The position numbers and the translations under genes are program-made. From Mustelus asterias (lineage: Eukaryota), in the NCBI RefSeq assembly GCF_964213995.1, contig NC_135808.1, positions 20,522,001 through 20,586,000 of the forward strand: a stretch of 64,000 bases of DNA, read 5' to 3'. Shown one piece after another: positions 1-64,000 of the stretch (within the stretch, counting starts at the first letter, position 1; every line of letters begins with the position of its first letter). The notes beneath the pieces were generated by a model. It saw nothing but the letters and a program-made list of their open reading frames with translations, had not been told where the DNA came from and ran no database searches.

Positions 1-215
1 TCTGTCCGATTGCTCCCTACTTGGTCCAATGACCCGGCCTCTGTATTCTGGTGTACTGTTAGAAAGCTCACTTCCACCTTGACTGCCCCTGTACCACATG
101 TAGACACCGACTCCACATAACCCTTCCTGCGTGCAGTACAGCACCGCTGTCTCCCCCTCGGTTACATTGAGGGATATCGGGGTTTGAATAACTGCGACCT
201 TCTCAGCACTCGCTG
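1..215 (-). CDS. NCR3: Gene A, second Ig V exon (NCR3/NKp30-like VJ domain), truncated by the window edge
   Basis: Acceptor cttacag at 217-216, phase 1. Translation (A)ASAEKVAVIQTPISLNVTEGETAVLYCTQEGLCGVGVYMWYRGSQGGSELSNSTPEYRGRVIGPSREQSDR. Close paralog of 2170-2508. The symbol denotes family membership, not proven orthology. Confidence 0.8.
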
Positions 216-579
216 CTGTAAGAGAGTAAAATGTTTCACATTGAAGCCAGAAACCCACGCTGCGTTCAGAGGTGTTTGCAAACCCGCTCCTAAATTAAGC
301 ATTGGAATCCCAACGACACAATCCTCAGGAGCGCCTGTCTAAACTCTTCCCTTCTGCAGACATTGGACGACGAAAATGAAATGCTAACTTCTCCATTAGA
401 ATAAAGGAGCAGGACATTTCATTCAGCATTTTACCTTTTGAAGTAAAGAAGTCAAATTCATGATTATTTTACTGAGGTCTGAGGATTCAGGAAACTGAGT
501 TGATTTCATAGAATCATATAGTGGGACAGGAGGCGGCCATTCGGCCCATCGAGTCTGTACCGACCACAAAGAAAAAAGA

Positions 580-1360
580 ACAAAGAAAATTACATCACAG
601 GAACAGACCCTTCGGCTCTTCAAGCCTGCACAGACCACACTGCCTGAACTAAAAGCCCCTACCCTTCCAGGGACCATATCCCTCTATTCCCATCCTATTC
701 ACGTATTTGTCCAGATGTCCCTGTAAACTCACTATCGTATCTGCTTCCACTACCTCCCTCGGCAGCGAGATCCAGGCACCCACCACCCTCTGTTTAAAAA
801 ACATGCCTCGTATATCTCCTTTAAACCTTGCCCCTCGCACCTTAAACCTATGCCCCCTCATAATTGACTCTCCCACCCTGGAAAAAAGCTTCTGACTATC
901 CACTCTGTCCATGCCCCTCATAATCTTGTAGGCTTCTATCAGGTCGCCTCTCAACCTCCGTCATTCCAGTGAGAACAAACCAAGTTTCTCCAACCTCTCC
1001 TCATAGTTAATGCCCTCCATACCAGGCAACATCCTGGTAAATCTTTTCTGTACCCTCTGCAAAGCCTCCACATCTTTCTGGTGGTATGCCGACCAGAATT
1101 GAACACTATATTCCAAGTGCGGCCTAACTAAAGCTCTATAAACCTGCAACATGACTTGCCAATTTTTAAACTCAATGCCCCAGCCGATGAAGGCAAGCAT
1201 GCCATATGTCTTCTTGACTACCTTCTCCACCTGTGTTGCCACTTTCAGTGACCTGTGTACCTGTAGATCCAGATCCCTCTGCCTATCAATACTCTTAAGG
1301 ATTCTGCCATTTACTGTGTATTTCCTATCTGTATTAGACCTTCCAAAACGCATTACCTCA
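580..1360 (-). mobile_element. CR1 LINE 3' fragment
   Basis: ORFs with LVRPHLEYSVQFWS, RVQKRFTRMLPG and RGDLIEAYKIM, plus a CR1-type 3' UTR. Confidence 0.9.
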
Positions 1361-1584
1361 CAGGCCCTATTCCCGTAACCCCACACTTTTACCCTGTCAA
1401 TCCCCTTGATATTTGTGTCAATTTAGCATAGCCAATCAACTTATCGTGCACGTCTTTGGACTGTGGGAGGAAACCGGCGCACCTGGGGAAAACCCACACA
1501 GACACGGGGAGAATGTGCAAACTCCACAGAGGCAGTGACCCGAGGCCAGAATTCAACTTGCGTTCCTGGTGCTATGGAACTCAG

Positions 1585-1768
1585 TCGAGGAGGAGGGGGA
1601 GGAGACGGGAGAAGAGGAGAGGGAGGGGGAAGAGGAGAGGGAGGGGGGGGGAGAGGAGAGGGAGGAGGGGGAGGGGGTGGGGAAGGGTGGCGCGGAGGGG
1701 GAGGGTGGGGGTACGGGGTAGGGGAGGGAGGAACGGGGTAGGGAGAATAGGAGGGGGGAGGGGAGAGT
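1585..1768. repeat. Polypurine (G/A-rich) low-complexity tract
   Basis: About 180 nt of almost only G and A, with many G3-G8 runs. Confidence 0.9.
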
Positions 1769-2169
1769 CCCATGGAATTGTATACAGTTCTTAGCAAGTT
1801 TAATAGATTCAGTGCTGAGGGGTTGCTTGCCCCGTGTGGGGAGCATTGAACCCAGTCACTGGATTTGCACTTCAGGTAACAGTTCAGCTTTGATCTTGTT
1901 TTTGTGGACTCGAAGGACCTGAGAGTCGAATCCTATACCCGTTCCTGTGCTGCCCCAGTGGACATATTTGCACGAATTGAACCATTACAAAGACAGATGT
2001 TGCCAGGCTCTGAGAAGTTAGATGTTCCTTCAATGTCTGCCAATAACCTTGAAGTCTATATCACTATCTTTGCTCTATCTGTTCTGAAGATTACAGCAGG
2101 TAATATGCAAAGCTACTTCACCATGTTGGCTAATTAGTTTCTTAACATAGGAGCGATTAAGAGGCTTAC

Positions 2170-2508
2170 CTGTCACAATCAGTTTTGTTCCTGACCCATA
2201 ATATTCACCCGCGATTATACATCCCACTTTGCAATAATAGGTCGCCGCATCGCTGAATCTTACATTTGTTAACTGAATCGAAGAGATCGTCTTTCCGTCC
2301 GATTCCTCCCTACTTGGTCCAATGACCCGGCCTGCGTATTCTGGTGTACTGTTAGAAAGCTCACTTCCACCTTTACTGTCCCTGTACCACATGAAGACAC
2401 CGACTCCACGTAATCCTTCGAGCGTGCAATATAGCACCGCTATCTCCCCCTCGGTTACATTAAAGGACACCGGGCTTTGAACAATTGTGATCTTCTCAGC
2501 ACTCGCTG
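2170..2508 (-). CDS. NCR3: Gene A, first Ig V exon (NCR3/NKp30-like VJ domain)
   Basis: 339-nt phase 1-1 exon with acceptor ttacag (2510-2509) and donor G|gtaagc. It has the B-strand Cys (LYC), WY, DAATYYC and a J-like YGSGTKLIV. ELSNSTPEYAGRV resembles the NKp30 segment EVRNGTPEFRGRL. Confidence 0.85.
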
Positions 2509-2683
2509 CTGTAAGAGAGTAAAATGTTTCACAATGAAGCCAGAAACCCACGCTGCATTCAGAGGTGTTTGCAAACCCGCTCCTAAATTAAACTTTGGAA
2601 TCCCAACGACACAATCCTCAGGAGCGCCTGTCTAAACTCTTCCCTTCTGCAGAAATTGGCCGACGAAAATGAACTGCTAACTT

Positions 2684-3032
2684 CATAGAAATCATAGAAA
2701 CCCTACAGTGCAGGAAGAGGCCATTCGGCCCATCGAGTCTGCACAGACCACAATCCCACCCAGGCCCTACCCCCATATCCCTACATATTTTTACACGCTA
2801 ATCCCTCTAATCTACAAACCTCAGGACACTGAGGGGCAATTTTACAACGGCCAATCAACCTAACCCGCACATCTTTGGACTGTGGGAGGAAACCGGAGCA
2901 CCCGGAGGAAACCCACACAGACACGAGGAGAATGTGCAAACTCCACACAGGCAGTGACCTGAGCCGGGAATCGAACCCAGGTCCCTGGAGCTGTGAAGCA
3001 GCAGTGCTAACCACTGTGCTACCGTGCCGCCC
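2684..3032 (-). mobile_element. HE1-type V-SINE (tRNA-derived head, V domain, CR1-like tail). Representative of roughly 30 full or partial copies in the window.
   Basis: Head gggcggcacggtagcacagtggttagc with A/B boxes, core gggtttcctccgggtgctccggtttcctcccacagtccaaaga, tail ending ttctatga. Further copies near 3.2, 14.5, 20.0, 23.3, 26.9, 40.7, 41.4, 43.4, 44.4, 46.4, 52.0, 53.4, 53.9, 55.6, 56.2, 58.2, 61.9 and 63.6 kb. Confidence 0.9.
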
Positions 3033-4134
3033 ACCTTCTCAATTAGAATAGCAGAACAAGAAATTTCATTTAGAATTTTACTTTTTGAAGTAAAGAAGTG
3101 AAATTCGTGATTATTTTGCTGAGGTTTGAGGATTCAAGCAATTAAGCTGATTTCATAGAATCATATAGATAGGACAGAAGGAGGCCATTCGGCCCATCGA
3201 GTCTGCACGGACCACAATCTCACCCTGACCCCATTCCCGGAACCCCATAGTTTTACCGTACTAACTCCCCTAACTCGAGGGGCAATTTAGCATGGCCAAC
3301 CAACCTAACCCAAACATCTTTGGACTATGGGAGGAAACCGGAGCACCCGGAGGAAACCCATGCAGGCATTGGGAGAACGTGAAAGCTCCACAGACAGTGA
3401 CCCGAGCCTGGAATTGAACCCTGGTGCTGTGAGACAGCAGTGCTAACAGAAAAAGTGCTGGAAAATCTCAGCAGGTCTGGCAGTATCTGAAAGGAGAGAA
3501 AAGAGCTGACGGTTCGAGTCCAGATGACCCTTTGTCAAAGCTGGGACGTGGGTTCGATTCTGCCAGACCTGCTGAGACTTTCTCTTTTGGTTTTGGATTC
3601 CAGCATCCGCAGTAATTTGCTTTTGTACAGTCAAAATATATTTTGGTGATTATCAAATTGCATTAAATATTGTATAACGAATTCAAGAAGAAGCTAAACA
3701 CCATGCAATCCTTCTGCAGTAAAATCGATTGCCATCCAAGTGATAATCTATTTGAAGCTGCAGCAATTAACGTGTCTTTTAGAATTATTTGGAGAAATCA
3801 CAGGGGTAAAAGCTGTTCAAATGGATATCCACTGCACCGCTGTTGTCCATGGATTCTCATGAAGTTAATGATGTCAAGTGCACGCCTTTAACAGGAAAAA
3901 ACAAAGTGCAAGCCTCCAAAATATAATTCTTAAACTGTTCAGTCACAAAGTTAAAGGACTGTACTAAGTGTACCACAGCTATAATTCGTCCATTTTATTC
4001 TATTTTTACTAAGATATTATAAAGTTTTCTCTCAACTTTAGCTATCATAGGGATAAATTTAAATCTCAACAGCCCAGACAAGGCCATATCGGATATGCTA
4101 CCCGTGTACAACACCCGGTATTTTATTTTCCATT

Positions 4135-4870
4135 TAGGGCCGGTCAAGGACAGTAGTGGGAACTTGTGTATGGTGTCAGTAGAAATAGGTGAGGTGATGA
4201 ATGAATACTTTTCTTCAGTGTTCACCAAGGAGAGGGGCCATGTTTTTGAGGAAGAGAAGGTGTTACAGGCTAATAGGCTGGAGGAAAGAGATGTTCGGAG
4301 GGAGGATGTCCTGGCAGTTTTGAATAAACTGAAGGTCGATAAGTCCCCTGGGCCTGATGAAATATATCCTAGGATTCTTTGGGAGGCAAGGGATGAGATT
4401 GCAGAACCTTTAGCTTTGATCTTTGGGTCCTCACTGTCCACGGAGATGGTGCCAGAGGACTGGAGAATGGCGAATGTTGTTCCCTCTGTTTAAGAAAGGG
4501 AATATAAATGACCCTTGTAATTATAGACCGGTTAGTCTTACTTCGGTGGTTGGTAAATTGATGGAAAAGGTCCTTAGGGATGGGATTTACGACCATTTAG
4601 AAAGATGCGAATTAATCTGGGATAGTCAGCACGGATTCATGAAGGGCAAGTCGTGCCTCACAAATTTGATTGAATTTTCTGAGGAGGTCACTAAGCGTGT
4701 TGATGAAGGTAGGGCAGTTGATGTCATGTACATGGATTTTAGTAAGGCGTTTGATAAGGTCCCCCATTGCCGGCTTATGATGAAAGTGAGGAGGTGTGGG
4801 ATAGAGGGACAGTTGGCCGATTGGATAGGTAACTGGCTGTCTGATCGAAGACAGAGGGTGGTGGTGGATG
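4135..4870 (+). mobile_element. CR1 LINE ORF2 (reverse transcriptase) internal fragment, frameshifted
   Basis: KSPGPDEIYPRIL, NYRPVSLTSVVGK, SQHGF..GKSCLTNL, YMDFSKAFDKV. Confidence 0.9.
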
Positions 4871-4984
4871 GCCCGACATCACCCATTTACTTGACTGCCA
4901 AAGGTTAGCAAGGCATTATTATTTCCTCGCATGGTTCCAGCACAATGTGCTCAGTGCATCAAATAGGCATAGTGTGATCACGAG

Positions 4985-5790
4985 TGTTGATGTTGACAGA
5001 ATACAGTAATGAGATAGAGAATCTGGTGAACTGGAGCGACAACAATAATCTCTCCCTCAATATCAACAAAATGGAGATTGTCATCGACTTCAGGAAGTGT
5101 AATGGAGAACATGCCCCTGTCTACATCAACGGGGGTGAAGTAGAAATGGTCCAGAGCTTCAAGTTTTTAGGTTCCAGATCGCCAACAACCTGTCCTTGTC
5201 CCCTCATGCCGACACTATAGCTAAGAAAGGCACCAATGTCTCAACTTTCTCAGAAGAATAAGGAAATTTGAAATGTCAGCTAGGACTCTCACCAACTTAC
5301 AGATGCATCATTGAAAGCATTCTTTCTGGGTGTTTCACAGATTGGTATGGCTCTTGCTCTGCCCAAGATCAGAAAGAACTATAAAACGTTGTGAATGTAG
5401 CCCAATCCGTCACGCAAAGCAGCCTCCCATCCACTGACTCTGTCTACATTTCCCGCTGCCTCGGCAAAGCAGCCAGCATAATTAAGGATTCCACACACCC
5501 TGGACGTTCTCTCTCCCACCTTCCGTTGGGAAAAAGTTGGAAGCGAAAATCTGAAGTCACATACCAACCGACTCAAAAACAGCACTTTCCTGCTGCCATC
5601 AGACTTTTCAATGGACCTACTTTGCATTTAGTTGATCTTTCCCTACACCCTAGCTATGACTATGACACTACATTCTGCATTCTCTCATTTCCTTCCATAT
5701 GAACGGTATGCTTTATCTGTGTAGTGCGCAAGAAACAATACTTTTCATTGTATACTCATACATGTGACAATAATAAATCAAATCAAAAGA
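4985..5790 (+). mobile_element. Rex1/Babar-like LINE 3' fragment (a second 3' end lies at ~59720-60065)
   Basis: NNLSLNINK..IVIDFRK..APVYING..VQSFKFLG. The 3' end catgtgacaataataaatcaaatc is shared by both copies. Confidence 0.65.
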
Positions 5791-6224
5791 CTATGTTTCT
5801 GACAAATTGCATGCCATTGTATTTAATCCAGTATTTAATCTGGTATGGTCTGCCTACACCACATGGACTGTAACAGTTCAAGGAGGCCCCTCACTGCCAC
5901 CTTCTGAAGGACAATTAGGGACTGGCAATGGATGTTCACAGATCGCCAGTATTGGTAATAAAAAGTACAGTATTCAACTTTGTGGCAGGAATCTACTGGT
6001 TGTCTATCACTGCACAAGATTAGTACATTAATTTGGGGAGACGGCAGTGAAGTGGTCATGCCACTAGTCTAGTAATCCAGACTAATATCTGGGCACGTGG
6101 ATTCAAATCAAATCAGGAATTGAAAACTAATCTCAGTAACGGTGACTGTCAAATTATCGTTGACTGTCTTAGCGAAGGGAATCTGCCACCCATACCTGGT
6201 CTGTGAATTAAGGTAAGTACTTAC

Positions 6225-6267
6225 CCAAGAGAAGAATCAGGATACAAAGCTCAAGGTTGGAACTCAT
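6225..6267 (-). CDS. Gene A leader (signal peptide) exon, MSSNLELCILILLL
   Basis: ATG at 6267, hydrophobic core, and a phase-1 donor G|gtaagt that joins the V exon in frame (…LLL-AASA-EK). A tandem acceptor acagcag lies just upstream (6277-6273), implying a non-coding first exon. Confidence 0.8.
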
Positions 6268-7786
6268 GCTAGCTGCTGTGTAAATGTAGTTGAATTATTG
6301 ATCACTTATTCGTGTGACTGATGGGAGAAGACCAAAATTCGTTTTTATAAACGTATGCCAATCAAAATGACAGGATGTGATGCAATGTTCTTATTTATTC
6401 ATGGGATGTGGTTGTCGCTGGTTGGGCCATCATTTATTACCCATCCCTATTTAAGAGTCAAGCTCATGGCTGTGGCTCTGGAGTCACATGTAGGCCAGAC
6501 AAGATTTCCTTCCCTAAAAGACATTAGTGAACCAGTTGGGTTTTTCTGACAATTGACAATGGTTTCATGGTCATCAATAGACTATTAATTCTCGATTTTT
6601 ATTCTATCAAATTTCACCATCTGCAGTGGTGGGATTTGAACCCTGATCTACAGAACATTACTCTAGGTCCCTGGTTTACTATGCCAGCCACAATACCAGT
6701 ATGCCACTACCTATACTAAGGTAGAATATCAGATGTTTTTCTCTCTCTCTTTCCGGGCACAACAAATGTTCAGACATTCTTCGGAAAATACTGGAAAATC
6801 TCAGCAGGTTTGGCAGCATCTGTGGGGAGAGAATAGAGTCAATGTTTTGAGTCTGGATAACCCTTCGGCAGAGCAGATGAAGGGTCATCTAGGATCGAAA
6901 CGTTGGCTCTATTCTCTCCCCACAGATGCTGTCAGACCTGCTGAGATTTTCCAGCATTTTCTGTTTTTGTTTCAGATTCCAGCATCCGCAGTATTTGGCT
7001 TTTATCTTAGTTCAGATATTCTTAGTGTTCCTGCAGCTTTGAGCATGTCAAGTCCTCATACTGGCCGGCTTCTGAATTACAGATTCAAAGAAACTCAGAT
7101 AAGGACATACATACCATTTGGGACAGCAGCGAAATTGCAGGAGCGCAGAGCTTCGTGTGTTGACAATTGCTTTATCCAAATAGCTGCAATGAATCAAACA
7201 GACAAAAGAGTTTTGGATGAAGGGACTTGGGAAAACTTTCTTTCTCCCAAATTAGTACAATGAAATTGTGCCCGTCAATATTTCCCAAGAATCAGGAGAA
7301 CGTGTCAAATGCTGGTAATCTAGAACAAGGAATAGAAAAAAACATGTTGCATGTTATCCAGGTAATTGGGCTCTATGTGAGTGAACATCAGATTGTGCAT
7401 CGTTCTGTTCTAAAAGTTTCACCTGCCAGGTGGTACAAAACAGGGGAAAGCCAATTGCTTCCCCATAATGCACAACATTCGGTGTTTCCCTTTCTGTTCA
7501 AATCACTGGAAGGGAAATTCTGCTTTTAAATTGTGCTTTAAATCACCCCAAAATTAAAATTAGTCCCAGAGTCATTCCCGTCTGATACATGATACCGATC
7601 ATCGGTGCACGGATTGATTGATGGAATAGGCTTGATGGGCTGAATGGCTTCCCTTTGCTCCCATGCCCCACTATCAGGACCTCCTCGTTCAATTTCATGT
7701 TCGCTACCACTGCCTTGTTTGGATGTTGATTCTCAGGTTTCAACTCAACCATGAGACTCAGTGTTGATGCTGGCAAATGATGATGT

Positions 7787-8400
7787 AAGAAGTTTAACAA
7801 CACCAGGTTAAAGTCCAACAGGTTTATTTGGTAGCAAAAGCCACTCAAGCTTTCGAGGCTCTGAGCCCCTTCTTCAGGTGAGTGGGAATTCTGTTCACAA
7901 ACAGAACTTATAAAGACACAGACTCAATTTACATGAATAATGGTTGGAATGCGAATACTTACAACTAATCCAGTCTTTAAGAAACAAAACAATGGGAGTG
8001 GAGAGAGCATCAAGACAGGCTAAAAAGATGTGTATTGTCTCCAGACAAGACAGCCAGTGAAACTCTGCAGGTCCACGCAACTGTGGGAGTTACAAATAGT
8101 GTGACATAAACCCAATATCCCGGTTGAGGCCGTCCTTGTGTGTGCGGAACTTGGCTATCAGTTTCTGCTCAGCGACTCTGCGCTGTCGTGTGTCGCGAAG
8201 GCCGCCTTGGAGAACGCTTACCCGAATATCAGAGGCCGAATGCCCGTGACCGCTGAAGTGCTCCCCAACAGGAAGAGAACAGGCTTGCCTGGTGATTGTC
8301 GAGCGGTGTTCATTCATCCGTTGTCGCAGCGTCTGCATAGTTTCCCCAATGTACCATGCCTCGGGACATCCTTTCTTGCAGCGTATCAGGTAGACAACGT
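7787..8400 (-). mobile_element. Penelope-like element 3' fragment (GIY-YIG endonuclease C-terminus and terminal repeat), with a 16-bp flanking direct repeat
   Basis: YIGETMQTLRQRMNEH..PVGEHF..AEQKLIAKF..GLNRD. tggcaaatgatgatgt occurs at both 7771-7786 and 8401-8416. Confidence 0.85.
7841..7885 (-). ncRNA. Minimal type I hammerhead ribozyme motif in the Penelope terminal repeat
   Basis: ccactcac-CTGAAGA-aggggctcagagcctc-GAAA-gctt-gagtgg: conserved core, pairable helix II and helix I, palindromic AAGCTT helix III. Confidence 0.6.
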
Positions 8401-10164
8401 TGGCAAATGATGATGTGACAGGTCTGGCAGTGTAGAAGCCCAGGCTAATGCTCTAATTACTGGAGAAAGGCATAACACGTGTTGAGACAGATAAAATTCG
8501 GACAGTTCTGGACAGACTGTCAGCAGGGGTGCGGTTTCTCTGTTTGGTGGGGGGTCAAGACAAGGGGCCACAGTCTTAGGATACAGGGTAGTCCACTTCA
8601 GGTTGAGATGCGGAGAAATTTCTTCACTTAGAGAGTGTGAACATAAATTCTCTACCGGAGATATCTGTGTAGCCCAATTCATTCAAGATAGTTTACAAGG
8701 AAATGAATAGATTTCTGGACTCAAAGGGCGTCAAGGGCTATGGGAAGAGAGCAGCAATATGGTGTTAATATAGAGGATCGGCCATGATAGCACGAAATTG
8801 CGAAATAGGCTAGGAAGGCCAAGTGGCCTACCGCTGCTCCTAGTTTTGATGTTTAAGTTTAAGTTTATTCATTAGTGTCACAAGTAGGCTTACATTAACA
8901 CTGCAAGCGACTGTGAAAATCCCCTGGTCACCACATTCCGGCATCTGTTCCGGTACACTGAATGAGAATTTAGCATGGCCAATTCGCCTAACCAGCACGT
9001 CTTTTGGACTGGGGTGGGAGGAAACCGGAGCACCCGGAGGAAACCCACATTGACACGGGGAGAATGTGCAGACTCTGCACAGGCAGTGGCCTAAGCCGAG
9101 ATTCGAACCCGTGTCCCTGGCGCTGTGAGGCAGCAGTGCTAGCCACTGTGCCACCGTACCGCTGTGAGGCAGCAGTGCTAATCTCTGTGCCACTGTGCCA
9201 CCATGCCGCCCCATGTTTCAATTACAACCACCATGAAATTTGAGTTAAATGAATTAATAAAAATGTGATTAAAGGCTACTCTCCGCAATGGTGATCGTAA
9301 AAGTTAAAAAGTAAAGTATATTTAATAGTCACAATTAAGGCTTACATACTTACACTGCAATGAAGTTACTGTGAAATTCCTCTCGTCGGCACATTCCCGC
9401 GCCTGTTCGGGTCAATGTACCTAACCAGCACCTCTTTTAGACTGTGGGAGGAAACCGGAGCACCCGGAAAAAACACATGGAGACACGGGCAGAACATGTA
9501 GACTCCGCACAGACAGTGACACAAGCCGGGAATCAAACCCGGGTCCCTGGCACTGTGAGGCAGCAATGTTAACTGCTGTGCCACCGTGCAACCTGGACCC
9601 AGTAACCGGAGAGGAGACAGTCGCACCAAGTCCAGTTGAGTTTGCAAAGTCCTCCATAGTAGCAGCTATCCAAAATTCACAGAGCTCTCCCATGGATTAA
9701 TGAAGCAACGACGTAACATAGTCAGGCACCGTGACTAATTCAAAAAATAAAATGTTCTAATTTCTCCAACACAATTTCTGCTCATGTCCCAGAGGTGGTG
9801 TCATGGTCTTATTCTGCGAGAACTGTGTTACCTTGCCTGTTCCCATCAAGCGGATATCGATTAGTTGGCTCAATGTTCCCAGTCTTGCTGCTTTTGTTTT
9901 TCTTCAGGGATCTGCCGACTGTTCTATTTTCCTTGAATTATTTGTTAAGCTTTAAAACAAACTGATGCTCCGAATTATTTTTTAAGCTTTAAAACAAACT
10001 GATGCTCCAGGCGGCAGTGCGCAGCCGCAGGCTCCAGCAGCAAAGCCACATTCAGTTGCAAACTAAATTTATAAATGCTTCTTCAAGGACGTGCAACGCA
10101 CCGTGGCTTCAGTGACACCGACACCAGCGATCTATCTTCGGGACATACGATACGTGTCACCTAC

Positions 10165-10308
10165 CGCTAAAACCATCTTGCAAGTTAAACACAAATAGGG
10201 AAAACTAAACGTCCTTGCGCATGAAGATGGTTTTTTTGCAGTAGTTCTCTTTATTTTAGTTAACTAGGCCGACCACACTTCCTGCGGTTAGCTGAAGGAA
10301 TTTGCAAG
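10165..10308. promoter_or_regulatory. Candidate bidirectional promoter and non-coding first exons of genes A and B, with a RUNX-ETS-RUNX composite at 10271-10289
   Basis: gaccacacttcctgcggtt contains ACCACA, ACTTCCTG and TGCGGTT. Outward-facing donors: AAG|gtgagg (+, 10308/9) and GCG|gtaggt (-, 10165/4), with an alternative AAG|gtaaca at 9832/1. The surrounding island (~9.7-10.9 kb) is repeat-free and relatively CpG-rich. Confidence 0.5.
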
Positions 10309-10994
10309 GTGAGGAATTACCAGTTATTTCAACCTCTGAAGTTTGGTTGCGAGAGATCAGGAACTATTTTCAATTAATTCGGGTTTTGCGAGGATTGGGA
10401 GTGTCCAATTTATTCCGTCGCAAGAGAGATCCCAGACAAGCAAGCCACCGATTCCATCCAGTCTCATTCAAAACGGTTCAGTTCGGAGCAAGAACACTGA
10501 GCTGCCCCTACTAAAGGGCCAAAGTCTTGCCGTATCCCGTCACAAGTATCCCACCGGCATTCTTAACAACTGGTCTGTGTAAATTACTTTCTGAAAAATC
10601 GCGATTACATATTGGAAAGTGAACGCCATTTGAAACACTTCCCCGGATAAGTAACCAGACTTCATAACTTAACATACAAATACCACCCCCTCCAACCCCC
10701 GCCCGCCACCACCCAATTGCAAGTGTCCAAAAACATTCTACATGAGAACGACTCTTCTGGCAAGAACAATTCTTAATTCTATTACAACTTCTGTTATCCA
10801 GTAAAATTGACAACATATTATTTCGTTTGTAATTTAATGTAAGATAAGCTCTGGTTCTGTATCACGCAAGGTGTCCGGTTTTCCTTTGGTCACTGAATCC
10901 TCTGTCTGCTTAATCGCCTGGTCGAAGAATTTATTCCTGGCTTCAAGGGATGCCATCCCCTCAGTTTTAGCCAGGCAGTTTACAAGTCAGGATG

Positions 10995-12200
10995 GAACAT
11001 AAGAACATAAGACATAGGAGCAGGAGTAGGCCATCTAGCCCCTCAAACCTGCTCCGCCATTCAGTAAGATCATGGCTGATCTGATAGTGGGTTCAGTTCC
11101 ACTTACCCGCCCGCTCCCCATAGCCCTTAATTCCCTTAATGGTTAAAAAATCTATCTGTCTGTAACTTAAACACATTTAACGAGGTAGTCTCTACTGCTT
11201 CATTGGGCAGAGAATTCCAAAGATTCACTACCCTCTAGGAGAAGAAGTTCCTCCTCAACTCTGTTCTAAATTGACTCCCCCGTATTTTGAGGCTATGCCC
11301 CCGAGTTCTTGTTTCCATTGTAAGTGGAAAATAACCTTGCTGCTTCTACCCTGTCTAGCCCCTTCATTATCTTATATGTCTCTATAAGATCTCCCCTCAA
11401 CCTTCTAAACTCCAATGAGTACAGGCCAGTCTACTCAGTCTCTCCTCATAAGCTAACCCCCTCATCACTGGAATCAACCTGGTGAACCTTCTCTGTACCC
11501 CCTCCAAAGCTACTATATCCTTTCTTAAATAAGGAGACCAAAATTGTACACAGTACTCTAGGTACGGCCTCACCAGTACCCTGTACAGTTGCAGCATGAC
11601 CTCCCTGCTTTTATACTCCATCCCTCTCGCGATAAAGGCCAACATTCCATTTGCCTTCTTGATTACCTGCTGCACCTGCAAATTGAGTTTTTGTGATTCA
11701 TGCACAAGGACCCCCAGGTCTCTCTGCACAGTAGCATGTTGTAATTTTTCACCATTTAAATAATAGTCCATTTTACTATTATTCCTTCCAAAGTGGATAA
11801 CCTCACACTTACCAAGGTTATACTCCATCTGCCAGATCCTTGCCCACTCACTTAGCCTATCCAAATCTCTCTGCAGACTCTCTGGGTCCTCCACACAATT
11901 TTCTTTCCCACTCATCTTTGTGTCATCCGCAAATTTTGTTACCCTACACTCAGTCCCCTCCTCCAGATCGTCTATGTATATGGTAAATAGTTGAGGCCCC
12001 AGCACCGATCCCTGCGGCACGCCACTCGTCACTGATTGCCAACCGGAAAAGCACCCATTTATTCCGACTCTCTGCTTTCTGTTAGATAGCCAAACCTCAA
12101 TCCACGCTAACACTTTACCCCCAACTCTGTGTACCTTTATCTTATGCAGCAACCTTTTGTGAGGCACCTTATCGAATGCCTTCTGGAAAGCTAAATACAC
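10995..12200 (-). mobile_element. CR1 LINE 3' fragment including the RT core
   Basis: GVPQGSVLGP, KFADDTK, LVRPYLEYCVQFWSP; (ttcttatg) tail. Confidence 0.92.
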
Positions 12201-12767
12201 CACCACAATAGACATCCTCTCAGCACCCAAAGAACGTGGTTAGATTTGCTGTTCAGGATCGTGGATAAGCTACAGACTGACATTGCAGACATATAGTACT
12301 GCAGGTGGGGCTTATAAATGGTCACATTGACAGAGTCCATTTCACATTCTCATCCAAAGTTAAAATTAATCTCTCCACAAAGCAACAGTTGATGGTGGAA
12401 ATCCACCACACATCTGTGCGCTTAAATGCATAGCAGATGGATAAGTGGTTCAACGTTGTCCTACTTTTAGAAACCTTGTTTTCGCATATTAGCTTCCTCA
12501 ATTAACAAGCGAGTCCAAAAGTATAGCTTCTGGACTGCTGGTATTTAAAGATAGACTTAACATTCTCTTCCGTCTGTTCTGTGATATCTCTGTCCGTTAG
12601 GCATGGTTTCACCACCAGTGGGTCTGATGGTACTCTGTTAATGTACATTCAAGAAGCAGAGGCCACATTTGAATGGCTTTCCCCTTCATGGCTAGAATGT
12701 CATTTCTTTTCTATTGACCATGCTGCTTCATTTCAACAGGTTTTCAAATCTCATTACTGTAACAGGC

Positions 12768-12810
12768 ATGAATACAATCCACATCATGTGCATATTAGTT
12801 CCTCTCTCTG
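12768..12810 (+). CDS. Gene B leader (signal peptide) exon, MNTIHIMCILVPLS
   Basis: Acceptor tttcaacag ends at 12739, ATG at 12768, phase-1 donor G|gtgagt. Joins the V exons in frame as …VPLS-GIEA-EMFAV. Confidence 0.8.
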
Positions 12811-13204
12811 GTGAGTATAATCTTCATTTATTCCAGTCTTATATGCAGATCGGCCAAATACTTCCAGCTATCATTTCAAGATACCTTGTCAAGGAGGAGA
12901 CGTTGACGGATTGGCCAGCAATCGGGGATTTACTTTCAATTCATAAAATCTGTAATTGAAACGTGGCCTGGATAATGGTGACCATTAAACTATCATCGAT
13001 TGACATTAGTGAACTTTATAATTAGGATCGGTCTTACCTGGTCTGGCCTACAATCAGATCCGCATTAATGTGGCTGTCTCATATCTATCTACTGATATTG
13101 TTTGAATTGAAGGTTATTTAAGTGTGGGCAATAAATGTTGGTCTTTCCACCAACCCATTTGGTTAAACAAAACTCATCCTTTAGGCTAAATTCAAGCATT
13201 GGAT

Positions 13205-13580
13205 CTTTTTTTCCATTCATTCGTGGGACATGGGTGTTGCTGGCTGGCCAGCATTTATTGCCCATCTGAAATTGCCCTTGTTCAGAGGGCAGTTAAGAGT
13301 CAGCCACATTCCTGTAGCTCTGGAGTTACATGTAGGCCAGACCAGGTAAGGACGGCAGATGTCTTTCCCTAAAGGACATCAGTGAACCAGATGCATTTTT
13401 CTGACAATCGCCAATGGTTTCACAGTTATCAGTAAATGCTTAATTTCAGATATTTCTTTTTGATTGAATTCAAATTCCATCATCTGCCATTGTGGGATTG
13501 GAACCCAGACAGACTAGAACATTAGCTCAGTTTCTGGATTAATAATCTAGCGATAATACCACTAGGCCATCGCCTCCCCT
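13205..13580 (-). mobile_element. Deu-domain (SacSINE1-like) SINE. Related copies at ~6.4, 15.4, 16.6, 39.0, 46.3-47.0 and 50.5-51.2 kb.
   Basis: Repeated core ccatctggttcactaatgtcctttagggaaggaaatctgccgtccttacctggtctggcctacatgtgactccag, tRNA-like head, L2-like tail. The family name is from recollection, not a search. Confidence 0.65.
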
Positions 13581-14904
13581 ATGACAAATATGGGGTACAA
13601 TGCTTTATCTTGTCAGCTTGGATCTTCTTTGTTTCTCTTGTGGGGACCATGAATTGGATTCAATTTGAGTTTGGTTTTTGGAGCAAGCAAGGAGATGGAT
13701 TCGGGTCTGACCAGTCCACTCTACGCAGTGGCTTTGCAACTTAAAAAATGGAGTCAAGCATACTTTGTAAAATACGCTTTTGGTGAAAGCATGAGATCAG
13801 GTAAATGTCTTAACTTGTCAGATTGGACCCAGTATGTTCATTGCCTGGGGAGCATGAATTGGGTTTGATTTGTATTGGTTTTTGGAGCAAGCAAGGAAAA
13901 GTATTAGGCACTTGTCCCATCCACTCTGCACATTGGCTTTGTTATTCTGAGAAAGGAATTGATAATAAAAGAAGTCCCACTCAAAAAAGATTATCTACTC
14001 GGTGAAAGAAACCCTTTAGTCTGCCCGAAACCTGTTTTCCAGTACAAGGAGCTATCCCCGACTGAGTCTATCAGACTGGCACGTTGCAAAGCCCAGGACT
14101 GTGTCCCCAGAGACGCACCAAATCTTCGGGCAACCACCATATAGAGGCAATGAGGGATGGTGACTGTCTACGATCTTTCAGTCAGAGTGCACTGAAGGGA
14201 GGGGAATTGTAAAGACCCCCCTAGGTTTGTATGACTAGAATTGAATGTGTACAGTGAATATTACATGTATCACAATTGTATTGAAACACCTTAGACAGCA
14301 ACTTAATCAATGTAGAAAACATAAATACAAATGCACCACTAGTAATAACCATTTTGAAATGTCTGTAATGTTTCTTTAAGTTATATGGAGGCATCTCAGA
14401 GTGCAACTTACTCTGTGCAGGGAACTTCAATATTATTGCACTTTCCGTGATGCCATTTTGAAATGTCTGTCAGTGTCACAGTGGTTAGTACAGCTGACAG
14501 CGCCAGGGCCCGTGATCAATTCCAGCCTCAGGTGATTGTCTGTGTGGAGTTTGCATGCTCTCCCCGTGTCTTCGTGGGTCTCTTCCGGGTGCTCCAGATT
14601 CGTGCCACAGTTCAAAGATGTGTATGTTGGTGGATTAGCAATGTTAAATTGCCCTAGTTTCCAAGGATGTAAAGATTAGTGAGGTTAAGGGAATGCGATG
14701 GGTGCGGGCCTGGGTTCGACACTCTGTTGGAGAGTCAATGGGCCGAGTGGCCTCCTTCTGCACTGTAGGGATTCTCTGATTTCTTTCAGATATTTTAAGA
14801 ATAAAGTCTATTTTTGCAACCAAATAAATAAAATCCCTGAAAATAATCGTAGTGCTGATAGGCTCATTATCCAGTGACACAGGTTAATGCTCTAAGGACA
14901 TAGA

Positions 14905-15405
14905 AAGGATGTTACGAAACTAGAAAGAGTGCAGAAAAGAGTTACTAGGATGCTACCGGGACTTGATAGATTGAGTTATAAGGAGAGGCTGGATAGACTT
15001 TTTTTTCCCTGGAGCGCAGGAGGCTTAGGAGTAATCTTATAGAGGTCTATAAAATAATGAGGGGCACAGATAAGGGAGATAGTCATCATCTTTTCCCAAA
15101 GGTAGGGGAGTCTAAAACTAGAGGGCATAGGTTTAAGGTGAGAGGGGAGAGATACAAAAGGGTCCAGAGCGGCAGTTCTTTCACTCTGAGGGCAGTGAGT
15201 GTCTGGAATGAGCTGCCAGAGGTAGTAGTAGAGGAGGGTGCAATCTTGTCTTTTAAAAAGCATTTAGACAGTTACATGGTTAAGATGGCTATAGAGAGAT
15301 ATGGGCCAAATGCGGGCAATTGGAACTAGCTTAGTGGTTAAAAACTAGGTGGCATGGACAAGTTGGGCTGAAGGGCCTGTTTCTATGCTGTAAACCTCTA
15401 TGACA
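14905..15405 (+). mobile_element. CR1 LINE 3' fragment (the same subfamily occurs at ~30310-30840 and ~60865-61362)
   Basis: LFPKVGESKTRGHRFKVRGERYK shared among the three copies. Confidence 0.88.
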
Positions 15406-15866
15406 CGGTTTCTAATCCCACCATCAGCTTTTGCACTAGGAATTCAATTAATAAAATCTGAAATATGAAGCTAGTCTCAGTAATGGTGACCAGGAGCCTA
15501 TGATGGACTGTTGCATAAACCCATCTGTCTCACTAATGTGATTTGGCGAAAGACATCTGGCATCCTTATGCGGCCTGGTCTGCATGTTAATCTTAATGTG
15601 GCTAACCCTTCACAGCCCTCTAAAATGTCCCAGGGCAATTAGGGACAAGCAACAAATGCGGGCATTGACAGTGATGCCCCATTGCCCATGAAAAAATTAA
15701 AAAAACATTGTCCAGTTTCCAGTTGTCCTTAATTCCTTGCAGTGGTTGCGAGTTGGTTCACTGAATCCAGTTGTACAATTAGGAAAATGTTGAGATATTT
15801 ACTTACTGGACTGACTGTCAAAGCCACAACCTCAAAACAAGTAACCTGACGTTTTCTCGTTTGCAG

Positions 15867-16208
15867 GAATTGAAGCTGAGATGTTCGCAGTTGTACAAAA
15901 GCTGCCCACTATTCTGGCTGAGGAAGGGCAGACAGTGCTCCTGCCCTGTGACTACACAGCCAACGTCTCCAAGGCGATAGGCTCTTATAGCTGGTACAGA
16001 GACACGAGGAATGGAACTGAAGTTTCCAACGGGACAGCTTCATACAGAGGGCGGATCTACAGGACCAGTGAGGATTTTGGGAGTGCCGGAGACGCCTCCA
16101 TTCTCATCAAGAATGCGACAGTGAAGGATTCTGGGGTGTACTACTGTGAAGTGGTGATGATGCAACTGGGTGCGGAATATGGTGCAGGAACACATCTCAT
16201 CGTGAAAA
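15867..16208 (+). CDS. NCR3: Gene B Ig V exon 1 (NCR3/NKp30-like VJ domain)
   Basis: 342-nt phase 1-1 exon, acceptor tttgcag, weak donor A|gtacgc. LPC..AIGS..WYRD..GTEVSNGT..RGR..DSGVYYC..LG..YGAGTHLIV follows the NKp30 pattern (LPC, AIGS, WFRD, EVRNGT, RGR, LGVGTGNGTRLVV). Confidence 0.88.
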
Positions 16209-17361
16209 GTACGCCATTCGGCTGCATGCATTGACACGAGACATTCGACCCTTTAGTGCTGTGGCCTTATCACCGACCGAACCTCGGCCAGAAGCATTTA
16301 GAAGAGCAGTCGAAAAGTCAAAGCATACTTGACTAGGAAGCAAATGCAGCTAAATTAGATTAAAATCAATATGTGCTTGATGGCCAGCGCAGATACGCTG
16401 GGCCAAATGGCCTCTTGCTGTGCTGTAATGCTCCACGAGGCGATCATTCTAATAGCTTTGATGCAGCAAATCCAGATTGTGAAATTCGAAAGTAGTTGAG
16501 GCCAATTTCAAGAAGAAATATAGATATAGCTCTTGGGACTAAAGGGATCAAGGGATATGGAGGCAAGGCGGAATCAGGATGTTGAATTTGATGATCAGCC
16601 ATGATCATGAAATGCGTTGGGAGGTAATGGTGGTATTATTGCCAGAAACTCAGCTAATGTTCTGGGGACGCGGGTTCAAATCCCACCATGGCAGCTGGTG
16701 AAATTTGAATTCAATAAAAAATATCTCGAATTAAGGATCTACAGATCACCATGGAACCATTGTTGATTGTCGGAAAAACCCATCTGGTTCACTAATAGCC
16801 TTTAGGGAAAGAAATCTCCTGTCCTTACTCGGTCTGGCCTACAGAGCCACAGCAATGTGGTTGACTGTCAACTGCCCACTGAAATGGCCGTGTAAGCTAC
16901 TCAGTTCAAGGGCAACTAGGGATGGGCAATCAATGCTGACTGGCCAGCAATGTCCCTGTTCCACAACTGAATAAAAATAAGAAATGGCGGAACAGGCTCG
17001 AAGATCCAAATGGCCCACTCCAGCTTCTATTTCCTTTGTTCCTAATTCTCAACTCCATTGAAGATAAATTTTAATCATTTAAAATATTCAAGTTCTGTCT
17101 CGGAGTAAATCTGACTTGCTGAGGATTCAAAACAAGAGGATAGCTTTACCACCAGTAATACCTTTGATACTCTCCACTTACCTGGATGAGTGTAGCTCCA
17201 ACAAGACTCAAAAAATTCTACCATCCAGGACAAAGCAACCCACTTAATTGGCACCCCATCCACCATCTTCAACATCCATTCATCCACCAATGATGCACAG
17301 TGGCAGCCATGTGTACCATCGACCAGATGCACTGCAGCAACTCATCAAAGCTCCTTGCAAA

Positions 17362-17715
17362 AGGGCGGCACGGTAGCACAGTGGTTAGCACTGCTGCTTC
17401 ACAGCTCCAGGGTCCCGGGTTCGATTCCCGGCTCGGGTCACTGTCTGTGTTGAGTTTGCACATTCTCCTCGTGTCTGTGTGGGTTTCCTCCGGGTGCTCC
17501 GGTTTCCTCCCACAGTCCAAAGATATGCGGGTTAGGTTGATTGGCCAGGTTAAAAAAAAAAATTGCCCCTTAGTGTCCTGAGATGCGTAGGTTAGAGGGA
17601 TTAGTGGGAAAATATGTGGGGGTAGGGCCTGGGTGGGACTGCGGTCGGTGCAGACTCGATGGGCCGAATGGCCTCCTTCTGCACTGTAGGGCTTCTGTGA
17701 AATTTCTTCTATGAA
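17362..17715 (+). mobile_element. HE1-type SINE inserted into an older L2-like LINE fragment (~17165-18020)
   Basis: Full SINE head to tail. The flanks match the uninterrupted copy of the LINE 3' end at ~19460-19890. Confidence 0.8.
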
Positions 17716-18181
17716 ACCCGTGACTTATCTTCTAACAGCTAGAAGGACAAGGGCAGCAGAGATGTGGGAACACCACCTACTGATGTTTCTCTGCCAGTCA
17801 CTCACCACCCTGAATGGAAAGATATCACTGTTCCTTCACTGTCACTTAGGGCAAAATCCCAGAACTCGCTCCCTCACAGCACTGCGGCTGTACATCCATC
17901 TAATTGACTCCAGAGGTTCAAAAAGGCAAGTCACCACCACCTTCTCTATGGCAATTAGGGATGGGCTAGAAAATGCTGGCCTGGCCAGCGAGGACCACAT
18001 TGCCCATGACAGAATTTAAAGATGCTACAATGTTTAGTTGCTCATAATGCCTTCCACTTTTTCCAAAGTGGTTCATTGAATATGGCTGTACAATTAGGGA
18101 GACGTTGAGATATTTACTCACTGGACTGACTGTCAAAGCCACAACCTCAAAACAAGTCACCTGAACTTTTCCTCTTTGCAG

Positions 18182-18523
18182 GAATTGAAGCTGAGATGTT
18201 CGCAGTTGTTCAAAGGTTGCCCTCTATTCTTGCTGAGGAAGGGCAGACAGTGCTCCTGCCCTGTGACTACACGACTGGCATCTCCAAGGCGATAAGCTCT
18301 TATAGCTGGTACAGAGATGTGAGGAATGGAACTAAAGTTACCAATGGGACAGCTTCATACAGAGGGCGGATCTACAGGACCAGTGAGCATTTTGGGAGTG
18401 CCGGAGACGCCTCCATTCTCATCAAGGATGTAAGAGTGAAGGATTCCGGAGTGTATTACTGTGAAGTGGCGATGATGCAGCTGGGTGTGGAATATGGTGC
18501 AGGAACACTTCTCATTGTGAGAA
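18182..18523 (+). CDS. NCR3: Gene B Ig V exon 2 (NCR3/NKp30-like VJ domain)
   Basis: 342-nt phase 1-1 exon, acceptor tttgcag, donor A|gtaagt. 17 amino-acid differences from V exon 1 over about 109 residues (hand count). Confidence 0.9.
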
Positions 18524-21488
18524 GTAAGTGATTCAGTTTTATGTGTTAAGATTTTGGCGAAGATCAAGAGTAGGATCAAAGCCGAAATGAGATACAAAGC
18601 CTGCTCTTGTTAGCTTGAATCTTCTATGCCTCTTTTGTTAGGACCATGAATTGGATCTGCACCTTAAGTGTTGAAAGCTGCAGGGTTATGGACTGTGTGC
18701 AGGAGGATGGGGTCAGAAAGGGCACCAGGGTGTCTTTGGGTAGGTAAGGACAGGATGGGCTGAAATGTCCCTTTCTGCACTCTATCATGATTCTATGGAT
18801 TCAATTTGAATTTGAATTGTTTTGTAGAGCAAGTGAGAGGACGGATTAAGGGTTAACCCTATCCACTCTGCTCATTGGATATGTAACTCTAAGAAAGAAT
18901 TTTTCTTTTAACTGTGGCTAATGGTCGGATGATCGAACCCTATAATGCACTGGTCTTATCTCCGACTGCATCCCATCCGAACTGATGTCAATGCCGTAAA
19001 TTCCGATTGTGTATTTACATCTCAGCCCCATTGAGGAGGCAATATAATCATTTAAAATAACTGGGGTATTGACTGGGACTAAATCTGAGTTGATGAGGTG
19101 CAATACAAGCAAGATAACTTTGAGCATAATGCTAAAAGCAAACTATTGCAGGTAGCGAGAATCTGAAATGTAATCCGAAAATGTCTGGAAATTTCAGTAG
19201 GTTTGGCAGCGTCTAGAGAAAGAAAGAGGTTAGTTTCGAGCTTTGACAAAGGGTCACCTGGACTCAAAACATCAGCTCTTTTCTCTCCTCACAGATGCTG
19301 TCAGACCTGCTGAGATTTTCCAGCATTTTTTCTTTTTGTTTCAGATTCCAGCATCCGCAGTACTTTGCTTTTATCCATTAGTTTGAGCCTGTCCGATTCT
19401 TCTTCAGGACTTTTCTTCATAAATCCCATCATCTCTTATACTATTTATACACTTCATTTGTTTGGATGAGTGCAGTTCGAACACTCAAGAAGCTCGACAC
19501 CATCCAGGACAAAGCAACCCTGCTTGACTGGCACTCCATCCACAAACATTCACTCCCTCCACCACCGACACACAGTGGCAGCCATGTGTACCATCTACAA
19601 GATGCACTGCAGCAACTCACCAAGGCTCCTTAGGCAGTCCCTTCCAACCTCACGACCTCTAGCCCCTTTCATAGCAGGACAATAGGTGCAGAGGAGCACC
19701 ACCACCTGGAGGTTCCCCTCCAATACACACACCATCCTGACTTGGAAATATCTAGGCCGTTCCTTCACTGTCGCTGGGTCAAAATCCTGGAACCTCCTCT
19801 CTAACAGCATTGTGGCTGTGCCTACACCCGCGGGACTGCAGAGGTAGAAGAAAGCGGCTCATCACCACTTTCCCAAGGCCAATTAGGGCTTGGACTGAAA
19901 AAAAACAATTCAAATCGGAATTGAATCCATAGAAATATAGAAATAATTCAGTACAGAAGGGAGCCAAGGAAAATAAATACTGACGGACCCAGTGATCCCC
20001 AGAACATAGCTTAAAGAAGGATAGAAATCATAGAAACCCCACAGTGCAGAAGGAGGCCATTCAGCTCATTGAGTCTGCACCGATAACAATCCCACCTAGG
20101 CCCTATCCTCATAACCCCACATATTTACCCTGCTAATCTCTCTAACCAACGCATCCCGGGACACTAAGGGGCAATTTATCATGGCCAATGCACCGAACCT
20201 GCGCATCTTTGGACTGTGGGAGGAAACCAGAGAACTTAGAGGAAACCCTCGCAGACACGGGGAGAACATGCAGACTCTGCACAGTCAGTGACCCAATCCG
20301 GGAATCGAATGCATGATCCATGGAGCTGAGAGGTAGCTGTGCACTGCTGTCTCACAATGCCAGGGATCCGAGTTCAATTCCTGGCTTGGGTCTCTGTCTG
20401 TGCGGAGTTTGCACTAGGGGATTTTCACAATAACTTCATTGCAGTGTTACTGTAAGCCTACCTGTGACAGTAATAAATAAACTTTAAAACTTTAATAAAT
20501 AAACTAAAAAATAACAGATCTGTGACTGTCTGGTTTTCGCTCGAAAGCAAAAGGTCGGGGAAACGTCTTTAATTATGGGAGATGTAGAACAGAATATTCT
20601 ACTATTGTTAAAGCTCAAAGCCGTAGGCCAGAAATATAAGCCATTTACCAATCGATCCAACAGGGAATTCAGCAAGAAAGCACTTTACTCAGAGTGGGGG
20701 GAGATTGTGGATCTCGCTAACATATGAACTTGTTGAGGCAATTAGTACAGATCCAATTAAAGGGAACCTTAATATTCCGAAGATGTTAGAAGCATAGAAC
20801 CGACAAAATGCCTAGAGTGCTGAAGAGGTCATTCCGCCCACTGAATCTGCACCGACTCTCAGAAAGGTCACCCCGCCATGAGATATTGGTTGAGCTTGAA
20901 AAACGCCACCTATTGACCAGTGCTTGCAATTAATGTAATTCAGATCCGTTTAATTTAGCCCAATGGACGGGAAATACTGAAGATCGAATGGAATATGAAA
21001 CTTGCGGCCAAATAATACAGCCTGTTGTCTTCAATGCGGATATAGAACTCGTGTTGCATCTAATCCCAACCATTTTCACAAAAGTCAAGTGCGTTGACTT
21101 GGCTGCCCACTTTCTAAGTGCTAGTTGATTATTGCCCATTTTGTGTTCGATGAGGCGGTGGTGGGGTGGCATTGTCCCTGCACCAGTCTAACATACTGGG
21201 GATCCCCATTCGACTCACCACGGTTCTTGAAAATCTGGAATCTGTCCCTTGTCGGAAAGAGCCACCTGCTTCGCCAGGGAAGGAAATCTGCCATCCTGCC
21301 CGACAAGTGACTCCAAACCCACATCAATGTGGTTGACCCTGAAATGCCCTCGGAAATGGCAATTAGGGATGGACAATAATGGCCCAGCCAATGATGCCCA
21401 CATCCCGTGAATCAAAAAATAGCATAAACAATGAGAAATAAATACGAGGGGTGATAAGGTAACCGACTTTTGATTTGTTCTCCTTTAG

Positions 21489-21575
21489 GTTCAATGATAA
21501 TCACAGTTCAGCGTATTGTCAGAGGGCTGGTTATTGTGACAGTGATCATTGCTATTTCCTTCTGGAGAATGAGGG
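21489..21575 (+). CDS. Gene B transmembrane exon (S)SMIITVQRIVRGLVIVTVIIAISFWRMR
   Basis: Acceptor ttctcctttag, donor G|gtgaga, phase 1-1. Hydrophobic helix with two Arg, followed by a WRMR stop-transfer. Confidence 0.8.
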
Positions 21576-21864
21576 GTGAGATTATTCAATATGTTAGCAG
21601 TAAATATATCAATGTTTAGAATTTGCTAATATTTTCTCTGAATTTTGCGAAAATGGAAGTGGCAGATGAGCATTGGGTAGTATATCAGCATATTGTCCTA
21701 TATTCCTTCATCACTAAGACAGAGAAGAAATTGTCTAATGAAAATAAGTGGATCAACATCTACAATAAAATAAGAGTAAATGTTTTAGACTAACTCTTCA
21801 AACATAATTCAGGTGACATTTCAGCATGGAATCGCCTCACCAGTAAATGAAGCTGTCCATATCC

Positions 21865-22060
21865 TTATCTAACAATTATGTTGCAATTGTGTCTTTGCCC
21901 ATATATGCCGCATTTGTGAAACCTGCCTCTGCATTCACCTGATGACAGAGCAGCGCTCCGAAAGCTCGTGATTCCAAATAAACTTGTTGGACCTGAACCT
22001 GGTGTTCTGAGACTTCTCACTGTGCCCACCCCAGTCCAACACCGACATCTCCACATCATG
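21865..22060 (+). mobile_element. Penelope terminal-repeat fragment with a hammerhead motif (21935-21971)
   Basis: tcac-CTGATGA-cagagcagcgctcc-GAAA-gctc-gtga followed by aataaac..ttggac..aacctggtgtt, homologous to 7787-7885. Confidence 0.65.
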
Positions 22061-22825
22061 TATACTCTTATTGAATGATGGACTCCAGCTGGTCCCTCTA
22101 AAGAAGGGTATTGTTTCCGTGTAACTCTTCCATTACCCACATTAGCTGTCATTACAATCTGTCTGAGTCACATTGAGGACGTTAGGGGCAGAGATTATTG
22201 TGTGTGTGTGGGCGGGAGGGGGGGGGGGGGTGATGCAAAGTGAGCGGCTTTAGATTGGCTGTTCATTAAAGGCATTGTATTCAAGGGATCAGCTGCCCGA
22301 CATAACAGAGAAATGACCTGGTATCATCCGGGCAAAAGCAAAATACTGCAGATGATGGAAGCTGAAACAAACACAGCAAATGCTGGGAAATCGCAGGAGG
22401 TCTGACAGCATCTTTGAGGAGAGAATAGAGCCAACTTTTCGAGTCTGGATGACTGTTTGTCACAGCAGACGAAGTGTCAGCTGGACTAGAAACATTGGCT
22501 CTGTTTTCTCTCCACAGATGCTGTTAGAGCTGCTGAGATTTTCCAGCATTTGAAACATGTTGCGCCACCGCCCAAGGTGAATTTCTGCTTTTCAGTGCGA
22601 AATAGGGAATTGCTGCACACTGCTTAAATATATAAAGCATCTCACTTTACAAGCCATGTGATGTTGTGGAATATGGAAACTTTTGAAATACTAGGGTGAA
22701 AGCGATTGTGCTTTTTGACTATTTTCCTTATTCACTCCTTCCACCAAGTCAAAAACAAGCACTGCATAGCTATAAAGTAACAATATTTACCTTATTTAAT
22801 AGCATTTCATTCATTATATTTGCAG

Positions 22826-22866
22826 ATATTCGCAACATCTGTTCTTCAGTTGGAGTGTTGAATAAG
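22826..22866 (+). CDS. Gene B cytoplasmic exon 1 (D)IRNICSSVGVLNK
   Basis: Acceptor tatatttgcag, donor AAG|gttcgt. 41 nt, phase 1-0, in frame with both neighbours. Confidence 0.62.
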
Positions 22867-23780
22867 GTTCGTAGCACTGTCGTTTTAATATGATTTAATA
22901 TTGTATTGTGGGATGTTAACGCAAGACAACCATACAGACTTCAAATGGTTAGATTATCAAATGCGTGAGGCATTGATGCTGTTGTGGGGAGAGGGGGGGG
23001 GGGGGGAGGGGGGGTGGGAGTGGGGGATTGCAATGAAATGTTCCCGAGTGAAGCCCTGACTTTACAGCTAAACAGGGAGTGCCACAATCTGTATCTATTG
23101 ACTGGGGAAGTGGGTGGGTGCTTGAGAAAGATCCATTCTCTGTCAGCTATACCGGAGAGTGGGGGTTCCTTCCCTTCAGACCCATAAATTTGGATCTGAA
23201 AGACATGCTTGTTAGGTGCATTGGCCATTCTAAATTCTCCCTCAGTGTACCCGAACATGCGCCGGAGTGTGGAGATTCGTGGATTTCCATAGTAACTTTA
23301 TTGCAGTGTTAATGTAAGCCTAATTGTGACATAAATAAATCGAATCATAGAATTCCTACAGTGCAGAAGGAGGCCATTCAGCCCATCGAGTCTGCACTGA
23401 CAACATCCCACCCAGACCCTATCCCCATAACTCCATGTAGCTACCCTGCTAACCCCTCCGACACTAACAGGTGATTTAGCATGGTCAATCAACCTAACGC
23501 GGTCACATCTTTGGACAGTGGGAGAAAACTGGAGAACCCAGAGGAAACCCACGCAGCCAAGAGGGGAACGTGCAAACTCCACACAGGTCGTGACCCTAGG
23601 CCGGGATTGAACCTGGGTCCCAAGCACTGTGAGGCAGCAGTGCTAACCACTGTGCCACCGTGCTGCCCCGCAGTGACTTCAAACTTCTGGGATCAACATT
23701 ATCAAAAATGTTCCACCTGAATATGATGTGAAGCTATCTCCCGAATGCTCCTTAACATGACATCTCATTTGTTTGTGCAG

Positions 23781-23924
23781 TTGCCCACATGCAGACTATG
23801 GAAAAATGAACGATCAAGGTGGAGCGACAGACCCCGGGACACACGTGTCCAGGCGGAGGTTGACCCGGACAGCTTCAAAGTTGTTGATGTTGAGTTTGAG
23901 TGTTCTGAAGAATTCAGAACCTGA
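23781..23924 (+). CDS. Gene B terminal coding exon LPTCRLWKNERSRWSDRPRDTRVQAEVDPDSFKVVDVEFECSEEFRT*
   Basis: Acceptor tttgtttgtgcag, phase 0, 47 open codons, TGA at 23922-23924. Non-repetitive sequence. Confidence 0.6.
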   Translation: MPTCRLWKNERSRWSDRPRDTRVQAEVDPDSFKVVDVEFECSEEFRT

Positions 23925-24039
23925 TGCCCAATAGGAAATCAGACACCACAAGGGATGATGGTGCCGTGTGAGCCTTTAAGGTTGTCTCTTGGCAGAGTGT
24001 CCATCATATTTGATGTTATATGAAATTGTGTGGGGCGTT

Positions 24040-24590
24040 GGTGAGGCCACACCTGGAATATAGTTTGCAGTTTTGATGTCCTTACGTGATGTCCTTGCTA
24101 GAGATGAAGTACAGCGAAAGTTTACCAGGTTGATTCCTGGGATGGCAGATCTGTCATGTGAGGAGAGACTAAGTCGGTAGGGATTATATTCACTGGAGTG
24201 AGAGGGGATCTCATAGAAGCTCATAAAATTCTCACAGGATTACACAGGGTAGATTCAGAAAGAATGTTTGCAATGGTGGGGGAGTCCAGAACTAGGGGTT
24301 ATAGATTGAGGATAAGGGGTAAAACTTTTAGGAGTGAGTTGAAGAGAAATGTCTTCACCCAGAGAGTGGCGAATGTGTGTAATTCACTACCACAGAAAGT
24401 AGTTGAAGCCAAAACATTGTGTGATTACATGAAGGAATTAGATATAGCTTTGGGGCTAAAGGGATCAAGGGACATGGGGGTAAAGGAGGGTTAGGATATT
24501 AAATTTGATGATCAGCCCTGATCAAAATGAATTACGGAGCAGGCTCGAAGGGCCAAATGACCTACTGCTGCTTCTAGTTCCTATATTTCA
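24040..24590 (+). mobile_element. CR1 LINE 3' fragment
   Basis: RGDLIEAHKIL, FTQRVANV; CR1-type 3' UTR. Confidence 0.85.
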
Positions 24591-26288
24591 ATGGTTACGT
24601 GGATGAAGGGCATCACCCTGTCTTCGGAATAAGTTGAGAATAAGAAACCAGTCAAATATGGCCATTGTTCCTCCGTGGCAGGGAAGTGGGAGAATAATAT
24701 ATTAAAGGATCTGTATCATTACTAAATAGTGGGGATATAATAAAGCAGAACTGTGCAACATGGGTAGATCACAGCTTTGAGACAATGGACGACCTGTGCC
24801 CACCTTTGTTCATTACCGCAGATAATGAAGTATGTCACATGGTGACTATAATCATATGGGATATTATGGATGTCTTTAAACAGGATAGTTTGGTTAGTAT
24901 AGGCAGGACAGAAATAGTGATGCAAATTGGGATGATTAGGGAGTCCGATGAAGTTGTGGGTATTGATATATTTTGAGATATCATGAACAGAATGAAAACC
25001 TGAGGTGAAGATCTACAACTGAAGGAGGAAGAAACATCGATGATGGACGTTTTGTGAAAGGGGAAGACCTGGACTAGTTTAAAGAGAGGTACAAAGCCTA
25101 AGGAGAGCGGGGTGTGCATTGAAATATGGTAGCTTGAAAGGGTTAATTCAAATAGCAAGAACACTGTGAGTTGGGCCTCTATGTACTGTGCTGAAGAATT
25201 CTCTGCACCCCCCCTTTCAAGACACAAGGTGATTCTGCTTAGATATCCAGCAAGGAACTTTTCCATGTTTACCTGAGATGTGCGGGTTAGGTTGATTGGC
25301 TGTGCTAAATTGCCCCTTCGTGTCAGGGGGTTAGTCGGGTAAATAAGTAGGGTTATGTGGGTAGGGCCTGGGTGGGATTGTGGTCGTTGCAGACTTGATG
25401 GGCTGAATGGCACCCTCTGTACAGTAGGGATTCGATGATTCTATCAATGTGTTTGTGTGTGGTTTTAGCTGGCTAACCAGAGCAGCAACCTTACGCACAC
25501 TTGAAGCCAACTAAATCTTGCTCTTGTCTATTTGGACTTAGAAAAGTGGGATTGGTGGGAAGGAGGGGCATAGGGTTGTTGCGAGTTTTGATGTCAGCCT
25601 TTTCATTGATTGCAACTTTACTCTCTGGGTAACCAGACCAAGTCATGGAGTTCTCTTATACAGCTGTTTTAATCAAGCTATAAAGTGTGGTGTCTGGATA
25701 GTCACAGGTCAGTGTCGGTAACCAGCCAAAGTCCAGAATTCTGGAATACACAAGCAGCCATATTTTCAAATGTGGTTACAATTAAATAGCATACACCAAT
25801 CAAGGTACAGGAGTTATCTCTGTCCGCACACAGTTATTGATTAAGGTTACATCATTCATATGGTACAAATTTTGAAAGCAATCACAATCATCTCACACTT
25901 GCTAAATCTAATATCCAATCAGAGTGAGGACTTAATCATCATAGATCATAGAATCATAGAATCCCTACAGTGCAGAAGGAGGCCATTCGGCCCATCGAGT
26001 CTGCACCGACCACAATCCCACCCAGGCCCTACCCCCACATGTGAGCCAACCTAATTCACCACTGTTACGAGTTATCACTGATGTCCCATTTTGTGTCGAT
26101 CTCTGTGGATATCGGTCCTTTCCTCCAGCCCCAGGTATCTGATTTAATAAATTCCCTCAGACTAAAGACCTTGGCGCTTGTCTGTGAATACTTTATAAAT
26201 ATCTTTTATTTCTCACTGCAGCTTATGTGATTTAAAAACTGGTGTGATTATTAACCCTTTGGGGAGGGGAGGATGAGAGTGAATGTCC

Positions 26289-26404
26289 TGCTGCTTCTTG
26301 GTGGAATGCTGCTTCTTGGTGAAATGGAATGCTGCTTCTTGGTGAAATGGAATGCTGCTTCTTGGTGAAATGGAATGCTGCTTCTTGGTGAAATGGAATG
26401 CTGC
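26289..26404. repeat. Minisatellite, 23-bp unit tgctgcttcttggtgaaatggaa
   Basis: Four perfect head-to-tail copies plus partial flanking copies, with no spacers. Confidence 0.9.
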
Positions 26405-27814
26405 GATCGTGGACTTCTCTGCTTGTAGTTTCATGATGGACTTCACAACATGAGACATTTCCTTACCGAAAATCAGTTCCCAAAACAAAATTGCTCCACC
26501 ACTCCCTGCCCATAATCCTCCCACCACACCCCAAACCTTACCCACCCCATCCAATCTGCAGTTTAGTCACGCCCAAGCTTTGGACCATGTAACATGGTAT
26601 CAATTATTTTTATCTCTGGATTCTTATTTCACTTTAGTAAAAATTCAACTTGAACAAAGAAGAAAGAACAGGGACAAGCCCTTCGGCCCATCAAGCCTGT
26701 TCTGATCTATATCAACCAACTGCCTGTATCCCTCTATACCCTAAATGTTCATGTGCCTATCCAGATAAATCTTGTCTCTTCGCCTTGTGGCACAACGGAT
26801 AATGTATTTGACTTCTAGTCATTGTCTGGTGAGACCTTCTAAAGTTTGTGGACTTGAGTCCAACCACAGACGACTTTTATTTGGGGGTGGCATAGTGGCA
26901 GACTGGTTAGCACTGCTGCCTCACAGCGCCAGGGACCGGGTTCAATTCCTGGCTTGGATCACTGTCTGTATGGAGTTTGCACATTCTCCCTGTGTCTGCG
27001 TGAGTTTCCTCCGGGTACTCCGGTTTCCTCCCACAGTCCAAAGATGTGCAGGTTAGGGGGATTGGCCACGCTAAATTGCCCCTTAATGTCATGGGGACTA
27101 GCTAGGATAAATGCATGGGGTTATGGGGATAGAGACTGGATGGGATTGTGGTCATGCAGACTCAATGTACCGAATGGCCTCCTTCTGCACTGTTGGATTC
27201 TATGATGCTGTGAAATGTCGCTAACGTATCTGCCTCAACCACCTCACTTGGCAGTGCATTCCAGGCCCCCACCACCCTCTGTGTAAAAAAACTTCCCTTG
27301 CACATCTCTACTGAACCTTTCCCCTCTTACCTTGAACTTGTGCCCCCTTGTAATTGTTATTTCTGTCCTGGGAAAAAGCCCCCAACTGTTCACCTTATCT
27401 ATGCCCCTCATAATTTTATAAACTTCTATCAGGTCACCCCCTCTGCCTCCGTCTTTCCAGGGAGAACAATCCCAGTTTATTTTATTCAATCTCTCCTCAT
27501 AGCTAATACCCTCCATACCAGACAACATCCTGAAAAACCTTCTCTGTACTTTCTCCAGAGCCACCACGTCCTACTGGTCGTGTGGCGACCAGAATTGGAC
27601 ACAGCATTCCAAATGTGGCCAAACCAACGTTAAATATTGCTTGCCCCTTGTCACTTTACCAAAGTGTATAACCATAAGGGGATGGTGTGCGCGGTGATCT
27701 CTTGATCTGCAGCATGACGGATGAAGACTTGTATATTGTTGTATTCCCGAATACCTCTAGCTGACGTGAAAGAGAAGATCAACACTGAGGGATATCAGGC
27801 GACGTACTGAGAGC

Positions 27815-28169
27815 ATAGAAATCATAGAAATCATAGAAACCCTACAATGTAGAAAGAGGCCATTCGGCCCATCGAGTCTACACCGACCACAATCCCACCC
27901 AGGCCCTACCCCCATATCCCTACATATTTACTCGCTAATCCCTCTAACCTACCCATCTCAAGACACTAAGGGACAATTTTAGCATGGCCAATCAACCTAA
28001 CCCGCACATCTTTAGACTGTGGGAGGAAACCGGAGCACCCGGAGGAAACCCACGCAGACACAAGGAGAATGTGCAAACTCCACACAGACAGTGACCCAAG
28101 CCGGGAATCGAACCCAGGTCCCTGGAGCTGTGAAGCAGCAGTGCTAACCACTGTGCTACCGTGCCGCCC
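27815..28169 (-). mobile_element. Young HE1-type SINE
   Basis: Near-identical to 2684-3032, with an (atagaaatc)n tail. Confidence 0.9.
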
Positions 28170-28990
28170 GTTTGATTGATGTTATTCGCACGCGAAACCT
28201 GCAAGGGTTTAATAAGAGCAGGTCCATATCCTCCGACTGCACTTACCATTGGAGCAATATTCAAACATGAGTGCACACTTCCACCAACCAGTTCGCAGTA
28301 TGTTGCTGAGCAAATTAAAACTCCCTCTATTCTAATGAGATGTCAGAGTACATTATACGCAGAGCCCCTGAAAAAGCAGCCGTGGTAAGGAATGTGCAGA
28401 TCTGTGGCCCAGGATTGCTTCCAATGCTGGGAGCATTGCATAACGATTGTAAAAGCTTCCTGCAAAGATATCTGTGCAATTGGATAAATATTTTTACTCC
28501 AAAAAAAAACTAGTTGCTCAACCACATTTGCCATGTTATTGGGACGTGGAGGTGGGCGAGATTTTGCGACAGCTCGGTGCCAGATGTGTGGCTTTCACCG
28601 CAATTTGCCGCGCAATGGACGGAATTCAACAAGCAGAGCCGCTTACTCATTGTGTGCGAGGCTCACCCATATAATCACACGCCATCCACAAACCCCATTG
28701 CCCTGTGAGTCTTTCTTCGTTATATAGATGCTGCCTTTGTATTCTGCAGCGAGAAAGGAAAATTGTGCATACCAACATAGTTTGGATTGTTGTCTTGAGA
28801 ATACCCTCAATTATCTGACCTATAGTATCAATAATAATATGCGTTCATGTTCCCGGATCCAACTTTATCACCTTGTTTTAAAGATGTAATTAAATTAGTA
28901 TCCTCCCATTATTCACATTGCGGGCACAGAGTTCCTCCATTGCCTGTGTTACGATGCAGAGGTTAATTTCCTTTACCTCGCTTCATAATC

Positions 28991-29767
28991 TGTTACGTTT
29001 GTTTAAGAAGGTGTTAACTGTTCCTCATTAATGCTTAGAAGTTCATTAACAGAAAGACCTGACACTCACTTTAAGTAAATAATTAACAAATCATTTTTTT
29101 AGCCAACTGGGAACTTTAATTAAACAAGTAACATATCAATTAAAGTAAGGTCTGACTGGAACGCTGTTCAAATAAATACAAGGGTCATTCCCACAAAATA
29201 TGAGCACTAACTTAGTCACTCTCGAAGAAACATATAAACCGGTTTCGTAGCTTTGGAAAAACCTTTGGAATTCTTTTGTCGATGTCGCTGTTGGTAAACT
29301 CTCTCTGATTTGGTAACCTTCTGGTAAATAGATGGAGATTTCTCTTTAGATGTCTCTTTAGCTGGCAGAGAGCCGCTGTTACCCTCTCCAGGTTTTGAGA
29401 GGTGGCAGCTTTACAGTTCAACTTCACGGAACTAACCAACTGAACTCAACTACTGAACAGAACTGAAGTCACTGAACGGAAGGCGAGCAGTTGAGTTCCT
29501 ATTTTTATATTCTTGATGACCTATGCATTTTCCTATACCATGATTGGCCTGATGGCATCAACAATAGCAAATTCAAATTTGATAGAGTCCTGATCGCTGA
29601 GTGTCTTCTTTAAAATGATAGGCTATCAAAATGCAACAGCCTGCAAAGCCTGTTACCATGGCAACCCTGATGCTTGGTCCCAGTTACAATTGTTGCAATC
29701 TGTGTACCCTGTGTACTTTAAACATTCAAGCTTTGAACACAAAACCAGCTTTTAAAGGGACCACACA
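28991..29767 (-). mobile_element. Possible solo LTR
   Basis: TGT…ACA termini. The minus strand has a TATA-like aatataaaa (~29505) and an attaaa (~29117) in LTR-like order. No clean target-site duplication was seen. Confidence 0.35.
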
Positions 29768-32700
29768 ATGTTTTTGTCCCCCCTCTAGCATTTTTTACAA
29801 TTCTTGTACATCTTTACAAACCCAACTTCACAACACCTGTCTCAATTGTTTTAAGCGTCATGGGAAGAATTTGGTCAGAGTTGGAAATTAGATCTATTTT
29901 AATTCTGGTAAGTGTTATTTTTGCTGCTCCCATCGCTGTTAACGTTAACAATTTCACTGTCGTTAACGTTAACAATTTCACACAACTTATTTGCTGTTAG
30001 TTCAGCACTGCTGTTAAGTGAGAATGGTGATACGAAGTGTGCCTCCTCCAAACTCTAGAAACCATTCCCATCCATCAGAAACATTTCTTTCTAATGATTT
30101 AGCAGCGGCTTTGATGATCTTTTAACTATAAAAATAGAATTAAAACATTTCCTGTGCCACTACCACACTCGTTAACTATACTATTTTATTCATTTTGTTT
30201 CTGTTGGTCTGATAGCACCTTTAGTTGTTTTTTATAATTATGCACAGCGTGAGATCTGATTTTGTTTCTTTGAAAATAACATGTTCATGATTTCTGTACA
30301 GAGATTGAACTGCGTACAGTTCTGGTCACCCTATTGTAGAAAGGACATTATTAAACTAGAAAGAGTGCAGAAACAATTTACCAGGATGCTACCAGGACTT
30401 GATGGTTTGAGTTATAAGGAGAGGCTGGATAGACTGAGACTTTTTTCCCTGGAGCGTAGGATGCTTAAGGGGTGATCTTATAGAGGTCTATAAAATAATG
30501 AGTGACATAGATCAGCTAGATAGTCAACATCTTTTCCCAAAGGTAGGGGAGTCCAAAACTAGAGGGCAGAAGGTTTAAGGTGAGAGGGAGCGATACAAAA
30601 AGGTCCAGAGGGGCAATTCTTTCACTCAGAAGGTGGTGAGTGTATGGAACAAGCTGCCAGTAGAGATGGATATAATTTCATCTTTCAAAAAGCGTTTAGA
30701 CACTTACATGGGTAAGATGGGTACAGAGGGATATGGGCCAAATGCGGGCAATTGGGACTAGCTTAGTCATAAAAACTGGGCTGCACGGACAAGTTGGGCC
30801 AAAAACCTGCTTCCATTGCTGTAAACCTCTATGACTCTAACTTAATATCAAGGCAAATTACTGCGGATGCTGGAATCTGAAGCAAAAACAGAAAATGCTG
30901 GAGAAACTCAGCAGGTCTGACAGTATCTGTGGAGAGAGAATAGAGCCATCGTTTTGGGTCAGGATCACTCAAGTCTCTCCACAGATATTGTCAGACCAAC
31001 TGAGTTTCTCCAGTGTTTTCTGTTTTAGTTCAATTTAAAGTTTGCCTCCAAAAATTTGTGTTGTAGATTTGAGACAGCACAATTTTCCTACGTGATGTGA
31101 TGGGTTGGTCAGATGGGCAGAGCAGTGGCAGATGGTATTTAGCCATGATACATGCATGGTGATGCACTTTGAATGAATTTACAAGACAGGGGTGTAGTTA
31201 ATGAATTGCAGGAAACTAGGAAGCTCAGAGGAACAGATAGATCTTGAGGTACTTGTTCACAGATCCCTGAAGACAGCAGAGCAGGTCGAGAATGCATTTG
31301 GGACACTTGTATTCATCAGTCGTGGTATGGAGTATAAGAGCAAGCAGGTTATGTTGGAGCTGTACAGAATGTTGGTTCGGCCACAGCTGGAGTACTGTAT
31401 GCCTATCTGGACTGCAGGAAGGATGCGATTGCACTAGAGGGGACACAAAGGAGATTCACCAGGATGCTTCCTGGGATTGAGCAATTGAGCTATAAGGAGA
31501 GACACGATGGGTTTGGATTGTTTTCTTAAGATCAGAGGAGGCTGAGGTGGGACATGATTGAGCTGTGTAAGATTATGAGGGGCATGAACAGGGTGAGTAG
31601 GGAACAGCTGTTCCCTTTGGTTGAAGGATCAACCACGAGGGGACATAGTTTTAGGATGAGAGGCAGTAGATTCAGAGGGGATTTGAGAAAAAAATGACTG
31701 AGGGTGGTGGGAATCTGGAATGCACTGCATGGGAAGGTAGTGGAGACCGGAAACCTTACAGCCATTAAAAAGCATTTGGATCAACACTTGAAATATCAGA
31801 ACATTCAAGGATATGGGACAAATGCAGAAAAATGGGATTAGGTGACTTTAGTGGCAGTTATTGTTGGTGCCGAATCAATGGGTCGAAGGGCTTTTTCTGC
31901 GCTGTATGACTCCATATTTCTTGGCTGCATGGTAGCATTACTTTATTGAGTGACTTTCTTGCAGAGAAGAAACATTTGCACATTTTCCCTGCTGCGGTTA
32001 TGTTTTAATGTCAGGTTTTGTTACAAATACATTGCTCGTTTCCCACCCATTTATGGGACAGCTGAACTAATGACCTATTTTGACATGGGTGCACATTAAT
32101 CAGCTCCAGGAAAAGGGGAATGTTTGCATTGGTTAGAACTCACATGGGAACCCTGCCACCTTCTAAACCAGGACCACTACCAACTAAGGGCAGCACAGTG
32201 GCACAGTGGTTAGAACTTCTGCGTCACAGCACCAGGGACCCGGGTTTGATATCCAGTTTGGCCACTGTCAGTGTGGAGTTTGCAAACAAAAAATCCTAGA
32301 ACAAGAGTAGCAGATACATGGAAACGCCATCACCTGGAGGTTCCCCTCCAAGCCACTCACCATCCTGACTTGGAAATATATCGCCGTTCCTTCACTGTCG
32401 CTGGTTCTAACAGCACTAATGGCACTGTGGGGGTACCTACACCATATGGACTGCAGAGGTTAAAGAAAGCAGTTCATTGCTATCTTGCTATCTTGTCAAT
32501 CTTGTCATTGGAGTTTATAAGGTTGAGGGGAGATCTTATAGAGACATATAAGATAATGAAGGGGCTAGACAGGGTAGAAGCAGCGAGGTTATTTCGACTT
32601 ACAATGGAAACAAGAACTAGGGGGCATAGCCTCAAAATACGGGGGAGTCAATTTGGAATAGAGTTGAGGAGGAACTTCTTCTCCCAGAGGGTAGTGAATC

Positions 32701-34209
32701 TTTGGAATTCTCTGCCCAATGAAGCAGTACAGGCTCCCTCATTAAATGTGTTTAAGTCACAGATGGATAGATTTTTAACCATTAAGGGAATTAAGGGTTA
32801 TGGGGAGCAGGAGGGTAAGTTGAACTGAACCCACTATCAGATCAGCCATGATCTTATTGAATGGCGGAGCAGGCTTGAGGGGCCAGATGCCCTACTCCTG
32901 CTCCTCGTTCTTATGTTCTATGTTCTTATAGTGGCACAATCGGTAACACTGCTGCCTCACAGCATCATGGCCTCCTCCTGCTCCTGTTTCTTATGTACTT
33001 ATGTAAATGCTGGTCTGGCCAGAGATTTCCACATCCCATAAATGAATAGTTGATCTATGTATTGTTCTGATAGTTTTGACAGGTATGTCTCTCTTTCATA
33101 CCCTTGTAAAGCTCATGAAATCGCTCCACCATTTATTTTGCACCTTATTTTGGCCGTACTGGTCTAAAAGCCAGAAATTCCCGCATGACTGTCAATGGGC
33201 CTTCACATTGTCTGCAACCTGTCGCTACAATTTCCGTGGCGGGCAGGGTAGGAGAATTCCGGCCATGTCAGCATACAATCGCGTTTGCTATTTTGCCACC
33301 TCATTAGTAATCTATTATGATGGATAATGAAACTCAAACGCTCCTGTGGAAGGAATGAGCTGGATTTCAGGTGAAAATGCTTAATGAAGGAGCAATTCGA
33401 AAGAGGGGACATTTTATGTCCTGAATGTATGACTAAAGATGTTTAGGTTCTAGCTCACCAATATAAACTCATTAACAAAGGAGTGTACAAATATACACAA
33501 ATTGGCGACTTAGGAGTTGTTGACAAGCATACTATTCCAAGGTTATCTCCATCGACCATTGTTACATGTGATAGTTGAAGCAAATGGATGGCCTATTGGT
33601 ACCATTTCTAACTCAGATGAAAGGGTCAGGATTCAAATCCAGTGCGGGGGTCCAAGTTCTGGATCAACAGAATATGTGTTCATGATGATCTATTTTCAAA
33701 ATGAACTGAAATTGTATTGTTTCATTTGCATTTTCAAACATTGGCTTTGTTGCCATGCACTTTTTTTAAACATGCGGTAACAGTTGCTAACAAACCTAAT
33801 GTGTTGGGTGTTGGTTTGAAAGGTTGGTATTTCTGGAGCAGCTGAATAGATCTAAATTTCCATCCACCGCCTACATAAATATCCAGCGAACTTTGTAACG
33901 TGTGGCAGGGAACTCCATCTGAAGCTGAGCACTTGGAAGATCACTGACAATGCGAGATTTCCTTCGGCAACGAATACGACATTGGGAAAACACTGTCTTC
34001 AAGAATTTTGATGTTTTTTAATAACATATTGGAATGCGGGTAAAACATGTAAATAATCAGATAACAATTAGGTCACTCACAATTGTATTTCATAGATAAA
34101 TGCATTGTGCGATACTTTGTCCTAGAAAATAGAACATTACAGCGCAGTACAGGCCCTTCGGCCCTCGATGTTGCGCCGACCAGTGGTACCAATCTAAAGC
34201 CCCTCTAAT

Positions 34210-37055
34210 CTACACTATTCCAAAATCATCCATATGTTTATCCAATAACCACTTGAACGCTCTCAACGTTGACGAGTCCACCACTGCTGCAGGCAGGGCA
34301 TTCCACGCCCTTACTCCTCTCTGAGTAAAGAACCTACCTCTAACATCTGTCCTATATCTCTCACCCCTCAATTTAAAGCTATGTCCCCTCGTGCTAGCCA
34401 ACACCATCCGAGGAAAAAGGCTCTCACTATCCACCCTATCTAATCCTCTGATCATCTTGTATGCCTCTTTTAAGTCACCTCTTAACCTTCTTCTCTCTAA
34501 CGAAAACAACCTCAAGCCGCTCAGCCTTTCCTCATACGATTTTCCCACCATACCAGGCAACATCCTGGTAAATCTCCTCTGCACCCTTTCCAACACTTCC
34601 ACATCTTTCCTATAATACGGCGACCAGAACTGTACGCAATACTCCAAATGCGGCCGCACCAGAGTTTTGTACAGTTGCAGCATGACCTCCTGGCTCCGAA
34701 ACTCAATCCCTCTACCAATAAAAGCTAACACACCTTTCGCCTTCTTAACAACCCTATCAACCTGGGTGCCAACTTTCAGGGATCTATGCACATGGACACC
34801 CAGATCCCTCTGTTCATCCACACTACCAAGTATCTTATCATTAGCCCAGTACTCTGTATTCCTGTTACTCCTTCCAAAGTGAATCACCTCACACTTTTCC
34901 GCATTAAACTCCATTTGCCACCTCTCAGCCCAGCTCTGCAGCTTATCTATGTCCCTCTGTAACCTGCCACTTCCCTCCGCACTGTTTACAACTCCACCGA
35001 CTTTAGTGTTATCCGCAAATTTATTAATCCATCCTTCCACACCCTCATCAAGTCATTAATAAAAATGACAAACAGCAGTGGCCCCAAAACAGATCCTTGC
35101 AGTACACCACTAGTAACTGAACTCCAGGATGAATATTTCCCATCAACCACCACCCTTTGTTTTCTCACAGCTAGCCAATTCCTTATCCAAACCACTAAAT
35201 CACCCTCAATCCCATGTGTCCGTATTTTCTGCAAAAGCTTACCATGGGGAACCTTATCAAACGCTTTGCTGAAATCCATATACACCACATCAACTGCTTT
35301 ACCCTCATCCACCTCTTTGGTCACCTTCTCAAAGAACTCAATAAGGTTTGTGAGGCACGACCTACCCTTCACAAAACCGTGCTGACTATCCCTAATCAAA
35401 TTATTCCTTTCTATGTGATTATAAATCCTATCTCTTATAATCCTTTCCAATAATTTGTCCACAACAGAAGTAAGGCTCACCGGTCTATAATTACCAGGGT
35501 TGTCCCTACTCCCCTTCTTGAACAAGGGGACAACATTTGCTATCCTCCAGTCTTCTGGCACTGTTCCTGTAGACAATGACGACACAAAGATCAAAGCCAA
35601 AGGCTCTGCAATCTCCTCTCTAGCCTCCCAGAGAATCCTAGGATAAATCCCATCCGGACCAGGGGACTTATCTATTTTTACCCTTTCCAGAATTGCTAAC
35701 ACCTCCTTCTTATGAACATCAATTCCATCCAGTCCAACAGCCTGCATCTCAGTACTCCCCTCGACAACACTGTCCCTCTCTATTGTGAATACCGACGAAA
35801 AATATTCATTCAGTGCCTCTCCTATCTCTTCAGACTCCACGCACAACTTCCCACTCCTGTCCTTGACTGACCCTAATCTTACCCTAGTCATTCTTTTACT
35901 CCTGACATACCTATAGAAAGCTTTAGGGTTTTTCTTGATCCTACCCGCCAAAGACTTCTCATGTCCCCTCCTGGCTCTTCTTAACTCTTTCTTTAGATCC
36001 TTCCTGGCTAACTTGTAACTCTCAAGCGCCCTAACTGAGCCTTCACGTCTCATCTTAACATAAGTCTCCTTCTTCCTCTTCACAAGAGATTCAACCTCCT
36101 TAGTAGACCACGGTTCCCTCACACGTCTGCTTCCTCCCTTCCTGACAGGTACATATTTATCAAGGACGCGTAGTAGCTGTTCCTTGAACAAGTTCCACAT
36201 TACAATTGTGCCCATCCCCTGCAGTTTCCTTCCCCAACCTATGCCAGCGAAATCTCGCCTAATCGCATCATAATTTCCTTTCCCCCAGCTATAACTCTTG
36301 CCCTTTGGTATATACCTATCCTTTTCCATTGCTAAAGTAAACGTAATCGAATTGTGGTCACTGTCACCAAAGTGCTCACCTACCTCCAAATCTAACACCT
36401 GGTCTGGTTCATTACCCAGTACCAAATCCAATGTGGCCTCGCCTCTTGTTGGTCTATCTACATACTGCGTCAGGAAGCCTTCCTGCACACACTGGACAAA
36501 AACCGACCCCTCTAAAGTACTCGAACTATAGCTTTTCCAGTCAATATTTGTAAAGTTAAAGTCCCCCAGTACAACTACCCTGTTACTTTCGCTCCTATCC
36601 AGAATCATCTTTGCAATCTTTTCCTCTACATCTCTGGAACTTTTCGGAGGTCTATAAAAAACTCCCAACAGGGTGACCTCTCCTTTCCTGTTTCTAACCT
36701 CAGCCCAAACTACCTCAGTCGACGAGTCCTCATCAAACGTCCTTTCTGCCACCGTAATACTGTCCTTTACTAACAATGCCACACCTCCCCCTCTTTTACC
36801 ACCTTCCCTGCACTTACTGAAACATCTAAACCCCGGAACCTGCAACAACCATTCCTGTCCCTGCTCTATCCATGTCTCCGAGATGGCCACAACATCGAAA
36901 TCCGAGGTACCAACCCATGCTGCAAGCTCACCCACCTTATTCCGGATGCTCCTGGCGTTGAAGTATACACACTTCAAACCGCCTTCCTGCCGGCCAGTAC
37001 ACTCCTGCGACTCTGAAACCTCATCCATGACCTCACTACTCGTAACCTCCTGCAC
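34210..37055 (-). pseudogene. CR1 ORF2 (endonuclease and reverse transcriptase) with a 1-bp frameshift near 35050 and FADD changed to FADN
   Basis: NARSI, ISETW, GDFN, SDH (APE motifs); QGSVLGP; FINDL/(D)EG frameshift; KFADNTK. Confidence 0.9.
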
Positions 37056-37093
37056 ACCGGAGCTACAATTCAGGTACCCACCCCCCTGCTGAA

Positions 37094-38247
37094 TTAGTTT
37101 AAACCCTCCCGAAGAGCATTAGCAAATTTCCCCCCCAAGATATTGGTACCCCTCTGGTTCAAGTGCAGACCATCCTGTTTGTAGAGGTCCCACCTACCCC
37201 AGAAAGAGCCCCAATTGTCCAGGTATCTGAATCCCTCCCTCCTGCACCATCTCTGTAACCACGTGTTCAACTGCTCTCTCTCCCTATTCCTCTCCTCACT
37301 ATCACGTGGCACGGGTAACAAACCAGAGATAACAACTTTGTTTGTTCTAGCCCTAAGCTTCCACCCTAACTCTCTGAATTTCTGCCTTACATCCCCATCC
37401 CTTTTCCTACCTATGTCTTGAGTGCCTATGTGAACCACAACTTGGGGCTGGTCTCCCTCCCCCTTAAGGATATCGAAAACACGATCCGAGACATCGTGGA
37501 CTCTGGCTCCTGGGAGGCAACACACCAACCGCGAGTCTCTCTCGTTCCCGTAGAATCTCCTGTCCGTCCCTTTAACTATGGAGTCCCCAATGACTAATCC
37601 TCTACTCCTTTCCCCCCTTCCCTTCTGAGCCACAAGGACAGACTCTGAGCCAGCGACCTGTACACCATGGCTTACCCCTGCTAAGACCCCCCCCAGCAGC
37701 ATCCAAAAGTGTAGTATCCCCAATTTCTACGACATTTTTTGTTTCTCCCCTCCACTTGGATGGCTCCCTGTACCTTGGTGCTGTGGTCAGTTTGCTCATC
37801 CTCCCTTTCCCTCCCCTTCTGAGCTGCCGGGCCGGACTCTGCGCCGGAAGCACGGCCACTGTTGCTTCCCCCAGATAGGCTGCTCCCCCCAACAGTACTT
37901 AAACAGGAGTACTTAATTTTAAGGGGCACAGCCACTGGGGTACTCTCTAGTACCTGACCTTTCCCCTTCCCCTTCCTAACCGTGACCCACTTGTCTGTCT
38001 CTCGTGGCCCCGGTGTGACCACCTGCCTGTAACTCCTATCTATCACCTCCTCATTCTCCCTAACCAGACGAAGGTCATTGAGCAGCAGTTCCAGTTCCCC
38101 AACGCGGTCCCTTAAGAGCTGCAGCTCGACGCACCGGGCGCAGATATGGACGTCCAGGAGGCTAGTGACTCCAGGACCTCCCACATCAGACACTGAGAAC
38201 AACAAACTGGCCTCACAATCATAATTCTCCCTTTCTTCCAATGACAC
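37094..38247 (-). pseudogene. CR1 ORF1 (gag-like with SGNH esterase), frameshifted
   Basis: GDS, LPGA, HIGT and DGLHL esterase blocks. The Cys-rich N-terminus is split across frames. Confidence 0.8.
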
Positions 38248-39824
38248 AGAAAAAACAACTGTCTAAACCTACCCCACCTCTGCTTGTTTACGCCGAAGTC
38301 CGATGAACCAAAGCCAGCTCTCACTCTACTTCCCAGTCACTCCACTGCCCGCTCCCGACGCTTCCCGCTCAAAGGTGCGGCCTGCTTTTAAACCCTCCAA
38401 AAACCTTCCCAGGCTTCTCCTGGGCCTACTTCCTGTTTTGCAAAAAAACCCCTCCGATTTTTAACACAAATTTAACTGAAAAATAAATAAATAAATCACA
38501 TGCAGGAACACACTCCCTTTCTCTCAGCCTGCTCCTGTGGAACAAATAGAACCAGGAAAATCCGAGTATGGTTCTTCAGTTAAAAGTAAAACAAAATTTT
38601 ATTTAGTAGTCACAAGTAGGCTTACATTCACACTGCAATGAAGCAACTGTGAAAATCCCCTAGTTGCCACACTCTGGCGCCTGTTCGGGGAGAATTTTAG
38701 CACGGCCAATGCATCTAACCAGTTCACCTTTGGTCTGTGGGAGGAAACCTGAGCACCTGGAGGAAACCCAAGCAGACACAGGGAGAATGTACAAACTCCA
38801 CACAGACAGTGACCCAAGGCTGGAACTGAACCCAGGTCCCTGGCACTGCGAGGCAGCAGTGCTAACCACTGTGTCACCATGCCGCCCCATAACAATAGCC
38901 ATTGAAGGGGCAAGGTCACGCCTGCTCTTTAATCTGTGCTTAGGTTAAGTTTCAGAATGTCTATATTGGCTTCCTTTTATTTTATTCATTCGTGGGATAT
39001 GGGTGTCGCTGGCTAGCCAGCATTTATTGCCCATCCCTAGTTACCCTTGGAGGGCAGTTGAGAGTCAACCACATTGGCTCTGGAGTCACATGTAGGCCAG
39101 ACTCAGTAAGGACGGCAGATTTCCTTCCTTAAAGTGAACCAGATGTTTTTTTTTCTGACAGTCGAAAATGGCCTCATGGTCATCAGTAGATTCTTAATTC
39201 CAGATATTTTTTATTGAATTCAAATTCCACCACCTACTATGGTGGAATTTGAACCCGGGTCCCAAGAATTTTATCTTTGTTTCTGGATTAATAATCTGGC
39301 AATAATACCACTCGGCCATTGGCTCCCCTCCTGGCCACTTTACACTACATTGTATGTGATGTCGATTTTTTTAAAGAAACATTCTTAAACATTTTTAAAT
39401 AAATATTCTTCTCAGACATTTCCCATTTTTGATTTCCAATTTTAGCATGATTAGACTTGGGACTGGGTTTGAACTCCAGATCTTGAGATGAAAGTCACTG
39501 TGGTCTGCCTTCGTGTCCCTTCTCTCGGAACTGCAGCGACAAACATATAATAAATTAGTAAGTCAGAAGCGATTCACTATTGACGCTATCGTTGGGGCAA
39601 AAATGTGGGTTCAAACCTGCCTTCTCAGTGCCTCTGTGCCTCTGGCTATATGGCAGAAGCAAGAACCCAAGGTCACTGATCACCTCTCCAGTGACCTCGA
39701 CTGATACTGTATATAAGTGAGGAGCTGTAATGATTTACCCCTCCCATGACACTCAATGGACCCTTGCAATGCTGCTGAGAAAGGGTGGCCTCAAGTGCAG
39801 CCACAACCTGACAAACCCCACAAG

Positions 39825-40512
39825 TTTGGGGTTCATATCCACAGATCTCTAAAGGTTGCCACTCAAGTGGATAGAGCTGTGACGAAGCCTATAGTGTGTT
39901 AGCTTTTATTAACAGGGGGTTGGAGTTTAAGAGCCGTGGGGTTATGCTGCAACTGTACAGGACCTTGGTGAGACCACATTTGGAATATTGTGTGCAGTTC
40001 TGGTCACCTCACTATAAGAAGGATGTGGAAGCGCTGGAAAGAGTGCAGAGGAGATTTACCAGGATGCTGCCTGGTTTGGAGGGTAGGTCTTATGAGGAAA
40101 GGTTGAGGGAGCGAGGGCTGTTCTCTCTGGAGCGGAGGAGGCTGAGGGGAGACTTAATAGAGGTTTATAAAATGATGAAGGGGATAGATAGAGTGAACGT
40201 TCAAAGACTATTTCCTCGGGTGGATGGAGTTATTACAAGGGGGCATAACTATAGGGTTCATCGTGGGAGATACAGGAAGGATATCAGAGGTAGGTTCTTT
40301 ACGCAGAGAGTGGTTGGGGTGTGGAATGGACTGCCTGCAGTGATAGTGGAGTCAGACACTTTAGGAACATTTAAGCGGTTATTGGATAGGCACATGGAGC
40401 ACACGAGGATGATAGGGAGTGGGATAGCTTGACCTTGGTTTCAGATAAAGCTCGGCACAACTTCGTGGGCCGAAGGGCCTGTTCTGTGCTGTACTGTTCT
40501 ATGTTCTATGTT
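39825..40512 (+). mobile_element. CR1 LINE 3' fragment
   Basis: 178-aa ORF with LVRPHLEYCVQFWSP; (gttctat)n tail. Confidence 0.92.
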
Positions 40513-43500
40513 AAACAAGTAGGTAGAAGAAATAGCATTGTTGAGTAACTAGTTCAAACCAACATTTCCCTGATCGGCAATCCTTATGTTTTCAGATCTC
40601 CAACATTCAGTTTGTTAATCTCTATCAAATTCATCTCCCTTTATTTACATCAGATGATCTCAGATTCCATTCTTAGCTGTCCCAAATGAAACCTATTGTA
40701 GAATCCTAGTGCAGAAGGAGGCCATCTGGTCCATCGAGCCTGCACCAACCACAGTCCCACCCAGGCTCTATCTCCGTAAGCCCCCAATCCTAAGGGTCAA
40801 TTTAGATGTCCAAAGCACATCTTTGGACTGTGGGAGGAAACCGGAGCACCCGGAGGAAACCCACGCAGACACAGGGAGAATGTGCAAACTCCACACAGAC
40901 AGTGGCCCAAGGCAAAAATTGAACCCAAATACCTGGCACTGTGAGGCAGCCGTGCTCATCTCTGTGCTGCACACTGTATCGTGCATCTATTCACCCAATG
41001 CCCTGCATGTTCTTCCCATCCATTGCTTATTCTCTCGGCAGTGTTTGTGGAAACAACTTTGGAAACAACATGACCGGGAAAATTAATTGGCTCACTCCTC
41101 AGATTCACCATTCCATCTATAGATCGGATCACTTGATCCCCGAAACTTTGAAAATAAATGCAATTGCAGAATGATTTCGCCTTATCTCCAATTGCGCACT
41201 AGTCATCGAATTTGTGCCAAAACTACATAGAAGGTTCCTGTAATAGTCACTAATCTTGTTGATCCTCAATTATTTGTTGTTGTTTATAATTTCAGGTGAG
41301 TCAAGCCTCTTTTATGCCTTAAGTTCAACAAAACTGGTGTGAATTCAATGCTGGAGACGTAACTGACACGTTACAGTGTCGTGAGAAGGGAGAATGTATA
41401 GGGCTATGGGACGGCATGGTGGCACAGTGGTTAGCACTGCTGCCTCACAGCGCTAGGGACCCGTGTTCAATTCTGGCCTCAAGTGACTATCTGCGTGGAG
41501 TTTGCACATTCTCCTTGTGTCTGCGTGGGTTTCCTCCGGGTGCTCCGGTTTCCACCCACAGTCCAAATGTGCACGTTAGGTTGATTGGCCATGCTAAATT
41601 GCCCCTTAGTGTGTTAGGGGGATTAGGTGGGTTACGGTGATAGGACCTGGGTGGGACTGCTGTCAGTGCAGGCTCGACGGGCCAAATCGCCTCCTTCTGC
41701 ACAGTCGGGATTTTATGATTCTATGAGAAGGTGGAGAGCAGGTTCAGACTCTATGGGCCGAAAGGCCTCCTTCTGAGCTGCAACCATTCCATGATACTGT
41801 GCCATGGATAGGACATGTGTTTGACCTAATTCAGTTACCAATTTCTACCTTCTGAACAGATCTTGCTCTGGTGAAATGGCGGTTGAAGGGTGGGGGGTGG
41901 CATTGTTACCTTCGCTGCCCGATTTCCAAACAAACTTCAATGTAATGGGGGTGGGTAAGTTGATATGTAACCAGTGTGTCGAGCAATATGTCCAGAGCGG
42001 GTGCAATGGCTGTACCTCCGCCCAATTATGCTCAATATTGAAGTCATTAGACAGCAACATCAAGGCGGGCTGTAATACCCACATTCTAGCCAGTCCTGGA
42101 ATGTGAGGGAGATATTTGCAGTCTGACAGTTGTTTAAGCGCGTTCGACCATTTCAGACTATTAAATTGGCATATCTGGAAAATGATTTCCATTCTGTCAG
42201 TTTTTGGCTGATGCACTGAATATTATTTTCCCCCATTTCGCTTTGGTAGACGGTTTAAAACCCCAATGCTCTCCACAAAAGACGAAACGTACAAAGATCC
42301 ATTTAGCAAAACATTTATGTTTTACAAATAAAATACTGATTTACAAATATCATGTTGATCGGGAGTGCAAGTGATTAAGAAAGTAGAAACAAGGAACTTT
42401 TTATTCACATGCTGTGTTCAGTGGCTGTAAAGGTCTTTGAGACGTTCTGATGAGGCGACGGGTACTTGATAAAGGAAAGTTTTAAAGTAAAGTATATTTA
42501 TTTGTCACAAGTAGGCTTACATTAACACTGCAATGAAGTTACTGTGAAAATCCCCTCGTTGCCACACTCCGGCGCCTGTTCGGATACACTGAGGGAGAAT
42601 TTAGCATGGCCAATGCACCTAACCCGGGTCCCTGGCGCTGTGAGGCAGCAATGCTAACCACTGTGACACTGTGCCGCTGGGACCGAATGGTGATGTAATA
42701 CAATCTTTGAACTTATTAAATGTTCTGACAGAGTGGATACAAAGAGAAAGTTTTCCTTTGTGGGAATGAGGCAGTCAATGTAACATTCACTAATGAATCC
42801 AGTAGGAAATTGAAGAGAATCTTCTTTCCAGAGAGAGTGGTGGGTTTTTTTTAATTATTCATTCACTGGATGTTGCTAGGCCAGATTTCTTGCCCATCCC
42901 TAATTGCCCTTAAGAAGGTGGTGACGAGCTGCCTTCACAAACCGCTGCAGTCCATGTGGTGTAGGTCCATCCATAGTGATGTTAGGGGGAGAATTCTAGG
43001 ATTTTTGACCCAGCGACATTGAAAGAATGGTGATTTATTTCTAAGTCAGGAAGGCGGGTGGTTTGGAGGGGAACCTCCTGGTGGTGTTGTTCCCAGGGCT
43101 CCGCTGTTGTTGTCCATCTAGGTGGTAGTGAGTTTGGAAGGTGATGTTCAAGGAGCCCTGGTGAGTTCCTGCAGTGCATCTTGTAGATGGTACGTACTGC
43201 TGTCACTGTGCATCAATGGTGAGGGGTGTGAATGATTGTGGATGTAGTGCCAATCAAGACGGTTTGTTTTTTCTCTGGATGGTGTCAAGTTTCTTGAGTG
43301 TAGTTTGTGCTGCACTAATTGAGGCAAGTGGAATGTGGATTTCGCTACCACAGGGCCAACATGAGGTAGATGATAAATCATAGAAAGCCTACAATGCAGA
43401 AATAGGCCATTCAGCCCATCTACTGTGCACCGACAATAATCCCGCCCAGGCCCTATCCCTGTCACCCCACATATTTACCCCACTAATCCCTCTAACCTAC

Positions 43501-43943
43501 GCATCCTGGGATACTAAGGGGCAATTTTAGCATGGCCAATCAACCTATCCCGCACATCTTGGGACTGTGGGAGGAAACTGGAGCACCCGGATAAAGTCCT
43601 GGCAGACACGGGGAGAATGTACAAACTCCACACAGACAGTGACCCAAGCCGGGAATTGAACCCAGGTCATGGAGCTGTGAGGCAGCAATGCTATCCACTG
43701 TGCCACCGTGCCTCACTACAGGAGGCATTTAATGGGAAGGTGGATACCAACGTTGGGATAACTGAGTATGGGCTTATTAAGATAGATTCAGATGAGGAAA
43801 GATGAGCAAGTTTCTAATGGAGTATTAACATTGGCATAGAGTGACAGGACCGCATGTCATCCGATGTAAAAAAATAAAATTACACCGGAACTGATAAAAT
43901 GAAAATCTGATGTGAAGTCAGGTTTTCTTGTGGGCCTCTAGGT

Positions 43944-44027
43944 TTAACATTGAAAATTGGTTTCCAGATCTTCATTTGCACATCCATCGACCTCTGCAGC
44001 TGACGGCTCAGAATCTGCTCCATTTCC
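43944..44027 (-). CDS. Gene C terminal coding exon GNGADSEPSAAEVDGCANEDLETNFQC*
   Basis: Acceptor ttaatctccgcag (44029-44028), phase 0, TAA ending at 43944. Confidence 0.6.
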   Translation of the reverse strand, partial: GNGADSEPSAAEVDGCANEDLETNFQC

Positions 44028-45567
44028 CTGCGGAGATTAAGTAGATAAAGCCATGTAGTACACTCAAGTCAGGTAAACAGTCCAGCATGAATACTGGTAA
44101 AAAGTCCTCACTCAAATGCCTTTCTGTAACTTCCAAGGTCAACACATCAAGAAGCTTATTTGAATTGCAAACTGGTCAAATATTATTTCTATGTTTTAAA
44201 CACAGTGAGACAGCCTGATCTGCCGAGTAACCTATGGAGAGCCCTATTTTACATGACTGCACTTTCTTGAAGCTTCCCTCTCAGTAGTTTAGGATAGTCC
44301 AACAGACATCTCAGGGAGCCACAGGGTGCAAATTGCGGAATTGTTTGCTATGTTTACCCGCGTCAAATTTAGTTGGTGTGGTGATATTAATTAGGGAAAG
44401 TTTGAATCATAGAATCCTACAGTGCAGGAGTACTTTGGCCAATCGAGCCTGAAGCGACAACAATCCCACCCAGGCTCTTACGCCATAAACCCATATATTT
44501 ACCCTACTGATCGCCCGGGCACTGCTCTGACACTAAGGGGCAATTTTGCATGGCCAATCCACCTAACCTGCACATGTTTGGAGTGTGGGAGGAAACTGGA
44601 GCGCCCGGAGGAAATCCACGCAGACACAGGGAGAACGTGTAGACTCCACACAGTCACCCAAGGTGGGAATTCATCCCGGGTTCTTGGCGCTGAGAGGCAG
44701 CAATGCTAACCCCTGTGCCACCATGCATATATTTTTTTAAACTACATTTTGATGAGACTCTATGAATGCTGTCTTGTGACGCAATGCTCGGGTTCCTCCA
44801 TCTAGACCAGAAGTTCTGCGTTCAAGTTCCCCCCTCAGGAATTGATGGTCATGGTTGATTAGCAGCCAGTAAATCCTTCCAATAAGCCTGATGGCAAGCA
44901 GTAAAGAGCAGGAGGGTTTACTGGTCAGCAGTACAGCAGAAGGTAACAGTAAACCACTATGGTGCATTGCCAAACATCATCGAAGAGCAATCCAAAGAAA
45001 GTCCATGTGTAATGACTTTAATCAGGCAATTAAGGTTGGCCTGTTAGAATATGAACTCCCTGATTAAGGGTCAGATTGATGGGCCAATCAGCGAGTTGCA
45101 TGCTTTGTACATAACCAGGCGTGTCAGTTCCTCTGGGACTCCGAGTGCAAACTCCACACAGACAGTGACCCAAGCCGGGAATCGAATGCAGGTCCTTTGC
45201 ACTGTGAGACAGCAGTGCTAACCACTGTGCCGCCCCATGTTAAATGTTGCAATTGTACTTGCCTCTCTCACCTCCTCACATGGCCAGCATGCGATTGATG
45301 GTGAGCTCTCTTGACTTGACTTCATTCAGCTTTTCACCTTAATTCACTTTTAGCAATATCTCTCAGTTTCCTGTACAATAATTTAATTCACTCCCAAATA
45401 AATCCGGTCGTACCCTTTACCAGAATTCCCAGCTACTGCTAACTGCTCTGTGTAGAAACACCGACTGTCAATTAGATGCGAATCTTTAACTTTGATTAGT
45501 TTGCATTAATTAACTTAAATATCAGTTTGGTTTATATAAAGGCAGGGCACCGCTATCGCTCCCTTAC

Positions 45568-45608
45568 CTGATTCACTGAGATGTCTTCAGGAAGCGGACC
45601 ACGTTTCG
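45568..45608 (-). CDS. Gene C cytoplasmic exon (A)KRGPLPEDISVNQ
   Basis: Acceptor attcacag, donor CAG|gtaagg. 41 nt, phase 1-0. Confidence 0.68.
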
Positions 45609-47904
45609 CTGTGAATTGAATCAAAGGGAAATGCATGTCAATGGCATCATATCTCAATCCTGCAAAGGACGTCTGAGAATATTGGGCGGCACAGTCGTTA
45701 GCACCGCTGCCTCACAGCGCCAGAGACGGGGGTTCGATTCCGGCCTCGGGTCACTGTCCATCTGGAGTTTGCACATTCTCTTCGTGTCTGCCTGGGTTTC
45801 CTCCGGGTGCTCCGGTTTCCTCCCACAGTCCCAAGATGTGCGGGTGAGGTAGATTGGCCATGATAAATTGACCCTAGTATCAGGGATTCGCAGGGTAAAT
45901 ATGTGGGGTTACAGGAATAGGGCCTGGGTGGGTTGGGGCCGGTGCAGACTCGATGGGCCGAATGGCCTCCTTCTGTAATGTAGGCATTCTATTATTTGTT
46001 TCATACACTTATTGCTTTAACCTAGCCTGAAAATAAAGTGTGCATTTTAAATAATATGCCAGGAGTTTCTCTCCTGGTCATTTACTGTTAACTTGTTCAT
46101 CGAAGTTTGCCTGTCGTGTTGCAGGGAAACAGATGGTGAGTGGGATTAATTGGATGGATCTTTCAAAGAACCCTCACTGGCATAGTGTGCTGAATGAGCT
46201 CCTTCTGTGCAGTGTCCCTCTCTGATAGTAGCAAGATCATGAGAGCAGAAGTGTCTCCGTTTCCCCTCCAAGATAGGTGTGACTATTTAGGCATATGTTG
46301 CCGGAATAGCAATCCAGTTTAATGCTCCAGGGACATGGGTTCAAATCCCAATTTGGAAACTGATGTCATTTAAATTCAATTAATTAACTCTGAACATCTA
46401 ACATCGGAGAATAATTACTGTGCAGAAGAGACTATTCGGCCTATCGAGTCTGCACTGACTCTGACAGAGCATCCCACCCAGGCCATATCCCTGAAAACCC
46501 ATGTATTAATGTTGCTAACCCCCCTAATCTGCATATCTTGGAACAGAATGAGGCAATTTAGCGTAGCTAATGTACCTACCCGACTCATTTTTGGACTGTG
46601 GGAGAAAACCGGAGCACCTGGTGGAAAAAACTGGAGCACCCGGAGGAAACCCATGGTTTCGGGGAGAATATGCAAACTCCACACACACACAGTCACCCAA
46701 AGCCGGGATTGAACCCGAGTCCCTGGTTCTGTGAGGCAGCAGTGTTAGCCACAATGCTAATCTCAGTTATGGTGACAGTGGAACAATTGTCAGCTGTAAT
46801 ACCAAACCACATGGCTCACTAATGGGGATGGGAATCTGGTGTTCTTACATGGTTTGGCCAGTACGTGAATTCAGTTCCACATCAGTAATGTGGTTGACTC
46901 TTAACTGCTCTCTGAAATGGCCAAACAAGCCATTCAATTACATGGGCAACGAAGGATGGTCAACAAATGCTGGTCTTGCCAGTGACACACACTTCCCATG
47001 AAAGAATAAATAATACACCTGGGTTATTTTCACACTGGCTGGATCAAAATCTTGATATTACTCCTCTACCACCACTTTGGGACAACCATCGTCATATAAG
47101 CTACCATTATCTTCTTACCCTCACAGAGTGACAGGGTTTGATAATACCCTGTTAATGTTATATGCATCCCGAAAATGAATTTACCAAACACAAAAAGGCA
47201 TGATATAGAATTTGCTCATTTTCTACCGGTGACGAGAAATTGCGAGGCTTCATCAAGCCCATTGTTACTTCACTGAAACTGACACCATCAGGACACTCTG
47301 CATATACAGAATAAGGCAGAAATCCAGGCATCACTGCCAGTGATTGTACACTTCTCCAGATGATGTGTTGCTCAGGATACTAAGGCTGTAATCAATTGGA
47401 AATCACTGAACTGGCAAGAACTTTCATTCCAGCCGAAAATCTCTCAGAAATGCACTCCTTGTTCAATGGAGCATGGTTAGGCTTCAACTTGCTGCTAAAC
47501 TATTTGCCAATCTGATAGAACCACAAATTTCTCCATAATAAAAAGCTACATTTCTAAAACATATTTTTAAAACTGTGTTGATCTTAATTTCATTTTTTTG
47601 ACCACAATCCAATCATTAATTATTTACTTTGCTATCAGAATTATTAACCTAAAGATGGCGGGGGGGGATTCAGACATTTTACATTCCAGGATTGCCGTCT
47701 GTGAGAATACTTCAGCGTGATTGGTTGCTGACATCACTGTTAATGTATGCCTGGAGATCGCTTTGACTTAAGCACCATATGCAAAGTGATATGGGGACAC
47801 CATAGAGATCGTTACATCTGGGAAGGTTACTTCGAAGGCAGCAAAATCAGAGCTAATAACTCATATGCTAATGTCATGCAGCACAAGCTGATCCAAAGGC
47901 AAGG

Positions 47905-48110
47905 AGTCTCACAACACCAGGTTAAAGTCCAACAGGTTTATTTGGAATCATGAGCTTTCAGAGCACTGTTCCTTCATCAGGTAACTCACCTGATCAAGGA
48001 GCAGCGCTCCGAAAGCTCATGATTCCAAATGAACCTTTTGGACTTGAACCTGGTGTTGTGAGACTTCTTACTATGCCCACCCCAGTCCAACGCCAATATC
48101 TTCACATCAT
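47905..48110. mobile_element. Palindromic Penelope-derived element (inverted terminal-repeat pair); a similar one lies at ~54505-54662
   Basis: gtctcacaacaccaggttaaagtccaac…gtt-like arm mirrored by …ttggacttgaacctggtgttgtgagac, giving arms of about 78 bp. Confidence 0.75.
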
Positions 48111-48534
48111 GATCCAAAGGTGTCTTTAGGCAAACCTCCGATGAGCATTCCGTGGTGAACATTTTTATTTCAGCCTCCGGTTATTTTAAGCCTCGGAGTT
48201 AAATTGGGAACTAGAATCAAATTACAGGCCGCTTTCTGCCTCTAAACATGTGGGGAATAATGTGGGGAAACATGTCTGTGGGAAGGAAGAAGTCAATGTC
48301 TAATTTCATTGCGTTCATTAAAACTGCACGTCAACCGGTGTGTATAATAGGTGAAACTGATCGGATTGCCCAGGCTGAAATTCTGTACCAACAACAGGTT
48401 TTGAATACTTATGATCATTCAGGAGAGCAAAGTCATATTCAATCAGTGAATGTTTGCCTCAATTCAGGAGGAAAGTCAAGCATTGTAAACCACTCCGGTT
48501 ACCCAAAGAACCATCTTGTTTATGTGTTATTTAC

Positions 48535-48569
48535 CTGTTACATTAAGTTCGTCGTATCCATAATCATGC
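48535..48569 (-). CDS. Gene C cytoplasmic exon (E)HDYGYDELNVT
   Basis: Acceptor ttttttctttggcag, donor CAG|gtaaat. 35 nt; only the phase 2-1 frame is open; contains YxxL. Confidence 0.7.
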
Positions 48570-48884
48570 CTGCCAAAGAAAAAAGGGGACATTTTATGTG
48601 CTTTGAGTTAAAATGCCTATTAAGAAATACTTCTAATGTCATAGGTTCCAACAAGTTTAATATGAACAAATGAACTTTATAAACTCAATTCAAACTCAAC
48701 CTTTTCTAATAAGCTATTATTACAAATTCTGGTATGAGGCTATTAAGTATTATGAGAACAAACTCAATCATACTGTTTGAATCTGCATGTGGATAATATA
48801 CATTCCTGCATTCGTAGCCAAAGCTGACCTTATCAGTATCCCAGTGGAGGATACAAGGCTACTTTGGCGTGTATGGGACATTGC

Positions 48885-50165
48885 TGAGGCCACACCAGGA
48901 ACATTGCGTGCAGTTTTGGTGTCCTTATCTGAGGAAGGATGTCCTTGCTCTAGAGGGAGTGCAGTGAAGGTTCACCAAGCTGATTCCTGGGATGGCAGGT
49001 CTGTCATATGAGGAGAGACTATGTCGGTTAGGATTATATTCATTGGAGTTTAGAAAAGTGGGAGGGGATGCCATAGAAAATTATAAAATCCTAACAGGAT
49101 TAGACATGGTAGATTCAGAAAGAATGATCCCGATAGTGGGGAATTCCAGAACTAGGTGTCATAATTTGAGATTAAGGAGTAAATCTTTTCGGACTGAGGT
49201 GAGGAGAAATTTCTTCACAAGGAGAATGGTGAATCTGCGGAATTCACTACCACAGAATGTAGTTGAGGCCAAAATGTGATGTGATTTGAAGAAGAAATTA
49301 GATATAGCCCTTGGGGCTAAAGGGATTATGGGGAGAAGGCGGGATCAGGGTATTGAATTTGAGGACCAGCCATGATCAGGCTCGAAGGGCCGAATGGCCT
49401 ACTCCTAGTTTCTATGATGTTTCTTCCTGTCTATCTATGCCCCTCATAATTTTATACATCTCAATCATGTCCCCCTTGAGTCTCCTCTGCTTCAAGGAAA
49501 TAACCCCAGTCTATCCAATCTTTCTTCATAACTAAAACACTCCAACCCAGGCAACATCTTGGTAAATCTCCTTTGCACCCTTTCAAGTGCTATCACATTC
49601 CTTCGATAATGTGCATTCCAGAACTGCACGCAATACTCTCGCTGTGACTAACACTTTATGCAGCTCCAGCATAACCTCCCTGTTCTTAAACAGTATGCCT
49701 TGACTAATAAAGGCAAATATACCATTTACCTTCTTAACTACTTTATCCATCTGTCCTGCTACCTTAAGGGACCATGTACATGCACACCAATGTCCTCAGT
49801 GCTTCCCAGGTTCCTGTTGTTCATCGTGTATTCTCTTATCTTGTTTGTCCTCACCTCACACTTATCCAGCTTGAATTCCATTTGCCGCTACTCAAGCCAT
49901 CTGACCAGCCCATCTATATCCTCCTATAATCTAAGGCTATCCTCCTCACTATTTACCATTCTTGTCAATTTCTATCCCCATGCCATATCATCCCCAACCT
50001 TACAGATCAACCCTCCTTTATATAAACCACAACAAGCAAGGGCCTCAACACTGATCCCTGCGGGACCCCATTGGACATAATCTTCCAGTACAAAAAACAC
50101 CTCGTGACCATCACCTTCTGCTTCCTGCCACTCAATCCATTCTAGATCCAATTTGCCAAATTCGA
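48885..50165. mobile_element. Two abutting CR1 fragments in opposite orientation (+ ~48885-49420, - ~49430-50165)
   Basis: GLSYEERLCRLGLYSLE and RNFFTRRMVNL on +; decayed RT on -. Confidence 0.8.
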
Positions 50166-51249
50166 TGAATTCCTGAAGCGAGAGGGGACACAGCAATAAC
50201 TGAAGTTGTTGAGCCAGTTATGTTGCATTGACTTCAAGGGGGGTCGGGGTTGGGGGGAGGGGGGGGGGGGGCGGTGGGGAACGGTGAGGTTAAAGGGCTA
50301 ATTGGATTCCACTTGTTTCTTCTGAATTGGTCCAATTGACTCTTCTACCAGGACAGATGAACAGGACGAAGATGAGGACATCTGGCTGGTGTGTTTTGTC
50401 ACAACCAATGACGGGTCGAAATCATTGCCAGATGAATGTCATCACACTTTTCTTTATTTTTGCTTCTGACAAAAGTCAGACTGCTAGACATGAGCAATCT
50501 GAGCCGGCAATGGCCTAGTGGTATTATCGCTAGATTATTAATCCAGAAACTGAGCTAATATTCTGCGGACCCAGGTTCGAATCCCACCACAGCAGATGGT
50601 GGATCTGAATTCAAGTTTTAAAAAAAATCAATCTGTAATTAAGAATCTACGGATGACGATGAAACCATTGTTGAATGTCGGAGAAATCCTTCTGGTTCAC
50701 TAAAGACCTTTAGGGATGGAAATCTGACATCCTTACTCAGTCTGGCCGGTTTGTTTTCACTGGAATGATGGAGGTTGAGGGGCGACCTGATAGACGTCTA
50801 CAAGATTATGAGGGGCATGGATAGTCAGAAGCTTTTCCCAGAGTGGAAAAGTCAATTACTAGGGGGCACAGGTTTAAGGTGCGAGGGGCAAGGCTTAAAG
50901 GAGATGTACGAGGCAAGTTTTTTTTAATACTGAGTGTGGTGGGTGCCTGTAACTCGCTGCCAGGAGAGCTGGTGGAAGCAGGTATGATACTGACTTTTAA
51001 GGGGCATCTTGTCAAATACATGTTTTTAGTTCAGTCGGGCAGCATGGTCGGTGCAGGCTTGGAGGGCTGAAGGGCCTGTTCCTGTGCTGTAATTTTCTTG
51101 TTGTTTGTTTGTTCTTACATGTGACTCAAGATCCACAGCAATGTGGTTGACTCGCAACCGCCCTCCAAGGGCAACTAGGGATGGGCAATGAATGCTGGCC
51201 AGCCAGTGACACCCATGTCCCACGAATGAATTTTAAAAAATAAACTAAC

Positions 51250-51276
51250 TCCTGTACATCATTTCCTCTCCACAAC
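51250..51276 (-). CDS. Gene C cytoplasmic micro-exon (E)LWRGNDVQ
   Basis: Acceptor taatttctgtgacag, donor GA|gttagt. 27 nt, phase 2-2, so it is symmetric and skippable. Confidence 0.5.
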
Positions 51277-51531
51277 CTGTCACAGAAATTAAAAATGCCG
51301 CACGTGCTTGGATAACCGCCATTACAGAAAACGCGGTATTTTGACAGAAAGTGCGTTTCAAGCAGATTTTCTCAAATTGTACATAAAAGGAGCTTAACTC
51401 CTTAAATGTATTTGTAAGTGTGTTGCAGTTCTGGGGAATAAAGATTTCTTTCTTGCCTTTGGGAAGACATGAGGAACTGAAAAAAGGCAAATTCGAAAAT
51501 GTGACAGGTTGGGTAAAGAGAATTGACTCAC

Positions 51532-51629
51532 TCTGAATCGTTACGTCCCACAATCACATTCAGAGAAGATACTTGTTGTAAAAGATCCATCTTTATCGTG
51601 GCGTATTGTACAGGCTCTGGTGCAGTAGT
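51532..51629 (-). CDS. Gene C cytoplasmic exon TTAPEPVQYATIKMDLLQQVSSLNVIVGRNDS, containing an ITIM consensus
   Basis: Acceptor ctttctgtttatacag, donor GA|gtgagt. 98 nt, phase 0-2. VQYATI fits (I/V/L/S)xYxx(L/V/I). Confidence 0.7.
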
Positions 51630-52656
51630 CTGTATAAACAGAAAGATTCGCTTAGTCGAGATTGGCCAGCCAAGATGCATGCTTCAGGAACCCCGTTGGG
51701 GAGGGTTTTTGATGAGTTGATATTTGTGCACGAGATCCGTCATTTTAAATTGAGATTAAGAATGTGAGACTTGAATAAAACAAATAAGTAGAATGCGCAA
51801 TCAAACTCTAAAGTATTGCTGAACTCACACAAGATCGGGCTACGTTTTTGCAGAGACGCTGAAGGATATGAGGAGTCTGATCTGTTATAAATAAAATGTC
51901 CTTCTTGCGCTTTGTACCCGTTAACAACATCTCATAGTCATAAAAGCACGTATGTTGAAATGTTTCATTCCTATCAATCAGCATAGTTAATTATTAAAAT
52001 GTCTATCTCTAAAATATACCCATCTACCATCGAATCCCTACAGTGCAGAAGGAGGCCATTTAGCCCATCGAGCCTGCACCGACCACAATCCCACCCAGAC
52101 CCTATCCCCGAAACATCACACATTTACCCTGCTAATCTCCCAATTTCGCATGGCCAATCAACCTAATCCGAACATCTTTGGACTGTGGAAGAAAACCAGA
52201 GCACCCGGAGGAAACCCACACAGACACGGGGAGAATGTGCAAACTCCACACAGACAGTGACCCGAGGCTGGAATTGAACCCAGGTCCCTGACATTGTGAG
52301 GTAGCAGTGCTAGCCACTGTGACACCGTGCCACCCCAAATTGTGCTCTGTTCATAAATTCATAAGGTATAGGAGCAGAATTAGGCCATTCAGCCCATTGA
52401 GTCTACACCGCCATTCGATCATGGCTGATATGCTCCTCATCCCCACTTTCCTGCCTTCTCCCCATCAACCCATTACCAATTAAAAATCTGTCTAACTCCT
52501 TAAATTTACTCACTATCCCAGGATCCACCGCACTTTGGGGTAGCGAATTCCAGATTCACAACCCTTTGGTAGAACTAGTTTCTCCTCAACTCTGAGCGTT
52601 TTGCCTCAAATTGCATTGAAACTCGATATCATAATTCACTTTATGTTGTTGCTTAC

Positions 52657-52691
52657 CTCAGTCTGTGATACGAGCGGACAACTTTGGTCAT
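52657..52691 (-). CDS. Gene C cytoplasmic exon (D)DQSCPLVSQTE
   Basis: Acceptor ttttgaacttgtag, donor GAG|gtaagc. 35 nt, phase 1-0. Confidence 0.65.
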
Positions 52692-55600
52692 CTACAAGTT
52701 CAAAATGTAACGGATAGGAAAATGTCAGTGGAGTTTAATACAATAAGGTGTAGCACAATATTCAGAGCGATAGATTGATGTTTGATGTCAGATAATTCGA
52801 TAGATAGAAAAACATTTATTTGAGCTACATTTCAGCCGTTTAATGACAGAACAGAGGAGTGGAATGGACTGTTTTTGTCTCTGTTTCTATAATGTCTAAT
52901 CGTGCCTCTCAGTGTCTCCTATATTATACTAATAGGGTTAATAAACTTGAATGAATTATTAGTAAGAATGATAAAACAACCCGGTTCCAGAAAAAAATCA
53001 GATAAGTTACCAATTTGTCAAAACTGTATATTTGTGTACGTGGGTGTGTTTCATTCAATGGCTCCAGACAGGGTGCTGACATAACTAACCCCTTGCTATT
53101 TTATCAAGAACTCATGCAGTTCATCTGGACAAGCAGACATGGCTGGGGAATTTGGCAATGTGGTGCTCCCCCGTCACTGCAGCAAAGCACAATTATCTAA
53201 TGAACTTTCAAAGTAGGACTCCGCATTGTTTCACTTTGGAAACAAGAGCATCAACAGTCGAGTCGAAGGGACACAAGACAGACAGACACCTATTTCTACA
53301 AAGTCCGACTGAGATTCACTAGAAACCAGCAATTGCTGGATTACATTTTGAAAGCTTAAGGGTGAACATCATAGAATCCCTGCAGTGCAGAAGGAGGCCA
53401 TCTGGCCCATCGAGTGGGCAGTGACTCGCACAGCATCATACCCAGGCCCTATCCCCATAACCCCTCATACTTACCTGGCTACTCACCCTAACCTATGCAT
53501 CTTAGGACACTAAGGGGCAATTTACCATGGCCAGTCATCAACCTAACTTGTTCATCTTTGGATTGTGGGAAACCGGAGTACCTGGAGGAAGCCCACGCAG
53601 ACATGAGGACACAGACAGTGACCCGAGGCTGGAATTGAACCCGGGTCCCTGGCACTGTGAGGCAGCAGTGCTAACCACTGTGAAATCAAATAGCAAGTGC
53701 AGCAGTCTAATACACTCATAATTAGCGTTCACCGGTGATCAAGCTACATCTATTAAATTGTCACAAGCCTCTGGAGGCAGCATTCACCAGAAACTACACA
53801 TAAAGACAGATAAGATTTTTATAACTCTGGAACAACTGTATGCTCGGGATAAATAAGGATGCTTCTGTCATTTGCATCCAGTGTCAGAAGTAATATGGGC
53901 CTAATGTAGATCTGCAGCAAACATCTGCAGGTGGCACGGTGCCACAATGTTTAGCACTGCTGCCTCACAGCGTCAGGGATCCACGTTTGATTCCCAGCTT
54001 GGGTTACTGTCTGTGTGGAGTTTGCACATTCTCCCCGTGTCTGCTTGGGTTTCCTCCGGGTGCTCCGGTTTCCCCCCACAGTCCAACGATGTGTGGGTTA
54101 GGTTGATTGGCCAATGCTAAATTGACCGGAGTCGGGGATTAGCAGGGCAAATGAGTGTTATGGGAATAGGGCCTGGGTGGGATTATGGTCAGTACAGACT
54201 CAATGGGCCGAATGGCCTCCTTTTGTACGATAGGGATTCTATGATCGTCATTGTAACAGTGCCATTTCTCAGAATTGATATTTCCTCAGAGGAAAAGTGG
54301 GGTGGGGGGGGGGGGGGGGGGGGGCTTATAAAAATGTTGCCAGGGCTAAATAAAGTGTAGCTTTGAGGAGAATTGGATAGGTTTGCGTTATTTTCCTTGG
54401 AACAAAGAAGGCTGAGGAGTGATTTGATAGAGGTGTATAAAGTTATGAGGGGTAGAGACAGAGTGGACAGAATATTTTTTTTCCCTTGGCAAAGAATTCT
54501 AGAGTAAGAAGTTTAACAACACCAGGTTACAGTCCAACGGGTTTATTTGGTAACAAAAGCAAAAGCGTGTGGCTTTTGCTCCCAAATAAACCTGTTGGAC
54601 TTTAACCTGGTGTGGTTAAACTTCTTACTGTGTTTACCCCAGTCCAATGCCGGCATTTCCACATAAAGAATTCTAGAACCAGGGGACATGGATTCAAGAT
54701 AAGTGGCAGTAGGTGCAGAGGGGACATGAGGAAGAACTTTTTATGCAGAGGGTGGTGGGTGTCTGGAATTTGCTGCCCAAGTTGGGGGTGGAGGCAGAGA
54801 CCCTAAAGACTTTGAAAAAGTACATGGATCTGCACCTTAAGTGCTGTAAGATACAGGATTATGGGCAGGGTGCGGGATGGTGGGATTGGAAAGAGAATCA
54901 GAGTGTCTGCAGGCTGGCATGGACAAAATGGGCCGAATGGTCTCCTTCTGTACTGTAACTGTTCTATGTTTCTATGGAAATTGCCGATGTCAAAGTTGTT
55001 ACTGAGTAATTTCCTGCTGTGGGCCAGACACATTAGAGATTGAATTGAGGGCCCTTCAAACTACTTTCACATTTAGACTGGGCAATGGGGAGAATCTCGC
55101 CTCATCTCCCTGCGCCTGACTTAAATCAAGACAGCAGATACAAGTGGCATCATAAGTTCCCTTCTATTCTCTCTCAGGACAGCTACACTTTACTGTTCAC
55201 TGTAACTCAATGAGTGACTTTCTCTAATCGCCGTGTTTGAACCTTTTGGCGCCCAGCCTCACTTCAGCCCAAAATCCAGACTGGGGAGAGTGCTGCACTG
55301 CGCATGGTTGGAGATGTCATCTTTCAGCTGACCATGATTGTTGTAAAAGAACTCTTGGACCTATTCCGAAACAGCAACATAGAAACAAGAAACATAGAAA
55401 ATAAGAAGAGGCCCTTCGAGCCTGCTCCACAATTCATTTTGATCATGGCCGATGATGAAATTCAAGATCCTGATCCTGCTTTCCCCCGGTATTCTTTGAT
55501 CCCTTCAGCTTCAAGAGCTGTATCTAATTTTTTCTCATTGTTAGTGTAGTGATGAGTATCCCTGCTTGTCACACGGTCCACCGGGGTTCAATTTCTTTAT

Positions 55601-56883
55601 CGCAATTTTAAGATGACAACATTTTTGGGGTGGCACGGTGGTTGGCACAGCTGCTTCACAGCGCCAGGGACCCAGGTTCAATTGTGGCCTTGGGTCACTG
55701 TCTGTGCAGAGTCTGCACATTCTCCCTGTGTCTGAGTGGGTTTCCTGCGGGTGCTCTGGTTTCCTCCCAGAGTCCAAAGAAGTGCGGGTTAGGTTTATTG
55801 TCCATGCTCAATTGAACCTAGTGTCAGGGGGATTAGCAGGGTAAATATGTGGGGTTATGGGAATAGGGGCTGGGTGGGATTGTGGTCAGTGCATGGCTTC
55901 CTTCTGTACTGCAGGGATCTATGATTCTCGAAATCACGCAAAGTTTTGGTCTCAACTACTTTCTCTGGGAGTGCATTCCACAAATTTACCACTCTCTGGG
56001 TGAAGAAATTTCTCCTCACCTCAGTTCTAAAAGGTTTACCCCTCATCCTCAAACTTGACCCCTCATTCTGGACTCCCCCACCATTGGGAACATTCTTTCT
56101 GAATCTACCCTGTCCAATCCTGTTAGAATCTTTCTAAGTTTCTATGAAGTCCCCTCACTCTTCTAAACACCAACACGGTGGCACAGTGGTTAGCACTGCA
56201 GCCTCACTGCGCCAGGGTCCCAGGTTCAATTCCAGCCTCAGGTTACTGTCTGTGTGGTGTTTACACGTCCTCCCCGTGTCTGCATGGGTTTCCTCCGAGT
56301 TCTCCAGTTCCCTCCCACAGTCCAAAGATGTATGGGTCAGGTTGATTGGCCATGCCAAATTGCCCCTTAGTGTCAGGGAGATAGCAGGGTAAATGTGTGC
56401 GGTTATGGGAACAGGGCCTGTTGGTACAGATTCGATGGGCCGAATGGCCTTCTTCTGTACTCTAGGGATTCTATAATTACTGACCTAGTCTCTCCTCATG
56501 TGAACAGCAGAGTTTGCAACCAAAATCACCAAATTATATCACTATCACGTTGCTTTTGATGGGACCATGCACAAATTAGTGTTGCTTAGCTGTGTCAACG
56601 TTTACACTGTAACAGGTTTTCCTCGGCTGCAAAGCACTCTTTGGCCTCCTATGGTTATGTGAGGCACCAGATTGATGTATTTTGCTGACACTGGAGCAGA
56701 ACCTTATCATAACACTGATACTTGAGAACTTATTAAAAAATACCTATTTCCAAATGGTCTCCCGCCAGCTGATAATAAATAGAAATCCTCGCATACAAAA
56801 TGCATACTTGTAATACTTCCAATGAACACAATCTGTCACTAGCCGTGTCAAATATTTAAATTCATTCTTATTGAGTTACTTGC

Positions 56884-56951
56884 CAATCAGGTTATCTGTC
56901 GAACTGCTGAATGTCTTCAGATTGTCAGGAGGGGGAGGAGGAAATAAAGTC
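56884..56951 (-). CDS. Gene C cytoplasmic exon (R)TLFPPPPPDNLKTFSSSTDNLI
   Basis: Acceptor tgtttataacacag, non-canonical donor TG|gcaagt. 68 nt, phase 2-1, which is exactly what the flanking exons require. Confidence 0.58.
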
Positions 56952-58952
56952 CTGTGTTATAAACAGAGCAAGAAAAAACAATTGTTAAAGTTCATTTATT
57001 CGTGTCACAGTCGGACTTGCTTAGTGGTTAAAAACTGGGCAGCATGGACAAGTTGAGCCGAAGGGCCGCTTTCCATGCTGTAAACCTCTCTAACTCTATG
57101 TGCGGAATTTTACTGGGACATCTGCTGGAGGTTCGTACGACACTGTCCGAGGCCAATGGAGAGTGCCGGTCTCCGAACCTCGCCTGCCCCCGGAATCGGG
57201 GCGGCCATGCCGGTAAAATTCCGGTGTATAAGTAGGTTTACATTCACACTGTAATGAATTTAATGTGAAAATTATATTTGTTTTCTACATTTTCTTGTAC
57301 AGCTGGGTTGACAGTGGAGTGAACACTCGAAATCTAGGATGGTAGATGTGCCAGGGAATCTAGATACCCATTCCTGAGGCCTAATCAACAGCAACCCCAT
57401 CCGCCCCCACTAAATCAGAAGGACCATAGGGTGATCACAGAGAATGCTGGCGAGGCCAATACCACAGGAGTCCCATCCACTCGACCTACTGGAGGAGGGG
57501 CGACCATGTCTAGATAAAAAAAAGGTACCTTGCCCACTCTTGTCCAATGACACCACTCTTCCTGGCAAAACTGAATGGCCTCCTTCTGTGCCATAATAAC
57601 TATTCTATAATTCTATTGAGCACAGATGATGGACGATTCGAAACATTCACTAACTACATCTGATCAGTTTTGTCTCGTTATTCTGTTGACCAGGAAGCGA
57701 GTTTACTGACTCAACCTTACAAGTCCCTCTATGTTTGTCACTCCCTCTGGCACACCGATATCCGCACCTTTAGGGTGTTCGAGTTACATCCAAATCTGTC
57801 CACAGACACATGACGCATGCAGTGTTACTGTCCCGTTCGGTTGTGCTGTTACCCCGGCAGTATGTCAGAAGGATAGAAACTCAGTGTCATATTTTTGTAT
57901 CATGATGCTTCTGTGAACAACGCTGGGATTTTTATTACATTTAAGGCAATGCACAAATACAAGCTGTTGTTGTAGCACAAATTTAGGCGTCTCCGACAAG
58001 GACCAGATCCTGCCTTAATTGAGTCTCATTAGGTTTCTCAGAGCAGCTCGGGATTCATAAGCGTATGAGAAGTCGAATATACTGGTACTTTCATCTTGAC
58101 GAGAAAGAGTTTTTGCACTGGGGCTGACGCAAAATCACAAGTATCAACTCCTGTCACCTCCGGATTTGAATCCACAGCACGAAAACCAAGTGAGATAGCC
58201 ACCCTTAAATTGTTGTGATAGAATGGCCTCTGGATGTTATGTTATGCGGCACGGTGGCACAGTGGTTAGCAATGCTGCCTCACAGCGCCAGGGACCCGGG
58301 TTCGATTTGTGTGGAATTTGCACAGTCTCCCCGTGTCTGTGTGGGTTTCCTCCGGGTGCTCCGGTTTCCTCCCACACTCCAAAGATGTGCAGGTTAAGTG
58401 GATTGGCAATGCTAAATTGCCCCTCAGTGTCAGGAGGACTAGCTAGGGTAAATGCATTGGGTTATGGGGAGAGGCCCTGGGTCGGACTGTAGCGCAGACT
58501 CGATGGGCCGAATGGCCTACTTCTGCATTGTAGGATTCTATGGCGCTTTCTTGCATCTATACCCGCTGGAGCACCCAACGAGATGTAATGTGGTGTGACA
58601 GGGAGCCCTGCTTGTGTCTTCTGAGCCCGAAGATCAGTTGCTAGGGAGATGCGCGGAAGGCCACATACTCGCTCAATACTACCCAAAACAATAAGGACAT
58701 TGCAGTGTAACTGGTTTCTGCTCACTGCAAAATGCACTGTGGAATATCAAAAAACCCGAGCAAACATGGCCATCATTCACAAATAAGCCATTATCTTTGT
58801 CCCAATTGAAAGCCAAAACATACCTCCACTGGCAAACAGTGGAAATGATATGGTTTAGTCTTGTTTCGATGTAGTTACACATGCTCCCAGCACCTTCCAA
58901 TACCAAGCTGGCATTACCACTCCTGAGAGTTATAAAGTCATAGAGATATAGA

Positions 58953-59255
58953 AGGCAGCACATTGGCACAGCGGTTAGCACTGCTGACTCACAGCACCAG
59001 GGAATTGGGTTCAATTCCCGGCTTGGGTCACTGTCTGTGCAGAGTCTGCACGTTCTCCCCATGTCCGCGTTTCCTCGGGTACTCCAGTTTCCTCCCACAA
59101 TCCGAAAGACGTGCTGATTAGGTGCATTGGCCATGCTAAATTCTCCCTCAGTTTACCCGAACAGGAGTGCGGCGACTCGGGGATTTTCACAGTAACTTCA
59201 TTGCAGTGTTGATGTAAGCCCACTTGTGACACCAGTAAATAAATAAACTTTTAAA
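58953..59255 (+). mobile_element. HE1-like SINE variant with an alternative 3' tail
   Basis: Same head and V core, but the tail is …ggggattttcacagtaacttcattgcagtgtt.atgtaagcc.acttgtgac..aataaa. Also at ~8860-9215, 9315-9590, 38598-38888 and 42495-42677. Confidence 0.75.
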
Positions 59256-59422
59256 CTATACAGCACGGAAACAGGGAATTATCCCTCTCAACCTTTCCTA
59301 ACTATGTACTTGTCCAAATTTAAATGTTGTAATTGTACTGCCATATTTAATGGCAGTACACTGAATTTACAGTGATAGCAGCAAGCTAACTGTAAATGTA
59401 ACAGGTTTCTGGCTAAATGTAC

Positions 59423-59463
59423 CTTTCCATGGGCGTGTAGATCGATTGATCTTGGTTTGTATC
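59423..59463 (-). CDS. Gene C cytoplasmic exon DTNQDQSIYTPME
   Basis: Acceptor tttatttgtttcccccag, donor AAG|gtacat. 41 nt, phase 0-2; contains YxxM. Confidence 0.68.
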
Positions 59464-62400
59464 CTGGGGGAAACAAATAAAGCTTTATCAGTGAATATTC
59501 GAATGAAGTGTAATACAATCACACGCAAAGTGAAACATATTTCGGGACTATACGCAAGGGATCATGTTCAAGTAGATTTCCATCTTTAACTTGTCATAAA
59601 GTCAAATATTTATCCAAGGAGATAATTATTTATATAGACCAACACATTCTAATATATTAAAGGAAGAATTCCCCGATGACCTACCACGGGATAAATCATA
59701 ACACACACCCACACACACTCTGTCTATATTTCCCACTGCCTCAGAAAAGCAGCCAGCATAATTAAGGACCCCACACACCTCGGACATTCTCTCTTCCACC
59801 TTCTTCCGTCGGGAAAAAGATACGAAAGTCTGGTGTCACGTACCAACCGACTCAAGAACAGCTTCTTCCCTGCTGCTGTCAGACTTTTGAATGGACCGAC
59901 CTCGCATTAAGTTGATCTTTCTCTGCACCCTAGCTATGACTGTAACACTACATTCTGCACTCTCTCGTTTCCTTCTCTATGAACGGTATGTTTTGTCTGT
60001 ATAGCACGCAAGAAACTATACTTTTCACTGTAGGCTAATACATGTGACAATAATAAATCAAATCTCTCTCACACACCCATTTAGATGCAAACACACATAT
60101 ACTCTCAGATATATGCACAATAGCATTGTACAGTGTGTTATTGGCAGCTATCTTCAGATTGCTTTAAAAAAAAGCACTTGAAGAGTCATCCAGACTCGAA
60201 ACGTTGGCTCTGTTCTCTCTCCACAGATGCTGTCAGACCTGCTGAGATTTTCCAGCATTTTTTGTTTTTGTTTGTGGCACCGAAACGGTGTTGGATGGCT
60301 GAGTCCCGAACATAACTTTATTAAAATGTGACATCAGAGAAATTAATCTCACTATCTTTAACTTGTTACTAAATGACAGGAAATGAAGCAAATGTTCCTA
60401 TTATGTTTAACACTTTATGACACATAGTGAAAAAATCCCTTTGGCACCAATGTTCACATTCACCAAATATCCAACAGATTGGGACTACAGGAGTCTCCTC
60501 ACCATGCTGACATCACCAACACACTCGCACCAGATGAACCAATCTCACTATGTTGACAATTTCCTGTTACATGCAGAAATTTAATTCGACGGTGACTATT
60601 AATTCCTGCATATGACTGAAAACAGCAGAAATGTCAAGATAGCAGACTTTGGGATGTATGATTTAATTAATATGGATCAATGAAAAATAACATGTTCAGT
60701 TGTTCCTGACTGCGGATTTAACACTCACTAAAGCAGGAGCGCTAATACCAGCTTGCTATTGCAAGGTGCTGGGAGTTCTTGTAACTACATCTAAACAAGA
60801 CTAAATCATATCCTTTCCACCGTTTGCCAGTGGGGTCTGTTATGGATATAATGGCTTTTTTTATATTAAACTAAAAAGAGTGCAGAAAAGATTTATTAGG
60901 ATGCTACCGAGTCTTAATGGTTTGAGTCATAAGGAGAGGCTGGATAGACTGGGACTCTTTTCACTGGAGCATAGAAGACTTAGGGGTGATCTTATAGAGG
61001 TCTATAAAATAATGAGAGGCATAGGTCAACTAGATAGTCAACATCTTTTCCCAAAAGTAGGGGAATCTAAAACTAGAGGGCATAGATTTAAGGTGAGAGG
61101 GGAGAGATACAAAAGGGTCCAGAGGGGCAATTTTTTCACACAGAGGATGGTGGGTGTCAGGAACAAGCTGCCAGAGATAGTAGTAGAGGTGGGTACAATT
61201 TTGCCTTTTAAAAAGCGTTTAGACAGTTACATGGGTAAGATGGGTAGAGAGGGATATGGGCCAAATGCGGGCAATTGGGACTAGCTTAGTGGTTTAAAAA
61301 AGGGCGGCATGGACATGTTGGGCCGAAGGGCCTGTTTCCATGGTAAACCTCTATGACTCTATTTATGAATGATGGCCGTGTTTGCTGTGGCTATTTGACA
61401 TCAGCTGAATAGATAAAAATGATAATGGCTGGATTTTGCAGATGTGGAAATGGTGTGGGTCACCACCTTGACAGCTGCCCTCAGAGTTCCTTTACATGGA
61501 CTATAAGTGTGCCGACGTCTTCTGATGTGGCTTCAGATAGAATGAGGCGTCACCTTGTGGGTGCCCTGTGTCATCTGTGAACAGGGCTGAGAACAGTGGG
61601 ACTTGTCAATCCATCAGATTGAAGACTCCTCACTGGCACACAGCGGAGTAACAATTCGTCTTGGGAAGTATAACAAAGTGGGCAATATCAGATTCCTGAT
61701 TGATGATATACTGCACCAGAATGGACGGCAATAGAACTGAATATCAGTTACTGACTATAGTGGATTTAAACAGCCATCTGCGATGGAGTTGTATCCCAGA
61801 GTGTAAACCACGATTCACAGACCATGGAGTACAAATTAGACTTAAATCCTCAACACAAAGTGAAATACGGATAGAATATTACACCTACATTTTCAAATCT
61901 GATACTCATTGTTAGCACTGCTGCCTCACAGCACCAGGGACCTGGGTTCGATTCCGGCCTCTGGTCACAGTCTGCGTGGAGTTTGCACGTGCTCCCCATG
62001 TTTGTGTGGGTTTCCTCTGGGTGCTCCGGTTTCCCCCCATACTCCAAAAATGTGCGGATTAGGTTGATTGGCCATGATAAATTGCCCCTCAGTGACAGGG
62101 GGACTAGAAGGGTAAATATGTGGGATTACGGGGATGGGACCTGGGTAGGATTATTATCGGTGCAGGCTTGATGGGCCGATTGGCCTACTCTGCAGTGTAG
62201 GGATTCTATGATTCTACGAATTAGTTGCCCAGTGCTTTGGAAATATCTCAGTCGGTGCAGACTCAATGGGCCAAATGGCCTCCTTCTGCACTGTTGATTC
62301 TATGATTGAGAGAATGAGGCTTTGCACTTGCGAGATTGATTTCTTTTCTACAGCCAGATAGGTTATTGCTCATTGATTTTCATTCTGTTAATAAGTCACA

Positions 62401-62798
62401 CACGTCTATATACACCAGCTCTAATTAATTCTGGCTCCTTAGGGGGATTAGTTAGGATGTAATTCAGGTTTGAGGGGTTGTCTCCCTCTCAGTGCCAAGA
62501 GTTTGGCAAGGGCAGCACCAGCAGACTGTACAGGGGAATGGGTTATATCAGACAACAGAATCTCAGTTTTCAGAATGAACAGCAGACACCAAGCATTGTG
62601 GTAGGTTTACTGTCAGCCTCAGTTATTCTAGTCATAAAAACTGACCCATGTTCTGTATAGGTATTCGTTCTCAGTCCAATTATACCTGTGTCTAATCTGT
62701 GATTTCATAAAGGGGATAGTGTGGATTTATTGTTCCAAACCTATACTGGGTATGTGAAGTTGAAATAATGCAATTTGTTTTCTAATTAGGTTACTTAC

Positions 62799-62839
62799 CA
62801 GATCTTGCTCCATCTCATCTGGAGGTGACGTTATGTTGT
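62799..62839 (-). CDS. Gene C most 5' exon identified in the window, (x)NITSPPDEMEQDL
   Basis: Branch point and acceptor ctaacttgttttgcag, donor CTG|gtaagt. 41 nt, phase 1-0. The upstream exons are presumably beyond 64000. Confidence 0.68.
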
Positions 62840-64000
62840 CTGCAAAACAAGTTAGAAACATAAATCAATGAGGTAAATCTCCTCTGTAACTGCACATGGT
62901 GAGTCTAAGATTACACCATTTATAGTAATGGCAGTCTATGTTTGAAAAAAGCATTACAAGTATCAGTGTTGTCTATTGGAAATGTTGCTAGATATACGAT
63001 GTCTCACAACTATATCTATTGTACTGTTTAGCCAATCCAGAATACTACAGTGCAGAAGTGGCCCTTCGGCCCAGAGTCTGTACCAACCAATATGAGACCC
63101 TGACCTGCCCACCTTATCCACTTGCCAGCACTTGGCCCATGGCCTTGCATGTTATGGCGTGCCAAGTTCTCACCCAGATACTTTTTAAAGGATGCAAGGC
63201 ATGTGGATATGGATGTGAATCAGGTTTTTCTTAGTTTGTGACACTAGATGGTGTTCAGGATTGGGTCTGCATGCAATCACTGAAGCTAAAGTCACAGGAT
63301 TCTAGAGGAAGGAAAGTTTTGGGGGTCCCGGGAGGAGGGAAGTCATGGTTGTTTTCAGTCGGGGATTGGGGACTGGGCAGAGAGGCAGGGGATAGGGAGG
63401 TCAAGCAGTTACTGGAATGTAAATGGAGGGCACTCAAACTTAAAAGGGAACTTCTGATGGAGGTAATCCCCTTTCCATACGAGACCTAAACCCAATTATT
63501 TTCCAGTCTCTTCCATGTGCAGGAACTCTTCCCGCCAAAATGGTGAGAAATGACTCTCAAATGGTCAATAATTCGATTCCCGGCTTGGGTCACTGTCTGT
63601 GTGGAGTTTGCACATTCTCCCCGTGTCTGCATGGGTTTCCTCCGGGTGTTCCAGTTTCCTCCCACAGTCCAAAGATGTGCAGGTTAGATGAATTGGCCAT
63701 GCTAAATTGACCCTAGTTTCGGGGGGGATTAGCAGGGTAAATATGTAGGGTTACAGGGATAGGGCGGGATTGTTGTTGGTGCAGGCTCGAATGGTCTCCT
63801 TCTGTACTGTAGGGGTTCTATGAATAATTTGTCAGTTAAAGGCCTTAATTGTTGAAAGATCAGTCCTTGCCTATCCCACTTTTAACTGTTGGGAGGATGG
63901 GGCAGTGGGAAACCAATCGGGAGCAAGCACATCCATGCTATTTCACACTCACCTGCGTGACTTGTGACCCCCATCGTGCCTCATTTCAACTCTTAGGCAA

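What the first reader, a model, noticed from the sequence alone, without database searches (positions are those of the whole stretch)
1..62839. Candidate paired activating/inhibitory receptor system built on NKp30-like VJ domains
Gene B has a TM Arg and a tail with no Tyr. This is the established signature of adaptor-dependent activating receptors; mammalian NKp30 pairs with CD3zeta/FcRgamma through a TM Arg. Its convergent neighbour, gene C, carries an ITIM-consensus tail and shares exon geometry with gene B. Mammalian NCR3 is a single gene without an ITIM, and sharks are known to have an expanded MHC-linked NCR3 family. A KIR/NITR-style paired arrangement within that family would be notable. 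The pairing is inferred because gene C's ectodomain is outside the window.
Basis: partly seen in the sequence, partly recalled or inferred. Interest (0 to 1): 0.8.

Follow-up and report, generated by a model that had tools for sequence, protein, structure and literature searches.

The report
Neighbouring NKp30-like activating and inhibitory receptors
In a shark-like fish genome, an immune-receptor gene with an NKp30-like binding domain and an activating-type membrane anchor lies next to the tail of a related gene that carries inhibitory tyrosine motifs, a usual layout for natural-killer-type receptor families.

Summary
The observation largely holds. Gene B (+, 12768-23924) has a leader, two tandem germline-joined VJ exons whose best solved relative is NKp30 (E 7e-16), and a transmembrane exon with Arg in the same place as in NCR3 proteins. 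Its short tail has no Tyr under the stronger acceptor.

Gene C (-, 62839-43944) is a chain of at least seven small exons with canonical splice sites. They carry YxxM, an ITIM (VQYATI) and YDEL. One linking exon is unresolved.

Gene C's transmembrane and ectodomain exons lie outside the window. However, its tail is homologous to tails that in 6 of 6 shark and ray proteins follow one to three NKp30-like VJ domains. All 6 keep the three Tyr motifs.

Gene B's V domains group with an Arg-TM protein of Cetorhinus, inside a clade of ITIM-tailed shark receptors. So the "paired" reading is supported at family level, not for this pair directly.

Glu, Gln or His sits at one mid-membrane position in 5 of 5 gene-C-type relatives that have a TM. 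"Shared exon geometry" was not confirmed.

No RNA data were available, and the key shark NCR3 paper could not be read. The scan has noted similar loci elsewhere in this genome. Verdict: a new member of a known kind, of moderate interest.

The parts
12768..12810 (+). Gene B leader exon (MNTIHIMCILVPLS plus first base of a split Gly codon; donor gtgagt, phase 1)
   Evidence: scan for ATG, hydrophobic core and phase-1 donor; sequence. Resembles the leaders of P0014 and P0003 (MNTSPILWILAVFSG, MNISAILWILAVFLG).
15867..16208 (+). Gene B V exon 1: germline-joined VJ domain, phase 1-1, 342 nt
   Evidence: Pfam V-set E 1.2e-15. 72% identical to the Cetorhinus P0004 V domain.
18182..18523 (+). Gene B V exon 2: tandem duplicate of V exon 1 (about 91% nt, 85% aa), phase 1-1, donor gtaagt
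   Evidence: Best PDB relatives are NCR3, E 7e-16.
21489..21575 (+). Gene B transmembrane exon with Arg (…VQRIVRGLVIV…), phase 1-1
   Evidence: tblastn to the P0004 TM, E 0.001. Arg sits in the same position as in NCR3 and NCR3-like proteins of horse, frogs, sturgeon, bichir and Chiloscyllium.
23781..23924 (+). Gene B tail exon. In phase from the TM exon it reads 9 residues then stop at 23807-23809. A different frame, open to 23921, resembles the Cetorhinus tail.
   Evidence: tblastn to the P0004 tail, E 5e-5.
62799..62839 (-). Gene C cytoplasmic exon (NITSPPDEMEQDL), phase 1-0; first gene C exon inside the window
   Evidence: Aligns with EDNITS… of Carcharodon P0153.
59423..59463 (-). Gene C exon with YxxM motif (DTNQDQSIYTPME), phase 0-2
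   Evidence: The motif is kept in 6 of 6 homologous tails.
56880..56951 (-). Gene C exon (…PPDNLKTFSSSTDNLIG), phase 2-2
   Evidence: LKTF.NS is kept in 5 of 6 homologues; Heterodontus reads VKEFNHS.
53131..53176 (-). Best candidate for the missing phase 2-0 linking exon of gene C (unique sequence; CQIPQP resembles CQIPPP of Stegostoma P0155 at that position). Weak donor; not established.
51532..51629 (-). Gene C ITIM exon (TTAPEPVQYATIKMDLLQQVSSLNVIVGRNDS), phase 0-2, donor gtgagt
   Evidence: (E 1.5e-7, 73.5% to Scyliorhinus P0003). The ITIM is kept in 6 of 6. Unique in the window.
48535..48569 (-). Gene C exon with second Tyr motif (HDYGYDELNVT), phase 2-1
   Evidence: (92% to P0155, E 8e-4).
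45568..45608 (-). Gene C exon (KRGPLPEDISVNQ), phase 1-0
43944..44027 (-). Gene C last coding exon (GNGADSEPSAAEVDGCANEDLETNFQC, stop)
   Evidence: (E 9.9e-6, 67% to P0003).
59555..59587 (-). Relic or alternative cassette (KDGNLLEHDPL). It is homologous to a cassette present in some isoforms or species, but its phases do not fit the neighbouring exons here.
   Evidence: Heterodontus P0151 has it and P0006 lacks it.
6225..6267 (-). Gene A leader exon (MSSNLELCILILLL, donor gtaagt, phase 1)
   Evidence: Resembles the P0104 leader.
2170..2508 (-). Gene A V exon 1 (VJ domain, phase 1-1)
   Evidence: Falls in a 100* clade with P0104, P0141 and P0032.
1..215 (-). Gene A V exon 2, cut by the window start (89% nt identical to V exon 1 over 215 nt)

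Best explanation
The window is a piece of an expanded cluster of NKp30-like (NCR3-family) receptor genes of an elasmobranch. The cluster is broken up by LINE and SINE insertions. Gene B encodes a type I receptor with two tandem germline-joined VJ domains, almost no stalk, and a transmembrane helix with Arg in the position that NKp30 has it. Its cytoplasmic end is very short and has no signalling motif. By analogy with NKp30 (inferred, not shown) it would need an acidic-TM ITAM adaptor of the CD3zeta/FcRgamma kind to signal. Gene C is convergent and ends 20 kb away. What lies in the window is the 3' half of a gene of the other kind. Its long, multi-exon cytoplasmic tail carries SIYTPM (YxxM), VQYATI (ITIM) and, about 29 residues after the ITIM Tyr, YDEL. 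That spacing is typical of tails that dock the tandem SH2 domains of SHP-1/2 (inferred). In other sharks and a ray this same tail follows one to three NKp30-like VJ domains and a TM helix with Glu, Gln or His at mid-membrane. So the locus holds an activating-type and an inhibitory or co-inhibitory-type member of one V-domain family side by side. Shown: sequence anatomy, homology and conservation of the motifs. Inferred: adaptor use, phosphatase recruitment, a shared ligand, and that gene C's own ectodomain is NKp30-like.
For: V domains: Pfam V-set; the 4 best PDB matches of gene B V2 are all NCR3. Horse NCR3 (P0082) and proteins that sources name NCR3 or NCR3-like are among the hits of the representative search. 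These come from bullfrog, Leptobrachium, sturgeons, Stegostoma, Heterodontus and Chiloscyllium punctatum. Gene B model: five exons with canonical splice sites and matching phases. Its TM and tail exons match Cetorhinus P0004, a 213-aa protein with one V domain, the TM motif HIVRG and a Tyr-free tail. Arg sits in the same position in the TM of P0082/P0165, P0087, P0136, P0005, P0020, P0026, P0032 and the sturgeon proteins. Gene C: seven exons lie in the order of the homologous proteins. All have AG/GT and consecutive compatible phases except for one missing link. YxxM, ITIM and YxEL are kept in 6 of 6 homologous tails from 6 species, including a ray. All six proteins have NKp30-like V domains. 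Tree of 72 V domains: winB_V1, winB_V2 and P0004 group at 99*, inside a clade whose other classified rows are all ITIM-tailed. Gene A's V falls in a 100* clade holding two ITIM-tailed proteins and one Arg-TM protein. Holding all shark Arg-TM V domains as one clade is rejected (AU p 1e-7). Homologues of both kinds lie on the same large contig in Heterodontus (P0001, P0006, P0011, P0141, P0097) and in Chiloscyllium plagiosum (P0014, P0032).
Against: Gene C's TM and V exons are not in the window, so similarity of the B and C ectodomains in this genome is unknown. One gene C exon is missing from the model, so the in-frame link to the ITIM exon is not shown. Gene B's tail exon is out of frame relative to its Cetorhinus relative, and a second acceptor would give a tail with one Tyr. 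Gene B might therefore be decaying or differently spliced. In the V tree the shark clades are separated from tetrapod NCR3 only by weakly supported branches (78), so orthology to NCR3 proper is open. The AU group was named after the tree had been seen. The gene-C-type tail has a YxxM motif and its TM is polar or charged, which does not fit a plain inhibitory partner.
Confidence: 0.65

Rival explanations
1. Gene B and gene C are merely neighbours in a large, heterogeneous multigene family. They do not see the same ligand and do not work as a functional activating/inhibitory pair. "Paired" would then describe the family only, not these two genes.
For: Gene C's ectodomain is unseen. Gene B's nearest V relative is another Arg-TM protein (P0004, 99*), not an ITIM-tailed one, which suggests an old separate lineage. 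Many such loci are noted across more than 13 Mb of the same sequence piece (unchecked notes). Gene A, the other neighbour, belongs to a different V subfamily.
Against: Path lengths from gene B's V to ITIM-tailed V domains of Heterodontus are short (0.42-0.50, against 0.30 to P0004), and all lie in one clade. Adjacency of the two kinds recurs in other sharks at contig level.
Confidence: 0.22
2. Gene B is a decaying or non-functional copy. Its tail exon has shifted frame relative to the Cetorhinus relative, it has almost no stalk, and its two V exons differ without the excess of third-position (mostly silent) changes that purifying selection leaves.
For: The frame resembling the P0004 tail cannot be reached in phase. 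The 32 differences between the V exons are spread evenly over codon positions, 11/9/12. There is no expression evidence.
Against: All five exons are open with canonical splice sites and matching phases. An early stop after the TM still leaves a complete activating-type receptor, since such receptors need no tail. An even spread of changes also fits diversifying selection on a ligand-binding domain. The similarity of the tail frames may only reflect DNA similarity.
Confidence: 0.1
3. Gene C's tail belongs to a receptor whose ectodomain is not NKp30-like (for example CD28-family, G6b-like or SIRP-like), as in the reader's own refutation case.
For: The ectodomain is outside the window. Automatic names of some relatives are SIRP-beta-like, PTPNS1-like or pIgR-like.
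Against: All six proteins carrying the homologous tail have VJ domains that fall in the same clade as gene B's. One Heterodontus isoform model (P0152) joins the leader straight to the tail, without V or TM. The passages I read of PMC11599192 describe CD28H-type V domains by an E-I-P or PPP motif in CDR3. I did not see such a motif in these V sequences (read by eye). The automatic names are similarity labels, not tests.
Confidence: 0.04

Closest known systems
Mammalian NKp30 (NCR3)
   Same: Single-exon, non-rearranging VJ-type V domain. It is the best solved-structure relative of gene B. Arg lies in the outer part of the TM helix, and the cytoplasmic end is short with no signalling motif.
   Different: Gene B has two tandem V exons and almost no stalk. 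It is one of many copies rather than a single gene. Its neighbours carry ITIM tails, which mammalian NCR3 lacks (recalled). Orthology is not resolved by the tree. MHC linkage and B7H6 binding are untested.
Nurse shark NCR3 family (Kinlein et al. 2021, Immunogenetics 73:333; eight subtypes, MHC-linked, as I recall its abstract)
   Same: Expanded, divergent family of NKp30-like VJ receptors in an elasmobranch.
   Different: I could not read the paper (not held); I saw only its reference entries. Whether it already describes Arg-TM and ITIM forms is therefore unknown to me. This is the main uncertainty in the novelty rating.
Paired activating/inhibitory receptor families (KIR, LILR, SIRP, PILR, teleost NITR)
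   Same: Related V-type ectodomains are combined either with a basic TM residue and short tail or with ITIM tails. The genes are clustered, and tail type switches repeatedly across the V-domain tree.
   Different: The ITIM-type members here have a polar or acidic mid-TM residue and an extra YxxM motif. Their tail is split over many small exons. Ectodomains may hold one to five tandem VJ domains.
Co-inhibitory receptors with two spaced Tyr motifs (PD-1, BTLA, PECAM-1; recalled)
   Same: An ITIM is followed 25-30 residues later by a second Yxx[LIV] motif. As in BTLA, a further Tyr motif of another kind sits upstream.
   Different: There is no sequence homology of the tail to any named family (best Atlas score 0.82, below the tool's 0.9 lead level). 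The second motif (YDEL) is not a canonical ITSM.

Membership tests
NKp30 / NCR3 family | Non-rearranging V domain with V and J parts in one exon | tested here: met
   Gene B exons 15867-16208 and 18182-18523, and gene A exon 2508-2170, each run from the leader junction through YG.GT.L.V to a phase-1 donor.
NKp30 / NCR3 family | V domain closer to NKp30 than to other V-set families | tested here: met
   Gene B V2: the 4 best PDB sequences are all NCR3 at E 7e-16, and the next is 7e-11. Gene A V1: not specific, with NCR3, SIRP and antibody V all within 1e-13 to 1e-10.
NKp30 / NCR3 family | Arg in the transmembrane helix with a short tail lacking signalling motifs | tested here: met
   Gene B TM exon. 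The position is shared with horse NCR3 P0082 and NCR3-like proteins of frogs, sturgeon and bichir. The tail has no Tyr under the stronger acceptor.
NKp30 / NCR3 family | Orthology to NCR3 in a gene tree | tested here: inconclusive
   The shark clades and the tetrapod NCR3 clades are joined only through branches with support 78. The alignment has 115 columns, which is few.
NKp30 / NCR3 family | Linkage to the MHC (class III region) | not testable with these tools
NKp30 / NCR3 family | Binding of B7H6-type ligands; association with CD3zeta/FcRgamma | not testable with these tools
   This needs protein experiments.
Paired activating/inhibitory receptor system | One member with a basic TM residue and no signalling tail | tested here: met
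   Gene B.
Paired activating/inhibitory receptor system | Another member with a conserved ITIM in the tail | tested here: met
   Gene C has VQYATI. [IV]xYxx[IL] is kept in 6 of 6 homologous tails. The in-frame link across one unresolved exon is not shown.
Paired activating/inhibitory receptor system | Closely similar ectodomains in the two members | tested here: inconclusive
   Gene C's ectodomain is outside the window. Across species, the V domains of both kinds share one clade, with paths of 0.42-0.50 from gene B to ITIM-tailed V domains.
Paired activating/inhibitory receptor system | Genes clustered in one locus | tested here: met
   B and C are convergent, with coding ends 20 kb apart. Gene A lies head-to-head with B, their leaders 6.5 kb apart.
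ITIM-bearing inhibitory receptors | Uncharged TM helix | tested here: not met
   Relatives of gene C have Glu (3), Gln (1) or His (1) at one mid-TM column, in 5 of 5 aligned proteins with a TM. Gene C's own TM was not seen. An unchecked note, s1-892496, reports a mid-TM Glu 9.7 kb beyond the window.
ITIM-bearing inhibitory receptors | Recruitment of SHP-1/2 or SHIP on phosphorylation | not testable with these tools
   Inferred only from the motifs and their spacing of about 29 residues.

The most novel reading that the evidence does not exclude
The Arg-TM, tail-less chains (gene B type) and the Glu-TM chains with the long Tyr-motif tail (gene C type) are not opposing receptors. Instead they are partners: they assemble through a membrane Arg-Glu pair into one receptor, in which the gene C type is the signalling subunit. 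This would be a germline VJ-domain forerunner of the way TCR chains pair with acidic-TM CD3 chains. The conserved polar mid-TM residue in an ITIM-bearing receptor would then have a reason, and so would the side-by-side layout of the two kinds.
Probability: 0.05. Interest if true: 0.8.

Novelty: new member of a known kind. Interest (0 to 1): 0.4.

Why it matters
NKp30 is, as I recall the literature, the one natural-killer receptor traceable from sharks to humans. Its VJ domain is also often discussed as a relative of the domain that gave rise to antigen receptors. Suppose the shark family regularly comes as Arg-TM and ITIM-tailed versions with closely related V domains, and the tail motifs are kept between sharks and a ray. 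Then the activating/inhibitory logic of NK receptor families would be as old as jawed vertebrates within this single family. The single activating NCR3 of mammals would be a remnant. The locus also gives concrete constructs for testing adaptor use, phosphatase recruitment and B7H6-type ligand binding in a cartilaginous fish. The value is tempered. The pattern is visible in public gene models of several sharks, it may already be described in a paper I could not read, and nothing here shows expression or function.

Tried and rejected
(1) A leader just upstream of V exon 1 (ATG near 15788): rejected. The intron would be about 25 nt, and the same sequence without the ATG precedes V exon 2, so it is part of the duplicated intron. 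The leader at 12768-12810 fits the homologues.

(2) A 13-nt micro-exon at 53487-53475 as the missing gene C link: rejected, because it lies in a dispersed repeat with more than 15 copies in the window. An upstream acceptor at 51681 would also restore the frame, but it adds 17 residues with no counterpart in relatives. I kept it only as an alternative.

(3) Relic ITIM-tail exons downstream of gene B: the tblastn hits of the tails on the + strand were chance-level. The best two (E 0.40 and 4.6) lie at 34.9-36.5 kb, inside the LINE ORFs.

(4) The 8-residue match ATPYCIKL at 52754-52731 to the post-TM segment of P0153: E 1.2 with stops on both sides, so I treat it as chance.

(5) ESM Atlas search with the gene-C-type tail (P0153 residues 296-440): best score 0.82, no named family.

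(6) The word-index searches found few relatives (4, 1 and 4 proteins), and none from this genome. Gene C's own full protein was therefore not recovered.

(7) Literature: Kinlein et al. 2021 and Flajnik et al. 2012 are not held. Six full-text searches found no paper in the library that describes ITIM or Arg-TM forms of shark NKp30. That says little, because the two key papers are outside the library. I read passages only of PMC12227049, PMC10450919, PMC12272517, PMC11999971, PMC11302387 and PMC11599192. Supplements were not opened. Those of PMC11599192 may hold alignments relevant to excluding the CD28 family.

Exons were compared one by one, and they were added to the alignment as separate rows.

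Full report
WHAT IS IN THE WINDOW

The 64-kb window has about 41-50% G+C and no N. It is crowded with retroelement ORFs (reverse transcriptase fragments, and a nearly full-length LINE at 34.2-38.2 kb) and with many copies of one SINE-like repeat. Among them are three complete Ig V exons and one cut by the window start. Two lie on the - strand at 2508-2170 and 215-1 (gene A). All three complete exons hit Pfam V-set (E 1.2e-15, 9.5e-15, 2.5e-9). Each contains the J-like YG.GT.L.V stretch within the same exon, so they are germline-joined VJ domains.

For gene B V2, the four best of 825 matching PDB sequences are all NKp30/NCR3 (E 6.5e-16 to 8.9e-16). The next hit is 7.3e-11. Gene A's V is less specific: antibody V, SIRP and NCR3 all fall within 1e-13 to 1e-10.

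GENE B MODEL

A scan for ATG, a hydrophobic core and a phase-1 donor gives one leader that resembles the homologues' leaders, at 12768-12810. Both V exons are 342 nt and phase 1-1, with good acceptors. The donors are gtacgc for V1 and gtaagt for V2.

The two V exons are about 91% identical in DNA and 85% in protein. The duplication includes about 165 nt of upstream intron (aligned from 15702). The 32 differences fall evenly on the three codon positions (11/9/12).

The next exon, 21489-21575, is phase 1-1 and encodes SSMIITVQRIVRGLVIVTVIIAISFWRMR. The stalk is therefore only a few residues long, and two Arg lie in the outer part of the helix.

A search of 1.84 billion representative proteins with V2 gave 880 hits at E up to 0.001. 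The best single-V hit is P0004, from Cetorhinus maximus: 213 aa and 70% identical. It has the same TM motif (…HIVRGVIIITMIIAIFFWRIR) and a 51-residue Tyr-free tail. By tblastn, its TM matches 21512-21574 (E 0.001) and its tail matches 23793-23897 (E 5e-5).

The tail exon has a strong acceptor at 23780|23781. Read in phase from the TM exon, it gives nine residues and a stop, with no Tyr. The frame that resembles P0004 (47 residues, no Tyr) cannot be reached in phase. A second AG 14 nt further on would give 46 residues with one Tyr.

The Arg position is shared by several other proteins:
- horse NCR3 (P0082);
- proteins that sources name NCR3 or NCR3-like, from bullfrog, Leptobrachium and sturgeons;
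- unnamed relatives of Bombina, Mixophyes and Polypterus;
- Chiloscyllium plagiosum P0032.

GENE C

Proteins P0003 (Scyliorhinus canicula), P0006/P0151 (Heterodontus francisci) and P0009 (Mobula hypostoma) came from the V search. P0153/P0154 (Carcharodon carcharias) and P0155 (Stegostoma tigrinum) came from the tail search, and P0164 (Chiloscyllium punctatum) from a cluster look-up. All carry a long tail that matches, in order, a chain of small exons on the minus strand:
- 62839-62799
- 59463-59423
- 56951-56880
- 51629-51532
- 48569-48535
- 45608-45568
- 44027-43944

Every exon has AG and GT at its borders. The phases run 1-0, 0-2, 2-2, then 0-2, 2-1, 1-0 and 0-stop. So one exon of phase 2-0 is missing between 56880 and 51629. 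The best candidate is 53176-53131: it is unique sequence with a good acceptor and a weak donor, and it carries a CQIPQP stretch like CQIPPP of Stegostoma at that place. A micro-exon candidate fell inside a repeat and was rejected.

The exons carry SIYTPM (YxxM), VQYATI (ITIM consensus) and YGYDEL. The ITIM exon is 73.5% identical to Scyliorhinus (E 1.5e-7), and the last exon is 67% identical (E 9.9e-6). In an alignment of the six homologous tails, the window's exons were added as separate rows. All three Tyr motifs are kept in 6 of 6 tails. The distance from the ITIM Tyr to the YDEL Tyr is about 29 residues.

IS GENE C AN NKp30-LIKE RECEPTOR?

The indirect evidence is consistent. All six proteins with the homologous tail have one to three VJ domains in front of it. 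One Heterodontus isoform model, P0152, joins the leader straight to the tail. In a tree of 72 V domains, these VJ domains share a clade with gene B's. Before building that tree I dropped 14 of 83 database domains, as isoforms, near-identical cluster members or short rows, and I left out the partial gene A V2.

In that tree winB_V1, winB_V2 and Cetorhinus P0004 group at 99*. They sit inside a 15-row clade whose other classified rows are all ITIM-tailed. Gene A's V sits in a separate 100* clade with two ITIM-tailed proteins (P0104 of Carcharodon, P0141 of Heterodontus, the latter named NCR3-like by NCBI) and one Arg-TM protein (P0032). The labels need at least three switches on starred branches. 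Forcing all shark Arg-TM V domains into one clade costs 76 log-likelihood units (AU p 1e-7), although the group was named after the tree had been seen. Both kinds of tail therefore occur in at least two V subfamilies.

WHAT DOES NOT FIT A PLAIN INHIBITORY PARTNER

At one mid-helix column, the five aligned gene-C-type proteins that have a TM show Glu (3), Gln (1) or His (1). Other relatives show Glu (P0001) or Asn (P0014) at what looks by eye like the same place. An unchecked note of this scan reports a mid-TM Glu 9.7 kb beyond the window end. That could be gene C's TM exon, but I could not look. The tail also has a YxxM motif. It is only half met: the ITIM is conserved.

MECHANISM (inferred from established knowledge of NKp30, ITIM receptors and tandem-SH2 phosphatases, all recalled)

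Gene B would need an acidic-TM ITAM adaptor. Gene C's tail would, when phosphorylated, dock SHP-1/2 through the ITIM and the second Tyr motif, and possibly p85 through YxxM. A bolder reading that I cannot exclude is that the Arg-TM and Glu-TM chains pair with each other.

WHAT COULD NOT BE DONE

- No RNA run was listed for this sequence; three runs of one study, of unknown kind, hold it.
I left that place out of everything afterwards, so splicing and expression remain unchecked.
- The two papers most likely to bear on novelty, Kinlein et al. 2021 and Flajnik et al. 2012, are not held. I know them only from reference entries and from memory of their abstracts.

COMPARISON AND VERDICT

Gene B meets the testable defining features of an NKp30-type receptor: a single-exon VJ domain, NKp30 as nearest solved relative, a TM Arg and a short tail. 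Orthology, MHC linkage and ligand remain open. Together with gene C's tail, the locus has the anatomy of a paired activating/inhibitory family. That anatomy is shared by public gene models of at least seven other elasmobranch species. By the scan's own unchecked notes, it is also shared by many other loci of this genome (23 notes). I therefore rate it a new member of a known kind and of moderate interest. The conserved polar mid-TM residue of the ITIM-tailed type is the one feature that deserves a closer look.

Noticed in passing
window 34210-38247 (-): Near full-length LINE-like retroelement. ORFs of 188 and 209 aa are followed by a 689-aa ORF and a 276-aa ORF that overlap by 55 nt. By eye these look like the endonuclease/reverse-transcriptase part and the reverse-transcriptase C-terminal part. 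It sits between the ends of genes B and C.
   Followed up: no
window, many places, e.g. 8840-9214, 9366-9647, 17300-17581, 26772-27056, 27992-28276, 38599-38919, 53440-53520: A SINE-like repeat that translates to …GTVAQWLALLPHSARD.GS.PGLGHCLC… occurs more than 15 times in both orientations. It produces spurious ORFs and spurious exon candidates.
   Followed up: partly
window 59587-59555 (-): KDGNLLEHDPL is homologous to a cassette (…NLLESDPLC…) found in Heterodontus P0151 and P0001, Stegostoma and C. punctatum. The cassette is absent from Heterodontus isoform P0006, Scyliorhinus and Carcharodon. Here its splice phases do not fit the neighbouring exons, so it looks like a relic or needs other exons.
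   Followed up: partly
window 21576-21620 (+): If the donor of gene B's TM exon is not used, read-through adds 15 residues and a stop, including SKYINV, which fits the ITIM consensus. It is a curiosity only. As I recall, human NKp30 isoforms differ in their tails through alternative splicing.
   Followed up: no
window 23781-23924 (+): Gene B's tail exon resembles the Cetorhinus P0004 tail in a frame that cannot be reached in phase from the TM exon. This could be a one-base shift between species near the acceptor, or a mis-modelled P0004.
   Followed up: partly
window 15867-16208 versus 18182-18523 (+): The 32 nucleotide differences between gene B's two V exons are spread 11/9/12 over the codon positions. 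The amino-acid changes appear (by eye) clustered in a few short stretches, which may correspond to CDR1, C'-C'', the D-E turn and CDR3. This is compatible with diversifying selection or relaxed constraint.
   Followed up: partly
window 2508-2170 and 215-1 (-); 15702-16228 and 18017-18543 (+): In both gene A and gene B the V exon was duplicated in tandem together with upstream intron sequence: about 165 nt in gene B and about 50 nt seen by eye in gene A. Relatives in other species have up to five tandem VJ domains (Mobula P0002).
   Followed up: partly
protein P0026 cluster (Polypterus senegalus): The 90% cluster of an Arg-TM NKp30-like bichir protein also holds a 596-aa model named "PRC2A protein, partial". 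In humans PRRC2A is a class III MHC gene close to NCR3 (recalled), so this hints at conserved linkage in a basal ray-finned fish.
   Followed up: no
window 52754-52731 (-): ATPYCIKL matches the segment just after the TM helix of Carcharodon P0153 (7 of 8 residues). It has stops on both sides and lies out of order within gene C. It is probably chance (E 1.2).
   Followed up: partly

Follow-up and report, generated by a model that had tools for sequence, protein, structure and literature searches.

The 64,000-nt stretch of Mustelus asterias DNA analysed here (the window, C8:20522001-20586000; genome searched, 3.68 Gb) contains gene B and parts of two further genes, A and C. On the forward strand, gene B consists of a leader exon (L), two tandem V exons (V1 and V2), a transmembrane (TM) exon and a last exon (Table 1). 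As an earlier sequence-only reading of this DNA had claimed, V1 and V2 are both 342 nt long and phase 1-1, which translation confirms, and both begin with the same GIEAE residues, reading (G)IEAEMF in each case; both are also stop-free and bounded by AG and GT. The roughly 110 nt of upstream intron said to be common to them matches at 97 of 112 columns. The exons differ at 32 of 342 nucleotides and at 17 of 113 amino acids (exons 85% identical). The single leader and single TM exon of that reading likewise hold: exon scans gave 12768 and 21489, plus a TM-like match at 19295 that was rejected as repeat sequence, the same text recurring near 6900. Specifically, between 12000 and 21488 the only leader-like exon picked up was 12768, and no other copy of the gene B leader or TM occurs in the 264 kb examined. 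The joins L-V1-TM, L-V2-TM and L-V1-V2-TM are all in frame as stated, and so is L-TM, which that reading had missed, along with the inequality of the two donors and the presence of a last exon from 23781. The anatomy of gene B described from the letters is thus real.

Table 1. Features of gene B and its two neighbours, in window positions
Feature	Position	Strand	Description
Leader exon, coding part	12768..12810	+	MNTIHIMCILVPLS + Gly first base; donor CTG/GTGAGT (slash, exon end)
Intron end ahead of V1, duplicated	15755..15866	+	Branch region, pyrimidine tract, AG; 97/112 identical to 18069-18181
V1 exon	15867..16208	+	Single-exon VJ-type V-set domain; four N-glycan sequons
V1 donor, weak	16206..16214	+	AAA/GTACGC; read-through gives STPFGCMH-stop
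Intron end ahead of V2, duplicated	18069..18181	+	Pairs with 15755-15866
V2 exon	18182..18523	+	Single-exon VJ-type V-set domain; two N-glycan sequons; donor GAA/GTAAGT
TM exon	21489..21575	+	SMIITVQRIVRGLVIVTVIIAISFWRMR; Arg in or at membrane segment; 62% to white shark TM
Last exon	23781..23924	+	Phase 1 splice gives VAHMQTMEK-stop
Gene A	Leader 6225-6267; V 2168-2506 and 1-213 across window start	-	Leader-V-V-TM
Gene C	43950-59587 and L019-L021	-	Leader-V-V-TM

In the last exon, the reading frame resembling the tail of the white shark protein (RLWKNERS..., 44% over 34 amino acids) is offset by one base from the frame reached by splicing, and the tail is accordingly predicted to end after VAHMQTMEK; the offset reflects either a small frameshift or the use of another acceptor. 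Read-through of the TM donor (21576-21620) would add GEIIQYVSSKYINV before a stop, and the SKYINV within it fits the ITIM pattern, a likeness that is probably due to chance.

Both V domains are assigned to Pfam V-set. Human NKp30 chains take the top four PDB places (E about 1e-15, the next match reaching 5e-10), ahead of VNAR, Ig and TCR. The predicted product has a type I membrane layout with a charged TM segment, QRIVRGLVIVTVIIAISFW, and a tail of about 12 amino acids. The positions that contact B7-H6 are partly conserved, IGS being retained in V1 and ISS in V2. In each V exon the V region and a J-like G strand lie together (YYC...YGAGT), and a motif scan found no heptamer-12/23-nonamer signal in about 1 kb spanning either exon. 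The 18 related V exons found in the genome are all located on C8. Matches to MHC class I exons, 140 in number, fall on C8 without exception, and the one closest to gene B (20.54 Mb) is at 21.62 Mb, about 1.1 Mb away; the corresponding class II exon search gave no match and was uninformative. These features fit an NCR3/NKp30-family gene. NCR3/NKp30 binds B7-H6 and signals via CD3-zeta or FcR-gamma, the TM Arg of human NKp30 coupling to the adaptor. By inference from human NKp30, the TM Arg together with the short predicted tail suggests that gene B is an activating member.

Like human NKp30, its best PDB match, gene B has a charged TM and a short tail, but the human protein has one V domain. 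With the shark NCR3 family it shares a single-exon, non-rearranging VJ domain, the leader-V-TM layout and a place in an MHC-linked cluster, and it differs in having two V exons. Kinlein et al. 2021 is said to be the key paper on shark NCR3. The view that gene B carries germline VJ domains without rearrangement was correct, yet this is the known nature of NCR3: PMC12227049 describes NCR3 as an MHC-linked VJ gene that does not rearrange, and it refers to eight members in the nurse shark (MT914154-914161). The portion of PMC12272517 on human NKp30 describes isoforms A-C that differ in the tail around a constant V domain. In a literature outside which the key shark NCR3 papers fall, no account of V-exon splicing in shark NCR3 was found, a weak negative; gene B is a further member of a known family, and multi-V or alternatively spliced shark NCR3 genes may have been described there already.

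The tandem duplication of a V exon inside gene B is real. The duplicated unit comprises about 112 nt of upstream intron (87% identical), the exon and about 13 nt beyond the donor. A weaker likeness (70%), perhaps 120 nt more, extends back to 15634/17950, partly as a repeat tail, and over the next 200 nt downstream the identity falls to 59%, against 56% for random pairs. The upstream intron element has two matches only in the genome, 15755-15866 and 18069-18181, in a search that skips common words. Look-alike exons standing in tandem within a large diploid assembly could in principle be two haplotypes set one after the other, but here such an artefact is extremely improbable: the copies are 9% divergent with unrelated flanks, the white shark orthologue is doubled as well, and in sample S1 (runs X1 and X2) V1-type contigs extend into the V1 flank and V2-type contigs into the V2 flank. 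The S1 contigs come from one study, possibly the source study. V1 in S1 differs from the window at seven listed places, including donor position +4 (GTATGC) and D69H, and none of the V1-type pieces shown from this sample contains a stop codon. The runs listed for V2 (four runs, three samples, one study) include no RNA; over 15700-16340, the V1 stretch only, contigs from these four runs cross the exon borders without joints, so the runs behave as DNA and are silent on splicing.

Because every V combination is in frame, alternative splicing is possible, and to this extent the description of V1 and V2 as interchangeable cassettes stands; their interchangeable or mutually exclusive use gained no positive support. 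Dscam1 and FGFR IIIb/IIIc are mutually exclusive Ig exons. Like these systems and the human mutually exclusive clusters treated in part of PMC5740500, gene B has homologous exons in tandem that match in length and phase, a criterion for such clusters; unlike them, each of its exons encodes an entire domain, of a kind predicted to fold in tandem, and the devices looked for to enforce exclusion were not found. The exclusion devices set out in that part of PMC5740500 are a U2/U12 mismatch, a donor less than 50 nt from the branch point, a frameshift when both exons are included, and RNA pairings that compete; proof is said there to consist of junction reads that bridge each exon with none joining both. 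In gene B the steric, U12 and frameshift devices are absent: intron 2 is 1973 nt long and GT-AG, V1 and V2 join in frame, and 342 is divisible by 3. Intron 2 contains 122 AGs throughout, with a longest AG-free gap of 65 nt. In human data, the same part of PMC5740500 credits the three classic devices with no more than about 70% of mutually exclusive clusters (0.79%, 9% and 60%), so their absence lowers the odds of exclusivity without settling it.

Regulated use of the two exons as alternative or mutually exclusive cassettes, giving L-V1-TM or L-V2-TM receptors with differing ligand preference, would agree not only with the equal length, phase and start of V1 and V2 and their in-frame joins, but also with a 64-nt upstream element that is nearly identical between the copies. 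In a docking-site test covering this upstream element, as distinct from short or downstream selectors, its pairing with introns 1-3 was no better than that of shuffled sequences in six of six tests (6-20 of 20 shuffles as good). Each V exon is also flanked by inverted repeats, V1 by 13204-13544 with 16634-16982 (73%) and V2 by 17388-17707 with 20023-20342 (78%); however, 39% of windows of 342 nt drawn at random from the 264 kb are so flanked, which puts both pairs at background, and there is no single partner for which one pair would compete with the other. As to ligand preference, V1 and V2 were compared at contact positions obtained by alignment to human NKp30 and from Table II of PMC3135353, which places Gly51 and Glu111 of the human protein in contact with B7-H6. 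V2 differs from V1 at the equivalents of both residues (G38S and V96A, respectively) and beside Phe85, and the two domains may therefore differ in binding; yet only 2 of the 11 contact positions from that table differ, where 1.65 are expected (p 0.52), so they are not enriched for change and give no sign of selection for a binding difference. Regulated cassettes are, on this evidence, distinctly unlikely.

The V1 and V2 acceptors and donors are not equivalent in one respect. The V1 donor differs from that of V2 at 4 of 13 nucleotides, lacking the -1 G, the +4 A and the +6 T, and by simple U1-pairing energy, a crude score, it is the weakest among the 18 family V exons, with a U1 duplex of -3.0 kcal/mol against -6.4 for V2 and -5.7 to -11.5 for the other 16; for L009 and L010 the score was taken at a stronger GT 12 nt on, the nearer equivalent GT (-1.7) being weaker than that of V1. 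The V1 acceptor is intact. A 342-nt exon between introns of 2-3 kb relies on its own splice sites. Given the weak donor, skipping of V1 is plausible, and the exon skipped, if any, would be V1, yielding L-V2-TM alongside L-V1-V2-TM and no symmetric swap; the L-V1-TM form that regulated cassettes call for would require skipping the exon with the better donor.

The weak donor is consistent just as well with a V1 that is mostly skipped or decaying. If V1 were a decaying duplicate, its eroded donor would lead to near-constant skipping and L-V2-TM would be the sole working product. The dependence of such an exon on its own sites would favour this outcome, as would the GTATGC donor in sample S1, by which the site varies, but the coding sequence and the intact acceptor speak against it. 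Between V1 and V2, dN is 0.077 and dS 0.184 (dN/dS 0.42), with 13 changes per 79.5 synonymous sites versus 19 per 259.5 non-synonymous sites (Fisher p 0.026), signs of purifying selection on the pair. When the changes are polarised on lamniform sharks, V1 bears 5-9 of the 17 amino-acid changes, and its branch is shorter than that of V2 (0.067 vs 0.11). In a neutral simulation, the probability of no stop and at most 9 changes is 0.027 at d=0.07 and 0.0025 at d=0.09, rising to 0.20 at d=0.05. V1 does not look long dead on these comparisons, although it may have been silenced recently. KIR2D pseudo-exon 3, a membrane-distal Ig exon, looks intact yet is left out by splicing; a silent V1 would resemble it, but V1 still bears signs of protein-level selection. 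We regard decay of V1 as unlikely, though deserving of real weight.

Protein-level selection on V1 alongside a weak donor would also be accounted for if the chief role of V1 were to end the transcript of a secreted decoy with a single domain (L-V1-STPFGCMH-stop), produced by donor read-through and intronic polyadenylation, V2 feeding the membrane receptor. Read-through of the V1 donor reaches the stop after 8 codons, and poly(A) hexamers lie at 16359, 16713 and 16970. Such a stop shortly after an unused donor is expected by chance, though, the hexamers sit in a repeat-rich, AT-rich intron and were counted without a control, and the white shark model joins V1 to V2; a soluble V1 is accordingly very unlikely.

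The RefSeq models of white shark LOC121291272 (XP_041068276, P0001) and basking shark LOC144695539 (XP_078422539, P0002) are orthologues of gene B, with 69-75% V identity and a similar TM and last exon. The white shark gene has a single V-V-TM model, with the junction LTVR-R-IDAEKF and V domains identical at 109 of 113 positions (96%), and the basking shark gene is modelled with one V. In a tree of 23 domains from the closer hits, V1 and V2 of gene B form one clade (98/92) and the white shark pair another, separate one (95/89), and position-by-position orthology between the two genes is rejected (AU p about 1e-4). The V exon was therefore either doubled twice or kept alike by conversion; the white shark pair, grouping with itself, differs from that of gene B through independent duplication or concerted evolution. 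Clustering of V pairs within species in the two sharks could also mean an old pair kept alike, as regulated cassettes would allow. Tandem inclusion of both domains is structurally possible: given an aligned set of 26 sequences, the fold predicted for the white shark V-V chain has pLDDT above 90 in both V domains and about 80 in the linker coil, a single-sequence fold of P0001 having been uninformative (pLDDT 38).

The internal V domains of relatives' multi-V models often start in the same manner, with junctions such as RRIDAEKF, RGSNAEKF, RGIGAEKF and RGIDSEKF. Copying of a first V exon carries the final signal-peptide residues along with it, hence the GIEAE start of an internal V exon; by this comparison, the shared start does not imply cassettes. 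V doubling appears common in the gene models of the NCR3/NKp30 family. Among 155 proteins fetched, 57 are NCR3-like and 21 of these have at least two V domains, as do 8 of a further 15. The proportion of 21 in 57 runs high, since summed scoring prefers hits with several domains and one gene contributes three isoforms; these V-V proteins are all predicted models, and annotation is prone to chaining exons that share a frame. At the multi-V loci examined that have several RefSeq isoforms (horn shark X1-X3, sawshark X1-X2, frog X1-X3) every V is kept in 3 of 3 cases and the TM or tail varies, so that a V-swapped isoform, as cassettes would predict, is found in none of the three, with the reservation that clustering at 90% could conceal V-skipped isoforms. 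An inhibitory-type white shark paralogue, LOC121291130 X4 (P0163), also has a doubled V, the copies 93% alike and GTELTVR repeated at the junction.

Both neighbours of gene B have two V exons. The TM of gene A lies about 2 kb before the window (C8 about 20519900-20520030), and its V domains are 78% alike. Its doubled V stems from a larger duplication of at least 780 nt at 91%, both of its V donors are strong (CAG/GTAAGC), and a sister gene with a single V is situated 15-22 kb ahead of the window. The leader of gene C lies 19 kb past the window end, and its tail exons reach back into the window. Its V domains are 52% alike and each groups by position with a domain of a catshark two-V protein (supports 81/93 and 90/52), so the gene C pair looks old. 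Gene C has an uncharged TM and tail exons with tyrosine motifs, matching catshark P0005; it carries the closest paralogous V of gene B (59%) and points towards gene B. Genes B and C are likely an activating/inhibitory pair.

With somewhat better than even confidence, we propose that gene B encodes a two-V receptor with leaky skipping of V1. The V exon of this shark NCR3/NKp30-family gene was duplicated in tandem within the gene, and an L-V1-V2-TM-short tail mRNA, both V exons joined, would give rise to a two-V-domain receptor of activating type in which the leftover signal-peptide residues R-IEAE may act as a linker. Leaky skipping, with V1 as the exon dropped, would also yield the ancestral one-V form, and the TM Arg would couple to an adaptor as in human NKp30. 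The gain would lie in reach or avidity, with no switch between two binding sites. Gene B is then best read as a further instance of gain and loss of domains within the NKp30 cluster of sharks, which is useful to annotators of shark NK receptors; the doubling of the V exon of the same gene in two shark lineages, independently or concertedly, hints at selection for reach or avidity. A broader proposal is that regulated splicing, by choosing among germline VJ exons (V1, V2, both or soluble V1), diversifies ligand recognition in the shark NKp30 family, the tandem pairs that recur or stay alike in several cluster genes and in the white shark forming a RAG-free, splice-based repertoire. We consider it rather doubtful. 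The NCR3 family has long been discussed as a relative of the pre-RAG receptor, its members being the closest non-rearranging relatives of antigen receptors, and selection of germline VJ exons by splicing, if true, would be a non-rearranging route to variable recognition.

The window is packed with SINEs and fragments of LINEs, and on its reverse strand (34213-37118) there are long LINE frames of 710 and 280 codons that appear endonuclease- and reverse-transcriptase-like by eye. Further along C8, a large MHC class I exon array occupies 21.6-24.7 Mb, with many equal-scoring copies at regular spacing (for example 22.62, 23.03, 23.45 and 24.65 Mb), reflecting either recent segmental duplication or redundant assembly.

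What the first reader, a model, noticed from the sequence alone, without database searches (positions are those of the whole stretch)
43944..62839. Hidden gene C: nine small exons across 19 kb encode a long signalling tail
Seen in sequence: nine exons (41, 41, 68, 35, 98, 27, 35, 41 and 84 nt) sit in repeat-free islands on the minus strand, each with a pyrimidine-rich AG acceptor. Their phases chain without conflict (1-0, 0-2, 2-1, 1-0, 0-2, 2-2, 2-1, 1-0, 0-stop). The product is NITSPPDEMEQDLDTNQDQSIYTPMERTLFPPPPPDNLKTFSSSTDNLIDDQSCPLVSQTETTAPEPVQYATIKMDLLQQVSSLNVIVGRNDSELWRGNDVQEHDYGYDELNVTAKRGPLPEDISVNQGNGADSEPSAAEVDGCANEDLETNFQC*. It is not recovered by the ORF track. Inference: this is an acidic, disordered cytoplasmic tail of a leukocyte receptor or adaptor that I cannot name. 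Its ectodomain and TM would lie to the right of 64000.
Basis: partly seen in the sequence, partly recalled or inferred. Interest (0 to 1): 0.85.

Follow-up and report, generated by a model that had tools for sequence, protein, structure and literature searches.

The report
Long-tailed shark NKp30-like receptor gene
These small exons are the real 3' end of a shark NKp30-like immune receptor gene with a long, acidic, tyrosine-motif tail that other sharks also have; one of the nine proposed exons is probably not real.

Summary
All nine exons are in the sequence at the stated minus-strand coordinates, with AG acceptors, GT or GC donors and a consistent phase chain.

The decisive evidence is conservation. 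Annotated NKp30/NCR3-like proteins of Scyliorhinus canicula (XP_038671255.1), Carcharodon carcharias (XP_041068140.1) and Stegostoma tigrinum (XP_059495503.1) carry a colinear cytoplasmic tail. It matches exons 2, 3 (3' part), 5, 7, 8 and 9, with 0 of 2000 shuffles reaching the score against at least two of the three proteins. Exons 1 and 4 fit their slots only weakly.

Exon 6 has no counterpart in 3 of 3 relatives and a weak donor, so it is probably spurious. Leaving it out keeps the frame. The first 30 nt of exon 3, which encode the proline run, are not conserved and look like an exonised pyrimidine tract.

It is a long-tailed member of the shark NCR3 family, lying tail-to-tail with a short-tailed gene that has an Arg in its TM. 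It is a new member of a known kind. Another first-reader note (s1-893723, unchecked) reports a similar micro-exon tail elsewhere on this chromosome.

The parts
62799..62839 (-).
   Evidence: Acceptor ranks 12/1243 and donor gtaagt 6/1070. Conservation is weak. NITS is identical to Carcharodon P0012 in the right slot, a 13-residue stretch just before the exon 2 match, but 457/5000 shuffles reach the score. The best local alignment against the whole tails falls elsewhere.
59423..59463 (-). Exon 2 (41 nt, phase 0 to 2); DTNQDQSIYTPME, carries a YxxM motif (YTPM)
   Evidence: 0/2000 shuffles reach the score against P0014, P0012 and P0006. IY.PME is invariant in 5/5 aligned shark proteins. Acceptor ranks 2/1243. 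The Rhincodon model P0007 ends ...SIYTPMER, which places an exon border at the same point.
56884..56951 (-). Exon 3 (68 nt, phase 2 to 1, GC donor gcaagt). Only the 3' part, 56884-56921 (LKTFSSSTDNLI), is conserved. The 5' 30 nt (TLFPPPPPDN) are specific to this genome.
   Evidence: 0/2000 shuffles against all three proteins, but the alignment covers exon residues 7-22 only. In the relatives PME is followed directly by S-LKTF. In the window the dinucleotide before that point is AA, not AG, and it is preceded by a pyrimidine run. Reading on past the donor gives GK-stop, the same ending as Chiloscyllium punctatum P0003 (...NVMGK).
52657..52691 (-). Exon 4 (35 nt, phase 1 to 0); DQSCPLVSQTE
   Evidence: Fits the 12-13-residue slot between the exon 3 and exon 5 matches. 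Against P0012 (QSSPIKSQKQ) 13/5000 shuffles reach the score. It is not significant against P0014 (891/5000) or P0006 (3228/5000). Donor gtaagc ranks 7/1070; the acceptor is weak at 164/1243.
51532..51629 (-). Exon 5 (98 nt, phase 0 to 2); carries the ITIM-type motif VQYATI
   Evidence: tblastn E 4.5e-08 and 73.5% identity over 34 aligned positions to the Scyliorhinus P0014 tail; it is the top hit in the whole window. 0/2000 shuffles against all three proteins. No Pfam family.
51250..51276 (-). Probably not an exon, at most an optional cassette.
   Evidence: In 3/3 relatives the exon 5 match is followed by one or two residues and then the exon 7 match, so there is no room for it. Donor gttagt ranks 343/1070. 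Leaving it out keeps the frame, and the split codon GAG = E gives the ...DS-E-HDYGYDEL seen in P0014.
48535..48569 (-). Exon 7 (35 nt, phase 2 to 1); HDYGYDELNVT, a G-Y-x-x-L motif after acidic residues
   Evidence: 11/11 residues identical to Stegostoma P0006 and 10/11 to P0012 and P0014; 0/2000 shuffles. Best acceptor of the region, 1/1243.
45568..45608 (-). Exon 8 (41 nt, phase 1 to 0); KRGPLPEDISVNQ
   Evidence: 0/2000 shuffles against P0014 and P0012, 46/2000 against P0006. Donor gtaagg ranks 3/1070.
43944..44027 (-). Exon 9 (84 nt including the stop); acidic C-terminus
   Evidence: tblastn E 1.5e-07 and 66.7% identity over 27 residues to the C-terminus of Scyliorhinus P0014, whose end falls at the same place. 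0/2000 shuffles against P0014, 2/2000 against P0012, and no match to P0006 (1730/2000).
43728..43733 (-). First polyadenylation-like hexamer (ATTAAA) after the stop; only a candidate
   Evidence: Pattern scan. It lies about 210 nt 3' of the stop, just before a SINE-like repeat. No RNA data.

Best explanation
The stretch holds the last eight coding exons of a shark NCR3 (NKp30)-like immunoglobulin-superfamily receptor gene, transcribed right to left. The V-domain exon(s), the TM exon and at least one juxtamembrane exon lie beyond 64000. The eight micro-exons (35-98 nt) encode a long, acidic cytoplasmic tail with no recognisable domain. It carries three tyrosine motifs conserved among sharks: YTPM (YxxM type), VQYATI (ITIM type) and DYGYDELN (G-Y-x-x-L after acidic residues). 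Shown here: the exons, their phases, and their colinear conservation in annotated proteins of three shark orders. Inferred: after ligand binding by the V domain(s), Src-family kinases phosphorylate these tyrosines and SH2 proteins dock on them. By analogy with known motifs, SHP-1/2 or SHIP would dock at the ITIM, PI3K p85 at YxxM and perhaps Syk at GYxxL. The receptor would then signal through its own tail, mainly as an inhibitory or modulating partner of the neighbouring short-tailed, Arg-TM NCR3-like gene B. This differs from mammalian NKp30, which signals through CD3-zeta.
For: Exons, splice sites and phases are verified, and all exons sit in repeat-free islands. A profile search seeded with the window's own V exons found 11 shark NCR3-like proteins, three of which had tail hits on the predicted exons. 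A search with the Stegostoma tail found 5 proteins among 59 candidates. With tails alone as tblastn queries against the whole window, both strands, the six best HSPs of P0014 (of 13 with E<10) and of P0012 (of 16) all fall on predicted exons, in colinear order. For P0006, 5 of 18 HSPs do, including the best three. Per-exon Smith-Waterman scores were reached by 0/2000 shuffles for exons 2, 3, 5 and 7 against all three proteins, and for exons 8 and 9 against two of them. Truncated gene models of Rhincodon (P0007) and Chiloscyllium punctatum (P0003) end where exons 2 and 3 end. The V domain of the tail-bearing protein P0006 matches human NKp30 best among solved structures: four entries at E about 7e-12 to 1e-11, with the next family at 2e-05. 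Genes A and B in the same window have V-set exons whose nearest database proteins are shark NCR3-like. The motifs are conserved: IY.PME in 5/5 proteins; QYA and HDYGYDELN.TAKR in 3/3 proteins that reach that far.
Against: There is no transcript evidence of any kind. The relatives are computed NCBI gene models whose support I could not see. The V and TM exons of this gene are outside the window, so its link to an NCR3-like ectodomain rests on relatives and neighbours. Exons 1 and 4 are only weakly conserved. Exon 3 seems to have lost the relatives' type of acceptor and depends on an upstream AG whose use is unproven; skipping exon 3 would break the frame. A search of 1.84 billion representatives with exon 5 alone found nothing at E<=0.001, which a 32-residue query can explain. 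The tail matches no Pfam family. Every signalling step is inferred from motif resemblance.
Confidence: 0.85

Rival explanations
1. A decaying or non-functional copy: a pseudogene, or a gene whose tail is no longer made in full. It keeps most exons of the family's tail but cannot splice exon 3 correctly.
For: At the point where relatives begin exon 3, the window has AA instead of AG. Skipping exon 3 is frame-incompatible. No expression evidence exists. The 5' part of the gene was not seen.
Against: All eight conserved exons have open frames, intact AG and GT/GC borders and the stop at the same place as in Scyliorhinus. An in-frame, stop-free upstream acceptor with its own pyrimidine tract is available (rank 26/1243). 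Motif exons are 73-100% identical to relatives.
Confidence: 0.1
2. The tail belongs to some other kind of membrane protein or adaptor in this genome, for example after exon shuffling, and not to an NKp30-like receptor.
For: No V or TM exon of this gene lies in the window. The tail has no family signature of its own.
Against: In 3 of 3 full-tail relatives, and in both truncated ones, the tail follows NKp30-like V domains. The window's other two genes are NCR3-like. An unchecked first-reader note (s1-892496) places a TM helix with a Glu 9.7 kb beyond the window, and the Carcharodon and Stegostoma relatives have a Glu in their TM.
Confidence: 0.04
3. A chance chain of pseudo-exons picked out of the many AG...GT segments in 19 kb of intron-like DNA.
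For: Each length and phase class has dozens of open AG...GT/GC candidates. A crude splice matrix finds 18 candidates of similar strength on this strand and 8 on the other. This does appear to be what exon 6 is.
Against: Six exons show colinear, highly significant similarity to the tails of proteins from three shark orders. Those proteins were found through the V domains of neighbouring genes and, for two of them, through the Stegostoma protein's own tail, never through the window's tail exons.
Confidence: 0.01

Closest known systems
Scyliorhinus canicula uncharacterized protein LOC119975535 (XP_038671255.1, P0014, 387 aa)
   Same: The tail is colinear with exons 1-5 and 7-9. Identity is 79% in exon 2, 73.5% in exon 5, 10/11 in exon 7 and 67% in exon 9, and the C-terminus ends at the same place.
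   Different: It lacks the ten residues TLFPPPPPDN and the exon 6 residues. The model has two V domains and no TM segment. The window's own ectodomain is unseen.
Carcharodon carcharias LOC121291130 isoforms (XP_041068140.1, P0012, 483 aa; P0013, 580 aa) and Stegostoma tigrinum LOC132206215 (XP_059495503.1, P0006, 332 aa)
   Same: They have NKp30-like V domain(s), a TM with a Glu, and the same tail order: juxtamembrane QRQ..EI.C.DD, IYTPME, LKTF.NS, QYA(T/S)(I/L), HDYGYDELN(I/V)TAKR.
   Different: One to three V domains. The C-terminus is longer and different in Carcharodon and shorter in Stegostoma. Stegostoma and Rhincodon have an extra acidic stretch between the exon 1 and exon 2 equivalents.
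Mammalian NKp30 (NCR3)
   Same: A V domain of the same type: the relatives' V domain finds human NKp30 structures first. The window holds other genes with such V exons.
   Different: According to a review, mammalian NKp30 signals through CD3-zeta bound by TM charge interaction (passage read in PMC12272517). It has a short tail (recalled). Here the tail is over 140 residues long with its own tyrosine motifs, and the relatives' TM has Glu, Gln or His where an activating receptor would have a basic residue.
Shark NCR3 family of Kinlein et al. 2021 (Immunogenetics 73:333; nurse shark MT914154-914161)
   Same: Probably the same gene family. The title and reference were seen in reference lists, and the accession numbers in a Methods passage of PMC12227049.
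   Different: The paper is not held. I could not see whether a long-tailed subtype with these motifs is already described there. From memory, its abstract speaks of eight divergent subtypes.
ITIM-bearing inhibitory IgSF receptors and hemITAM receptors (Dectin-1, CLEC-2)
   Same: VQYATI fits the ITIM pattern (S/I/V/L)xYxx(I/V/L) (recalled consensus). DYGYDEL has a Gly next to the Tyr, acidic residues upstream and YxxL, like the DEDG-Y-x-x-L of Dectin-1 (passage read in PMC12669754).
   Different: There is no sequence homology to any of these. hemITAMs sit at the N-terminus of type II lectins and have a tri-acidic DED, which is not present here. Function is untested.

Membership tests
NCR3 / NKp30-like receptor family (shark) | Non-rearranging VJ-type V domain closest to NKp30 | not testable with these tools
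   The V exon of this gene lies outside the window. For proteins carrying the same tail the feature is met: P0006 finds four human NKp30 structures at E 7e-12 to 1e-11, with the next family at 2e-05, and V-set hits are seen in P0006, P0012 and P0014.
NCR3 / NKp30-like receptor family (shark) | Tail homologous to that of annotated family members | tested here: met
   Colinear matches of exons 2, 3, 5, 7, 8 and 9 to P0014, P0012 and P0006. The top six window-wide HSPs fall on predicted exons for two of the three queries. 0/2000 shuffles reach the scores.
NCR3 / NKp30-like receptor family (shark) | Clustered with other NCR3-like genes | tested here: met
   V exons at 1-294 and 2078-2587 (minus strand) and at 15845-16231 and 18130-18528 (plus strand) are V-set. 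They are 55-72% identical to shark proteins that the sources call NCR3-like or leave uncharacterized.
Mammalian-type activating NKp30 | Basic TM residue pairing with CD3-zeta/FcR-gamma, and a short tail without motifs | tested here: not met
   The tail has over 140 residues and three Tyr motifs. The relatives' TM has Glu (P0012, P0006), Gln (P0007) or His (P0003). The TM of this gene itself was not seen. Neighbouring gene B does have an Arg at the TM edge.
ITIM-bearing inhibitory receptors | (S/I/V/L)xYxx(I/V/L) in the cytoplasmic tail, conserved | tested here: met
   VQYATI in exon 5; VQYATI, IQYASI and VQYATL in 3/3 relatives. The consensus itself is recalled.
ITIM-bearing inhibitory receptors | Tyrosine phosphorylation and recruitment of SHP-1/SHP-2/SHIP | not testable with these tools
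   Needs biochemistry.
hemITAM receptors | Acidic stretch plus Gly directly before YxxL (DEDG-YxxL) | tested here: inconclusive
   E-H-D-Y-G-Y-D-E-L has the Gly and YxxL but not the DED triplet. Dectin-1's DEDG comes from a passage in PMC12669754. Position and topology differ.
YxxM (PI3K p85-binding) costimulatory-type motif | Y-x-x-M in the tail, conserved | tested here: met
   YTPM in exon 2; YTPM in 4/5 and YLPM in 1/5 aligned shark proteins. Binding is untested and the motif's meaning is recalled.

The most novel reading that the evidence does not exclude
Sharks keep a self-signalling form of NKp30. Its tail, built from micro-exons, combines a YxxM, an ITIM and a hemITAM-like GYxxL that is unchanged across three shark orders, and its TM has a polar or acidic residue. 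It sits tail-to-tail with an Arg-TM, short-tailed paralogue as a paired activating/inhibitory system. On this reading the ancestral NKp30 signalled through its own tail, and mammals kept only the adaptor-dependent form. In this genome, loss of the exon 3 acceptor would also have turned a pyrimidine tract into a new polyproline segment of the tail.
Probability: 0.25. Interest if true: 0.6.

Novelty: new member of a known kind. Interest (0 to 1): 0.4.

Why it matters
It shows that a gene invisible to ORF finding, with exons of 35-98 nt spread over 19 kb, can be read correctly from raw sequence. It also shows that such a reading needs a conservation check, which removed one of the nine exons and reinterpreted part of another.

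Biologically it adds a long-tailed, probably inhibitory or dual-signalling member to the shark NKp30 cluster, next to a short-tailed gene with an Arg in its TM. NKp30 is regarded as one of the few NK receptors traceable through vertebrates (recalled). A conserved self-signalling form would bear on how the receptor first worked. The invariant HDYGYDELN motif is a clear target for experiment.

Tried and rejected
RNA evidence: the look-up of sequencing runs on 42800-52799 listed only two runs of unknown kind, holding 0.68 and 0.59 of the words. That suggests genomic DNA, and none is on record as RNA.

Exon 5 alone (32 aa) against 1.84 billion representatives gave 0 hits at E<=0.001. This says little, because the query is so short.

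Exons 5 and 9 against Pfam gave 0 families.

Paralogous tail exons inside the window: per-exon tblastn gave only self-hits. The next-best hits had E>=0.016, and those were proline runs.

Most sites rank high, but the test cannot separate the chain from decoys. I rejected it as proof.

I looked for another acceptor that would give the relatives' S-LKTF start of exon 3 and found none: the dinucleotide there is AA.

I looked for the juxtamembrane exon in 62840-64000 and did not find it.

An 8-residue match (ATPYCIKL, 52754..52731) to the Carcharodon juxtamembrane segment has E about 3, is followed by a stop after one more residue, and has no TM-like text before it. I took it for chance.

Papers: Kinlein et al. 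2021 (PMC8273117) and Flajnik et al. 2012 (PMC3709836) are not held. Searches found no paper in the library that describes a long-tailed shark NKp30. Two of these required the word shark (20, 47), one the phrase 'shark NCR3 family genes' (23) and one the word cartilaginous (45). That does not show the tail is unpublished. Of PMC12227049, PMC10450919, PMC11599192, PMC12272517 and PMC12669754 I read only the outline or abstract (first one) and the passages found. I asked for no supplementary files. Those of Kinlein et al. and of PMC12227049 may hold the nurse shark NCR3 sequences that would settle novelty.

The joined nine-exon (or eight-exon) product was never built, searched or folded.

Full report
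**What is in the sequence.** I enumerated minus-strand segments of the stated lengths and phases that are bounded by AG and GT/GC and are open in frame.
- Donors are gtaagt, gtacat, gcaagt (a GC donor, exon 3), gtaagc, gtgagt, gttagt, gtaaat and gtaagg. Exon 9 ends in a stop.
- The phase chain is as claimed.
- All nine exons lie in islands of 428-775 nt that have no repeat elsewhere in the window. In 43944-62839 as a whole, 44% of positions are covered by such repeats.
- None can appear in an ORF list, and none does.
- The window is rich in SINEs and LINEs. The database proteins nearest to its V exons are all from sharks.

**Are splice signals enough?** No. With an approximate consensus matrix, recalled rather than fitted, the nine acceptors rank 12, 2, 26, 164, 41, 16, 1, 34 and 13 of 1243 AG sites. 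The eight donors rank 6, 68, 12, 7, 31, 343, 12 and 3 against 1070 GT sites. However, 18 candidate exons of comparable combined strength exist on this strand and 8 on the other. Each length and phase class has dozens of open candidates. A chain picked for compatible phases is therefore not evidence in itself.

**Conservation, reached without using the tail as bait.**
- The window holds V-set exons of two other genes: A on the minus strand (1-294, 2078-2587) and B on the plus strand (15845-16231, 18130-18528).
- One V exon of gene B found a Cetorhinus protein and a Chiloscyllium protein.
- A profile of these two plus the window's V exons (A1) found 11 shark proteins. Several are named 'natural cytotoxicity triggering receptor 3-like' by their sources.
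- I laid all 11 on the window with tblastn. Three of them (Stegostoma P0006, Rhincodon P0007, C. punctatum P0003) also hit the minus strand at predicted exons 2, 5 and 7.
- Searching with the tail of P0006 (residues 172-332) found 5 proteins among 59 candidates. These include Carcharodon LOC121291130 (P0012, P0013) and Scyliorhinus LOC119975535 (P0014) (accessions).

**Exon-by-exon test.** I used the tails alone as tblastn queries against the whole window, both strands.

| Query | HSPs with E<10 | On predicted exons | Which exons |
|---|---|---|---|
| P0014 | 13 | 6 (the six best) | 5, 9, 7, 2, 8, 3 |
| P0012 | 16 | 7 (including the six best) | 5, 7, 8, 3, 2, 9 |
| P0006 | 18 | 5 (including the best three) | 7, 2, 5, 8, 3 |

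For all three queries the hits on exons are colinear.
- Smith-Waterman scores of each exon's own translation against each tail were reached by 0 of 2000 shuffles for exons 2, 3, 5 and 7 against all three proteins. The same held for exons 8 and 9 against two of them.
- Exon 7 (HDYGYDELNVT) is 11/11 identical to Stegostoma and 10/11 to the other two.
- Exon 9 is 67% identical to the Scyliorhinus C-terminus, which ends at the same place.
- Exons 1 and 4 are short and diverged. Exon 1 shares NITS with Carcharodon in the right 13-residue slot (457/5000 shuffles). Exon 4 aligns in its slot with Carcharodon (13/5000 shuffles) but not significantly with the other two. Their splice sites and phases, and the equal slot lengths, make them likely but not proven.
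- Two truncated gene models give independent support for exon borders. Rhincodon P0007 ends ...SIYTPMER, where exon 2 ends. C. punctatum P0003 ends ...NVMGK, and reading past the window's exon 3 donor likewise gives G, K, stop.

- *Exon 6.* The 27-nt exon (LWRGNDVQ) has no counterpart. In 3 of 3 relatives the exon 5 match is followed by one or two residues and then by the exon 7 match. Its donor is the weakest of the set (rank 343/1070). Because it runs from phase 2 to phase 2, dropping it keeps the frame, and the split codon becomes GAG = E, as in Scyliorhinus ...DS-E-HDYGYDEL. I take it for a false exon, or at most a rare cassette.
- *Exon 3.* Only the last 12 residues are conserved. The first ten (TLFPPPPPDN) are absent from 3 of 3 relatives, where PME is followed by S-LKTF. 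In the DNA the proline run is a pyrimidine tract (tttcctcctccccctcct). It lies just 5' of the point where an exon of the relatives' type would begin (56921), and the dinucleotide there is AA, not AG. The simplest reading, which is an inference, is that the usual acceptor is absent in this genome. An AG 30 nt upstream, with its own pyrimidine tract (rank 26/1243), would then be used in frame, turning the old tract into a polyproline segment. Skipping exon 3 would break the frame. So the proline run should not be read as a conserved SH3-type motif.

**What the gene is.**
- The tail-bearing relatives have one to three V-set domains.
- The V domain of P0006 finds four human NKp30 structures first (E 7e-12 to 1e-11), with the next family, amphioxus IgVJ-C2, at 2e-05.
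- In Carcharodon and Stegostoma the TM carries a Glu. Rhincodon has Gln and C. punctatum His at that place.
- The Scyliorhinus model has no TM.
- Upstream of the exon 1 equivalent, the relatives have a juxtamembrane stretch (QRQ..V..EI.C.DD).
- Gene B, on the other strand, has a TM exon at about 21489-21575 with an Arg at the TM edge. Its short last exon lies near 23781-23924 and resembles Cetorhinus P0001. A short-tailed Arg-TM gene and a long-tailed gene therefore lie tail to tail.

**How it probably works (inference).** The conserved elements of the tail are IYTPME (YxxM), (V/I)QYA(T/S)(I/L) (ITIM pattern) and HDYGYDELN(I/V)TAKR. The last has a Gly next to the Tyr and acidic residues before it. 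This is reminiscent of the DEDG-YxxL of Dectin-1's hemITAM (passage in PMC12669754). The meanings of YxxM and ITIM are established knowledge that I recall; I did not test them. Mammalian NKp30 signals through CD3-zeta, bound through TM charges (passage in PMC12272517). This shark form would instead signal through its own tail, most likely as an inhibitory or modulating counterpart of Arg-TM paralogues.

**Novelty.**
- The family is known. Shark NCR3 genes were described by Kinlein et al. 2021; I saw only the reference, and the paper is not held.
- The long-tailed proteins are in public annotation as 'uncharacterized'.
- My four library searches found no paper describing this tail, but the two most relevant papers could not be read.
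- Another first-reader note (s1-893723, unchecked) reports an NKp30-like receptor with a micro-exon tail 12.9 Mb away on the same chromosome. The scan has therefore seen the kind before.
- I file it as a new member of a known kind, with moderate interest.

**Left out.** All comparisons were made exon by exon.

Noticed in passing
window 21489-21575 and about 23781-23924, plus strand: Gene B seems to have a TM exon reading ...QRIVRGLVIVTVIIAISFWRMR, with an Arg at the TM edge as in Cetorhinus P0001, and a short last coding exon (...LWKNERSR...EEFRT-stop). That is the activating-type, short-tailed layout. The phase between the two exons did not fit with the borders I tried, so a border is off or a small exon is missing.
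   Followed up: partly
window 15845-16231 and 18130-18528, plus strand: The two V exons of gene B were noted earlier (s1-894118) as interchangeable cassettes. Relatives carry two or three tandem V domains in one protein (Carcharodon P0012 two, P0013 three; Scyliorhinus P0014 two). Both exons may therefore be used together, or their number may vary by splicing.
   Followed up: partly
window 56921-56951, minus strand: The polyproline stretch of exon 3 is a pyrimidine tract in front of an AA, at the point where relatives would need an AG. This may be a case of acceptor loss with in-frame use of an upstream AG.
   Followed up: partly
window 34989-37118, minus strand: There is a stop-free stretch of 710 codons with endonuclease and reverse-transcriptase-like text, followed by a further 280-codon stretch at 34213-35052. 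It looks like a young LINE copy between genes B and C.
   Followed up: no
P0014 (Scyliorhinus XP_038671255.1): The annotated model goes from the second V domain straight into the juxtamembrane and tail sequence with no TM segment. It is either a mis-modelled gene or a soluble or alternative form.
   Followed up: no
P0006, P0012, P0007, P0003, TM segment (alignment A2): The TM of the long-tailed proteins has Glu, Glu, Gln and His at one aligned position. A polar or acidic residue is unusual for a receptor with its own signalling tail.
   Followed up: no
window 52731-52754, minus strand: ATPYCIKL resembles the Carcharodon juxtamembrane ATPYCVKL (7/8 identical, E about 3). It has no TM-like text before it and a stop one residue after it. 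Probably chance.
   Followed up: yes
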